UHGV virus genome: UHGV-1348655 | Reading direction: 5' to 3' (one strand) | DNA length: 23,392 nucleotides | Source of the DNA: a virus | In this document: one piece after another, positions 1-23,392 of the stretch | Position numbering within the stretch: position 1 is the first letter of the stretch | How the letters are laid out: each line of letters begins with the position of its first letter | Notes under the pieces: model-generated | What the model was told of the DNA's origin: nothing | The model's input: the letters and a program-made list of their open reading frames with translations, nothing else | Databases searched by the model: none | Program-made: the position numbers and the translations under genes

Positions 1-2
1 TT

Positions 3-206
3 ATCAAAGAAGGCGAGAATGCAGGGAAAGAAACACTAAGTCGTATCGGTTATTACAGCAAGTTTGAGCATCTGGTTAAAGAGTTATGCAACCGTGAAAT
101 CCTGTTATCTCAGGCGCAGACGCTACAGGATATTCAGCAGCATATCGAGACTTTAGGTGTATCACTTAGCATGGCTGTTGACCAGTTCGTGGAGAGTAAA
201 TCATGA
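3..206 (+). CDS. Hypothetical early-region protein, 3' fragment (5' end lies outside the window)
   Basis: Frame 3 is open from the window edge to TGA at 204-206; same strand and spacing as the downstream early-left genes. No recognisable motif. Confidence 0.35.
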   Translation: MKEGENAGKETLSRIGYYSKFEHLVKELCNREILLSQAQTLQDIQQHIETLGVSLSMAVDQFVESKS

Positions 207-345
207 GATGACTTGCATACAATCCCGGCATTCTTCCGGCAGAAATGATTATTCGCCAACGCGTAAAGCCAATGCCATCGAGAGAGGAATTGCTTAAGAG
301 AAATAGTTTCGGTTCTGTTAATGACAACAAATATCTGAATGCAAT

Positions 346-825
346 GTGGCGGAGTGGGAAGAAATGAAACAAATGTCACTAATTGAGATGGATGGATTTC
401 TGAAAGGTAAATGCATCCCACGAGATTTAAAGGTTAACGAAACAAACGCTGAATATCTGGTGCGTAAATTTGCTGAAGCGGAGGCCAAGTACGCGGCGCT
501 GGCAGCGGAGAATGCGGGGCTGAAGTCTGGCGCTATGGACGAAATCAAGGTTATCAACCGTGGAGGGCAGGAATATTGCGTAAAAGATGGAGTGCAAGTT
601 AATCCCATGTATGCAAGAGGGTGGAATGACTATCGCGCAAAGTCTCTGCAATCAGACACCCCAGCCACCGATGCTTTCCTGACTGAAATTGAACGCAAAG
701 CAATCCGAAAGTTCATTAACAGCATTGAACACATCCTGCGTGACAAGCTGTCTCCGTATGACACCGAAGAGATGCTTGAGGCTATGCGTATTTTTCTGGA
801 AGAACAGGGAGGTGAGCAAAAATGA
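346..825 (+). CDS. Hypothetical early accessory (ea-type) protein, 159 aa
   Basis: ORF in the six-frame track; its stop overlaps the next start (ATGA at 822-825), suggesting translational coupling. An alternative start at ATG 364 has a GGAG-type Shine-Dalgarno upstream. Confidence 0.55.
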
Positions 826-1139
826 CGATCACAAAACAACGGGTAGAAGAAATCATATCCCGCATTGAAATGTATGGGCATGGTGCAGGGTATACCGCCG
901 AAGAGGTTTATGACCTGGCTGTACTGGCGCTGAATTTATCAAATATCGCAAACCTGAAGCGATACGAGCTTGATATGGATGGATGTGACTCGTGCGGTCA
1001 GGATTGTGGCGCTGACATGACTGAAGATTCTGATGGCGATTATGTCCTGTTTGATGACGTGGTTAAGTTGTTTGAGTTTGATACAACCACTCAGAAGCTA
1101 GAAAGCCCAGCAAAGGAGGCAACCAGTGAGCAAGATTGA
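822..1139 (+). CDS. Hypothetical acidic early accessory protein, 105 aa
   Basis: ORF coupled to the upstream gene by an ATGA overlap; an AGGAGG for the next gene lies in its 3' end. Confidence 0.5.
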   Translation: MTITKQRVEEIISRIEMYGHGAGYTAEEVYDLAVLALNLSNIANLKRYELDMDGCDSCGQDCGADMTEDSDGDYVLFDDVVKLFEFDTTTQKLESPAKEATSEQD

Positions 1140-2127
1140 CTATCAGGTACTGCGTGAGGCAGCAGTAGCAATTGAAACAGTAGCAACGCCTCAAAAATTG
1201 CTGGCATTTCGTATGAAATTCACACCTCAGGTTGTGCTGGCACTGCTGGATGAACGGGAAAGAAACCAGCAATACATCAAACGCCGCGACCAGGAGAACG
1301 AGGAAATTGCGCTAACGGTAGGGAAACTGCGTGTTGAGCTGGAAGGCAAAGACAGCAAAATAGCCAATCTTACCGCAGAACGCGATGCTCTTCGTGAAGG
1401 TGAGATGGGCGACGCTAGGCATAGCAACACACGGTCCGCAGCTGATATCTACTTCCAACTGGTCGAGGAGTGCGAAATTCCTGCTGGCGGATCTCTGGTC
1501 GAGTACGTTGATGATATGCGCGAGAAGCTGGAAGCCGCAGAGAAGCGCATTGCAGAACTGGAGTCGCTGACGGTACCACAGTTACCGCAGCCAGCGCCGG
1601 TAGCTGTGCCTGATGCGATGGAAATGGATGATGACTTTGACAGCGCGTTTGAACACGGAAAAGCTGTCGGCTGGAACGCCTATCGCGCCGCCATGCTTCA
1701 GGCCGAACCTGTAAGTAATAGTGATGAGTTACCGCTGGACTATCTGCAAGGACACAAAGACGGCCTGGAGTGGGCTGCACAATTGGCAGAAGCCAATCAT
1801 CCGCAAACAGGTGACTGGTTGTACGACGACCCAATCGATCTTGCCAGGGCGATTCGCAAAGGTCCTGATATGCCTACTGTTCAGGCTGGCAACTCTCCGG
1901 TAACTCCGGATGGTTGGATAAGCTGTAGTGAGCGAATGCCTGAAAAGGGCCAGAATGTGCTTATTTCGGTGAATTTCGATAGCTCTCTGGTTGAACCGCT
2001 AATATGCTCCGCACGCTATACCGGAAGCACCTTTCGGCGCGGAGATGCAACGATTAAGCCGGGTAATGGTATTGAGCAAGCAACTCACTGGATGCCGCTA
2101 CCAGAACCTCCGCTGGAGGCGAAGTAA
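1126..2127 (+). CDS. Ea22-like protein with C-terminal DUF551-type domain, 333 aa
   Basis: GTG start at 1126 preceded by AGGAGG (1114-1119). Residues LLDERERNQQYIKRRDQENEEIALTVGKLRVELE match lambda Ea22 as I recall it; the C-terminus (GWISCSERMPEKG...THWMPLPEPP) has the DUF551 signature common in prophage early regions. Confidence 0.75.
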   Translation: MSKIDYQVLREAAVAIETVATPQKLLAFRMKFTPQVVLALLDERERNQQYIKRRDQENEEIALTVGKLRVELEGKDSKIANLTAERDALREGEMGDARHSNTRSAADIYFQLVEECEIPAGGSLVEYVDDMREKLEAAEKRIAELESLTVPQLPQPAPVAVPDAMEMDDDFDSAFEHGKAVGWNAYRAAMLQAEPVSNSDELPLDYLQGHKDGLEWAAQLAEANHPQTGDWLYDDPIDLARAIRKGPDMPTVQAGNSPVTPDGWISCSERMPEKGQNVLISVNFDSSLVEPLICSARYTGSTFRRGDATIKPGNGIEQATHWMPLPEPPLEAK

Positions 2128-2525
2128 TGGAAAATGAAAGCGACAACGTCATCTCTCTGGTGCAGCCAAAGCGCAATGAAGAGAAACTGCTGAACATCAC
2201 TGTAACTGACAGAAAAAACTACATACAACATAGCTGTAAGCATCGGGCTATCGAGGTTTGTGAAACTGATCGCGTTGTTCGTTGCACAAAGTGCGGCTGC
2301 GTTATTGACCCCTTCGAGCACATCCTGCAGGTAGCTACTGATGGTGAGCATATCGTCACTGAGATTGAGCAACTCCATCGTCGCCGTGATGAGTTGCGCG
2401 AGTCTGTAGCCAACCTTGAGCGCGAAGAAAAGAACACCAAAGCACGGTTGCGAGCAGCAAGGACTGCAATACTGTATGCGGAAAATGACCTTAAAAATAT
2501 TGAGCAGGAGGTTAACCATGGCTAA
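2127..2525 (+). CDS. Hypothetical protein with Cys/His zinc-finger-like cluster and coiled-coil C-terminus, 132 aa
   Basis: TAATG overlap with the upstream gene; spaced Cys/His residues (HSCKH ... CTKCGC ... H) followed by a charged heptad-like tail. Confidence 0.55.
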   Translation: MENESDNVISLVQPKRNEEKLLNITVTDRKNYIQHSCKHRAIEVCETDRVVRCTKCGCVIDPFEHILQVATDGEHIVTEIEQLHRRRDELRESVANLEREEKNTKARLRAARTAILYAENDLKNIEQEVNHG

Positions 2526-2557
2526 CCTGCAACTTGCCGTCAAAGGTGAATAACAAT

Positions 2558-2612
2558 CCTCGCACTCGCGGGGATTTCTTTTATCTGAACTCGCTACGGC
2601 GAGTTTTGCTTT
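2558..2612 (+). terminator. Tandem intrinsic-terminator-like hairpins after the 132-aa gene
   Basis: CCTCGC-act-GCGGGG (2558-2573) followed by ATTTCTTTT, then AACTCGC-tacg-GCGAGTT (2588-2605) followed by TTGCTTT. Confidence 0.4.
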
Positions 2613-2625
2613 ATGGAGATGATAA

Positions 2626-2793
2626 ATGTACTTTCGAGTCACAGGTGAATGGAATGGAGAACCATTCAACAGGGTTATCGAAGCAGAGGACTTCAACGAC
2701 TGCTATGACCACTTGATGATATGGGCGCAGATAGCACATGCAGACGTAACCAATATTCGAATTGAAGAACTGAAAGAACACAAAACCGCCTGA
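2626..2793 (+). CDS. Small hypothetical protein, 55 aa (below the ORF-track size cutoff)
   Basis: ATG 2626 preceded by GGAG (2615-2618); open frame to TGA 2791-2793; a strong terminator follows immediately. Confidence 0.4.
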   Translation: MYFRVTGEWNGEPFNRVIEAEDFNDCYDHLMIWAQIAHADVTNIRIEELKEHKTA

Positions 2794-2809
2794 TGGCGGT
2801 TTTTTCTTG
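2782..2809 (+). terminator. Rho-independent terminator upstream of xis
   Basis: AAAACCGCC-tgat-GGCGGTTTT hairpin followed by TTTTTCTT. Confidence 0.6.
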
Positions 2810-2832
2810 CGTGTAATTGCGGAGACTTTGCG

Positions 2833-3051
2833 ATGTACTTGACACTTCAGGAGTGGAACGCACGCCAGCGACGCCCAAGAAGCCTTGAAACAGTTCGTCG
2901 ATGGGTACGCGAGTGCAGGATATTCCCTCCTCCGGTTAAGGATGGAAGAGAGTATCTGTTCCACGAATCAGCGGTAAAGGTTGACTTAAATCGACCAGTA
3001 ACAGGTAGCCTTTTGAAGAGGATCAGAAATGGGAAGAAGGCGAAGTCATGA
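2833..3051 (+). CDS. xis: Excisionase Xis, lambda type, 72 aa
   Basis: Sequence MYLTLQEWNARQRRPRSLETVRRWVRECRIFPPPVKDGREYLFHESAVKVDL matches lambda Xis; overlaps the int start as in lambda. Confidence 0.9.
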   Translation: MYLTLQEWNARQRRPRSLETVRRWVRECRIFPPPVKDGREYLFHESAVKVDLNRPVTGSLLKRIRNGKKAKS

Positions 3052-4099
3052 GCGCCGGGATTTACCCCCTAACCTTTATATAAGAAACAATGGATATTAC
3101 TGCTACAGGGACCAAAGGACGGGTAAAGAGTTTGGATTAGGCAGAGACAGGCGAATCGCAATCACTGAAGCCATACAGGCCAACATTGAGTTATTTTCAG
3201 GACACAAACACAAGCCTCTGACAGCGAGAATCAACAGTGATAATTCCGTTACGTTACATTCATGGCTTGATCGCTACGAAAAAATCCTGGCCAGCAGAGG
3301 AATCAAGCAGAAGACACTCATAAATTACATGAGCAAAATTAAAGCAATAAGGAGGGGTCTGCCTGATGCTCCACTTGAAGACATCACCACAAAAGAAATT
3401 GCGGCAATGCTCAATGGATACATAGACGAGGGCAAGGCGGCATCAGCCAAGTTAATCAGATCAACACTGAGCGATGCATTCCGAGAGGCTATAGCTGAAG
3501 GCCATATAACAACAAACCCGGTCGCAGCCACTCGCGCTGCAAAATCAGAGGTAAGGAGATCAAGACTTACGGCTGACGAATACCTGAAAATTTATCAAGC
3601 AGCAGAATCATCACCATGTTGGCTTAGACTTGCAATGGAACTGGCTGTTGTTACCGGGCAGCGAGTTGGTGATTTATGCGAAATGAAGTGGTCTGATATC
3701 GTAGATGGATATCTTTATGTCGAGCAAAGCAAAACAGGCGTAAAAATTGCCATCCCAACAGCATTGCATGTTGATGCTCTCGGAATATCAATGAAGGAAA
3801 CACTTGATAAATGCAAAGAGATTCTTGGCGGAGAAACCATAATTGCATCTACTCGTCGCGAACCGCTTTCATCCGGCACAGTATCAAGGTATTTTATGCG
3901 CGCACGAAAAGCATCAGGTCTTTCCTTCGAAGGGGATCCGCCTACCTTTCACGAGTTGCGCAGTTTGTCTGCAAGACTCTATGAGAAGCAGATAAGCGAT
4001 AAGTTTGCTCAACATCTTCTCGGGCATAAGTCGGACACCATGGCATCACAGTATCGTGATGACAGAGGCAGGGAGTGGGACAAAATTGAAATCAAATAA
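3029..4099 (+). CDS. int: Tyrosine integrase Int, lambda type, 356 aa
   Basis: Near-identical to lambda Int from MGRRRSHERRDLPPNLYIRNNGYYCYRD to the C-terminal catalytic region (HELRSLSARLY ... LLGHKSDTMASQY). Confidence 0.95.
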   Translation: MGRRRSHERRDLPPNLYIRNNGYYCYRDQRTGKEFGLGRDRRIAITEAIQANIELFSGHKHKPLTARINSDNSVTLHSWLDRYEKILASRGIKQKTLINYMSKIKAIRRGLPDAPLEDITTKEIAAMLNGYIDEGKAASAKLIRSTLSDAFREAIAEGHITTNPVAATRAAKSEVRRSRLTADEYLKIYQAAESSPCWLRLAMELAVVTGQRVGDLCEMKWSDIVDGYLYVEQSKTGVKIAIPTALHVDALGISMKETLDKCKEILGGETIIASTRREPLSSGTVSRYFMRARKASGLSFEGDPPTFHELRSLSARLYEKQISDKFAQHLLGHKSDTMASQYRDDRGREWDKIEIK

Positions 4100-4330
4100 T
4101 GATTTTATTTTGACTGATAGTGACCTGTTCGTTGCAACAAATTGATAAGCAATGCTTTTTTATAATGCCAACTTAGTATAAAAAAGCTGAACGCGAAACA
4201 GCAAAAGACAATAATATCAATGTGTTACAATGCATTTAGTCTAAAAGATAGACTGCATAATGCTACAAAACACAACATATCCAGTCACTATGAATCAACT
4301 ACTTAGATGGTATTAGTGACCTGTAACAGA
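4100..4330. other. Intact attP (P' arm, 15-bp core 4173-4187, P arm)
   Basis: The core is the reverse complement of the lambda core GCTTTTTTATACTAA. The int-proximal arm (4100-4172) matches lambda exactly as I recall it; the distal arm (4188-4330) is homologous but diverged centrally and keeps CAGTCACTAT-type arm sites. Confidence 0.8.
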
Positions 4331-4332
4331 GC

Positions 4333-4377
4333 ATTAGCGCAAGGTGATTTTTTGTCCTCTTGCGCTAATTTTTTGTC
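4333..4377 (+). terminator. sib/tI-like hairpin and terminator downstream of int across attP
   Basis: 11-bp stem ATTAGCGCAAG / CTTGCGCTAAT (4333-4343, 4359-4369) with a 15-nt loop, followed by TTTTTGTC; position matches the lambda sib retroregulation element. Confidence 0.65.
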
Positions 4378-4671
4378 AACTCACTGGGTTAGTTGAATTT
4401 ACAACCATGCTCAGTATCTCGATAAGCGCAGAGAAATGATGCAGTGGTGGGCGGATTGGCTTGATGAGAAGGTGTCATAGGGAAGCAGAACAAAGCCTTG
4501 CAAACCGATGCAAAGCATTGTGTGTACCACGTTACAGTTAATGAAAAACAATCATAAATGTCAATGATGTACATCTGAGAACCACATGCATAAAACATGA
4601 TTTCATTGGCTGATCAGAAGCTTCTCAAGTGCTACACTATCCAAGTCTGTTTTCGTCACGGTTAACTGACA

Positions 4672-4709
4672 AACAGGGCCCCGGCTATGAGAGTAGTTGG
4701 GGCCCTGTT
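4672..4709 (-). terminator. Hairpin 30 bp downstream of the membrane-enzyme gene (candidate terminator)
   Basis: AACAGGGCCCC ... GGGGCCCTGTT, an 11-bp GC-rich stem; on the minus strand it is followed by TTTGTCAGTT. Confidence 0.5.
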
Positions 4710-4739
4710 ATTACAACAAGGTTAAACAATCTATAATCT

Positions 4740-6197
4740 TTATTGCATGATATCTTTTGAAGACAACCCGTTTACAATTGGATTATATTGATAAAGCTTT
4801 TTGTCATATGACATTATCATTGGGTTATCATTTTCTTTAGAAAAAATATCATAGTTATCTATTGTTAAATTTGTCTTGACACCAATCCATGAAGCAAAAA
4901 AGTCAATAAAATGCTTGGCGCTTCTAGTTGTATCTGCCATTGTTGTTTCTTTGTCATCGCTAGAGGCAACAAAAAATGGAACTTGGTATGATTGTTTTTT
5001 TGATGCATCTCTTCTTACCTTATAACCATTGCCATCTTTAATCATATTTAATCCATGATCTGAAAAATACACCATGGAAAATGATTCACCAGAATCCTCA
5101 AGATATGTATATATATCCTTAATGAAATCATCTGTTTTGTTGTAAGTTGAAAGGTAGCAATTAACAACCCTGCCACTTTTTGTTTTATATTTTATTGGAT
5201 AATCAAACAATCGATCGCAAGGATATTCATGAGATCCAACAATATGAACAAATATAACTTTTCTTTCTTTTAGTTTTATCTTCTCTTTTATTACTGGAAG
5301 CAATCCGAAGTCATCAGCCTTGTTAAAATATTTAAATTTCGCATAGTTAGATATTCTGCTTGATGCAATATTATACTGCCCTGAATAACCTTGTGATGAT
5401 ATCCAAAAAGTATTAAGTCCAGCCATGTTTGCTAGCTCAACAATGTTGTCCTGCTCATAAACAGAACCATTATCACTTGTTTTAGACAGTATTCTTGGTA
5501 CGGCTAGAGTTGTGTTTATTGCTGTAGTTATATAATTACTAATGTATCTCTTGGGGATTGAGTCTATAAACGGTGTCGTATCTAAACTAAACCCATATAG
5601 CGACATGAAATCCTTTCTCATGGACTCACCAATAACAACAACATATGTATTATACTTTGGTGTAATCTTATTTTTTATCAACCAAGAACTTGCAGGAAGA
5701 TTATCTACCTGTAGGCTTTTATATTCCTTAATGATATCTGAAACCAACCCACCGAATATCATAAAGTAGCATGAAGATGTAATTAGTAGCAATGGGGTTA
5801 ATGTTATTAAAATTAATTTTCTTCTTATTTTTTTCTGTTCATAATTGAATGCATATATGATCGTGAAAACAAAAAGAAAAACTGAACAGACCATTATTAT
5901 TAAGTGCGTTGTTGGGATTGACATATGGAACTGTATTGTCTCGCTTATGTCTGTAGCAAGAAGTACGTCCAATAGTGACGGCTTTAATAGTCCTTTTGTT
6001 AGAATTGCATCTGGAATCAATACGCTAAGTAATATTCCAAAAATTAGCAATATAGTTCTTGGTATTTTAAACAAAGATAAAGAAAATAAAGTTATAAACG
6101 ATAGAAATAAAATTGATATATTTATGCTGCCAATTGCTATATATTGCATCAAATATGATAGCACAAAACTACATATTGCTATTAATAACAACTTCAC
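4740..6197 (-). CDS. Inner-membrane sulfatase-superfamily enzyme, phosphoethanolamine-transferase-like (EptA/MCR/YhbX-type), 485 aa
   Basis: GTG start at 6197 with AGAGGA 8 nt upstream. About five hydrophobic helices in the first ~160 residues, then a soluble domain with motifs VVVIGESMRKD, VHIVGSHEYP and YFSDHG that resemble the metal and nucleophile motifs of that family. The gene is visibly much more AT-rich than the phage backbone. Confidence 0.8.
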   Translation of the reverse strand: MKLLLIAICSFVLSYLMQYIAIGSINISILFLSFITLFSLSLFKIPRTILLIFGILLSVLIPDAILTKGLLKPSLLDVLLATDISETIQFHMSIPTTHLIIMVCSVFLFVFTIIYAFNYEQKKIRRKLILITLTPLLLITSSCYFMIFGGLVSDIIKEYKSLQVDNLPASSWLIKNKITPKYNTYVVVIGESMRKDFMSLYGFSLDTTPFIDSIPKRYISNYITTAINTTLAVPRILSKTSDNGSVYEQDNIVELANMAGLNTFWISSQGYSGQYNIASSRISNYAKFKYFNKADDFGLLPVIKEKIKLKERKVIFVHIVGSHEYPCDRLFDYPIKYKTKSGRVVNCYLSTYNKTDDFIKDIYTYLEDSGESFSMVYFSDHGLNMIKDGNGYKVRRDASKKQSYQVPFFVASSDDKETTMADTTRSAKHFIDFFASWIGVKTNLTIDNYDIFSKENDNPMIMSYDKKLYQYNPIVNGLSSKDIMQ

Positions 6198-6237
6198 TAA
6201 TACAGTCCTCTGTTAAGGAATATTAAATAGTGATGTT

Positions 6238-6243
6238 ATTATA
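6238..6243 (-). promoter_or_regulatory. Candidate -10 hexamer (TATAAT on minus strand) for the membrane-enzyme gene
   Basis: The minus strand reads GAGTATAAT about 40 bp upstream of the GTG start; the -35 element is weak or ambiguous. Confidence 0.3.
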
Positions 6244-6402
6244 CTCATTTTTTATAGTAATGAAAGATTCATTTTAAATGACATTCACATTTGATCGCCT
6301 TCTCCTACTGTAGGAGCGAGAAGGCGTGCTTAGTTGCTATAATTACTGGTGATGCTGCCAACTTACTGATTTAGTGTATGATGGTGTTTTTGAGGTGCTC
6401 CA

Positions 6403-6678
6403 GTGGCTTCTGTTTCTATCAGCTGTCCCTCCTGTTCAGCTACTGACGGGGTGGTGCGTAACGGCAAAAGCACCGCCGGACATCAGCGCTATCTCTGCTC
6501 TCACTGCCGTAAAACATGGCAACTGCAGTTCACTTACACCGCTTCTCAACCCGGTACGCACCAGAAAATCATTGATATGGCCATGAATGGCGTTGGATGC
6601 CGGGCAACAGCCCGCATTATGGGCGTTGGCCTCAACACGATTTTACGTCACTTAAAAAACTCAGGCCGCAGTCGGTAA
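6403..6678 (+). CDS. insA: IS1 InsA, 91 aa
   Basis: [43 protein letters not shown] is the canonical InsA sequence. Confidence 0.95.
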
Positions 6679-7100
6679 CCTCGCGCATACAGCCTGGCAG
6701 TGACGTCATCGTCTGCGCGGAAATGGACGAACAGTGGGGCTATGTCGGGGCTAAATCGCGCCAGCGCTGGCTGTTTTACGCGTATGACAGGCTACGGAAG
6801 ACGGTTGTTGCGCACGTATTCGGTGAACGCACTATGGCGACGCTGGGGCGTCTTATGAGCCTGCTGTCACCCTTTGACGTGGTGATATGGATGACGGATG
6901 GCTGGCCGCTTTATGAATCACGCCTGAAGGGAGAACTGCACGTTATCAGCAAGCGATATACGCAGCGCATTGAGCGGCATAACCTGAATCTGAGGCAACA
7001 TCTGGCAAGGCTGGGCAGGAAGTCACTGTCGTTCTCAAAATCGGTGGAGCTGCATGACAAAGTCATCGGGCATTATCCGAACATAAAACACTATCAGTAA
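6597..7100 (+). CDS. insB: IS1 InsB frame (transposase is made as InsAB' by a -1 frameshift)
   Basis: Canonical InsB reading frame overlapping the insA 3' end; the A-run frameshift site lies in the overlap. Confidence 0.9.
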
Positions 7101-7127
7101 GTTGGAGTCATTACCTAATTACTTAAT

Positions 7128-8948
7128 CTATTTTATTGACAGAACGCCAGATAAGGATATTTGTCTAGCAGAGCCAGATGATACATCTGTCCATCTGGCA
7201 TATCTTGTTGTTCCGTCGATGAAAGTTAATAAAAATTTAGCCGTGTTATCTGACACCACCTCTAAGGAAACATCATATAATTGTTTAGCTGAGTTTGCTG
7301 TAGCGTAGTAAAATGCGTACAGGCCACCATTAACTGTACCTCCAAATCCAGATTTAATGCCATAAACAGGAGCTATATTAACAATTACATCACCTGTTGC
7401 TGACGGTATAGCTGTTACTGTTGTAGCTATGGAAAAACTTAATGTGTTATACCATATTCCAGAGTTCAGAGTTTGGCCCGACATCGTTACACCAGCAGCA
7501 CTTGCAAGGACAGCTCCAGAGTTAGGTCCAATGGTCATTCCTGTACGCATTTTTTCAGCATATCCGTAGCCCGAGAAGTGATTACGAGCTATACCGGAAG
7601 CGCCTTCGAAAGATACCCAAAGATCTGTAGCATAATCGGGATTACTTACGCTAAAGTTATGGAATGAAGAACCCTGTGACGTGGTTATCATAGGTAACGT
7701 ACTTTTTCGAGGTGTGTCATTTTTAGACGCGGCAATAAGTACATCCGTAAAACTGGTATCCCACGCATCACAAATAAGCCCCACCCCACCGTTACTTCTA
7801 GACGGAACACTACCAGTGTTGCGCCTAACTGGAGTATCTAGGATTAAGTTAGAATACGAGGTGAAACCACCATTCTCAGTAACCCATAGCCCTACGTGCA
7901 TTTTCCCCATGACACCGACTAAATTATCTACGGTATTACCCCAAGGATGGAACTTATCTAAAGAGTTACCGGATTTAATAACCTTACCACCGTATGCGTA
8001 ACCAACTGGTGAAATCTCTGAATACCAGCCGTCCGTACATTTAATATGTAGGCCGATTGACTGGTCGGCTCGCGTATTTGCCACTACCATAGTGAATTTA
8101 GACGCTTTACCTTCGTAGCAAAATTCGTCCTCAAAACCGCCGTTGTTGAACCCAATTATTGCGCCGCCTTCGTATGTGTATCCGTAGCAATGTTGCACCC
8201 TAACGCCGATAGCGTTAATTCCTACCGTGTAATCCTGCGCCTCTAAACGCAAGCCGTAACAGTTAGTTTTGTTAGCTAGCGTAAAATGATCGGAGTTGTC
8301 GTAAGATGGGGTATCGGCACCACCATCCATTATATACGCATATGTTGAACTCAAACCGGCAGGAACAATTGCACGATGATTATTCCAGTAAACAGTAACC
8401 CCAGGCTTATGCATGATAGGAATTGTACTAAAAATGATGTCTTCATTCACATAAAGAACGCCGCCGCCACTTTCTGATATCTCAGTCATAGCTGCGTTAA
8501 ATGCATCTTCTCCTATTCCCCATCCGCGAAGGTCGCCTTCATCTTTCCATTTTTGTATAAGGGATGGAATAAGAAAATAGCCATCAGGTCCAGCAAGAAC
8601 CTGTCTTAGTTGGTCAGGGTCATACTTCAGCACATTCGGAAAATTAAACTGCTGCGCACCGTACGCATCATACACAGCCATAGAATGTCCTTGCACAGTA
8701 ACGAACTTGGCAATCTGTCCGTTATATACCGGATATCCAGCAGCGTTAATGATGATTGGTTGCGAAACAGGAACGTGAGAACCGTCTTCGTTCTCCACAT
8801 AAACCTGAATCTGGTTTTCAGGATTTACAGGGTCAGTGTCAATTTTACCGATATAAATTTTGCCATTGGCTACGGCTTTAAAAGAACGCGCCATAGTGAA
8901 GAGTTGCGAAGGCATCGATACGATCACATTGGCTGTAATGTCTGTCAT
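7128..8948 (-). CDS. Tailspike protein, 606 aa: P22-type N-terminal head-binding domain plus a divergent receptor-binding domain
   Basis: The N-terminus [46 protein letters not shown] ... VLKYDPDQ matches the P22/Sf6 tailspike head-binding domain; the remainder is unrelated to P22 gp9. GGAG lies 8 nt upstream of the ATG. Confidence 0.85.
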
Positions 8949-9080
8949 TTAATTTGCTCCAGATACAATGAATCGCCGCAGCGTGGCCACGGTTGGTATT
9001 TGTTGCATACCGAAACGGTACGATTGTTGATTTGTACAGTAGGTTTTACGATGCCATTCCACCCATTTGGTGAGGCATTG

Positions 9081-9344
9081 ATGATGTACAGCAAATACGA
9101 TGAGGCGCAGTTCCACTTGAGGCTTACGCACGAGTTGCACGCTAAGATTAAGCAGCGTGCAAAAATGAATAACAGGTCGCTGAACTCAGAGATAATTGCA
9201 GCGATTGAAGAATCATTGGATAAACAAAGCTCTGCATCAGTTTACATTGACGATGCAGAGCGTATGGCAGAACAACAATCCGATATGGTAAAGAAAATTG
9301 TCTTTGATACGCTCAAAGAGCTATATAAAAAAGACAGCAGCTAA
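9081..9344 (+). CDS. mnt: Mnt-like ribbon-helix-helix repressor, 87 aa
   Basis: The track ORF 8610..9344 is over-extended; the real start is ATG 9081 with GGTGAGG upstream. The C-terminus ERMAEQQSDMVKKIVFDTLKELYKK matches P22 Mnt (ERLADEQSELVKKMVFDTLKDLYKK as I recall it). It is transcribed divergently from the late operon, as in P22 immI. Confidence 0.75.
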   Translation: MMYSKYDEAQFHLRLTHELHAKIKQRAKMNNRSLNSEIIAAIEESLDKQSSASVYIDDAERMAEQQSDMVKKIVFDTLKELYKKDSS

Positions 9345-9364
9345 CTATCAGTTACGGAGGATTT

Positions 9365-9442
9365 ATGCAAAGAGATATGCTGAATATTGCGTTCTACATA
9401 TTTGGTTTTTGCACGTTCCTGGTGTTTGCGAAGCTATTCTGA
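9365..9442 (+). CDS. Candidate 25-aa hydrophobic micro-protein (MQRDMLNIAFYIFGFCTFLVFAKLF)
   Basis: ATG 9365 preceded by GGAGG (9356-9360) with a 4-nt spacer; a single predicted transmembrane helix; its 3' end overlaps the ejection-protein gene on the other strand. Confidence 0.25.
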   Translation: MQRDMLNIAFYIFGFCTFLVFAKLF

Positions 9443-11431
9443 CAACGCATCAGACTTGGCACCTTGAGTCAGGGCGTTAATGGCCTTTTGCGCCTGCTGC
9501 ATGGCTTTCTCAAACGCTGTTGATCCGCGTGGGGTGTTTGCCATTCGGAGCATTGCATTTCTGAATGGCTCGCTCTCATAGGCGCGAGTAAGAAGTCCGT
9601 AGCTTACCGCTGCGGCAGTTGTCGCCGGGTTCATTGCCGTTCCATACCCGATAATGAACGGGATGGTTTGCTGCCCTGTTGGTGTTGTTACTGCCGCTTT
9701 TGCAGCCTGCTGCGTGGATTGCAGGTAGTTTTTCAATCCTTTCAGATAAGCGGCTTCCTGACCTTTAAATGTGATGCCAGTCTGGTTTTGCAGGATGTTA
9801 AGCTGTCGAAGGAACTGGTCAGGGGAACCACCTGATTTCTCCATCGCCTTTCCAATGATGCCATTGCGCATTTGCGCCCTGCCAACACGACCAACTGAGT
9901 TATACAGAGTCTTAATTTCCGATTTGTTCTTGCTGAATAGCATGTTGTTGACAACTTCCGGCGTCAGATCGCCTTTCATGAGAACATTCTTCAGCCTGGT
10001 ATTCTTTAGTTTCGCCGCTTCGTCAGCGTATACGGCATTGGCCTGCTGATATTTACGGAGAGTATCGTTGCCAAGATTCTGACCAATGGCACCATTGATA
10101 TCGTCTGTCATCGCCTTGTAAACGCGATGAATGGCAGCATCGGAACGGTTTGGTAACACTGGTCGCTCACCCTTCACGTCCATTCTGAACTGGCTGCGAA
10201 GGTCGCTTAATTGCTTCAAATCCAGATTTACCGGACCATCAGGACCAGCATTGCGAACAAGCTCATCACGATAGGACTGAAGTTTTGAAATAGTCTCGTT
10301 ATCGGCGACCTTACCAAGCTTCTGCAGGTTAGATATTTCTGTATCAATCTGCTGAATTGCTCGAGCAGGCTGGATATTGACTCCCGCCATTGCATTCTGA
10401 ACCTGCTCAAGACGGTTCCCTGCAGCACGACGAATTCCTGATGTTTTCGCTTTAAGGCTGTCAATAACAACAGCTGGATCATACTCACCGAATTTATCAG
10501 CAAATCTCTGCACCAACTGGCTTCTCGCTTCCTGTTGCGTTGCTCTCATTCCGCTTGTGCCAGCCAGGGGGATATTTTCTGCTGTCGTTTGCGCCATTTT
10601 TCCGACGCGGGAAGTTGGTTGTAACAGGTCTGTGGTGTGCAGAGGAACTCCTTCACGCTCTGCAAACCTGATAGCCTGTTGAGCTTCTGGTGCTATCGAA
10701 CCACGAACACCACGATAAGCAGCACCTAATCCACGTCCGGCAGCGTTAATAGCACCGCCAGCCAGCACACCAACGCCTAAATCGGTGGCGAGTGCTTCCG
10801 CATCATCTTTCGCACTGTTTGCAGCAAGTGATCCAACTGCGTTTTCTGCTAGAAGGCGAGTTGCCCCATGAGCAATTCGACCAGCAAGTGTTGGTGCCTG
10901 TGTTGCCGCTCTCTCAACGCCAGCAGGAGTGAGGTAAGGCAATGCTTCAGCAAATACCCTTCCCTCTGTCGTTTGTGGAGTCAGCGCGCCTTGCCGAAGG
11001 CCAAAGTCCTGCTCTAATCCCTGCGTTGTTACTCGTGGCGCTGGTTGATATGTACCATCGCCAATGCCGAGTTTACCGCCAGCCCAAGCCGCCGCGCTTG
11101 TTACAGCATCTGCAACTGATGCAGGTATGTTTGCCACGTTCACGCCAGCCTGCACCAGTCCGCGACCAGTCTCTTTCACTGCTTCACCAAGATCAGACAT
11201 AAATCCACTTTGCTGTGGTTGTTGCTGTGCTACTGGTTGCTGTGTATCCACTGGCTGCACAGATGGCAATGGATAGGCAGCATAGAAAGCTTGCTTAGCC
11301 TGCTCTGCATTTTCTCCGGCTTGCGGGGCCACGACTTCATTGAAGTATTGCTCCTGAGCCTGCGCTTTTTGTTCTGGTGCTAACGCCTGATACTGTGGAG
11401 AGGCGATAACATCTTTCCATGCTTTAGCCAT
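9434..11431 (-). CDS. Ejection protein, P22 gp16-like, 665 aa
   Basis: Last large gene of the late operon before the tailspike; size and order match P22 gp16 / Sf6 gp13; Ala/Gly/Gln-rich low-complexity composition. Confidence 0.75.
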   Translation of the reverse strand: MAKAWKDVIASPQYQALAPEQKAQAQEQYFNEVVAPQAGENAEQAKQAFYAAYPLPSVQPVDTQQPVAQQQPQQSGFMSDLGEAVKETGRGLVQAGVNVANIPASVADAVTSAAAWAGGKLGIGDGTYQPAPRVTTQGLEQDFGLRQGALTPQTTEGRVFAEALPYLTPAGVERAATQAPTLAGRIAHGATRLLAENAVGSLAANSAKDDAEALATDLGVGVLAGGAINAAGRGLGAAYRGVRGSIAPEAQQAIRFAEREGVPLHTTDLLQPTSRVGKMAQTTAENIPLAGTSGMRATQQEARSQLVQRFADKFGEYDPAVVIDSLKAKTSGIRRAAGNRLEQVQNAMAGVNIQPARAIQQIDTEISNLQKLGKVADNETISKLQSYRDELVRNAGPDGPVNLDLKQLSDLRSQFRMDVKGERPVLPNRSDAAIHRVYKAMTDDINGAIGQNLGNDTLRKYQQANAVYADEAAKLKNTRLKNVLMKGDLTPEVVNNMLFSKNKSEIKTLYNSVGRVGRAQMRNGIIGKAMEKSGGSPDQFLRQLNILQNQTGITFKGQEAAYLKGLKNYLQSTQQAAKAAVTTPTGQQTIPFIIGYGTAMNPATTAAAVSYGLLTRAYESEPFRNAMLRMANTPRGSTAFEKAMQQAQKAINALTQGAKSDALSE

Positions 11432-12819
11432 TAATCACCCCATAGTGAAGAAAAGTTACTGCTGGCTGCTGGCTGTGATACCTGTGCAGGTTGAGATTGC
11501 TGCCGCTGAGATTTACCAACATTAACGTTATATTGTTGGTTGTAATTGTTGGTGTATTCCTGAATCTCACGAATCGACTGCTGCATAGCCTCCGGGCTTG
11601 AATAGTCAACCTGCGGCATCCCCTGAAAATACATCTTCGCTTCTGCAACGGTATTAATACCACTGGCACCCATGTCCCTTGCTGCCGCCACGCCCTGATT
11701 CTGCATTCTTCCCTGAATACGTTGTGCTGAGTTATATAACTGGCGCTGCTCTTTTCCTGTTAATCGGCTGCGAACATCAGCACCAATTGCTGGATTACCT
11801 GCACCGCCTGTCATTCCTGTCATGAAATCGAGAGCAGAAGCGTCTGCATTTGCGATCGCGTCGATATCCTTCTTCATGGCATAGTTTTGTGCTGATGCAG
11901 ACGATGTTGCAGGCGCTGCGATTGAACTGGCAGGAACGCGAACCATATTCCCCTCGTTGTCGATGCCTTCGTAGAACGCATTAGCCCCAGCGCCATGAAG
12001 CTTCCCGCCGACAGTTACAGTTCTGCCATCTGATAACTGAACTGTACGCTCATCATTCCCAGCAGTTCCTCTTGTTGACGATCGCTGCATTGCCAAATCC
12101 TGACCGCGTCGTGCAGTAGAAGCAGATAAATCCTGACCGCGCATCGTGATGTTCTGACCACGCGCTGTTAGTGCTTCTCCAGCCTGATTGCTGCGGATTG
12201 TCTCTGCAAGTTTTCCGCGGTCAATCTCACGACCAACGATTCTGTCCTGAACATTGAAGTAGTCAATCGGACCGAGAGCAGCCATCCCAAGGTGATCAAC
12301 AAACTCACCAAATCCTGAAGGATTCTGCTGATACATCTGAGCAACGCTGTTAGGGTCAACACCGACGCGAGTCAGTTCCTTGGCGTTGTTTTGCAGCCAT
12401 GATTGCATTGCTTCTGGAGACGATGATGCAAGGCGTGCGCCAGCCGCTAAGGTGCCGATAGAATTACGCTGCTCTTCATCAATGAATCCCATGCCTTTAC
12501 GAACGGATTCAATCTGGTCTGGATATTGAGTAGCCAACTGACGCAAAGCACCGCGATCACCAGACGCATAAGCATTAGCGTATGCCTGCTGAAATTCTTT
12601 CTGCCGCTGAGCCTGCTTTTCCTGCTGAAACACCCCCGCAATACCTGAAAGGCCTTGCAAAGCAGTCAGCCCAACATTGTTAGCGCCTGAACGCTCAATA
12701 TCATTGTTCTGCCTGATAAGCTGAAGCGTATTGCCGATGTCATTTACGTTCGGAGCGTTTGAGTTGACGCCGCCGATACCAGCCAATAATCCGCCATTTG
12801 ATCCTTGCCAAGTAGCCAT
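11431..12819 (-). CDS. Ejection protein, P22 gp20-like, 462 aa
   Basis: Synteny and size; 1-nt start/stop overlap with neighbours. Confidence 0.75.
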
Positions 12820-12828
12820 GATTACCCC

Positions 12829-13521
12829 TTAAAACAACGAGCCAAGCAATCCGATACCAGCACCAATGCCAGCGCCCCAAGGTGTTGATGTTCCCAAAAG
12901 GCTGGCAAGACCTGCACCGGCAATCGCACCAGACGTTCCGCCACTAATTGCTGTCTGAAGACTTGATGGTTTGTTGGCATTAGCAGCGGCAAGAGCTGCG
13001 CTTTGCTGTGCAATGCTGCTCATGTTGTTGGCGTACGTCTGCCCGGCGTTTGCCTGACCTTGCAGAGCACCAAGCCCAACGTTTGCCAGATTGTTGTAAT
13101 TGCTCATCTGGTTTGATAACCAAGACTGACCGAGTGTCGGCGCGATCGTAGCCAGTTGATTGCTTGTGGCTGTCGAACCAAGTCCACCCGTCGCCTCCGC
13201 AGCAGCAAGACTCTGGTAACGCGCCTGACCTGCAAGGTCTTTATACTGCTGAGAGTTGTAATACTGATTAAGTGCCTGCCCCTGACCTTCTAAACTGGAA
13301 AGATTCTGCAACTGGTTAACATACTGCTCCGCAAGAGGCGTGAACGGAGCAAGGTTTTTCATGATCGTCTGCCACTGCTGATTTTGCAGGTCTGCTGCAT
13401 ACTTCTGAGCTTCTGCGGCATACTTTGCGCTTTTATCAGAACTGCCACCTTTCCCACCCTTTTCAGGGCAATAAGGTTCCTCGCCGCGCAGTTTTCTGCC
13501 CAGCTTAAATGCATATAACAT
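12829..13521 (-). CDS. Ejection protein, P22 gp7-like, 230 aa
   Basis: Synteny and size; Gly/Ala-rich hydrophobic C-terminus. Confidence 0.7.
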   Translation of the reverse strand: MLYAFKLGRKLRGEEPYCPEKGGKGGSSDKSAKYAAEAQKYAADLQNQQWQTIMKNLAPFTPLAEQYVNQLQNLSSLEGQGQALNQYYNSQQYKDLAGQARYQSLAAAEATGGLGSTATSNQLATIAPTLGQSWLSNQMSNYNNLANVGLGALQGQANAGQTYANNMSSIAQQSAALAAANANKPSSLQTAISGGTSGAIAGAGLASLLGTSTPWGAGIGAGIGLLGSLF

Positions 13522-13523
13522 GG

Positions 13524-13979
13524 CTATCTCCCGTGATTCAGGAAGTCGATTAGTTCTTCGCGTGTGGCGCTGTAAAACGTCACGTCATCCACGCCTTTGA
13601 AGTATTTCTTGATGGTTCCTACACGCTTAAGGCCAATCATTGCGCAGTACATCTGCCCGTGGCGGAATTTGCGTGCAGCGAACGATGTGACGCACTGAAC
13701 GGTGGTGTTAGTCAGAATGTATCGCCAGAACGCCAGCCCGATTTCCTTGCTGAATCCGCGAATCTCTGGCAGGTACATGGCGTGGCAATCGAATGTAAGC
13801 GGCTGAATCTCCTGATAGTAAACAATGCCGCCGAACTGCCCGTGCACGTTCACCTCAAAGTAACGGCATTCAGGCTTGTAGTCGTATCCATCACCGTTGT
13901 TGCTCCCGGCGATGATGTCAGGGTGATTTCCTACTGCTTCGATCAGGTCGATGTTTCGCGTTGGTTTGAATGTAATCAT
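13524..13979 (-). CDS. Tail/injection accessory protein, P22 gp14-like, 151 aa
   Basis: Synteny between gp26-like and gp7-like genes; size. Confidence 0.65.
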   Translation of the reverse strand: MITFKPTRNIDLIEAVGNHPDIIAGSNNGDGYDYKPECRYFEVNVHGQFGGIVYYQEIQPLTFDCHAMYLPEIRGFSKEIGLAFWRYILTNTTVQCVTSFAARKFRHGQMYCAMIGLKRVGTIKKYFKGVDDVTFYSATREELIDFLNHGR

Positions 13980-14680
13980 CAGTCAATCAGCCCATGTAAT
14001 CTAAGTGCTGTTTCAAGCGCCAGAGTACGCTGCCGCGCCTGCTGCAAACCTGTAGCGAGAGCTGCGACTTCGGATTGTGTGTACGTAGTGCCGACCGTGT
14101 ATGACTGGTTAGCGTTGAATGAGCCAAGAAGTGGCGTACCTGTGGCTGCAGTCCATCCGGTATTTCTTGCTCCAACAACCTGAATTCCATCAACTGAATA
14201 TGATGTTTTTACATCCAGCGGTGACGCAAGAGACTGCAATTCGGTTACGGTTTTCGATACGTAATCACTCTTAATGCCAGAGACATCGTTTTCTACGTCA
14301 TCCAGTCTTTGGTCAACAGTGACCAGATGCGCCTGAATATCGATAACCTCATCCAGCAAGTAATCAACATCGCTACGCAGTACGACTATCTTCCCTTCGG
14401 CAGTTGTTAACCTGACCTCAAGGAGATTTATCGCTTTTGTGTTTGCGGTGATTCTTGCGTCGTGATCAGCCAGTTCGACATCCTGTTCATCGTTTTTCAC
14501 CTGAGCATCGTAAGCGCCCTGACCAGCCTGATTTGCCTTCCCGGCAATTGCGCCGACATCAGCCCCCTGATTAATGACATACAGCAGGTAAGACTGGCTG
14601 AATATATTGCGTGGAAGGATTGATGTGTCGAGCCGTGTAGCCTGAATGATTACCGGCACATTGAGATTCGAATCAGCCAT
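13979..14680 (-). CDS. Tail needle protein, P22 gp26-like, 233 aa
   Basis: The track ORF is over-extended into gp10; the real start is ATG 14680 (TAATG overlap with the gp10 stop). [77 protein letters not shown] resembles the P22 gp26 N-terminus and trimeric coiled coil. Confidence 0.8.
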
Positions 14681-16098
14681 TACTCGATCCTTATCTGGCA
14701 GCCAGACAGAGTGACAGGTGACTTCGTGATAATGCGCAATTTGAAGCCGACATTTTTCCTGATGCGCCCTACTCGCTTCCACAAAACACGTTTGTCGTAA
14801 ACGAACGGTTCATTCTGCTCAATCATCTGCTCACGTCCGTAATTGATGCCGTCAGTGGTTGCAGAGAGGAACAGGCGGTCGGCGTACTGCGCAACGCCAG
14901 TTGACGACTCAACTTCAAGGTCGAAAACTCTGGCGTTATCTGCTTTGAACAACGGAGTAAACAGCAGGTGTTCCTGTTGCTTGTCGTACTGGCTGCTGAT
15001 ATCGAACTGCAATTTCCCGGTCACCGATTCCAGCTTATCGCCGCACGTTATTTGATTGCCTTCGTAAATGAAGTCGATAGCGCGGTACACATCGTCATAC
15101 AGGCCTGTTTTCAACACACACCATTGCGGACCATTGGCGCTTGAAGATGCGTCGTAAACAAGAACATGGCGCGGCAGGTGAATAATCAGCAACTCATGAG
15201 CATCAAACCGCAACGATTCCATCACGCCATCAGCCAGTTCATCAGCAGCGTAGGAGCGTAGTATTTTCTCAATGCTCGCGCTGGCGATTGGTGATACCTG
15301 ACCGGAGGCGATGATGTATACAGACGGAGCACCTGTTGCCGGATTGCTGATGAACGCATAGGAATCAGCGAATGGCGTTTTGCAATAGGTTCCGGCAATA
15401 CCTTTCTGCACCATCAGCGATGGTTGTGCAACATACAAAGCGGCACCAACGGTGGTTGCACCAGTCAGGGAGAAATATTCAATCGTCGATGAACCAAAGC
15501 AGACGATGAAGTCTCGCCATGTTCCGATGCCAATGATGCCGTCAGGCTGAGACTCAGCACGATATTGTGCGCTGTATCGGTCAGGATGCGATTCGTCTTC
15601 AAGGTCAGTGATAAACCATGAATCAGTGCCGTCTTTTGACCACGCATAACGCCCACGTAAGCGTGTAATGTCGCGGACTGAACCTAACTCATACTGAGTA
15701 AATCCACTGTCTGCAGGCCAGTTTGAGACGGTTTTAACCGTGCCATCATAGCGATACTCGACCAGTTGACCATTAACGCCTACCGCCTGTGATGTCCGAC
15801 CATGCGCCATTGATACGCGACCACTTCCGGCAACATCACCGACCTCACTTTCGCCCTTATACAACTTGCTACCACACACTCGATAAACAGCACTCTGCGC
15901 CATGTTGTACTCGACGCCGCGCGATATACCGTTCACATCAGAACGTTTGGCAATGCCCGGGAATGAGCGAAGATATCCGCTGCTGTTGAGGATTTCTTTG
16001 GGTGTAGCCAACATATTCACTGGCAGATAGTCGATATAGTCGGCGTTTCGAAAGTCTTTGCCGACACCTTTCATAAGAGGAAGTTGCTGAATCGGCAT
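14680..16098 (-). CDS. Tail hub protein, P22 gp10-like, 472 aa
   Basis: Same length as P22 gp10 (472 aa); synteny after the gp4-like gene. Confidence 0.8.
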
Positions 16099-16599
16099 TT
16101 ATTCGCTCCCGTTATCGCAAGGTTCCTTTCGGTGGAAGTAATTCCAACCGTTCCACTTCGCCAACTGGTTACCGCTACCAACAGGCATACGGTTTGGATA
16201 ACCGGACTTACATTTAGCGGCTTTTGCTCTGTCCATTGCAGACAGTTTGACGAGTCGCTCTTTCCCGTATCTGGCAGTGGTTATAAGTTTTGCAGACGCT
16301 TCCAGCGCATAATCTGGAGCGATGCGGCAGGCAAGGTTGAAAATGACGGCATTGATAGCGTTATTTGATAAACCGTGCTCATCTCCCGGATCTGGAGCGA
16401 CATCTGCATCAGCGAAAATGTAGCCAACGTTGATCCCAGGTGACGCATCACCGCCAAGCCATTCAGCCATCATCATTTCAAGGTCGTTGACGCCGTCTTC
16501 CATAGACTGCGGTTCGACATCGGTTAACGTGGCATTTGATGCCACACCGAGCTTACGTAATGCCGCAAGAACTAAATCACCCTTCGTTGTCAGGTTCAT
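16099..16599 (-). CDS. Head-to-tail adaptor, P22 gp4-like, about 166 aa
   Basis: The track ORF is over-extended; the likely start is ATG 16599 ([33 protein letters not shown] ... [14 protein letters not shown]), which matches P22 gp4. Confidence 0.8.
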
Positions 16600-17164
16600 C
16601 TGCTGCCGCCTTAGGTTTTCGACCAGGCTTTTTACGCTGTTTTTCTTCTGGCTCTGCAATGGCCGGACGCAAACTCAGGAGTCGTCCAAGAACATCATTT
16701 GCTTCATGACCATCCCACTCTTTCCCGAACTCAAGCTCAGTACCTTCAGGAAGGAACTCGATTTCTTCAACAGGTAGGTGATAAGTGATTTCGCCTTCTG
16801 GAGTGGTGATACCAGCAATGATCCAGCCATCCCACTCTTCACCGTCACTGTGTTTGCGAGACCACCACGAAAGCTCAGCGTAAGCATGCATCAGCGATGA
16901 GAAGAGGCGCACTCGGTGAGCGTAAAGCTCGTTAAAAGTGTGATAACCGTCGGACACTTCGCCCATATCAACTGGGGAAGTTTCACCTCCGCCAACACTC
17001 CCAATTTGATCACCAACAAGATGATCATCAGGAACATCGTCAGGGTGCTTATACCAGCCATTTGCTAAGTGCACAGCTACATCATCAGGATCAACGGTTT
17101 TCGTTTTCAGCTTGCGTCCCCATATTTTGGTATCTCCGCCAGCCTGAAAAATCATTACGCTCAT
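16577..17164 (-). CDS. Hypothetical acidic protein (about 195 aa) inserted between coat and gp4-like genes
   Basis: Likely start is ATG 17164 with GGAG 8 nt upstream (the track start at 17344 would overlap the coat gene). Asp/Glu-rich with a Lys/Arg-rich C-terminal tail; P22 has no gene at this position, though Sf6-type phages carry one of unknown function. Confidence 0.6.
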
Positions 17165-17170
17165 TGGTAT

Positions 17171-17199
17171 CTCCAATAGAAAAGGGAGCCTAAGCTCCC
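17171..17199 (-). terminator. Hairpin plus U-tract immediately after the coat gene (partial terminator/attenuator)
   Basis: GGGAGC-ctaa-GCTCCC (17184-17199); on the minus strand it is followed by TTTTCTATT; lies 9 nt after the coat stop. Confidence 0.5.
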
Positions 17200-17207
17200 T
17201 CTGGTTA

Positions 17208-18503
17208 TCACGCGGTCTGGTTAGGCAGACCAACACCAATTGCCTCTGGTCGTACAGCACATGCTGAATACCACACAGCAATACGGCACTTACCAGACAG
17301 AGTGTTGATATCACCCTGCGTTGCGAAGATGCCGTTAACACCAATACCAGGAATGCTGAAGGAAGACGTTTTCATACCAGCAAACAGTTCATGGGTTACC
17401 GGGATCGGCTGAGACAGCAGGCGGATTGAGTCATCAGCCCAGAACACGTTAGCGGTGGTTGTTGCCACGTTCAGAACGTTTACCGGAGTGGTATCAGCAA
17501 GAGAGGTGTTTACGTTAGCGTAAGCCTTCTCTTCTTTTGTCAGTGACGCGTCATCAAGTGCAATCGGCTTCGGCGTGATTTCGATGTGAGTACCATCGAT
17601 CACACGGGTGATTGAGAAAGTCGCGTCATCAGTCAGCACGTTCTTCGCCATCTGAGACAGGAATTTCACGCCAGTGAAGCTGATTTTGTCGCCGCGCTTA
17701 AATCCGGTGGTGGAGGATACGGTCACCGTTGCAACACGGTTGTCGACGTTCTCTTTGTTACCATCGGTATCAAGGGTGTATGCCTGCGGCTTAAACTTCT
17801 GCGCACCAGAAACAGTTACACCAGTAGCGGTTGACTTGGTAACTGCCGGAAGTTTCGGTGAGCGAAGAATTTCATCAAAGCCAGCAATCTGACGCTGAAT
17901 AGTACCGTTGCGATACGCTTCTTCAGGAACGCGACCAAAGATGTCACCATCTACCAGGTTGCGGCCTGCTTTGCGGTAATCGTCAGGGTTCAGGAAGTAA
18001 CTGATGCCCATGTCGCGGTTGAGTTCTCGGGAGAACATCAGGCGCTCTGCATCAGACACAAAATCCCAGCCAGACAGGCCAGTAGATGGACCAATTGCGC
18101 GGGTGTCGTGAACAACAAGTGAGCCCATTTCAGTTGCCTGTTTGGCAATCGCTGACTCAATGTTATTCGCCAGTTTTTTGGCAGATGCCTGGATGCGGCG
18201 ACGGTAAGAACGCTCATCACGCAGGTCATCTGCACGAAGCTCGAAGAAATCGTTATCCGGATCGCCCATGTTGCATTTCACGGAGAGTTCCAGAATACCG
18301 GTTGCGTTGCCAGTTAAATCCCAGCCAGTCTGGGTTGGCGCTTCCTGCTCAACAGGCATCCACACGGTGTTGCTTGAACGCTGCATGGATTCTGCCGGAG
18401 GGGTGTATTTTGTCACTTTGGACGCCATTGGCGTCAGGTTCTGGACGGTTTCGATGATTTCATCCAGAGCATACGTGACCAGTTGACCTTCATTTAATGC
18501 CAT
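17208..18503 (-). CDS. Major capsid (coat) protein, P22 gp5-like, 431 aa
   Basis: Size (P22 coat is 430 aa) and position after the scaffold gene; TAATG coupling. Confidence 0.85.
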
Positions 18504-19414
18504 TATCGAATTCCTTTATTCAGTTGCGCCTTAAGCTTGCGGTACGTCTCTACATCCCCTTTGTTTGCTGCCGCTTCCATCTGCTTTTCAATCGCAGAGA
18601 TATTTGCAGCAACAGCGTGCCCCTGAATGGGTTCATCAGGTAACGGGGCTTCTGAAACAGGCTTGGCTCGAGGCTTGAGAGTTAAACGTTCTGACAGTCG
18701 AGTGAGTTCAATCAGCGCGGATTGCCCGTCCATCGCCAGCAACTGGCGTGTTTTCTCAGGATTAGCACCAAGGTGATACATGAGAGCGGCGGATTTCTCC
18801 GGGAAGAGGCGCATGATGTCGGCACCGACTGCTGGCGGCACCAGTTGCATGAATGCATCCTCTTTCTCCTGATAGTCAGGGATATTGAGCTTTTCCGCTG
18901 CGTCGTAGTGCTTACGGGCCGCCTCGACGTATTGCGCTGATTGCTGGGTGAACTCCTGAGTTTTGCGACCCTGCTCGGCGACAGCATGGCTTCGTGCGTC
19001 CATAGCCTTGATCTGCCATTCACTGTTTGCCTGCTGGAAGGCAGCCAGTGCGCGGCTCTGGTCATAGTCGTACTTAGCCAGTGCATCTTCGGAAAGATAA
19101 TCGTTAGGGTCTGGTTGTTTTGGTAACTCAGGGTTCACCCGCAGGTGCTCCGGCAACTCTCCCCGCTTAACCGCTTCCATCTGCTGCTCAAGCTCACGCT
19201 GGCGTTTGCGTTCGATGCGGCGACGGGCAAATTCAGCATTAGTTGCCGGGTCTTGTTTTGGTTTCTCATCGTCTTTCAGGACAATCTCGAAGCCTTCTTC
19301 CTGACCTGCGTTGTCGTTGGCATTATCGACAACTAAGCCATCAGCAGATGCCGCTGCATGATTGCCGGGCAGGGTTAATTCTTCAGAAGCCTGAATGTCG
19401 GTGGTTTGGTCCAT
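18503..19414 (-). CDS. Scaffolding protein, P22 gp8-like, 303 aa
   Basis: Same length as P22 gp8 (303 aa); charged, helix-rich composition; lies between portal and coat. Confidence 0.8.
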
Positions 19415-19427
19415 GATTAACTCTCTC

Positions 19428-21647
19428 TTATTGAGGTGTCTCGGCTACTCCGCCGGAGGGGATTTGAACTTGACGCATAAGATTCGCGAAATCCATGCGT
19501 TGTGAATGAGTCTGGTCTGCATCTTTAAGAAGCAGCTCAGCGTTAGCACGAGCATCTTTGCTGCGCTGTTGCTGGAATTGACCTACGAGCTTGAGGTACT
19601 CACGCAGTTCTGCCTGCTTGTCGAGGTCCATATTGTTGAAGATTTCCGCAATCTTCGCCGCGTTGAGTTGGTTTTGTGCTTCAACCTTGGCAGCTTCAAC
19701 CTGAATCTGCGCCTGTTGGTTCTCTGCCTTGAGCAATTCAGCCTGACCTTGCAGAAGGATACCCTGCGCCTGAATTTGCTCTGCTGATGGCTGCTGCGGC
19801 TGCTGTTGAGCCGCTGACCTTCTCAACGCTAACATCATCGCCCGNNNNNNNNNNTGCTGTTGAGCCTGCTGTACCATCTCCATCTCTTCAGGTGTTTCTG
19901 GCTTCTTCAGCCCCATCATCACCAGTTGCTTGTTCGCGTACTCTCGCATCATCTCGACGCCTTTACCGTCAAGCAGCGTGAAGTATTGCAGCATCAGCAT
20001 CTGGAACTCTGGAGTACCTTGCGGAACCTTGGTGAGTAACTCCTGAATCTCTGCGCGGTTCTGTTCCTTCATACTCTGGAAGGATGGTCCAACGTCTGTA
20101 TAGCACTCATAACGACCGCGAATGTCGTTGAGTGTGACCACATTACCGGACTGGTAATCTACAACTTGCGCGTAGAGTTGAACGTCTTTCTCGCTACCAT
20201 CTTCAAGTGTCAGCGTTACATGACGAGGAACGTCATAAATATCGTTGACCATTGAGGCATAAATCTCGCCATCACGTCGCATTGCGGTAGCCAGGTTATC
20301 CTGAAACACGTATGTCTCAAGGTCTGCCCGCATGTTCAGTTGATTGACGGTATCAAAAGCAACCTGAGAGTTTGCTGCCTGCGCATCCACACCAAGACTA
20401 GCCACCTCTTTCACTGCGTTGGTGGCAGCCTCAAGCATGTAAGCGTTGGCTTGCGGCACTTCAGGGTTTTCCATGTAGGAGATTGGACCAATCGGAAGGT
20501 CGTTACCGTTTTCATCGGTCCTGTTCTGCAGATAGTACGGATAGTCATCATTTCCACCGTACATGTATTCGTAGCCTTCGATTTGCTCAGGGAAGAAGGT
20601 CGGTTTCTTCTTCGGTGAGCGAGCAACAATATCGGCGTTGAATGACATGATCATGTTACGAAGGCGTTGACCGTCTTTCGTCAGCCTTACCACGCCCTCG
20701 TAGCACTCCTTGTCACCAGCGAATGACCATTCGCCGTACACAGGAACGATTGGGATATGCTCTCCGGCTATCTTCTCGCGGTCTTTCAGTATCTGCATGC
20801 AGGTGATGATCGACTTATACACACGCCGACGCTTGACCTTACGCTCTGCTACCTTAATGAATCCACGATTAGCCAGGTCGTCGATGACGTCTTTGATATC
20901 CTGCTGGTAATAGCTGACCGGCTCACCTGTCAGCGGGTCGCGGTAGATGAAGACTTTCTCTTTCTTCTCTTCGACCTCGTAATACTCAGCGACGTAGACG
21001 ACATCATTCGATACCCACGGAAACAGCCATTTATCGTTCGGATTCTGGAAAGATGGCAAGGTGTCAGGATCAATACCGTAATCCTCTGCGAACTCTTTCC
21101 AGCCATTGCGTGACAAAGCGTTAATCACCGTGCAGTGCTTAGCGTCGCTCTTATCCATCTGCTTGCTGTTGGCGTCCCATATGACGTGTGAGCAGGCTTC
21201 ATGGATTGGCAGGCGTCGGATTACCTGATTGTTGCTTGTTGGGTCGTTGTCTTCGTACTGGGTGACCAGACGCCATGCACCAACGCCGGACTCTATCTGC
21301 TCACGAACGCCAACGTTAACGGCAATCTTTGCCGTGTTATGGCGCATATCAGTACGATACATTCCCATCAACACATCGGCAGCATCAGGATTAGCGCCGT
21401 CTTTGGGTCGGAAGAGAACGTCGATAGGGTTCCGGCGCATCTCTGCTACCAGTTTCCTGACCACCGGGCGAACAACATCGAATTGTCCGCGATATTGCAG
21501 GGTAGTGTAGTTTGATAGCCAGTCATCCCATTGCGACACTCGGCTAAAATACAGGTCATTTGTCGCCTCGGTTCTGGCTTCATCGCTCGCCATCCAGTCC
21601 GCGTCAAACTTACACAGAATGGAATTGAGTCTGTTTTCGTCGGCCAT
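19428..21647 (-). CDS. Portal protein, P22 gp1-like, 739 aa as given (interrupted by an N-run)
   Basis: The N-terminus [67 protein letters not shown] closely matches P22 portal; the C-terminal Gln-rich barrel region is present. Confidence 0.9.
19845..19854. other. Run of 10 N (sequence gap or masked bases) inside the portal gene
   Basis: Literal nnnnnnnnnn in the sequence. Confidence 0.99.
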
Positions 21648-23147
21648 TTAAGTTCTCCGTGCGATGGGCCTGATTGGGGCTGGTATCTTTTTCTCTTTTG
21701 GTTTTTTGATGTCGCGCATCATTTTGGCGAAGCGGCGCATCATGTATGCATAGCGAACGGCTGAGAGAACGTCGTCGTTAAGCTTGATGATTTTCCCGTT
21801 TTCATCACGGTGATAGAGGCGGAACTCCTCAAAGAATGGCTCACAGGTGTTGAATACTTTGAAGCGACCATCGAGCATCATGTCGCGCAATTCAGTGATG
21901 CCAGGCTCCACAGCATTACCGCCATCAGGCCATGTCGCATGCTCCTGCAACATCATAAAACCAGCATCTGCATACTGCCCTTTGAGCTGCTCACCGCCGC
22001 CCTTCTCGTGCTGGTTTCCGTCATGAGGCCATGCGGTTGGCACTTTATGCGCCCATGATTTAACAGCTCCCCATGCCTGAACGGCTGTTTTTTCTTTCGC
22101 CTTCCACACGCGTGAAACGTAGATTGTGTCTGCGTCCTTATCCCACCAAAGCTGAACCTGCGCCTGCGGGTGATCCCATCCAAAATCCATCCCGCCAATT
22201 ACGTAGAAGTGATCAGGACACTCGAACGGCTGACACTTAATCGTCTCTTCCGGTATCTGGAAGATTCGACCACTACCCATCGTAGGAATACCGCGAGCAC
22301 GCGCCTCTCTCTCATGCTCAGGATAAGATGCGATGATTTGCTCTTTCTGCTCGTCTGTGTAGTGCTCAGCGTCATAGATGGTCATGTTGACCACTTTCTG
22401 CGACTTGCTTGGATTCTTCAGGAACTTGGTAACAACGTCAGACATCCCCATCAGCGGGGTAAACGTCAGAATTGAGAATTGCCCGTATTTGTTGGTACGG
22501 GTAAGACCTTCGCCATAAATGCTGTATGGTGGCTCTTCGTCAAACCACACGCCGTGGATTGTGTCACCCTGCCAGCGAGCACGGCCTTGCGAGTATGGTT
22601 TGAAGTAGCAGATTGAAATGCCATCTTCAACGCCTTCAGCCGTGTGATGCTTAACCAGAAGATGATCAACAAGGTTCGGAAAGAAAGGAGACTTCTTCCA
22701 GCTAATGATGTCTTCTTTAGGTATGGAACCGTATCCTGGCTCATCATTCTCTTCGATACGACCACACAGGATGCGTTGAGTCGTTTTGGTTACAGTCTCG
22801 TTTGTCTCGCCGCCAATCCAGAAGACAACAGGCTCATAGAAACGCTTACCTTTCCACTCCCCACCATATTTACCATCAGCCGGATAGCCTTTTGTTCCCG
22901 GATAACGCCCGGTAAGGTGAAACGCGACTTCAGCAGCACCAGTAAATGACTTACCAAGCTGGTTACCAGCCATAAAACAGCGCTCTGGATAGTCATGCCC
23001 GGCGTCGATGAACTCACGCTGTTTGCTGTATGGCGTAAATTCATATAGCAGGTGTGTGTTCCGGTAGTTCTCTTCTTCTTCGAGTAGCTCGAGCAATTCG
23101 ATTTGCTCTTCGTCGCTCAGGTTATCAAGAATCGCGTCCAGTTCCAC
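21648..23147 (-). CDS. Terminase large subunit, P22 gp2-like, 499 aa
   Basis: Same length as P22 gp2 (499 aa); lies immediately upstream of the portal gene; overlaps the 3' end of the small-terminase gene. Confidence 0.9.
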
Positions 23148-23392
23148 GGTTGAATAGCTCCTTGATACGAGAGCGCCGCTTATCGCGATCTCCCTTATCA
23201 GGTGTCACGTCTTCAACTTGCGACTGCTCTTTGAGTCCCAAATCACGGGCGATGATGTTAGCGTTGAGAAGGTCAGCGGCTGCGCCAGAGAATTTCTGGT
23301 CGTAGATGACCTGCTCTGCTCGCGTAACGACTTCAGATAAATCTTCTCGCAGGCGATATGTGCGCCATGTTTCAAGCGTCACATCAATGAAC
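23125..23392 (-). CDS. Terminase small subunit, 3' part (5' end lies outside the window)
   Basis: Open frame running off the window edge, immediately upstream of and overlapping the large-terminase gene; contains a P22 pac-like motif. Confidence 0.6.
23321..23346 (-). promoter_or_regulatory. pac-like packaging recognition site inside the small-terminase gene
   Basis: The minus strand reads GAAGATTTATCTGAAGTCGTTACGCG, very close to the P22 pac sequence as I remember it (GAAGACTTATCTGAGGTCGTTA). Confidence 0.45.

Follow-up and report, generated by a model that had tools for sequence, protein, structure and literature searches.

The left part of the window, by which we mean the whole stretch of 23,392 nucleotides analysed here (UHGV virus genome UHGV-1348655), carries early-left (ea) genes, a lambda-type integration module and the relic of another integrase gene:

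203..367, plus strand: early-left DUF2737 gene, like hkaI of HK620, cut short by a stop at codon 3 (side-by-side translations of window and HK620)
346..825, plus strand: orf159, early-left ea-region gene (phrog_614, 2e-54; 84% amino acid identity to Huey)
822..1139, plus strand: orf105, ea-region gene (phrog_3126, 4e-68)
1126..2127, plus strand: 333-aa protein, Ead/Ea22-like N-terminus fused to a DUF551 C-terminus (Pfam PF13935, 2e-18; PF04448, 2e-21)
2127..2525, plus strand: orf132, ea-region gene (phrog_1621, 1e-52)
2626..2793, plus strand: orf55, lambdap35 homologue (89% amino acid identity to lambda; phrog_676), at the left edge (~2550) of the lambda block
2833..3051, plus strand: xis, excisionase (71 of 72 residues identical to lambda Xis, the sole change being G59S)
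3029..4099, plus strand: int, lambda-type tyrosine integrase (353 of 356 residues identical to lambda Int)
4100..4322, no strand: attP, comprising P' arm, 15-bp core (4173-4187) and P arm (alignments with lambda, Huey and JEP4)
4326..4376, plus strand: sib/tI hairpin of int retroregulation (lambda-like fold; lambda homology stops at 4378)
4397..4480, plus strand: relic of an IntS-type (Sf6/HK620) integrase gene, 84 nt from its 3' end, comprising the last 27 codons and the stop (blastx)

The region of the DUF2737 gene is 93–98% identical in DNA to HK620, Huey and 720R6, and orf105 has no counterpart among the reference phages compared. The nonsense codon in the DUF2737 homologue and the IS1 insertion described below are lesions typical of resident prophages. 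An Ea22-like gene had been recognized in an earlier sequence-only reading of this DNA, and both Pfam Ead_Ea22 and DUF551 are present; amino acid identity is only 62% to lambda Ea22, over residues 1–79, and 71% to HK620 hkaG.

A single match of 1829 bp, at 96.8% DNA identity, aligns window positions 2550–4378 with lambda 29361–27534 and contains orf55, xis, int, the complete attP and the sib/tI hairpin, in agreement with the earlier claim that xis, int, the proximal arm of attP and sib are almost lambda-identical. Int (98.97% identical in DNA) differs from lambda Int at P29Q, H164P and I248V, and its catalytic residues R212, K235, H308, R311, H333 and Y342 (RKHRHY) are intact. Within attP, the P' arm and the core GCTTTTTTATACTAA (4173–4187, minus-strand sense) are identical to lambda, as is the stretch that we take to be the P2-H1-P1 sites. 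The central part of the P arm is diverged, with 25 substitutions relative to lambda clustered at 4194–4281; this interval, from the core to the P2 site, is presumably where the Xis, Fis and IHF sites expected from lambda attP would lie. The P arms of Huey and JEP4 have diverged in a similar way. The sib/tI hairpin has a folding energy of −24.1 kcal/mol, as compared with −24.3 kcal/mol in lambda (z = −5.95). An intact attP is what a free or circular phage genome would show; tandem prophage copies would give it too.

The orf55, xis, int, attP and sib unit would direct insertion at lambda attB, between ybhC (gal side) and ybhB-bioA. The reaction would be carried out by Int and Xis with host IHF and Fis, whose role in integration is familiar from lambda biology, and the sib RNase III hairpin would retroregulate int. 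An independently assembled draft contig, L012, holds the attR of a near-identical element: the window's P arm and core are joined to CTTGAGCGAAACG..., followed by ybhB-bioABFCD, and the contig is 99.95% identical to window positions 4169–6344. The IntS relic matches Sf6 Int at 26 of 26 residues and HK620 Int at 27 of 28 (blastx), with 77 nt 100% identical to Sf6.

Between the relic and the late operon lie a putative conversion gene, an insertion sequence, the tailspike gene and a repressor gene:

4740..6197, minus strand: phosphoethanolamine-transferase-like membrane protein of 485 aa, ~33% GC, in the lysogenic-conversion slot (Pfam Sulfatase, 1e-35)
6340..6347, no strand: left copy of the 8-bp IS1 target-site duplication TAATTACT (direct reading of the sequence)
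6348..7115, plus strand: IS1, 768 bp, with terminal inverted repeats, insA at 6403-6678 and insB at 6597-7100 (sequence)
7116..7123, no strand: right copy of the duplication TAATTACT, 5 bp beyond the tailspike stop codon
7128..8603, minus strand: receptor-binding part of the tailspike, residues ~116-606 (tailspike gene, 7128-8948)
8604..8948, minus strand: head-binding domain of the tailspike, residues 1-115 (Pfam PF09008, 2.6e-65)
9081..9344, plus strand: mnt homologue encoding an Arc/Mnt ribbon-helix-helix repressor, divergent from the late operon

The tailspike had been called chimeric, with a P22-type head-binding N-terminus and an unrelated receptor domain, and so it proved. Pfam Head_binding spans residues 1–113, the Sf6 tailspike structure 7sg7 matches at 1e-63 over residues 1–115, sequence matches in the PDB end near residue 115, and the resemblance to P22, Sf6 and HK620 is limited to the first ~115 residues. 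The receptor part has no relative in P22, Sf6, HK620 or CUS-3, and past residue ~175 there was no PDB or PHROG match. A protein of Salmonella phage LPST94, whose genome measures 156 kb, shares 84% amino acid identity with it, and the value for phage pO91 is 76%; in two further loci, L021 and L022, it is 100% identical in DNA in each 250-bp bin. At ~8500–8610 the identity to L021 drops from 100% to 81–89%, marking a joint within the gene. The head-binding domain would dock on the tail and the exchangeable receptor domain would set host range, with a surface glycan as the probable receptor. The Mnt homologue, also named beforehand, scores 52.7 bits with Pfam Repressor_Mnt, above the cut-off of 20.9, and 48.6 bits with Arc, above the cut-off of 20.4; it is 48% identical to P22 Mnt and 98% identical to the product of a prophage of E. 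coli no107, and neither arc nor ant is found beside it in the window.

The remainder of the window is the late operon:

9434..11431, minus strand: gp16 ejection protein (98% amino acid identity to full-length Sf6, 34% to P22)
11431..12819, minus strand: gp20 ejection protein, internally mosaic (Sf6 92% over residues 1-236, P22 69%, 88-3493 prophage 97%)
12829..13521, minus strand: gp7 ejection protein (Sf6 99%, P22 83%)
13524..13979, minus strand: gp14 (94-100% to all P22-like references)
13979..14680, minus strand: gp26 tail needle, 233 aa, of the P22/HK620-length type (APC_JM3.2 98%, Huey 96%, HK620 93%, P22 62%)
14680..16098, minus strand: gp10 (92-99% to P22, Sf6, HK620, CUS-3, Huey, JEP4, APC_JM3.2 and the 88-3493 prophage)
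16099..16599, minus strand: gp4 (APC_JM3.2 99%, P22 59%, Sf6 40%)
16675..16887, minus strand: orf70, small ORF lying where P22 has orf69, between coat gene and gp4 (88-3493 prophage 99%)
17208..18503, minus strand: gp5 coat protein, P22-type (APC_JM3.2 99%, P22 73%, Sf6 no match)
18503..19414, minus strand: gp8 scaffolding protein (APC_JM3.2 100%, P22 85%)
19428..21647, minus strand: gp1 portal protein, start codon uncertain (APC_JM3.2 97%, P22 76%, Sf6 33%)
21648..23147, minus strand: gp2 large terminase (APC_JM3.2 100%, P22 92%)
23125..23392, minus strand: 3' part of gp3 small terminase, its 5' end outside the window (100% amino acid identity to P22, fragment residues 15-88)
23325..23346, minus strand: pac site within gene 3 (22 of 22 nucleotides identical to P22 NC_002371, where pac is annotated at positions 4-25)

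From 23392 to 7128 the minus strand is collinear with P22 (gp3, partial; gp2, gp1, gp8, gp5, gp4, gp10, gp26, gp14, gp7, gp20, gp16 and tailspike), as had been proposed for the stretch from small terminase to tailspike; in P22 (NC_002371) and the Escherichia phages APC_JM3.2 and IME10, genes 3 through 9 run in this order too. For terminase, portal, scaffold and coat proteins, amino acid identity is 73–92% to P22 and 97–100% to APC_JM3.2. A PHROG family search with orf70 gave no match. The description of the virion module as P22/Sf6-type needs qualification: it is P22-type overall and gp16 and gp7 are 98–99% identical to Sf6, but the head and packaging genes, at 73–92% to P22, show at most 33% identity or no match to Sf6, HK620 and CUS-3 and are not Sf6-type, and the gp26 match to Sf6 is confined to residues 1–141. 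The pac-like site noticed earlier coincides with the annotated P22 pac, a match found in 0 of 100 shuffles. The module of gp3, gp2, gp1, gp8, gp5 and gp4 would package DNA by the headful from this site, and the virion module would continue with gp10, gp26 and gp14 and then the Sf6-like ejection proteins gp7, gp20 and gp16.

Taken together, a lambda-like integration module and a P22-like late operon are both present, with every element that the sequence-only reading had named lying at or near the place it was assigned, far beyond chance. Very probably the window represents ~23 kb of an Escherichia coli podovirus that is temperate and P22-like (Lederbergvirus-type), with the build of interchangeable modules typical of lambdoid phages. 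Its two ends fall within gene 3 and the early-left operon, so that the immunity, replication and lysis genes fall outside view. Comparison of sequences supports a lambdoid mosaic in which a lambda-type int/xis/attP/sib module adjoins a P22-like virion module. The modules would have been joined by recombination at short shared sequences, and two joints can be seen, one lying immediately 3' of sib, with the 84-nt IntS-type relic next, and another at the boundary between head-binding and receptor domains of the tailspike. The modular picture first drawn stands, but three features between attP and tailspike, which mark the actual module joints, escaped it: the IntS relic, the phosphoethanolamine-transferase-like gene and IS1.

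IS1 is 97–98% identical to copies in phage P1 and SfIV and is inserted just upstream of the transferase-like gene. It is a multicopy repeat of the kind at which short-read assemblies break, and draft contigs L009–L016 all end in or beside it, so that lambda-like and P22-like contigs could have been misjoined, for example across IS1. We regard such an artefact as extremely unlikely. The two modules are linked not at IS1 but via attP, sib, the IntS relic and the transferase gene; the stretch from attP to the transferase gene is continuous at 99.7–99.95% in the independent assemblies L010 and L012, and L021, a 530-kb contig, is collinear across transferase gene, IS1, tailspike and mnt. The target duplication at IS1 is a clean 8 bp, and the same architecture of lambda int and P22 virion occurs in three isolated phages and one finished chromosome.

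Those phages are JEP4 (MT740315), Huey (PQ850609) and vB_EcoP-720R6 (ON470605), Lederbergvirus-type, P22-like podoviruses with a lambda-type module of xis, int, attP and sib, as in the window. Int and Xis of JEP4 and Huey are 99–100% identical in amino acids to ours and an IntS relic lies 3' of sib; in vB_EcoP-720R6, int (1071 nt) and xis (219 nt) have the window's lengths and 97–99% DNA identity, and the record stops at int. JEP4 also shares the window's terminase type. In contrast, the portal, scaffold and coat proteins of all three are of CUS-3 or Sf6 type and just 26–33% identical to those of the window, their tailspike receptor domains, ea genes and accessory genes differ (UmuD-like in Huey; the immI region in JEP4), and all lack the transferase gene and IS1. 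The genus has been described as highly mosaic in the BASEL paper, in which Huey is reported to be temperate on K-12 (PMC11990801).

The finished chromosome, that of E. coli 88-3493 (NZ_CP027457.1), carries at ~239–278 kb a whole P22-like prophage in lambda attB, between ybhB/bioA and ybhC, with a 1071-nt int, a 219-nt xis, the IntS relic and 97–100% protein identity to the window in gp3, gp2, gp1, gp8, gp5, gp4, gp10, gp14, gp7, gp20 and gp16. It differs in an Sf6-type C-terminus of the tail needle, another tailspike receptor domain (675 aa) and another ea region, and where the window has IS1 and the transferase-like gene, its conversion slot holds an acyltransferase. The classical phages are more distant. 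Lambda (NC_001416), a siphovirus with cos packaging whereas the window is P22-like and podoviral, is unrelated outside 2550–4378 apart from the beginning of ea22, where a stretch is 78% identical. In P22 an unrelated Int acts at thrW, and the phage has sieA, arc, ant, gtrABC and an endorhamnosidase tailspike. Shigella phage Sf6 (NC_005344) matches in gp16, gp7, gp14, gp10, the tailspike head-binding domain and the 3' relic of IntS, but has another head and terminase type, IntS at argW and oac in the conversion slot, and lacks mnt.

Each module has a relative of 95–100% identity in public data: the virion genes in APC_JM3.2, IME10 and the 88-3493 prophage, the integration module in lambda, Huey and JEP4, and the block from transferase gene to tailspike receptor domain in L021; moreover, an assembly collection contains the exact 485-aa transferase-like protein in 28 of its blocks. 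The window might then be a piece of a phage or prophage genome already described rather than a new mosaic, yet we consider this improbable. Among 50,697 phage records none covers more than 57% of the window (the best being IME10, 57%) and among 5,426 complete E. coli genomes none covers more than 66%; no record in either set reaches 80%, and hence no single known phage among them accounts for the entire stretch. The exact tailspike protein is missing from a 153-billion-gene index, where the nearest cluster is 98% identical, and an IMG/VR scan gave no match to the transferase-like protein. Modular exchange is accordingly upheld; of the claimed novelty, the particular assortment stands and the type of mosaic does not, being known from the three phages and E. 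coli 88-3493.

A resident prophage, possibly decaying or in tandem, rather than a free viable phage is an unlikely source, though one to be taken seriously; attP would then be the joint of two tandem copies. The IS1 insertion and the premature stop in the DUF2737 homologue fit such a history, tandem P22-like prophage copies are known in E. coli no107, and L021 represents a deleted relative that keeps only mnt, tailspike, IS1 and the transferase gene. Nevertheless, the window's ORFs for virion and packaging proteins, 13 in number, all have their full length and are 92–100% identical to counterparts in isolated phages such as APC_JM3.2, Sf6 and JEP4, IS1 is intergenic and interrupts no gene, and Int, Xis, attP and sib are intact. 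The temperate mosaic phage remains the best explanation: the sequence identities, the joints and the near-identical elements integrated at lambda attB in other genomes are matters of observation, and the phage itself may be viable.

The combination of a P22-type phage with lambda integration genes is not new as a type: several phages and prophages of known sequence show it already. The single less usual feature is a rare lipid- or sugar-modifying gene, with a copy of IS1 alongside, adjoining the tailspike. The gene was not found in 5,426 complete E. coli genomes, and it accompanies IS1 and the same tailspike receptor domain in prophages with four different integrases. Its product scores at most 63 bits against NCBIfam EptA/CptA models (cut-offs 404–1100), keeps the invariant residues E191, T229, H323, D380 and H381, and has a predicted structure (AlphaFold pLDDT 91.8) whose top fold matches are EcEptC, full-length MCR-1 and NmEptA. 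With EptC, EptA and MCR-1 it has in common a sulfatase-fold catalytic domain, the Glu/Thr/His/Asp-His set and an N-terminal helical membrane domain; its identity to solved phosphoethanolamine transferases is just 15–22%, and to plasmid-encoded proteins in PLSDB at most 31.5%. EptC, EptA, MCR-1 and Lpt-O are chromosomal or plasmid-borne, whereas this protein is prophage-borne. Phosphoethanolamine addition by the plasmid-borne Lpt-O of Shigella flexneri, to which we liken the protein by description, can serotype-convert O-antigen (PMC3458804). Elsewhere gtrABC lies 3' of tailspikes that are 83–84% identical, and the acyltransferase of 88-3493 occupies the same place. The conversion slot between tailspike and attP, filled by gtrABC or an O-acetyltransferase in other P22-like phages, is here occupied by the phosphoethanolamine-transferase-like gene, whose product probably modifies LPS or O-antigen.

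The ORF map and the similarity searches show that the window belongs to the genome of a temperate Escherichia coli phage of the P22-like group, for which the gene content predicts a podovirus (short-tailed) virion and a temperate life cycle. The coding strand changes past attP, from plus before it to minus after it, and the main features are as follows.

1-4099, plus strand: distal end of the early-left operon, with a DUF2737 homologue, three ea-region ORFs without known function, an Ead/Ea22-DUF551 fusion, a homologue of lambda orf55, xis and int
4740-6197, minus strand: transferase gene, ∼33% GC, encoding a 485-aa phosphoethanolamine-transferase-like protein (Pfam Sulfatase, PF00884, 1e-35)
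23392 down to 7128, minus strand: late operon, with gp3 (partial), gp2, gp1, gp8, gp5, orf70, gp4, gp10, gp26, gp14, gp7, gp20, gp16 and the tailspike
9081-9344, plus strand, divergent from the late operon: mnt homologue

The Ead/Ea22-DUF551 fusion is the Ea22-like gene noted in an earlier reading of the sequence alone. The DUF2737 gene (203-367; HK620 hkaI-like) carries a stop at codon 3, reading MR* where HK620 has MRG; an ATG at 245 could serve as the start of a shorter product. Across the entire window, neither a tRNA scan nor Rfam searched at gathering thresholds gave a match.

The same sequence-only reading had proposed a mosaic in which a lambda-type integration module, with xis, int, an attP arm and sib almost identical to those of lambda, is joined to a P22/Sf6-type virion module. 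The mosaic is real and was correctly interpreted. Local blastn finds a single 1829-bp block of lambda homology (2550-4378 against lambda 29361-27534, 96.8% identity), followed by a collinear P22-like late operon. Int matches lambda Int at 353 of 356 residues (the changes being P29Q, H164P and I248V) and keeps all six catalytic residues of a tyrosine recombinase (R212, K235, H308, R311, H333 and Y342), while Xis differs at one residue of 72 (G59S).

Alignment with lambda and with the Lederbergvirus-type Escherichia phages Huey and JEP4 places the 15-bp attP core, GCTTTTTTATACTAA, at 4173-4187, identical to that of lambda, as is the P′ arm. All 25 substitutions relative to lambda fall within 4194-4281, the central part of the P arm from core to P2, which in lambda attP presumably carries the binding sites for Xis, Fis and IHF (H2); the P arms of Huey and JEP4 have diverged in a similar way. 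The P-arm stretch unchanged from lambda we take to be the P2-H1-P1 sites, and on that reading the arm-type sites P1, P2 and P′1-3 are present together with the core. P, O and P′ are contiguous, and the window therefore has the non-integrated arrangement. This is best read as a free or circular phage genome; the joint of a tandem prophage, which would also carry a contiguous attP, is less likely.

Downstream of attP, the sib/tI hairpin (4326-4376) forms a lambda-like stem-loop of −24.1 kcal/mol, as compared with −24.3 in lambda, with both changes confined to the apical part. From this fold and energy it is predicted to be the retroregulatory element of the lambda-type module. Lambda homology ends two bases past the hairpin, just beyond the module's last functional element. 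Adjoining the hairpin is an 84-nt relic (4397-4480), in which the final 27 codons and the stop codon of an IntS-type (Sf6/HK620) integrase gene survive; 77 nt of it are 100% identical to Sf6 DNA. Huey and JEP4 share this sib-relic joint, and in the lambda-like records ev099, PDP110P1 and lambda h434 imm21 the match to the window runs through ∼4457-4474, beyond where lambda homology stops and into the relic. The scar must therefore be old and move with the lambda-type module. We considered the relic as proof of a recent integrase replacement in this lineage, and its presence in Huey, JEP4 and the lambda-like records ruled this out.

The integration site was visible in related elements, on molecules other than the window. 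In our assembly collection, the exact 485-aa protein that the window encodes beside attP is present in 28 blocks from draft and metagenome assemblies. Two related contigs (L010 and L012) match the window at 99.7–99.95% DNA identity, with the match beginning exactly at the core (4169 onward), and their junction reads P arm, GCTTTTTTATACTAA, CTTGAGCGAAACGGGAAGG, then ybhB and bioABFCD, which is a lambda attR. Matches in the finished E. coli chromosomes H33, H36 and H38 likewise all begin at the attP core. Close inspection of H33 (88-3493, NZ_CP027457.1) revealed that a P22-like prophage, complete in its gene set, separates ybhB-bioA from ybhC and has its 219-nt xis and 1071-nt int on the side of ybhC. 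The gp3, gp2, gp1, gp8, gp5, gp4, gp10, gp14, gp7, gp20 and gp16 of this prophage are 97–100% identical in protein sequence to those of the window. These junctions indicate that the module integrates at E. coli attB, between gal (ybhC) and bio (ybhB-bioA).

A separate junction was seen in a 530-kb E. coli contig (L021), where at 14700-14780 the P arm of lambda attP is joined within the core (GCTTTTT/ACCGGAAAC...) to unrelated DNA. The prophage carrying it lacks lambda int, and the junction may be a fossil attR or a product of secondary-site recombination.

The late gene order, 3-2-1-8-5-4-10-26-14-7-20-16-(mnt)-9, is that of P22-like phages, as judged from the ORF map and per-gene tblastn against P22, Sf6, HK620, CUS-3 (CP000711), APC_JM3.2, Huey and JEP4. 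Per-gene tblastn combined with a 250-bp identity map gave the following relationships.

Terminase, portal, scaffold, coat and gp4: P22-type, 59–92% aa identity to P22 and 97–100% to the P22-like Escherichia phage APC_JM3.2; ≤40% or no match to Sf6, HK620 and CUS-3
gp10 and gp14: kept across all P22-like references
Tail needle gp26: 233-aa type, as in P22, HK620 and APC_JM3.2
gp7, gp16 and the N-terminal half of gp20: 92–99% identity to Sf6

Since the closest relatives differ from gene to gene, with a P22-type head and Sf6-like ejection proteins, the late operon is a mosaic in itself. The earlier description of the virion as ‘P22/Sf6-type’ is thus put more exactly as a head of P22 type combined with ejection proteins resembling those of Sf6.

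The pac-like site and the Mnt homologue previously assigned to this module were both borne out. At 23325-23346, inside the small terminase gene, the window carries the annotated 22-bp pac site of P22 unchanged (22/22), with no match in 100 shuffled sequences; it is predicted to be a headful packaging signal of P22 type. The Mnt homologue exceeds both Pfam cut-offs (PF03869, 48.6 bits; PF11423, 52.7 bits) and has the Arc-like DNA-binding domain together with the Mnt C-terminal tetramerisation helix. Within 8949-9433 there is neither an arc nor an ant ORF, such as an adjacent arc-ant operon would provide. Being divergent from the tailspike gene, the Mnt homologue may control a leftover Pant-like promoter reading into that gene. 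In the E. coli no107 chromosome (NZ_CP075374.1), the genes running from the lysis cassette to the N region occur in two copies ∼38.6 kb apart, in what looks like a tandem P22-like prophage; one of the two copies has many frameshifted virion genes.

Mosaicism of lambdoid and P22-like phages is textbook knowledge. Even the pairing of a lambda Int with a P22-like virion has GenBank precedents, namely JEP4, Huey and vB_EcoP-720R6. Mosaicism in lambdoid phages, including P22-like phages, is well established (PMC11990801; bioRxiv 10.64898/2026.05.19.726188; PMC8022706), and several integrases and attachment sites have been described among P22-like phages (PMC2629481). No single record matched the window collinearly at high identity, the best coverage being 57% among phages and 66% among complete genomes, and to that extent the description of a new mosaic stands. 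The finding is nevertheless an ordinary one, as the pairing is known and includes finished E. coli chromosomes in which it occupies lambda attB. The window provides a clean worked example, with base-level joints immediately after sib and where the head-binding domain of the tailspike gives way to the receptor domain.

The tailspike had been described as chimeric, and the description is apt. Residues 1–115 form a P22-type head-binding domain, matching PF09008 (residues 1–113, 2.6e-65), the Sf6 tailspike in PDB (1e-63) and also the N-terminus of the P22 tailspike in PDB. The remaining 490 residues have no match by sequence to a solved structure in PDB, and there are no PHROG matches past about residue 175. 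The receptor domain (7128-8603) is 84% identical in aa sequence to a protein of the 156-kb Salmonella phage LPST94, and 69–76% identical to proteins of the ∼40-kb Escherichia phages pO91 and PH1061, the 151-kb ECO340P1 and a Hafnia phage. It is also found behind other N-terminal anchors (PF18668 and the T7 tail-fibre N-terminus). Full-length identity of 78–85% to the tailspike of the window is seen in more than 70 tailspikes (606 aa) of E. coli prophages, with one cluster at 98%; the exact protein was absent on exact-sequence look-up. Prophages of Hafnia, Citrobacter, Yersinia and Buttiauxella carry the receptor domain behind differing N-terminal anchor domains. Chimeric tailspikes are the norm in the P22-like group (PMC11990801).

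Between attP and the tailspike, the first account of the sequence had made no mention of the IntS relic, an IS1 or the transferase gene, and it is in this accessory block that the modest added value of the window lies: a rare transferase-like gene in a conversion slot, linked to a tailspike variant and to IS1. The IS1 (6348-7115) is complete at 768 bp, with insA and insB, ends GGTGATGCTGCCAACTTACTGAT and ...ATCAGTAAGTTGGAGTCATTACC, and terminal inverted repeats of ∼23 bp; it is 97–98% identical to known IS1 copies. The 8-bp target duplication TAATTACT is present on both flanks (6340-7123 overall), placing the insertion 5 bp beyond the tailspike stop codon. IS1 might have imported the transferase gene as one end of a composite transposon; this was ruled out by the presence of a single copy with its own 8-bp target duplication.

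The 485-aa protein resembles phosphoethanolamine transferases in both sequence and predicted fold. Residues E191, T229, H323, D380 and H381 are invariant in 56 homologues and align with the motifs of MCR-1 and EptC. They correspond to the catalytic Glu, Thr, His and Asp-His set of the sulfatase/alkaline-phosphatase fold, in which Thr is the nucleophile and the Glu, Asp-His and His residues bind metal. E. coli EptC and MCR-1 are the nearest solved relatives by sequence. An AlphaFold model (pLDDT 91.8) has helices over residues 2–160, corresponding to an N-terminal membrane domain. With Foldseek it matched MCR-1 (9nww, TMq 0.64) and NmEptA (5fgn) over the full length, and the best superpositions were on EcEptC, full-length MCR-1 and NmEptA; the modelled protein appears to have the overall architecture of EptA/MCR-1. 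Against the named NCBIfam families (EptA, EptB, CptA and MCR), the best score was 63 bits as compared with cut-offs of 404–1100, and we therefore file the protein in the broad superfamily only, without a named enzyme.

The gene is rare. Neither the 5426 complete E. coli genomes nor the 50 697 phage records contain a nucleotide match to it, and in the latter no protein exceeds 27% aa identity to its product. Plasmid-encoded proteins reach at most 31.5% identity, and the nearest homologues outside its own 99% cluster at most 51%. A scan of IMG/VR for relatives yielded 14 pattern matches, none of which was confirmed. Consensus scans for promoters and terminators over 4100-9500 gave counts at or below those in shuffled sequence (12 versus 17.5 and 3 versus 3.4, respectively), and transcription signals are therefore not claimed for the transferase gene.

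Comparison with L021, a prophage remnant with a 434-aa integrase near fliE, delimits the block. This contig is collinear with 4181-9352 of the window, with 99–100% identity in each 250-bp bin over 4501-8500, a stretch that contains the transferase gene, IS1 and the receptor domain of the tailspike; comparison of 4487-8600 with L021 9611-14767 likewise gave ∼100% identity for these three. Identity then falls to 81–89% in the head-binding domain and mnt, a drop that places a recombination joint within the tailspike gene, where the head-binding domain meets the receptor domain. IS1 occupies the same site in each related contig that reaches that far (L009, L010 and L021). The transferase gene, with IS1 in the same position wherever the contigs extend that far, stands beside four different integrases: lambda Int at gal-bio, IntS at argW, a 387-aa integrase and a 434-aa integrase. 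This distribution argues that the accessory block, made up of the transferase gene, IS1 and the receptor domain, moves as a unit.

Tailspike genes whose products are 83–84% identical to that of the window have gtrABC next to them instead, and the 88-3493 prophage has an acyltransferase in the position of the transferase gene. The position is therefore the classical O-antigen-conversion slot. It is conceivable, although we hold it only tentatively, that the block from 4487 to ∼8600 is a mobile unit that couples receptor recognition with receptor modification, the transferase adding phosphoethanolamine to the tailspike's own glycan (O-antigen or LPS core). This suggestion comes from position and fold; it draws on the slot, the fold and catalytic residues, the linkage, at ∼100% identity, to one tailspike variant across prophages with four different integrases, and the absence of the gene from the complete E. 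coli genomes and phage records searched. The transferase-like gene and its linkage to one tailspike variant might be the only element here worth experiment.

Plasmid-borne phosphoethanolamine conversion of O-antigen is known in Shigella (PMC3458804); a literature search found no example of phage-borne phosphoethanolamine conversion of O-antigen. If the coupling is true, the block would do on a phage what the plasmid-borne Lpt-O does in serotype conversion of Shigella flexneri. It would also bring to three the chemistries by which P22-like phages convert their hosts, the other two being glucosylation (gtrABC) and O-acetylation (oac). Should the transferase modify LPS, the list of serotype conversions known from phages would grow, and the gene could matter for E. 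coli serotyping, for phage resistance and possibly for susceptibility to cationic peptides.

Follow-up and report, generated by a model that had tools for sequence, protein, structure and literature searches.

A phosphoethanolamine-transferase-family gene in the conversion slot of a P22-like Escherichia coli phage as a candidate O-antigen-modifying cassette

Conversion of the O-antigen by phages of enterobacteria, which is described mainly as glucosylation and acetylation, shapes serotype, vaccine coverage, the host range of phage therapy and immune evasion. In Shigella flexneri the serotype is also converted by phosphoethanolamine (PEtN) on the O-antigen, where it is placed by Opt (Lpt-O), the product of a single mobile gene (PMC3458804). 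Another PEtN transferase, OpgE, acts on the osmoregulated periplasmic glucans or OPGs (PMC3818809). A 2023 review sets out 11 classes of PEtN transferase, leaves phage unmentioned and lists for the O-antigen only the plasmid-encoded Lpt-O (PMC10525099), and our own search of the literature found no description of phage-driven surface conversion by a PEtN transferase.

We have analysed a stretch of 23,392 nucleotides of the virus genome UHGV-1348655 (the window), which carries an intact PEtN-transferase-family gene encoding 485 amino acids (4740..6197, minus strand). We hypothesise that this is a lysogenic-conversion gene whose product would add PEtN to a glycan of lipopolysaccharide (LPS), probably the O-antigen, and give this reading a probability of about 0.6. 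The main evidence for function is genomic context. Donor and acceptor are inferred, as are expression in the lysogen and the resulting phenotype. The first-pass annotation of this DNA had stated that the substrate cannot be read from sequence; we agree, and the acceptor named here is a proposal.

The gene starts with GTG, which is the first possible start since an in-frame TAA lies 18 nt upstream. Its GC content is 0.307 (30.7%; GC3 0.26), against 0.489 (48.9%) for the backbone (the window minus cassette and IS1) and 0.506 for the virion genes, which bears out the strong AT bias and foreign character first ascribed to it. On one side of the gene the plus strand encodes proteins of 2833..3051 and 3029..4099, which we take to be lambda Xis and lambda Int; the latter is a lambda-type integrase, and the attP region downstream of it (4100..4396) matches those of lambda and 434, with the core TTAGTATAAAAAAGC at 4173..4187. 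At L010 and L012, both of them prophage junctions, the sequences part at 4169, within this attP region. Next come a relic of 84 bp from the 3' end of an intS-type integrase gene, with the TAG stop still in place (4397..4480, plus strand; 97.4% identical to the corresponding end of E. coli L65 intS), and the 3' flank of the cassette (4481..4739), which is 99.5-99.95% identical to other copies. On the other side lies a complete IS1 of 768 bp (6348..7115, insA/insB on the plus strand), bounded by an 8-bp target duplication (TAATTACT at 6340..6347 and 7116..7123), which stands 150 bp upstream of the gene and separates it from the stop codon (7128) of a P22-type tailspike of 606 amino acids (7128..8948, minus strand). 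The head-binding N-terminus of the tailspike is conserved and its receptor-binding domain is variable. The tail protein of phage pO91 is 75% identical in the receptor-binding part, and its name, pO91, is no more than a hint of the host O-serogroup. Thus the gene does lie between attP and tailspike, as originally described, and in a conversion slot, but it adjoins neither directly, as the intS remnant and IS1 intervene.

That this is a conversion slot is strengthened by sister prophages. The order integrase (intS), gtrABC, tailspike is found in E. coli L65 and 30COLEC, and the order intS, acyltransferase, tailspike in strain GPEC1292; the tailspike DNA of 30COLEC is 89% and that of GPEC1292 78% identical to the phage's own. 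By position, then, 4740..6197 is the P22-like conversion slot, with alternative O-antigen-modifying occupants in sister prophages.

The cassette is mobile between such backgrounds. It is 99.5-99.95% identical next to three different integrases; depending on the integrase context, the common sequence extends to 4490, to 4395-4397 or to 4169. The IS1 junction is identical in L008-L011 and L013-L016, and L012 ends at 6344, 4 nt short of IS1. Close DNA matches to the gene were found neither among 50,697 phage records nor in 5,426 complete E. coli genomes, and tblastn against the same phage records returned nothing above 28% identity. Cultured phages with sequenced genomes therefore lack the gene, and the only places where it turned up were draft assemblies, metagenomes and IMG/VR. 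PADLOC defence models gave no match for the gene, the only PHROGs match was phrog_24438, a family of unknown function, and among BFVD viral structures only soluble sulfatase-like proteins of giant viruses, and no bacteriophage protein, were matched. IS1 as the vehicle, in the form of a composite transposon, is rejected: a single copy is present, and the 8-bp target duplication around it is what a simple insertion leaves. PEtN transferases of E. coli plasmids are rejected as the source, being only 31% identical and set in an unrelated plasmid context.

The proximity of IS1 raises the question of whether the gene is passenger DNA without effect on the lysogen, either unexpressed since IS1 inserted 150 bp upstream or already decaying, and here the signals around the gene are relevant. 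The first-pass annotation credited it with its own Shine-Dalgarno sequence, which we read from the sequence as AGAGGA, 8 nt 5' of the GTG (6206..6211, minus strand), and with a terminator, which corresponds to a strong GC-rich terminator-like hairpin of 11 bp that starts 31 nt past the stop and is followed by UUUGUCAGUU (4672..4709, minus strand; -27.3 kcal/mol, z = -3.3). The loop of this hairpin is longer than a consensus terminator scan allows. The candidate promoter claimed at the same time holds in its -10 element, read as a perfect TATAAT (6238..6243, minus strand), but its -35 is poor (CTTTCA, 6261..6266) and a consensus promoter scan made no call within 6198..6347. Between IS1 and this candidate promoter a further minus-strand hairpin, weak and without a U-tract (6296..6326; -17.2 kcal/mol, z = -2.3), may be the terminator of the late or tailspike transcript in the arrangement before IS1 arrived. 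As signals of phase variation we looked for long homopolymer tracts, of which there are none, and for GATC, of which there is a single copy upstream. A weak promoter match is thus all that remains between IS1 and the gene, as would be expected of a passenger, but both TATAAT and Shine-Dalgarno sequence are on the gene side of IS1, the reading frame is intact and every catalytic residue is kept. Moreover, at least 24 contigs encode exactly this 485-amino-acid protein, which is found in three phage backgrounds that have the IS1 junction in common; the arrangement therefore persists and spreads. Four assemblies with the exact gene are GCA_036927065.1, GCA_966649305.1, GCA_038070795.1 and GCA_012993685.1. 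We consider an inert passenger the most improbable of the alternatives discussed here.

The protein had been described as a membrane protein of about five helices with a sulfatase-type domain, and a profile-HMM search for sulfatase and EptA families, an alignment to the catalytic residues of MCR-1 and EptA, and a structure prediction had been suggested as checks. Residues 184-439 match Pfam Sulfatase (PF00884, E 1e-35), and the three motifs originally quoted are all found, VVVIGES(MRKD) starting at residue 186, VHIVGSH(EYP) at 317 and YFSDHG at 377. Hydropathy predicts five hydrophobic helices (approximately 3-22, 24-42, 48-66, 99-117 and 129-150), and by the positive-inside rule the K/R-rich loops 43-47 and 118-128 would place the catalytic domain in the periplasm. 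The AlphaFold2 model of the protein (pLDDT 92.2) has helices that agree with this prediction, as do full-length alignments to 5fgn and 9nww, so that the product of the minus-strand gene at 4740..6197 would begin with five transmembrane helices and continue into a catalytic domain of sulfatase fold in the periplasm. The best Foldseek matches of the model are EcEptC, full-length MCR-1 (9nww) and NmEptA (5fgn), with alignments of 547-557 columns to the two full-length structures 9nww and 5fgn, and by sequence the closest solved structures are PEtN transferases without exception. Seven residues, E86, E191, T229, H318, H323, D380 and H381, are invariant across 50 relatives and align with EptA E115, E244, T282, H380, H385, D455 and H456. 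They include all the catalytic residues of a PEtN transferase (E191, T229, H323, D380 and H381), nucleophile and metal ligands alike, and E86, the conserved glutamate of a predicted periplasmic loop whose counterpart is EptA E115. All three checks therefore came out in favour of the original description, and by predicted fold, residues and predicted topology the gene product is a member of the PEtN-transferase superfamily, with its membrane-anchored alkaline-phosphatase/sulfatase fold.

The original comparison was with EptA, MCR and YhbX together, and here only part of it stands: fold and catalytic residues are shared with EptA and MCR, but the affinity is with the YhbX side. In blastp against the E. 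coli K-12 paralogues the phage protein matches OpgE (2e-56), YhbX (2e-30), EptC (8e-14), EptA (1.5e-11) and EptB (2.5e-6), in that order, and a branch-specific pair of cysteines, Cys327/Cys347, is common to the phage protein, OpgE and YhbX. The membrane-domain signature PF08019 (EptA_B_N), present in K-12 EptA (151 bits) and EptB (56 bits) and absent from OpgE and YhbX, was not found by Pfam search in the phage protein or in its relatives P0003 and P0008. The NCBIfam models for EptA and MCR were not reached (12-63 bits against cut-offs of 500-1250), nor were those for CptA (63 bits against 404 and 900). The histidine of EptA H468 and EptB H476 is replaced by Tyr392 in the phage protein and by glutamine in EptC and OpgE, and a pairwise alignment with MCR-1 puts a lysine at or near this site. 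Judged from sequence, the phage enzyme belongs to the OpgE/YhbX-like branch, outside the lipid A branch of EptA and MCR.

This assignment makes very unlikely the earlier suggestion that the enzyme could act on lipid A in the manner of EptA and MCR, such that the phage would spread reduced susceptibility to polymyxin and cationic peptides. The phage protein shares superfamily, fold and catalytic residues with these enzymes, and some relatives carry the automatic annotation 'lipid A phosphoethanolamine transferase', but the NCBIfam scores, the missing PF08019, Tyr392 in the place of histidine and the fourth rank of EptA among the K-12 paralogues all speak against it, and E. coli already has eptA. 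Polymyxin resistance from the phage gene is accordingly unlikely.

A better case could be made from OpgE for another periplasmic or surface glycan as acceptor, be it OPGs, enterobacterial common antigen, capsule, colanic acid or cellulose. No characterised paralogue is closer than OpgE (34.6% identity over 324 aa), but the similarity is limited to the catalytic domain (residues 153-463), a tree sets the phage protein in a separate, mostly phage-borne clade apart from OpgE, and modification of OPGs offers the phage no obvious benefit. For the same reasons of partial alignment, separate clade and phage context we rejected the idea that the gene is an OpgE orthologue. P0004 is the one close relative from outside phages, and its neighbours, a cytidylyltransferase and a glycerophosphotransferase, look like a polysaccharide-decoration context. 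Of the ten relatives nearest to the phage protein (48% identity or more), nine adjoin phage tailspike or tail-fibre genes. P0003 of Morganella (50% identity) lies between an integrase and a P22-type tailspike, P0002, P0005 and L027 adjoin S74-type tailspikes, P0006, P0007 and P0008 adjoin tail-fibre-assembly genes, and in L026 the order is O-antigen acetylase, PEtN transferase, tailspike. The distant IMG/VR relatives L036, L050, L054, L055 and L056 are likewise next to tail-fibre genes. The 90% cluster includes members from Yersinia and Hafnia. That receptor-binding-protein genes are so regularly the neighbours speaks for a receptor at the cell surface, and we regard a different glycan as improbable. 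The argument has a limit for our own reading too, since morons of many functions come to lie beside tail-fibre genes, and adjacency is suggestive rather than specific. The tightness of the linkage suggests that receptor-binding protein and receptor-modifying enzyme travel as one exchangeable module.

Within LPS, the acceptor could be a core sugar (heptose, Kdo or an outer-core hexose) rather than the O-antigen, in which case the modification would alter core-level receptors of other phages, or the charge or stability of the outer membrane. The relatives beside tail-fibre genes of Mu-like and other myovirus-type prophages, whose fibres often bind the core, are consistent with this, as is EcEptC, an enzyme of heptose I, as the best solved structural match. 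Proteins of Pasteurellaceae and Haemophilus are 31-32% identical over nearly the full length, and several core-specific PEtN transferases are known from these genera (PMC10525099). Against this, P22-like tailspikes recognise the O-antigen, every other known occupant of the same slot modifies the O-antigen, and the CptA score is far below both cut-offs. A core acceptor therefore seems unlikely to us, albeit less so than the other alternatives.

We thus favour the O-antigen and propose the following mechanism, based on analogy with EptA and MCR-1 for its chemistry. The gene would be a lysogenic-conversion 'moron' of a P22-like temperate E. coli phage and its product an inner-membrane PEtN transferase of the OpgE-like branch. 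The five-helix domain would draw its donor, phosphatidylethanolamine, out of the inner membrane's outer leaflet; Thr229, activated as nucleophile at a metal site formed by Glu191, Asp380 and His381 with His323, would form a PEtN-enzyme intermediate, and on the periplasmic side PEtN would then be handed to the hydroxyl group of a sugar. The most likely acceptor would be the O-antigen repeat unit, Und-PP-linked or on nascent LPS. As the O-antigen is presumably the receptor of the phage's own tailspike, the modification would convert the serotype of the lysogen and lower adsorption of the same phage and of others with the same specificity. Our estimate counts against this reading that OpgE, the characterised relative closest to the phage enzyme, has soluble glucans of the periplasm and not LPS as its acceptor, that no similarity is detectable between the phage protein and Opt, the one O-antigen PEtN transferase that is proven, that the promoter match is confined to the -10 with IS1 150 bp upstream, and that the gene is co-directional with the tailspike whereas gtr and oac converge on it.

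A broader proposal, on which we are evenly divided, is that OpgE-like PEtN transferases form a widespread and unrecognised chemical class of phage receptor-converting enzymes, coupled to receptor-binding-protein genes, of which this cassette is a spreading example. The class would stand alongside glucosylation and O-acetylation, and the coupling would hold for prophages of podovirus and myovirus type in several genera, Escherichia, Morganella and Proteus among them. If so, a cassette that is currently spreading adds PEtN to an E. coli O-antigen, and such genes might explain non-stoichiometric PEtN in O-antigens whose clusters encode no PEtN transferase. For Proteus, ethanolamine phosphate is reportedly mentioned in connection with an O-antigen in at least one paper (PMC11728032). 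Conversion by PEtN would be of another kind than glucosylation or acetylation, as the substituent is zwitterionic and alters charge, and the conversion would escape O-typing based on the O-antigen gene cluster. Annotation and resistance pipelines could mistake the gene for an MCR/EptA-like colistin-resistance gene. Because a single, clonable gene is involved, the clade is directly testable.

The known systems each share part of this picture. OpgE (YbiP) of K-12, the closest paralogue there (34.6% over 324 aa, E 2e-56), has the same catalytic residues and an equivalent cysteine pair (C371/C389 for C327/C347), likewise lacks PF08019, and has as acceptor a glycan and not lipid A; it differs in being a core chromosomal gene beside ompX, whereas the phage protein has a phage context and a separate clade, and in a similarity that covers the catalytic domain only, with an acceptor that is presumably different. 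EptC/CptA (heptose I), EptA/MCR-1 (lipid A) and EptB (Kdo) resemble the phage protein in architecture, fold and catalytic residues and supply its best structural matches, but EptA, EptB and EptC are 21-25% identical in the catalytic domain only, and the phage protein is far below the equivalog cut-offs of EptC/CptA and EptA/MCR, without PF08019 and with Tyr392 at the histidine site. Opt/Lpt-O of S. flexneri pSFxv_2 (NC_017320.1, recovered via BLAST of published primers) is our proposed functional analogue: its gene is 29.3% GC and encodes about 500 amino acids, the sulfatase domain being C-terminal, and immediately upstream there is again an IS1, oriented relative to the gene as in the phage. 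Opt has, however, no significant similarity to the phage protein (BLASTP E 0.3), for which reason a phage copy of opt was rejected; it scores with LtaS and YejM models, another branch of the alkaline-phosphatase superfamily, and is plasmid-borne, not phage-borne. Finally, GtrABC and Oac or OacB of P22, Sf6 and other serotype-converting phages are encoded by AT-rich accessory genes in the same slot between integrase/att and tailspike, are alternative occupants in sister prophages and have the same proposed role of receptor modification. They transfer glucose from Und-P-Glc or an acetyl group, whereas the phage enzyme is predicted to transfer PEtN from a phospholipid; gtrABC comprises three genes rather than one; and gtr and oac run towards the tailspike, whereas the PEtN-transferase gene and the tailspike gene point the same way.

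The open reading frame at 4740..6197 on the minus strand is genuine and not a chance one. It is intact over 485 codons and starts at a GTG, an in-frame TAA 18 nt 5' of this codon making an earlier start impossible. As the first-pass annotation had claimed, it has its own Shine-Dalgarno sequence (AGAGGA, 8 nt ahead of the GTG), a candidate terminator of its own (a strong hairpin at 4672..4709 beyond the stop codon, -27 kcal/mol, z = -3.3) and a strong AT bias, with 30.7% GC (GC3 0.26) against 48.9% for the window minus cassette and IS1 and 50.6% for the virion genes. The candidate promoter held up only in part; a perfect TATAAT is present at 6238..6243, but its -35 is poor and a consensus scan does not call it. 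Both promoter elements are located between the neighbouring IS1 and the gene, and we regard a silent passenger gene as the most improbable of the readings considered here.

A Pfam search matched the protein to Sulfatase (PF00884, E 1e-35, residues 184-439), in agreement with the sulfatase-type domain proposed earlier from three motifs, all of which were found (at residues 186, 317 and 377). By sequence, the nearest proteins of solved structure are without exception phosphoethanolamine (PEtN) transferases, namely E. coli EptC, C. jejuni EptC, MCR-1, MCR-2, NmEptA and ICR-Mc. Hydropathy predicts five helices (~3-22, 24-42, 48-66, 99-117 and 129-150), the number first suggested. With the K/R-rich loops at 43-47 and 118-128 predicted on the cytoplasmic side, the catalytic domain would lie in the periplasm. 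An AlphaFold2 model built from 50 relatives is confident (pLDDT 92.2, pTM 0.89), and its best structural matches are again PEtN transferases; the top Foldseek hits in the PDB are the periplasmic domain of E. coli EptC, a cryo-EM structure of full-length MCR-1, and NmEptA, also full-length. With 547-557 columns aligned to these last two, the model has the same overall architecture. Residues E86, E191, T229, D296, H318, H323, D380 and H381 are invariant in the 50-sequence alignment and include the nucleophile and metal ligands; alignment with the K-12 enzymes shows these to be conserved, the EptA counterparts being, in the same order, E115, E244, T282, D357, H380, H385, D455 and H456. From sequence and model together, we are highly confident that the protein belongs to the PEtN-transferase superfamily and should be catalytically competent.

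Judged by profile scores, the protein is no orthologue of any curated enzyme, as the NCBIfam models for EptA, CptA, EptB and MCR gave 12-63 bits against cut-offs of 404-1250. When the five E. coli K-12 paralogues were ranked by blastp, OpgE came first (34.6% over 324 aa, E 2e-56), followed by YhbX (E 2e-30), EptC (E 8e-14), EptA (E 1.5e-11) and EptB (E 2.5e-6). Thus, of the initial description as EptA/MCR/YhbX-like, the superfamily stands but the EptA/MCR branch does not, and OpgE is closer than YhbX. A rough, quick neighbour-joining distance tree places the protein and its ~50%-identical relatives in a clade of their own, which belongs to a large OpgE-like radiation and is separate from YhbX, EptC, EptA and EptB. 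Pfam found no PF08019 (EptA_B_N), the signature that marks the membrane domain in EptA and EptB, in the protein, its relatives, OpgE or YhbX. A cysteine pair, C327/C347, which may form a branch-specific disulfide, is present in 39 of 42 aligned proteins (K-12 OpgE, YhbX and all 37 remaining OpgE-like proteins) and has no equivalent in EptA, EptB or EptC. In addition, Tyr392 occupies the position of H468 in EptA and H476 in EptB. These three features set the protein apart from the lipid A enzymes. Lipid A as acceptor would fit the superfamily, but the OpgE-like affiliation favours a sugar, and we consider modification of lipid A very unlikely.

The virion genes are ~96% identical to those of IME10, APC_JM3.2 and many prophages, and the backbone is that of an E. 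coli P22-like phage. Xis (2833..3051, +) and a lambda-type integrase (3029..4099, +) precede a lambda-type attP identified by sequence match (4100..4396), with its core at 4173..4187. Directly after attP come 84 bp left from the 3' end of an intS-type integrase gene, including its stop codon (4397..4480, 97% identity), followed by the AT-rich cassette (4481..6347), a complete IS1 (6348..7115) flanked by an 8-bp direct target duplication TAATTACT at 6340..6347 and 7116..7123, and the tailspike gene (7128..8948, -). The remnant is the trace of an exchange of integration modules in which lambda int-attP replaced that of IntS, and it shows the cassette to have resided formerly in an IntS phage. 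The intact lambda core between integrase and cassette indicates that the window came from a virion or an excised genome and not from an integrated prophage; the contigs L010 and L012 show the integrated arrangement, with a junction to the bioA side. An Arc/Mnt-like ribbon-helix-helix reading frame (8949..9344, +; compare P22 immI) adjoins the tailspike gene, and the mechanical ORF call at 8610..9344 is over-extended, overlapping the 5' end of that gene.

The first-pass annotation had placed the gene in the lysogenic-conversion slot between attP and tailspike. Sister prophages bear this out with gtrABC or an acyltransferase at the same position, although here IS1 intervenes between the tailspike stop and the gene; with IS1 discounted, the gene starts ~160 bp beyond that stop and runs in the same direction. 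In E. coli L65 the corresponding slot reads intS-gtrA-gtrB-gtrC-tailspike. A receptor-binding region related to that of the window was found in only 3 of 5,426 complete E. coli genomes, and in the two inspected the tailspike is paired with gtrABC (30COLEC) or an acyltransferase (GPEC1292). Together with the window, three chemically different accessory genes thus occupy one position beside related tailspikes. Phages unrelated to this one (Salmonella phage LPST94, Kayfunavirus pO91, ECO340P1, PH1061 and Hafnia phage Meifeng) also have tail proteins that share 69-80% protein identity with the receptor-binding part (7128..8600).

At least 24 contigs encode exactly this protein, and the cassette DNA is 99.5-99.95% identical across nine loci in three contexts: the lambda att site beside bioA, IntS beside the yfdC/mlaA region where L65 has tRNA-Arg, and an integrase of 387 aa accompanied by lambdoid early genes. 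The IS1 junction is identical in eight of the nine contigs, the ninth (L012) stopping 4 nt before IS1, so that IS1 had already inserted before the cassette spread to its three phage backgrounds. The 90%-identity protein cluster includes Hafnia paralvei and Yersinia kristensenii annotations besides E. coli (WP_145531639.1, 'MULTISPECIES: Enterobacterales').

Beyond near-identical copies, the next relatives are 48-51% identical, and nine of the ten nearest, window included, directly adjoin a phage gene for receptor binding or tail-fibre assembly. P0003 (Morganella) lies between an integrase and a P22-type tailspike; P0002 (Proteus), P0005 and the relative on contig L027 adjoin S74-type tailspikes; and P0006, P0007 and P0008 adjoin tail-fibre-assembly genes in myovirus-type or remnant prophages. 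On the IMG/VR prophage contig L026, two putative conversion genes stand in tandem, an O-antigen acetylase (phrog_6705, 1794..3650) and a PEtN transferase (3667..5166, 51% identical to ours), before a 902-aa tailspike (5199..7907). Relatives were found at 41 IMG/VR loci, and among those with annotated neighbours L036, L050, L054, L055 and L056 also adjoin tail-spike, tail-fibre or chaperone genes. Such sites gather morons of many kinds, however, and adjacency is therefore not specific. The exception, P0004 (L023, 6160..9530, 51% identity), is the only close relative outside a phage; it adjoins a cytidylyltransferase and a CDP-glycerol glycerophosphotransferase near flagellar genes, which suggests a chromosomal polysaccharide-decoration locus as a possible origin of the phage copies.

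We propose, with a probability of roughly 0.6, that the enzyme transfers PEtN to the O-antigen recognised by the tailspike, with serotype conversion and reduced adsorption as the expected outcome. By analogy with EptA and MCR-1, phosphatidylethanolamine would be the donor, Thr229 would become covalently loaded with PEtN at the metal site, and transfer would occur on the inner membrane's periplasmic face. Genomic context points to the glycan bound by the neighbouring receptor-binding protein as acceptor; with a P22-type tailspike this would be O-antigen, available at that face as Und-PP-linked polymer. The LPS core as acceptor is an unlikely alternative, and other glycans are less likely still.

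The NCBI automatic annotation of the protein is 'phosphoethanolamine transferase' or 'sulfatase-like hydrolase/transferase', and the matching PHROGs family is functionally unannotated. Cultured phage genomes contained no close homologue, and BFVD no bacteriophage entry resembling its fold. A phosphoethanolamine transferase is reportedly mentioned in a study of an N15-like phage of Klebsiella (PMC12029707). We found no description of a phage-borne PEtN transferase in a conversion slot in the searchable literature, which is thin on subscription journals. In an Acinetobacter prophage survey, pmr/MCR-type enzymes feature solely as resistance genes, and a 2023 review of PEtN transferases distinguishes 11 classes without mentioning phage, its O-antigen entry being plasmid Lpt-O only (PMC10525099). 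Both the enzyme family and the phage strategy are known; what is undescribed in the searchable literature is the two together, in a clade none of whose members has been characterised.

To our knowledge, Opt/Lpt-O of S. flexneri is the only proven O-antigen PEtN transferase. Its plasmid (pSFxv_2, NC_017320.1) was identified by BLAST with the published primers. Opt and the window protein do not match significantly (E 0.3); Opt belongs to the LtaS/YejM-like branch of the superfamily, whereas the window protein belongs to the OpgE-like branch. On the plasmid (1523..3043 and 3281..4045), opt has an IS1 immediately upstream, in the same relative orientation as in the window. This IS1 is 93% identical to that of the window, and opt (~29% GC), like the window gene, is AT-rich. 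The presence of IS1 beside both genes may be a coincidence, or may reflect a recurring link between IS1 and AT-rich surface-modification genes.

Follow-up and report, generated by a model that had tools for sequence, protein, structure and literature searches.

The window, by which is meant the whole 23,392-nucleotide stretch analyzed here, is a P22-like E. coli phage whose structural genes share about 96% identity with their counterparts in phage IME10 and its relatives. The late genes lie on the minus strand, with the tailspike gene last; beyond it, in the position of a lysogenic-conversion gene, comes the gene for a membrane enzyme, and a complete insertion sequence, IS1, lies between the two (Table 1). 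Downstream of the enzyme gene come the lambda attP core and a gene for a lambda-type integrase (3029-4099). The attP core identifies the window as the unintegrated form of the phage.

Table 1. Features at and around the IS1 insertion, in window coordinates
Feature	Position	Strand	Remarks
Lambda attP core GCTTTTTTATACTAA	4173-4187	-	
Cassette (receptor-binding part of tailspike, spacer, enzyme gene)	4603-8549	-	colinear with IS1-free Hafnia/Yersinia loci, 89-90% nucleotide identity
Phosphoethanolamine-transferase-like membrane enzyme gene, 485 aa	4740-6197	-	conversion-gene position
Candidate own promoter of enzyme gene, perfect TATAAT	6238-6243	-	weak -35 CTTTCA, 17-bp spacer
G+C-rich RNA hairpin, 11 pairs, no T-run	6296-6326	-	-18 kcal/mol, z = -2.1
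8-bp target duplication TAATTACT, left copy	6340-6347	.	
Complete IS1 (IS1A-family isoform), 768 bp	6348-7115	+	transposase genes opposed to tailspike and downstream gene
IS1 left inverted repeat (IRL) GGTGATGCTGCCAACTTACTGAT	6348-6370	+	
IS1's own promoter-like site, CTGCCA-16-TATGAT	6355-6382	+	inside IRL
insA, 91 aa	6403-6678	+	open; Pfam Zn_ribbon_InsA and HTH_Tnp_IS1, both full length
insB frame, 167 aa	6597-7100	+	open; Pfam DDE_Tnp_IS1, full length
IS1 right inverted repeat (IRR) GGTAATGACTCCAACTTACTGAT	7093-7115	+	
8-bp target duplication TAATTACT, right copy	7116-7123	.	single copy in empty-site loci
P22-type tailspike, 606 aa	7128-8948	-	stop 12 bp from IS1 right end

The tailspike begins with the N-terminal head-binding domain (PF09008, residues 1-113, E = 2.6e-65), and its gene has 43% G+C overall; an exact look-up of the window's tailspike protein matched no record. 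The enzyme has hydrophobic stretches within residues 1-156, followed by a Sulfatase fold (PF00884) at residues 184-439. This layout, an N-terminal membrane part and a Sulfatase fold, is shared with phosphoethanolamine transferases of the EptA/CptA/MCR type, and 'phosphoethanolamine transferase' is the source label of its relatives. Against the curated cut-offs for EptA, CptA, EptB and MCR (404-1100) its best score is 63 bits, below all of them. It is the position of the gene only that suggests the O antigen as the putative target. The gene stands out by its base composition, with 30.7% G+C as against 47.7% for the whole window. No relatives of the enzyme were found in 50,697 phage records, and a search with the enzyme protein for related loci in genome contigs and viral contigs found none.

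By every structural criterion tested, the element between these genes is IS1. The terminal repeats of IS1 are imperfect and about 23 bp long (GGTGATGCTGCC... / GGTAATGACTCC...); those in the window are of this kind, with 19 of 23 positions matching between left and right, and both ends are the same as in the closest E. coli copy, to which InsA is identical as well. The three Pfam domains of IS1 (PF03811, PF12759 and PF03400) are all matched at full length; InsB scores 145 bits against NCBIfam transpos_IS1 (NF033558), for which the cut-off is 100. The A6C slippery motif, TTAAAAAAC, is found at 6652-6660, with insB in the -1 frame after insA; a -1 fusion of the two frames reads through to yield a 232-aa InsAB' transposase, and the same 232-aa product is called in a locus described below, L012. 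The initial annotation of this DNA had recognized a complete IS1 with both ends and intact insA and insB, lying between a tailspike gene and a membrane-enzyme gene in conversion position. All of this is confirmed: the element has the length of 768 bp, canonical ends and open frames, and its neighbors are a P22-type tailspike gene and a gene in lysogenic-conversion position.

The element has 53% G+C. Its closest matches among E. coli chromosomal copies, annotated as IS1A family, agree with it at 99.5% identity; for the full-length IS1 copies carried by phages P1 and SfIV the identity is 96.9-97.7%. It resembles the IS1A/IS1R-type copies of E. coli K-12 and phage P1 in its length of 768 bp, its ends, its insA/insB organization and its A6C motif, at 97-99.5% DNA identity, and, as here, those copies have a short target duplication in A+T-rich DNA. 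It differs from the known copies in a lineage-specific Leu-to-Pro change in InsB (window 7078), common to the window and L012 and absent from the closest chromosomal copies, and in its new location, the spacer between a tailspike and a conversion gene. Like the window element, the P1 copy is resident in a viable phage genome; its repeat is the 9-bp CAGAGGGCA, whereas the duplication here has 8 bp instead of the more usual 9, and both lengths have been reported for IS1 (PMC12428005). The serotype-converting Shigella phage SfIV provides another instance of an insertion sequence in a non-essential spacer of a temperate, O-antigen-modifying phage: it carries a complete IS1, 97.7% identical to ours. 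That copy is found immediately after the Q antiterminator gene, away from the conversion genes, and is an independent insertion. In the window, then, a known element behaves normally at a new site; resident IS1 in temperate phages is already known.

The direct repeat that flanks the element is perfect over 8 bp and does not extend to 9. From the local base composition, the chance of an 8/8 match at two fixed positions is about 4e-5, and chance identity is rejected on that ground. The target region is extremely poor in G+C: 8% in the 12 bp beside the right end of IS1, and 31% in the spacer. IS1 reportedly prefers A+T-rich targets. A second sequence resembling an IS1 end was found nowhere in the window at up to 6 mismatches. 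The initial annotation had given the repeat as perfect, the distance from IS1 to the tailspike stop as 12 bp and that to the start of the membrane enzyme as about 150 bp; the repeat and both distances were right, the former distance running from the right end to the stop codon at 7128-7130 on the minus strand, and the latter amounting to exactly 150 bp from the left end to the GTG at 6197.

It had also taken the element to have inserted in situ, and proposed a comparison with related genomes that lack IS1 at this position. The predicted empty site is indeed present, in nine IS1-free prophage loci (L022-L030) from Hafnia paralvei, Yersinia kristensenii and metagenomes, organism names here being source labels. 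In these loci the 3' end of the tailspike gene and the enzyme gene correspond to the window's, and 154 bp lie between the tailspike stop and the gene start; this is the window's interval of 930 bp less the 768 bp of IS1 and the 8 bp of one repeat copy. The sequence of the empty site agrees with the prediction at 179 of 187 positions (8 differ). The octamer is exact in one locus, L030 (AGTAATTA on the gene strand), and reads AGCAATTA in the other empty loci. A single 3.17-kb alignment of 89-90% nucleotide identity, from window 8549 to about 4600, crosses the junction uninterrupted. The colinear, IS1-free loci with their single octamer bear out the in situ reading: IS1 entered a pre-existing junction of tailspike, spacer and gene by simple insertion. 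The N-terminal domain of the tailspikes in these nine loci differs from the window's, and every empty site found comes from a metagenome or from an assembly of another genus, the phages concerned having other tail types.

The nine loci were found by way of the list of the enzyme's 90% protein cluster, followed by look-ups of its Hafnia and Yersinia members. Exact-pattern scans gave no match, whether for the predicted empty site as a 41-nt pattern in viral contigs, for the same site as a 28-nt pattern in species-representative genomes and JGI metagenomes, or for the hairpin discussed below; they came back blank because the true empty sites carry single-base differences beside the target. An artificial empty-site construct, compared by megablast with 5,426 complete E. 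coli genomes, returned tailspike fragments only; the gene was absent from these genomes.

The distribution of the insertion is quite different in the E. coli samples that do carry the gene. Exact look-up of the 485-aa enzyme found ten contigs from ten samples (L001-L010), which end 176-483 bp upstream of the gene, inside the left end of IS1. The IRL junction, ...GCAGCATCACC/AGTAATTATAGCAAC..., is identical in these ten and in L012. On the tailspike side, the IRR junction is identical in L012, L013 and L014, the contigs of the latter two ending in the right end of IS1. All these contigs together represent 11 distinct samples. The identical IS1 junction is seen in 11/11 E. coli samples with the gene, and no IS1-free allele was found in E. 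coli. The whole element is visible in the window and L012 only; elsewhere at most 333 bp of it is seen, and its completeness is inferred from the assembly breaks. L012 is a 530-kb contig with the complete arrangement, in the order tailspike, AGTAATTA, 768-bp IS1 in the same orientation, AGTAATTA, hairpin, gene; its tailspike is 98% identical in protein to the window's, and the two IS1 copies agree at all but 2 of 768 positions (99.74% identity).

These 11 samples show the insertion in no fewer than four integration contexts and beside two tailspike alleles. The downstream context is the bio operon at the lambda attachment site in L002, L004 and L005: in the first two an attP/attB hybrid junction lies beside the bio operon, and the homology of L005 to the window ends there too. 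L001, and L008 as judged by its homology endpoint, have a 387-aa integrase and then other phage genes, YqaJ and RecT among them. An intS-type integrase is found in L003, L006, L007 and L009, and in L010 as judged by its homology endpoint; in L003 it lies beside yfdC and mlaA. L012 provides the fourth context. The tailspike allele of L014 is only 56-70% identical to the window's in its center and identical over the last 300 nt or so. An identical junction in 11 samples, across varied contexts and alleles, therefore means one old event. The insertion is neither recent nor private to this genome; it is a single old insertion inherited with a recombining cassette.

Recombination has left its marks at both edges of the shared block. 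Its upstream limit falls inside the tailspike gene; its downstream limit varies, lying at window 4490, 4395 or 4169-4181, and at 4396-4480 the window retains the last 27 codons of an intS-type integrase, a remnant of another backbone. Related tailspikes (about 84% identical) precede either convergent gtrCBA genes plus intS, or an acyltransferase gene, and their homology to the window breaks off 18 nt before the tailspike stop. It was homologous recombination rather than IS1 that carried the cassette from one phage backbone to another. Over about 2 kb the E. coli copies share 99.7-99.9% identity among themselves, as against only about 90% with the IS1-free alleles; near-identity within E. coli, set against this distance to the empty alleles, places the insertion on the long branch leading to the E. 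coli cassette.

One might instead see IS1 as the vehicle that brought the enzyme gene beside the tailspike, as part of a composite transposon, by one-ended transposition or through a cointegrate, or might take the flanking repeat for an accident. That IS1 accompanies the gene in several chromosomal settings is what one would expect of a vehicle. However, only IS1 is enclosed by the duplication; tailspike and gene are already neighbors, with the identical spacer between them, in the loci that lack IS1; and the window contains no further IS1 end, while the junction on the tailspike side is just as constant as the other. A composite transposon or other IS1-mediated delivery is accordingly rejected, given the single pair of IS1 ends and the colinear flanks of IS1-free loci, and the figure of about 4e-5 speaks against an accidental repeat; together these possibilities retain a practically negligible probability. 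The history that we regard as nearly certain is a different one. An intact IS1 transposed once, by simple insertion, into an extremely A+T-rich 8-bp target in the 154-bp spacer; the event took place on the lineage of the cassette now found in E. coli P22-like prophages; and IS1 has been inherited passively since, as the block of tailspike 3' end, IS1 and enzyme gene was shuffled into different backbones.

What the insertion does to the genes on either side has to be read from the layout of the spacer. In the uninterrupted site, the G+C-rich hairpin starts 25 nt after the tailspike stop; with IS1 in place, it starts about 800 nt after. Across filled and empty alleles, three of three substitutions in the stem keep pairing (U-A, U.G and C-G), and the G.U pairs work on the gene-sense strand only; because of this the hairpin is probably a functional RNA structure, with covariation drawn from three distinct sequences. 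It was also considered as a canonical intrinsic terminator, but not classed as one: a T-run is lacking, which leaves a terminator role uncertain, and the scan makes no call. Downstream of the hairpin lies the TATAAT of the candidate promoter, which is kept in the empty-site loci and followed by AGAGGA and the GTG start. The consensus promoter scan did not call this site, because its -35 is weak.

IS1 left the hairpin, the TATAAT and both neighboring genes intact. Its sole certain physical effect is that 776 bp, with IS1 antisense, now separate the reading frame of the tailspike from the 3' hairpin. In the lysogen, transcription of the enzyme gene would still start from the gene's own promoter, which lies beyond the hairpin, and IS1 would be a tolerated, near-neutral passenger in a dispensable spacer. 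As an account of function this is the most likely reading, and it is put forward with modest confidence: the persistence of IS1 needs no selection, the E. coli copies being 99.7-99.9% identical to each other and only about 90% identical to the empty alleles, but fixation in 11/11 samples through several recombinations is also expected if the IS1 allele were positively selected. Taken as a whole, a single old insertion, passively inherited as a near-neutral passenger, is probably the best explanation.

Three other accounts would give IS1 an active part in expression. The initial annotation had suggested a hybrid promoter at the left end of the element. In such a promoter, an outward -35 within IS1 and a -10 in the flank would drive the enzyme gene. 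A -35 box of this kind in the IS1 inverted repeat has been described (PMC8764528), IS1 is known to form hybrid promoters with a suitably spaced -10 (PMC8764528; PMC9330008), and the window has the corresponding sequence, TTGGCA (6361-6356, minus strand), matching the consensus at 5 of 6 positions. The known fusion promoters of afaA, blaTEM and acrEF use the same outward -35; the window differs from them in having no correctly spaced -10 and in the hairpin that intervenes. At spacers of 16, 17 and 18 bp the candidates are TAGCAA, AGCAAC and GCAACT, with 3, 2 and 2 of 6 matches to TATAAT; the sole 4/6 match needs a 14-bp spacer; the consensus scan calls no site on the minus strand; and any transcript would have to pass the 11-pair, G+C-rich hairpin between site and gene. 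With nothing better than a 3/6 match at 16-18 bp, the suggestion finds no support and is very improbable. A polar or insulating effect on late-operon read-through, which the initial annotation had raised as well, is unlikely too, although it has more to recommend it. IS1, untranslated in this direction, would here provoke Rho-dependent termination, uncoupling the enzyme gene from late transcription or altering the 3' end or the stability of the tailspike mRNA. IS1 is polar in both orientations. The enzyme gene is co-oriented with the tailspike, where relatives have convergent gtrCBA or an acyltransferase gene; the element parts the tailspike stop from its conserved 3' hairpin; and a terminator-like site lies inside IS1 on the minus strand, at 6488-6474. 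Set against this, 2 terminator-like sites were found in the region where 1.9 were expected from shuffled sequence, and the hairpin stood between tailspike and gene before the insertion, so that insulation was probably there already. Late transcription in P22-like phages is antiterminated, moreover, and should override polarity.

The third account supposes that the enzyme gene was silenced, and that IS1 broke the H-NS silencing region upstream and switched this A+T-rich gene, foreign to E. coli, on, as in the silent bgl operon, with selection then fixing the allele in E. coli. At bgl, H-NS repression is lifted by an IS1 or IS5 that has inserted, whichever way round, up to about 200 bp upstream of the promoter (PMC11043490). 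The layout here is comparable: a gene of 30.7% G+C behind a spacer of 31%, in a window of 47.7%, with IS1 lying upstream of the TATAAT by 105 bp and of the predicted transcription start by about 115 bp. What the two loci share is the placing of IS1 within about 200 bp upstream of an A+T-rich gene's promoter; the resemblance is one of layout only, and silencing of the enzyme gene by H-NS is hypothetical. Distribution fits as well, with IS1 in 11/11 E. coli samples and all nine empty sites in Hafnia, Yersinia or metagenomes. Yet a founder effect explains fixation equally well when the E. coli copies are 99.7-99.9% identical, and on the other side of IS1 the A+T content of the tailspike 3' end is no more than moderately high. 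Derepression of this kind is unlikely as well. If true, it would explain why IS1 is in every E. coli copy of the cassette and in none from Hafnia or Yersinia; and, more generally, if IS1 did switch the gene on, this would be a natural case of a phage conversion gene activated by an IS once it had passed from one genus to another.

To what was known of IS1 in temperate phages, the present locus adds that other genera have the site empty, that the insertion is fixed in E. coli, and that a receptor-binding domain and a surface-modifying enzyme are joined in one cassette. It also has a practical side: IS1 breaks short-read assemblies exactly here, and the link between tailspike and enzyme is therefore hidden in most public E. 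coli assemblies. The insertion is of minor importance in itself; its junction is of use as a marker. It follows one cassette as it has passed among E. coli prophages with at least four integration modules, and the same cassette, without IS1, is also found in Hafnia and Yersinia prophages of other tail types.

The position that carries the conversion gene in P22-like phages holds, in the window, a phosphoethanolamine-transferase-like enzyme gene in place of gtr or acetyltransferase genes. The gene has a G+C content of 30.7%; the closest relatives beyond its own cluster reach only ~51% identity, no relatives were found among 50,697 deposited phage genomes, and scores against the EptA, CptA and MCR models lay under all cut-offs. 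The hairpin that precedes the gene keeps its pairing through stem substitutions between alleles (U-A, U.G, C-G), on the gene-sense strand only. It lacks a T-run; therefore, it may act as a 3'-end stabiliser or insulator, not as a classical terminator.

Features of the enzyme-gene and integration regions, in window coordinates
Feature	Position	Strand	Context
Conserved 11-pair hairpin	6296-6326	-	Between tailspike stop and enzyme-gene promoter
Phosphoethanolamine-transferase-like membrane enzyme gene	4740-6197	-	Conversion-gene position of P22-like phage
intS-type integrase 3' end, last 27 codons (IYNHAQYLDKRREMMQWWADWLDEKVS*)	4396-4480	+	Downstream of enzyme gene
Lambda-type integrase of 356 aa, with the exact lambda attP core GCTTTTTTATACTAA	3029-4187		

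The block has been joined to more than one integration module. In this P22-like phage, lambda arm sequence flanks the attP core, and the integrated copies at L002, L004 and L005 lie at the lambda attachment site, adjoining ybhB and bioA; the expected hybrid junction is present in L002 and L004. The 27-codon sequence beyond the enzyme gene recurs in L003, another locus with the same IS1 junction; there it forms the 3' end of intS, which is intact and adjoins yfdC and mlaA. The remnant in the window is a relic of module exchange among backbones. Yet another chromosomal setting for the block (yedK, yeeD, yeeE) is found in L012, a 530-kb E. coli contig. Here (L012 1-4900), the mnt/arc region directly precedes the tailspike gene, IS1 and the enzyme gene, early-left genes (N-like, erf, abc2) lie beyond it, and no head or tail genes intervene; this looks like a deleted, defective prophage.

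The IS1 copy itself carries a Leu-to-Pro change in InsB, eight residues from the C-terminal end (HYLNIKHYQ to HYPNIKHYQ; window 7078, IS1 position 731), which might impair transposition. The copy at the same site in L012 shares the change; neither the closest chromosomal IS1 copies nor the P1 copy has it.

Exchange also reaches into the tailspike gene. The allele on L014 (2911-4731), a contig ending in the IS1 right end, is only 56-70% identical to the window's (7128-8948) in its central part, which resembles the alleles of the gtr-linked relatives; its final ~300 nt are identical to the window's and lead into the same IS1 junction. On this comparison, the mosaic allele points to a crossover within the tailspike gene. 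Homology between the window and the gtr-linked relatives breaks off at CTTATCTGGC, 18 nt ahead of the tailspike stop codon: the final six codons (window 7128-7145) read VLSIK* in the window and IINIK* in the relatives, and everything 3' of the tailspike end is also unlike theirs.

With IS1 left out, window 4603-8549 forms one colinear cassette, made up of the tailspike's receptor-binding part, the hairpin-bearing spacer and the enzyme gene. Its identity to the IS1-free prophages L022-L030 (Hafnia paralvei, Yersinia kristensenii and metagenomes) is 89-90%. The tailspike N-terminus of these prophages is a Tail_spike_N domain, unlike the window's, and their tail modules differ as well (L030 has Baseplate_J and Collar, L022 DUF1833 and NlpC/P60). 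It seems that a receptor-recognising domain travels jointly with a gene possibly modifying the same receptor, across phage types and host genera.

Follow-up and report, generated by a model that had tools for sequence, protein, structure and literature searches.

A P22-type tailspike with a phosphoethanolamine-transferase-family enzyme in its lysogenic-conversion slot: a possible module for reading and modifying the receptor glycan

Modular tailspikes and the conversion of the O-antigen by prophages are by now textbook knowledge. The tailspikes of Lederbergvirus (P22 gp9, Sf6 gp14, HK620 gp9 and the CUS-3 endosialidase) share a head-binding domain that ends in a junction near residue 115, carry receptor domains of the beta-helix class and are encoded at the same position, behind gp16 and mnt. 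Between the tailspike gene and the int/att region lies a low-GC conversion cassette, gtrABC in P22, oac in Sf6 and neuO in CUS-3, and in all three phages the modifier acts on the very glycan that the tailspike reads, which for neuO of CUS-3 is the K1 capsule. To our knowledge, the only documented enterobacterial serotype conversion through phosphoethanolamine (PEtN) on the O-antigen is that by Lpt-O. This O-antigen phosphoethanolamine transferase of Shigella flexneri, also called Opt, is encoded on plasmid pSFxv_2 (PMC3458804). A 2019 review of E. coli O antigens does not contain the word ethanolamine in its text, and no PEtN transferase of a prophage was found reported from a tailspike-linked slot in the open-access literature.

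The DNA analysed here, hereafter the window, is a stretch of 23,392 nucleotides from a virus genome (UHGV-1348655). A tailspike gene closes a P22-type virion module in it, behind ejection proteins and an immI remnant, and is followed downstream by the gene of an inner-membrane enzyme of the PEtN transferase family. Genes for gp7 (PF25688) and gp20 (PF16928) lie upstream of the tailspike, a Mnt/Arc-like repressor gene occupies 9054-9344, and the window is collinear with the homologous locus L010, which has P22 coat, gp4, gp10, gp26-type and gp16 genes; the coat, portal-side and gp16 genes were identified through the Pfam labels of that locus. It is an even chance, in our judgement, that the pair represents a working tailspike, that of a temperate E. 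coli phage of the P22-like (Lederbergvirus) type, together with a modifier acting on the receptor glycan of that tailspike.

The tailspike ORF (7128..8948, minus strand; ATG start, stop codon at 7128-7130) is intact and encodes 606 aa. Its residues 1-115 (8604..8948, minus strand) form the P22-type head-binding, or virion anchor, domain: PF09008 (Head_binding) matches along its entire profile, from residue 1 to residue 113 (E 2.6e-65, 218 bits), and a sequence search of the PDB matches Sf6 gp14 residues 1-115 (E 1e-63) and P22 gp9 (E 2e-49), the identity to Sf6 over residues 1-115 being ~93% as judged by eye from the alignment. All P22/Sf6-type head-binding matches in the PDB (E 1e-63 to 1e-44) stop at residue 109-115; the sole other match, 6tgf_F ('exopolysaccharide biosynthesis protein', E 9e-12), spans query residues 8-129 and so concerns the N-terminal region only, and residues 130-606 gave zero PDB sequence matches. 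At the DNA level, the 5' end of the gene is 90-95% identical to the HK620, CUS-3 and N7 tailspikes, and identity to HK620, CUS-3 and other Lederbergvirus tailspikes ends at nt 329-348 (~aa 110-116). No sequence match to residues 116-606 emerged among solved structures or the Pfam and NCBIfam families, and an NCBIfam search with the tailspike protein found no family. Given these Pfam, PDB, DNA and NCBIfam results, the division into ~115 and ~490 residues advanced by a sequence-only reading of this DNA is correct, far beyond chance; its picture of a modular tailspike in which a P22-type anchor carries an unrelated receptor domain is right as well. Such a chimeric make-up is the normal state of Lederbergvirus tailspikes and is therefore unremarkable by itself. 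Truncation of the tailspike by the neighbouring IS1 can be ruled out, as the C-terminus (...SGVLSIK) is the family consensus and 606 aa the usual family length. The exact tailspike sequence was not found on record.

What distinguishes the present tailspike from those of other Lederbergvirus members is a receptor domain from a small uncharacterised family with an extra internal recombination junction. The receptor-binding domain (RBD; residues 116-606, 7131..8603, minus strand) comprises a beta-helix and, after it, a C-terminal beta-rich domain; its invariant residues include D191, E196, D256, D327 and E333 (RBD numbering), possible candidates for catalytic acids. Structural comparison shows a right-handed parallel beta-helix, as in P22-like tailspikes, and the structural alignments to Lederbergvirus receptor domains run at 9-14% identity, without detectable sequence similarity. 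The fold matches thus bear out a beta-helix of the polysaccharide-depolymerase kind. The comparison of residues 120-606 with known receptor domains, proposed earlier as a check on an LPS-targeting spike, upheld the fold; no sequence match was obtained, and capsule depolymerases as well as uronate epimerases and lyases match the fold as strongly as O-antigen tailspikes do.

Sliding identity along the protein reveals a second mosaic junction inside the receptor domain, beyond that between anchor and RBD. The beta-helix segment of residues 271-450 (7599..8138, minus strand) is of the LPST94/Citrobacter/Hafnia type, being 97-100% identical to LPST94_00131, 93-100% to Citrobacter P0077 and 83-100% to Hafnia P0078, as against 47-77% to the tailspikes of E. 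coli O91/O21 hosts. Residues 1-270 and 451-606, on the contrary, are 80-100% identical to these E. coli tailspikes (one N-terminal window against 30COLEC is at 70%). Since the central helix segment is 23-53% different from the O91-host tailspikes, the specificity may differ as well. Across E. coli, Citrobacter, Hafnia, Yersinia and Buttiauxella the RBD is conserved at 70-87%, and it recurs at 69-84% aa identity in the phages LPST94 (LPST94_00131), pO91, PH1061, ECO340P1 and the Hafnia phage Meifeng, there on other N-terminal anchors of the T7 tail-fibre and Ackermannviridae TSP types. Of these, LPST94 (a kuttervirus) and pO91 (a kayfunavirus) fall into genera of virulent phages, and no modifier stands behind the spike gene of pO91. 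A HMMER search of 1.84 billion representatives returned 24 RBD clusters only, none of them tied to a characterised family, and the spikes of the five phages named have had no receptor assigned (PMC10791037). The RBD family is, in short, small, structurally unsolved and without a characterised member.

The second gene of the pair can be placed by comparison with sister prophages. The right flank of the cassette slot is a conserved stretch of ~100 nt (4603..4707, no strand) with a GC-rich hairpin, CAGGGCCCC...GGGGCCCTG, likely the terminator of the enzyme gene judging from the letters. This flank is 96-99% identical among the window, Hafnia L123 (PEtN transferase), Citrobacter L124 (oac) and E. 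coli L118 (oac). Sister prophages carry oac or gtrABC in the enzyme's slot between flanks that are 92-99% identical; L118, for instance, matches the window at 92% over 13959-7180 and at 98.7% over 4707-4397, and has oac where the window holds IS1 and the enzyme. The enzyme is thus allelic with oac and gtrABC between shared flanks, and its assignment to a lysogenic-conversion slot holds. As in the P22, Sf6 and CUS-3 cassettes, a low-GC gene fills this position, between the 3' end of the tailspike gene and the int/att (or lysis) region; the present one differs in encoding a PEtN transferase of the sulfatase superfamily rather than a glucosyl- or acetyl-transferase, in running co-directionally with the tailspike rather than convergently, and in the interposed IS1.

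Receptor domain and cassette are, moreover, found together on other backbones. Hafnia L123, a prophage of an unrelated type, has the RBD (84% aa), then 154 nt and then the enzyme gene (97.8% nt), and the tailspike-enzyme distance in the window is also 154 nt once IS1 and one copy of its target duplication are removed. The Citrobacter prophage L124 has the RBD followed by an oac that is 99.5-99.7% aa identical to E. coli oac, its RBD and cassette aligning as one contiguous 2,783-bp block between phage backbones. Each RBD subtype examined keeps a single cassette type. Among the places listed, gtrABC partners one RBD subtype in eight of eight, complete at three of them and with gtrA/gtrB cut short or absent at several others, and other RBD relatives have an Acyl_transf_3 gene downstream. 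The Hafnia pairing with the enzyme and the Citrobacter pairing with oac thus indicate that receptor domain and modifier are passed on together as a single module. The idea that tailspike and enzyme address the same glycan is thereby partly supported, indirectly and by five sequence comparisons: slot allelism and co-transfer speak for it, whereas the part of the proposal by which receptor chemistry might identify the substrate is so far not borne out.

The enzyme itself (4740..6197, minus strand; GTG start, 485 aa) is encoded by a low-GC moron, with 30.7% GC against 47.7% for the window. PF00884 covers its residues 184-439 (E 1e-35), and its sequence matches in the PDB are the catalytic domains of EptC, MCR-1 and EptA. 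Alignment with EcEptC places E191, T229, H323, D380 and H381 on its IGES, T, GxH and SDHG motifs, and all five are invariant across 19 homologues; aa 1-153 hold five TM-like hydrophobic segments, and the AF2 model (pLDDT 88.5) is helical over residues 2-161. Foldseek places EcEptC (E 5e-18), full-length MCR-1 (9nww; TMq 0.61) and NmEptA (5fgn; TMq 0.57) at the top of its matches. The enzyme therefore shares with EptA, EptC (CptA) and MCR-1 a membrane domain of five helices, a catalytic domain in the periplasm and the conserved Thr nucleophile and Zn ligands (Glu, Asp and His), and the neighbour had been rightly taken for a membrane enzyme of an LPS-modifying class, here that of the PEtN transferases, with fold and catalytic residues intact. 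It differs from the three in its 16-21% identity, its length of 485 aa as against ~540-580, and its location on a prophage. Its best NCBIfam score, 63 bits, is far below all the curated EptA/EptB/CptA/MCR cut-offs (404-1100), so that the acceptor cannot be read from homology; by sequence, the protein belongs to the superfamily but to none of these named families. Membership in the Lpt-O family was also ruled out, the best BLASTP hit (E 0.3 over 13 residues) amounting to no detectable homology. Lpt-O, too, is membrane-bound, belongs to the sulfatase superfamily and is encoded on a mobile element with IS1 alongside; it is, however, annotated as LTA-synthase-like where the present enzyme is of the EptA/EptC/MCR type, and its gene lies on a plasmid, unlinked to any receptor-binding protein.

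The enzyme ORF is identical in at least 24 contigs (28 blocks in the index) and in four integration contexts, and full-length copies occur in Hafnia and Yersinia. Assemblies with the enzyme or with a tailspike of the window's type include GCA_050488465.1, GCA_036927065.1, GCA_966649305.1, GCA_038070795.1 and GCA_012993685.1, and GCA_024437935.1 from Hafnia. A search of 5,426 complete E. coli genomes for the gene drew a blank, and neither the 50,697 phage records nor IMG/VR yielded a close match. Relatives at 48-51% identity adjoin unrelated receptor-binding genes in four other prophages; the prophages with such relatives beside tail fibres or spikes include those of E. coli and Proteus hosts. 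This placement fits O-antigen modification and modification of the conserved core or lipid A alike. A scan of the GTDB species representatives gave only relatives at <=48% identity, in chromosomal contexts. More distant homologues on chromosomes stand at 43% in Succinivibrio and at 32-39% in Photobacterium, while those of Haemophilus and other Pasteurellaceae are at 29-33%.

Could the target of the enzyme, then, be not the O-antigen but a conserved part of the LPS, inner-core heptose/Kdo or lipid A? The gene would in that case be a fitness or defence moron that alters the charge of the surface, resistance to cationic peptides or a secondary receptor, and the neighbourhood of the tailspike would merely be a permissive insertion slot. 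The relatives known from structure and biochemistry, EptA, EptC and MCR-1, all act on lipid A or core, the distant chromosomal homologues of Succinivibrio, Pasteurellaceae and Photobacterium look like housekeeping genes, the 48-51% relatives stand beside unrelated fibres and spikes, which would suit a target that many hosts have in common, and homology to Lpt-O is lacking. Against this, two unrelated backbones in different genera carry the cassette in near-identical form (97.8% nt) behind one and the same RBD family, the enzyme is allelic with the O-antigen modifiers oac and gtrABC between conserved flanks, and the P22/Sf6 slot is generally known for O-antigen modifiers. Modification of conserved LPS is, on balance, unlikely, though it is the strongest of the alternatives to a modifier of the tailspike's own receptor.

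The sequence-only reading had placed the enzyme next door to the tailspike. The two genes are not strictly adjacent, since a complete IS1 (insA and insB', 6348..7115, plus strand; 768 bp with 23-nt terminal inverted repeats) stands between them. Its transposase matches PF03400 (E 3.9e-77), the element begins 12 nt past the tailspike stop codon, and an 8-bp target duplication, TAATTACT, flanks it at 6340-6347 and 7116-7123. The same IS1 junctions occur in L009, in L010 and in six of six contigs with the exact enzyme, and in L009 the tailspike (MGG4830156), the IS1 transposase and the enzyme (MGG4830154) have consecutive accessions; the homologous site in Hafnia L123 is free of IS1. All the contigs with the exact tailspike or enzyme break at IS1. 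L009 is a deleted, defective prophage on one long contig of 530 kb, whose end probably lies near the start of the O-antigen cluster, an estimate from K-12 gene spacing. An IS1 behind an O91-type tailspike in L122 was considered and rejected because oac was found downstream there. Between IS1 and the enzyme gene lies a leader of 150 nt (6198..6347, minus strand). Its letters show a hairpin, a TATAAT box and, 8 nt ahead of the GTG, an AGAGGA ribosome-binding site; in Hafnia L123 the leader is conserved at 97.8% and comes straight after the tailspike stop. A consensus promoter scan of the leader scored nothing, and hence a promoter function of the leader is only inferred.

These features bear on a second alternative, namely that the pairing has no present function and the modifier is a decaying passenger, uncoupled or inactivated by IS1 or by silencing of the AT-rich gene. 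The position of IS1 between tailspike and enzyme, 150 nt upstream of the latter, and the negative promoter scan would suit such decay, as would the premature stop at ~codon 154 in the Hafnia L123 copy and the deleted state of L009. Decay is nevertheless improbable for a 485-codon ORF that is intact, complete in its catalytic residues and identical in >=24 contigs and four integration contexts, that keeps a 97.8% conserved 150-nt leader with TATAAT box and ribosome-binding site, and that is present in full length in Hafnia and Yersinia.

As to the receptor, the RBD is present in three of 5,426 complete E. coli genomes, and the O-antigen clusters of these three hosts are annotated O91, O91 and O21, the O21 host having a frameshifted wzx. 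The kayfunavirus pO91, with the RBD at 76%, points to O91 by its name. Dep6 of phage PHB19 is reportedly an O91-specific depolymerase; it was absent among the RBD homologues in the phage collection, which may not contain PHB19. The O8 spike TSP4 of AV101 was not among the tblastn matches of the RBD and presumably resembles another LPST94 spike than LPST94_00131. A published survey lists no Lederbergvirus prophage tailspike for serogroup O91 (PMC10408124). With no member of the RBD family characterised, and with only the association with O91 and O21 hosts to go by, the chemistry of the receptor does not at present identify the substrate of the enzyme. The least probable alternative, a tailspike directed at a polysaccharide other than the O-antigen (group 1/4 capsule, ECA or another exopolysaccharide shared among Enterobacterales) with a modifier of that polymer, could account for an RBD unusually conserved (70-87%) across five enterobacterial genera, for the equally strong fold matches to capsule depolymerases and uronate epimerases/lyases and for the one host that is O21 rather than O91, but it sits poorly with gtrABC, known for O-unit glucosylation, as the partner of one RBD subtype (8/8 places listed), with two of three complete hosts and the name pO91 pointing to O91, and with an RBD that is rare (3/5,426), unlike a common antigen.

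Under the favoured reading of a tailspike paired with a modifier of its receptor, residues 1-115 would dock a presumed trimer to the phage tail, and the beta-helix domain of residues 116-606 would most likely bind and cleave an O91-type or closely related E. coli O-antigen, one that some Citrobacter, Hafnia and Yersinia strains may have in common. The RBD and the gene next downstream constitute one exchangeable module, its far boundary at the conserved ~100-nt hairpin spacer; the RBD family pairs with three alternative cassettes, O-acetyltransferase, gtrABC or PEtN transferase, and the module has moved as a block between P22-like phages and the unrelated podophage-type prophage. The enzyme, if expressed in the lysogen, probably works on the periplasmic side of the inner membrane, where phosphatidylethanolamine would supply the phosphoethanolamine, and probably places this group on the polysaccharide read by the tailspike. 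Such an addition would seroconvert the lysogen and block adsorption or cleavage by phages with the same tailspike. A bolder form, in which the whole 'read-and-rewrite' cassette, from the anchor/RBD junction to the conserved hairpin, is swapped across unrelated podophage lineages and enterobacterial genera and its PEtN version modifies an O91-type O-antigen as a lineage unrelated to Lpt-O, is a tentative proposal that we consider less likely than not, and were it true, it would be the first phage-borne PEtN seroconversion and an O-antigen modification without earlier record in E. coli or Hafnia.

Overall, the locus adds a third chemical class of modifier, an EptA-like PEtN transferase, to the classical conversion slot, and it offers direct comparative evidence that a receptor-reading domain and a receptor-rewriting gene are inherited together across backbones and genera. 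It also links an RBD family to O91, a serogroup of STEC. Should the O-antigen prove to be what the enzyme decorates, the serotyping of such strains would be affected, as would phage or tailspike reagents targeted to their O-antigen, and the tailspike-enzyme pair would provide a clean system for a PEtN-based block of superinfection.

The tailspike open reading frame (7128-8948, minus strand, 606 aa) divides as the sequence-only reading had proposed, into a P22-type head-binding domain of about 115 residues and an unrelated remainder of about 490. This observation is correct, since Pfam places the full profile of PF09008 (P22 head-binding) at residues 1-113 (E 2.6e-65), all PDB-chain matches but one are the head-binding domains of Sf6 gp14 or P22 gp9 and end at residue 109-115, and residues 116-606, the receptor-binding domain (RBD), have no sequence match in Pfam, NCBIfam or PDB. 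The odd match, 6tgf_F, covers only the N-terminal region (query 8-129), and the DNA identity of 90-95% with HK620, CUS-3, N7 and other Lederbergvirus tailspike genes ends at nt 329-348. The gene lies downstream of gp7, gp20 and gp16 and is divergent from a Mnt/Arc-type repressor gene (9054-9344, plus strand; PF11423, PF03869), which is the location expected for a P22-like tailspike. No arc/ant antirepressor genes are found between gp16 and the tailspike in the window, and its immI region is therefore reduced. Truncation of the tailspike was considered and rejected, its last residues and length agreeing with the family consensus. Taken alone, a chimeric tailspike is ordinary in this phage group.

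An AlphaFold2 model of the RBD, based on an alignment of 27 homologues, has a mean pLDDT of 66.9, with ten-residue blocks mostly at 70-96 over domain residues 11-300 (three blocks being lower), and its confidence is moderate to about residue 340 and poor over the last ~150 residues. Foldseek with this model ranks CBA120 TSP2 at the top and HK620 and Sf6 lower, all with low TM-scores. As modelled, the fold is that of a generic polysaccharide-depolymerase beta-helix; the earlier expectation of an LPS-targeting beta-helix is borne out for the depolymerase fold only, as such a fold does not tell an O-antigen-specific protein from a capsule-specific one, or a hydrolase from a lyase. The family has few members: 1.84 billion representative proteins yielded only 24 clusters at 50% identity. 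Among its closer relatives (69-99% identity), three types of N-terminal anchor occur. Many 606-aa prophage proteins of E. coli have the P22 head-binding domain, others have PF18668 either alone or together with a T7 tail-fibre N-terminus, and those of Citrobacter, Hafnia, Yersinia and Buttiauxella have anchors matched by no Pfam family. Only 6 of 50,697 phage records bear the RBD, namely kuttervirus LPST94 (84%), kayfunaviruses pO91 (76%) and PH1061 (71%), ECO340P1 (73%), Hafnia phage Meifeng (69%) and an Aeromonas phage (31%), and none of the six has a determined receptor (PMC10791037).

Sliding-window identity reveals a second mosaic junction within the protein. Against the tailspikes of E. 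coli O91 and O21 hosts, the two outer parts (residues 1-270 and 451-606) show 80-100% identity, apart from one N-terminal window at 70% against that of strain 30COLEC, and the distal two-thirds of the beta-helix (residues 271-450) just 47-77%. This last segment has 97-100% identity to LPST94_00131, a tailspike of LPST94, 93-100% to P0077 of Citrobacter portucalensis and 80-100% to the Hafnia proteins. The tailspike is therefore a three-part chimera, in which residues 271-450, judged by these identities, derive from the LPST94/Citrobacter/Hafnia lineage. Given that this segment is the part most likely to hold the binding groove, the tailspike may differ in fine specificity from its relatives in O91 hosts.

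The RBD is rare in E. coli, being encoded in only 3 of 5,426 complete genomes, and the RefSeq annotation of wzx and wzy in their O-antigen clusters types GPEC1292 and MB06231 as O91 and 30COLEC as O21. The O21-family wzx of the latter is annotated as frameshifted (NZ_CP070930.1 1777295-1778529, in locus L021), so that 30COLEC may make no normal O21 antigen and is a weaker counter-example to an association with O91. The host annotations and the phage name pO91 indicate, by association and not by demonstration, the O91 repeat as the receptor glycan: ->4)-a-D-Quip3NAcyl-(1->4)-b-D-Galp-(1->4)-b-D-GlcpNAc-(1->4)-b-D-GlcpA6NGly-(1->3)-b-D-GlcpNAc-(1-> (PMC10609480). A survey of Lederbergvirus prophage tailspikes includes none in O91 strains (PMC10408124). 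The O-antigen of Hafnia alvei PCM1216 contains D-Qui3N(3-hydroxybutanoyl), a rare sugar also present in E. coli O91, and that of PCM1222 carries phosphoethanolamine (PEtN) on rhamnose, its gene cluster being without an assigned transferase (PMC4869667); both would fit the sharing of RBD and PEtN cassette between E. coli and Hafnia.

The candidate modifying enzyme is encoded at 4740-6197 (minus strand), with a GTG start, AGAGGA 8 nt upstream and a GC-rich hairpin (4672-4707) after the gene. The gene itself has 30.7% GC, whereas the window as a whole has 47.7%. It looks like a catalytically competent transferase of PEtN type, because it has a sulfatase domain (PF00884, E 1e-35), its PDB sequence matches are the catalytic domains of EcEptC, CjEptC, MCR-1/2 and NmEptA, the metal ligands and Thr nucleophile of these enzymes align with E191, T229, H323, D380 and H381, which are invariant across 19 homologues, residues 1-153 contain five hydrophobic segments, and its AlphaFold2 model (pLDDT 88.5) best matches EcEptC and gives full-length alignments to MCR-1 (TMq 0.61) and NmEptA (0.57). 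Homology says nothing on the acceptor, since the protein scores no more than 63 bits where the curated cut-offs for EptA, CptA, EptB and MCR are 404-1100, and it has no pairwise similarity to Lpt-O of Shigella flexneri, the only proven O-antigen PEtN transferase (PMC3458804). Its relatives form a cluster at 90% identity or above, which takes in Hafnia paralvei and Yersinia kristensenii proteins; the next stand at 48-51%, and those at 43% or below are chromosomal (Succinivibrio, Pasteurellaceae, Photobacterium).

Direct adjacency of enzyme and tailspike, as originally described, does not hold. A complete IS1 (6348-7115, 768 bp, with 23-nt inverted repeats, insA and insB', and an 8-bp target duplication, TAATTACT) separates them, starting 12 nt past the tailspike stop codon, and the enzyme gene starts 150 nt beyond its far end. 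All six contigs with the exact enzyme begin within IS1 or at its left end (window 6344-6680), and their downstream identity to the window stops at three points that correspond to three integration contexts: 4169 (att-lambda integration; in L004 and L006 the enzyme is joined to ybhB and bioA exactly there), 4392-4397 (IntS at argW) and 4487 (another integrase). The tailspike-IS1 junction is retained in L009 and L010, and tailspike (99%), IS1 and enzyme are consecutive genes in L009, a deleted prophage near fliE. A single IS1 insertion in the 154-nt spacer is therefore older than the spread of this E. coli form of the module through prophages that differ in their integrase. IS1 is directly upstream of the PEtN-transferase gene in every E. 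coli context seen, and on Shigella plasmid pSFxv_2 (L017 3336-4027) it also adjoins the unrelated lpt-O PEtN-transferase gene.

In the window, the P22-like virion module is joined to a lambda-type integration module (2833-4187) comprising lambda Xis (2833-3051; PF07825, E 3.9e-41), lambda Int (3029-4099) and the lambda attP core (4173-4187; TTAGTATAAAAAAGC, the reverse complement of GCTTTTTTATACTAA), which is uninterrupted and thus denotes the phage (attP) configuration, not an integrated one. Next to the lambda attP are ~84 nt (4397-4480) left over from an intS-type integrase gene, of which they are the 3' end; together with the adjoining spacer (4392-4707) they share 98-99% identity with P22-like prophages of the argW type. 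This suggests that the int/att module was replaced and the tailspike-cassette end kept. Elsewhere, 1126-2127 (plus strand) encodes a 333-aa early-region protein with Ead/Ea22-like (PF13935) and DUF551 (PF04448) domains, and its neighbouring ORFs (346-825, 822-1139 and 2127-2525) match no Pfam family.

In sister P22-like prophages at argW, the slot from the tailspike stop to intS has three alternative contents: an Acyl_transf_3 gene (oac) in GPEC1292, gtrABC in 30COLEC, and nothing in MB06231. Among the matches listed, tailspike variant P0104 is followed by the acyltransferase gene in all three complete places (a fourth has a cut copy at the same position) and variant P0085 by gtrABC in 8 of 8, three of them with all genes intact and several others with a truncated or absent gtrA or gtrB. 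The E. coli locus L118 is 92% identical to the window up to the tailspike end and 98.7% over 4707-4397, with oac standing where the window has IS1 and the enzyme. Pairings with the PEtN enzyme and with oac also occur in prophages of another type, which encode T7_gp14-like internal proteins and have holin and endolysin genes downstream. In Hafnia paralvei (L123, GCA_024437935.1), tailspike P0080 of the same RBD family (84% identity) is followed, after 154 nt without IS1, by the same enzyme gene (97.8% nt over 1,745 ungapped bases), the junction being the window sequence minus IS1 and one duplication copy. At about codon 154 this enzyme copy (12297-13754) is interrupted by a premature stop (GGLV*DII for GGLVSDII in the window), and its annotation gives two fragments, of 293 and 313 aa; the full 485 aa are encoded in another H. 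paralvei genome. In the C. portucalensis prophage (L124), of the same type as the Hafnia one, P0077 is 100% identical to the window tailspike at residues 151-390 and 451-480 and 93% at 391-450, and precedes an acyltransferase with 99.5-99.7% aa identity to that of E. coli P22-like prophages, the O91 host included; one contiguous 2,783-bp block aligns L124 with L118 from the RBD start through oac. The hairpin lies in a right flank of ~100 nt (window 4603-4707) that the window, L123, L124 and L118 share at 96-99% identity. In L124, L118 and L018 the acyltransferase is a 368-aa Acyl_transf_3 protein, whereas overall identity of the RBD genes beside it is only ~70%; given this difference, the cassettes look either far more recent than their RBDs or more readily exchanged.

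Slot allelism, co-transfer of the PEtN and oac cassettes and the shared right flank favour a functional link over chance adjacency. That the enzyme targets core or lipid A is rated less likely but stays a serious rival, kept so by the known substrates of EptA-type enzymes, by an RBD family without a characterised member, and by the 48-51% relatives. In four further prophages these relatives adjoin receptor-binding genes: one is P22-like and has an unrelated tailspike of head-binding plus S74-chaperone type, one is from Proteus and has an S74 spike, and in two the neighbours are tail-fibre assembly genes. That the PEtN cassette is currently an inert passenger and that the tailspike receptor is other than O-antigen are both improbable.

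Compared with what could be found in the open-access literature and the 50,697 phage records, three elements are new: a third class of cassette, an EptA-like PEtN transferase, in the conversion slot linked to the tailspike, the apparent co-inheritance of RBD and modifier across phage backbones and genera, and a candidate O91-associated Lederbergvirus receptor domain. The best-supported model, to which we give an even chance, is that RBD and downstream cassette constitute a linked unit and that the PEtN transferase, by analogy with gtrABC and oac, modifies the glycan that this tailspike family recognises. The RBD would then read the receptor and the cassette would rewrite it.

Follow-up and report, generated by a model that had tools for sequence, protein, structure and literature searches.

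In phage P22, Mnt is encoded within immI (mnt-Omnt/Pant/Pmnt-arc-sar-ant), a region lying between genes 16 and 9, and the mnt gene is oriented antisense to the late operon. This slot was named the "ant moron" by Villafane et al. (PMC2629481), according to whom ST64T, ST104 and Para1 carry only mnt and one unknown gene there (PMC2629481). The mnt-only layout has also been described in phage L (bioRxiv 10.1101/2020.10.05.325894); that is to say, the layout is already published and is not new. In ST64T, ST104, L and ST160/SE1 of Salmonella, and in Gally of E. coli, mnt stands directly beside the tailspike gene without arc or ant, and in morons of this type the operator and the mnt promoter are kept while Pant is degraded. 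For the Mnt specificity class of E. coli and Shigella, no discussion was found in the literature searched, and the papers on Sf101 and Kapi1 are silent on the gene.

The DNA considered here (the window, the whole stretch of 23,392 nucleotides of UHGV-1348655) is part of a P22-like (Lederbergvirus) prophage, the features of which are collected in Table 1. Its gene order, gp16-like gene, small ORF, mnt and tailspike, is that of the mnt-only ant moron of Villafane et al. 2008, and we regard it as probable that the ant-moron slot here houses a self-contained Mnt cassette that is functional, regulates itself and has no antirepressor target in cis. The gap between tailspike and mnt is 132 bp (8949-9080), and on the 3′ side of mnt the minus strand carries homologues of P22 genes 16, 20 and 7, followed by the remaining virion genes. 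A tblastn search of the window gave no homologue of arc or ant, either in the gap separating mnt from the tailspike or elsewhere, P22 Ant having no match in the window and Arc none on its late strand; Sf101, a close relative with a complete genome, likewise has no annotated antirepressor. Unlike P22 immI, then, the window has no arc divergent from mnt, no sar, no ant gene and no strong divergent Pant overlapping the operator. The first-pass annotation had placed mnt divergent from and directly against the tailspike, with neither arc nor ant between them, in the region that immI occupies in P22, and both points are borne out.

Table 1. Features of the Mnt cassette and its neighbours (positions in the window).
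Feature	Position	Strand	Basis
Tailspike gene, 606 aa, P22-type N-terminal head-binding domain	7128..8948	-	ORF list; PF09008, E 2.6e-65
Tailspike 5′ leader / "boundary sequence", holding GTGGCCAC (8983-8990) and the GGTAT arm (8995-8999), neither conserved	8949..9002	.	Match to P22 gene 9 leader
Predicted Mnt operator TACCGAAACGGTA, centre 9014	9008..9020	.	Conservation, geometry, covariation, single copy
Predicted mnt promoter, -35 TTGTTG (9024-9029), 17-bp spacer, -10 TACGAT (9047-9052)	9024..9052	+	Homology to P22 Pmnt, conservation
mnt homologue	9081..9344	+	Pfam, PDB 1MNT and 1QEY, protein alignment, pN/pS
Small ORF, 25-aa hydrophobic peptide MQRDMLNIAFYIFGFCTFLVFAKLF, SD GGAGGA (9356-9361)	9365..9442	+	Intact in 81/139 non-redundant relatives
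P22 gene 16-like ejection protein gene	9434..11431	-	ORF list; homologues annotated gene 16 / DNA transfer protein

The gene 16-like gene is the last late gene ahead of the mnt cassette. The scan of 8800-9600 found no terminator-like site from this gene to the tailspike, for which expression by late-operon read-through over the cassette is therefore to be presumed, as in P22; late transcription reaching the tailspike would cross mnt in antisense.

The plus-strand ORF adjoining the tailspike starts at one of two in-frame ATGs, 9081 or 9084 (the start in relatives corresponds to 9084), and encodes 86/87 aa behind the SD sequence GAGG at 9072-9075. Its product matches the Pfam families Arc (PF03869, 7.6e-13, residues 8-50) and Repressor_Mnt (PF11423, 3.4e-14, residues 58-83), as well as PDB 1MNT, the solved N-terminal domain (E 6.9e-18, residues 6-79), and 1QEY, the tetramerisation domain (1.6e-8). 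It is 47.5% identical to P22 Mnt, and R13, N29, R31, S32, N34 and E36 are invariant in the Mnt protein alignment. Judged by these matches, the ORF is a true Mnt homologue, as had been annotated, with an N-terminal ribbon-helix-helix (RHH, Arc-like) DNA-binding domain and a C-terminal coiled-coil tetramerisation domain; family and two-domain build are those of P22 Mnt, and the C-terminal helix is nearly identical in the two proteins. A cognate dyad operator just 5′ of its own promoter, another trait of the family, is predicted by comparison alone. Several RefSeq phage records (NC_002371, P22 mnt; NC_027398, Sf101 gp14; NC_011976; and others) label Mnt as "partition protein ATPase", which for an RHH repressor of 83-97 aa is an evident annotation error.

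The operator in question is the dyad at 9008-9020. Its core, TACC-N-AAA-N-GGTA, is conserved in Escherichia coli, Escherichia sp., Buttiauxella, Citrobacter and Serratia, with the family consensus (R)TACC-N-AAA-N-GGTA(C) and a perfect form, GTACCAAAATGGTAC, in Buttiauxella; a scan of genome contigs gave five loci, which are useful for conservation across genera and too few for statistics. In P22, the annotated Omnt AGGTCCACCGTGGACCT, an experimental annotation, is centred 10 bp ahead of the first T of the Pmnt -35 (TTGAGA-17-TATCAT). The centre of the window dyad is likewise 10 bp ahead of TTGTTG, an offset that is equal in P22, Gally and L/ST160; both the window and P22 have one dyad operator in the same geometry relative to the promoter of the gene itself. 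The half-sites differ, TACC-N5-GGTA in the window against GGTCCAC-C-GTGGACC in P22, as do the recognition residues (Q9/H11/R13 against H6/N8/R10), and operator sequence and the beta-strand residues that read the DNA change together, falling into three classes: P22 and epsilon34 (strand DDPHFNFRM, operator GGTCCACCGTGGACC), Gally, ST160 and L (DDPQFNLRL, AGACCACNGTGGTCT), and the window (DEAQFHLRL, TACCNAAANGGTA), hereafter class C. The site is single-copy in the window and in the complete Sf101 genome; second copies were found neither there nor in the relatives bearing ant, sporadic TACC-N5-GGTA being within coding sequence or one-off. On the basis of the conserved core, the 10-bp offset, the covariation and the uniqueness, 9008-9020 is very probably the Mnt operator, and this candidate of the first-pass annotation is thereby strengthened.

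The exact 16-mer CATACCGAAACGGTAC is also found in phages of an unrelated family whose structural genes are HK97-like, where it stands twice, 515 bp apart (L102, 7579-7594 and 8094-8109; similarly in about 15 other IMG/VR contigs), each copy just past a TATATA box and about 20 nt ahead of a small gene. There is no Mnt near these pairs and no match to them in the phage or E. coli collections, and they were set aside as Mnt sites, the likeness probably being coincidence. Another match (L155) was rejected for lying inside a coding region.

Two further dyads in the 132-bp gap had been proposed as operators together with this one. All three are present, namely GTGGCCAC at 8983-8990 (one base off the coordinates first given, and within CGTGGCCACG, 8982-8991), GGTAT..ATACC at 8995-9011, and TACCGaaaCGGTA at 9008-9020. 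With arms of at least 5 bp and gaps of at most 7, these three compare with 0.81 +/- 0.88 in dinucleotide shuffles, 4.7% of which had three or more, and one 8-bp palindrome arises by chance in 43% of shuffles, i.e., it is fully expected. Across relatives only the dyad at 9008-9020 is kept. The other two lie in the tailspike leader: positions 8949-8993 match the P22 gene 9 leader (L003 1059-1103) at 88.9%, P22 having ATGGCTACGGTGAA where the window has GTGGCCACGGTTGG, and at the GTGGCCAC site P22 and nearly every relative that has this leader read ATGGCTAC, GTGGCTAC or GTAGCTAC. The GGTAT arm varies freely (GGTGT, GGCAT, AGCAT, GATGT). Moreover, a mosaic joint lies at about 9003. In the most numerous group of relatives, to which IME10, Sf101 and E. 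coli W belong, homology begins there and everything left of the joint is replaced by unrelated sequence; everything to the right is conserved, beginning with (G)CATACCGAAAYGGTAC.

In view of this leader homology, variation and replacement, GTGGCCAC and GGTAT..ATACC are best regarded as incidental features of a tailspike-leader module and were rejected as operators. The proposed likeness of GTGGCCAC to the core of P22 Omnt also falls away: the 7-mer CCACGGT is present in Omnt, on the other strand, but the position of GTGGCCAC is homologous to the gene 9 leader, and the palindrome is a variant specific to the window. P22 (L003) has the boundary sequence GTGGCTACGGTGAATTTT at two places (1087-1108 and 1200-1220), on either side of a segment of about 110 bp that lies between gene 9 and the ant terminator; in the window the motif is present as the variant GTGGCCACGG. 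The RNA of the late-strand leader was also considered as an element and was rejected, its fold being no better than that of shuffles (z = -1.33); a small hairpin in it would be broken by the commonest operator allele.

As for the promoter of mnt, the predicted hexamers are the positional homologue of P22 Pmnt, and the start of transcription is predicted near 9059. Both hexamers are conserved across four genera, whereas the spacer and flanks vary. In a sigma-70 consensus scan, for which P22 Pant (11/12) and Pmnt (10/12) served as the positive control, the predicted promoter matches the consensus at 7/12 positions, under the scan threshold, and in the commonest allele the spacer is just 15 bp. 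The predicted promoter is thus weak by consensus, and its assignment rests on positional homology and conservation across genera. Toward the tailspike, the same scan found no promoter in 8800-9600 (minus strand); the corresponding scans of E. coli W and phage L were negative as well. The equivalents of the Pant -35 and -10 in the window, ATGGCA and TACAAA, are separated by only 14 bp, and elsewhere they are degraded as well (TCGGCA-17-TATATC in L; TGCATC in Gally), that is, the leftward Pant promoter is decayed in the window. A rightward promoter-like site at 8942-8969 was rejected; it does not exceed chance and is not kept in relatives, of which most have TACAAG there.

Sequence comparison among alleles showed that mnt has a pN/pS of 0.14 (55 distinct alleles) and that its ORF is intact in all except a few of 86 alleles; between the window and E. 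coli W there are 13 synonymous and three non-synonymous differences. Given this ratio, the gene is under purifying selection and is not a dead remnant. The segment 8949-9344 was matched in 356 of 5,426 complete E. coli genomes and also in phages IME10, Sf101 and ECO26.1. In IME10, Sf101, E. coli W and many E. coli prophages, Mnt is 96-98% identical in amino acids to that of the window, and operator core, small ORF and neighbours are the same, but to the left of their operator the tailspike leader is of unrelated sequence, 118 bp separate tailspike and mnt as against 132 bp, the operator is the imperfect TACCGAAATGGTA, and the promoter has a spacer of 15 bp, not 17 bp. Morons of ST64T, ST104, L, ST160/SE1 and Gally have the promoter-proximal GATGCCnnTCCAC in common with the window; however, those of the ST64T/L/Gally type belong to the other specificity class (PQFNLRL strand, AGACCACNGTGGTCT), and their downstream cargo is orf62 on the opposite strand with bidirectional terminators.

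The cassette is closely linked to the tailspike. Among the IMG/VR loci fetched with the window Mnt protein, the tailspike start lies just upstream of mnt in all 80 that include the upstream flank, and by the operator 16-mer this was so in 88 of 90 loci among the matches listed. The distance from tailspike start to operator in IMG/VR loci is 45-57 bp; from the tailspike ATG to the 16-mer it is 45 bp, 57 bp, or more than 570 bp where an HNH endonuclease gene is inserted, such insertions or too short a contig accounting for the exceptions to adjacency. HNH/AP2-type homing endonuclease genes of this kind lie between tailspike start and operator in two IMG/VR contigs (L017 3327-3869, L022 3330-3869), with gaps of 651 and 725 bp, and likewise in phage Kapi1.

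On the far side of mnt the cargo varies. Of 139 non-redundant loci, 81 share the window layout (mnt followed by the small ORF and gene 16), 22 carry different cargo, and 23 (about 17%) have antirepressor-like genes (P22-like Ant, BRO-N, KilA) convergent with mnt. In some of these antirepressor-bearing relatives there is a second Arc/Mnt pair, and one Ant (that of L121) is 85% identical to P22 Ant. Two IMG/VR loci (L121 and L113) carry a full second module beyond the tailspike-proximal mnt, convergent with the class-C mnt and composed of Mnt-like gene(s), an Arc-like gene, and Ant or BRO plus KilA. In N-terminal DNA-binding domain, operator, promoter and tailspike adjacency the window resembles the ant morons of JEP4, E. 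coli HS-1, Citrobacter, Serratia and CUS-3-like phages; these differ from it in having another C-terminal half with a bidirectional terminator at its end, and P22 Ant-like, BRO-N and KilA genes, sometimes with a second Mnt/Arc pair, convergent beyond mnt. Purifying selection, conservation of operator and promoter across genera, and coexistence with distal arc/ant-like modules mean that the mnt cassette behaves as an independent, maintained, tailspike-linked module.

When about 9003-9215 is compared with JEP4 (L004), E. coli HS (L009), L094 and L095, Mnt is seen to be a mosaic at the level of domains. In JEP4/HS-type mnt, operator, promoter and the N-terminal RHH domain are common to both, and the C-terminal half is unrelated and ends in the bidirectional terminator AAAAAACCCGCGATTAAGCGGGTTT; recombination thus swaps oligomerisation domains while DNA specificity is kept.

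The small ORF behind mnt ends with a stop codon that overlaps the stop of gene 16. Several of its variants differ synonymously only, it is intact in Sf6 (L219 503-577, without mnt), Gally and 720R6, and it is unannotated in all records examined. It is probably co-transcribed with mnt and may be a small membrane protein expressed by the prophage.

In the self-contained cassette proposed above, the parts would be the operator, the weak sigma-70 promoter directly to its right, mnt, and the co-oriented ORF of the 25-aa membrane peptide. A Mnt tetramer would occupy the single predicted operator, with one RHH dimer on each TACC/GGTA arm, and the promoter-proximal arm would be centred near -41 of the mnt promoter, a position that suggests autoregulation. 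Mnt would thereby set the level of its own prophage-expressed transcript of mnt and small ORF, antisense to the late operon, while the tailspike would be transcribed by read-through across the cassette; with arc, ant and a usable Pant all absent, there would be no antirepressor to control in cis. We infer that Mnt binds this site, that the direction of autoregulation is either repression or activation, that mnt and the small ORF share a transcript, and that the cassette confers a selective benefit. As regards direction, Vershon et al. reportedly found in 1987 (J Mol Biol) that P22 Mnt does not repress Pmnt and that its stimulation of this promoter is solely indirect, Pmnt being relieved of competition from Pant when Mnt shuts the latter, and the operator-promoter geometry of the window equals that of P22. 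Autoregulation alone is a thin reason for such strong conservation of the operator, and a target in trans may exist.

Such a target is the substance of the main alternative, possible though unlikely, which is compatible with autoregulation: Mnt would repress the antirepressor promoters, provided with the same operator, of superinfecting or co-resident P22-like phages, so that the prophage would be shielded from induction by foreign Ant. P22 Mnt, which plays this immunity role toward homo-immune immI phages (PMC2629481, PMC11016777), is the precedent, and both the purifying selection on a gene with no cis target and the relatives that combine the same DNA-binding domain with Ant, BRO or KilA genes in their morons are consistent with it; a family link to antirepressor control is possible, given the 23 loci with antirepressor-like genes beyond mnt. 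However, an exact search of IMG/VR with the 16-mer gave at least about 130 matches, and among the matches listed about 90 were upstream of class-C mnt, the rest were in coding or unrelated sequence, and no TACC-N5-GGTA preceded an ant, arc or BRO gene; in the relatives bearing ant, moreover, the sole operator is on the wrong side of mnt. The reuse of Mnt on the tailspike, through a tailspike-proximal promoter or as a roadblock to late read-through, had been suggested by the first-pass annotation and is improbable. The cassette is always immediately beside the tailspike start, whatever adjoins its other side, and the operator is 60 bp upstream of the tailspike ATG (1.4 kb in P22), in the path of late transcription; an influence of Mnt/Arc on gene 9 read-through was also speculated on by Villafane et al. 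(PMC2629481). Nevertheless, the scan whose positive control worked on P22 detected nothing like a sigma-70 promoter directed at the tailspike, the hexamers of Pant are degraded and wrongly spaced, the leader RNA has no unusual structure, and the operator keeps its position relative to the mnt promoter and not to the tailspike ATG, from which it varies between 45, 57 and more than 570 bp. The suggestion is therefore unsupported.

It is very improbable that an immI lost arc and ant here and that the locus is its functionless, decaying remnant, although slot and gene order are indeed those of P22 immI minus arc and ant, the Pant hexamers are degraded, and the authors of the phage L genome raised the possibility for their own mnt-like gene (bioRxiv 10.1101/2020.10.05.325894). 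An ORF intact in nearly all alleles, the low pN/pS, operator and promoter hexamers conserved from Escherichia to Serratia, and coexistence with complete distal arc/ant modules in some phages speak against it, and selection and conservation together largely refute a dead remnant. Thus the earlier idea of a deleted immI was at best half right: the slot and order agree with it, while purifying selection, conservation across genera and the presence of arc/ant-like genes beside the cassette in about one-sixth of loci do not. A toxin-antitoxin-like pair, with the RHH protein as autoregulating antitoxin and the hydrophobic peptide as membrane toxin, is scarcely credible. It would agree with an RHH gene followed by a small hydrophobic ORF with a strong SD, and with weak Pfam matches to HicB and FitA-like RHH antitoxin domains, but the C-terminal half consists of the Mnt tetramerisation helix (1QEY) and not of a toxin-binding tail, and each gene is found without the other (mnt alone in JEP4, RM6927 and Buttiauxella; the small ORF alone in Sf6), so that there is no obligate pairing and this reading was rejected.

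If the self-contained autoregulating cassette is taken as the working model, what it adds is a testable prediction of operator and promoter for the Mnt class that dominates the P22-like prophages of E. coli and Shigella, three matched pairs of recognition strand and operator as a natural specificity series for ribbon-helix-helix DNA recognition, and stand-alone Mnt genes maintained by selection. It also sharpens the question posed by the genome papers on phages L and epsilon34, namely the role of Mnt without an antirepressor. The significance is modest, for the protein family is known and the layout is published; a specificity class is added. A bolder proposal, which we hold to be distinctly doubtful, is that the tailspike-linked Mnt cassette is an independent device, for example a prophage repressor that acts in trans on relatives with the same operator. 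If this were true, it would mean cross-immunity to foreign antirepressors or a roadblock on the tailspike expression of an invader, and the three classes of operator and recognition residues would be diversifying immunity specificities.

The left part of the window contains the early-left genes, the integrase (3029-4099), a sulfatase-family gene and IS1, and then the tailspike. IS1 occupies 6403-7100 on the plus strand (InsA 6403-6678, InsB 6597-7100); its end is 28 bp away from the stop codon of the tailspike gene (7128). The sulfatase-family gene (PF00884, 485 aa, 4740-6197, minus strand) lies between the integrase and IS1; since O-antigen acyltransferases occupy its slot in relatives, it may be a surface-modification gene of the phosphoethanolamine-transferase type.
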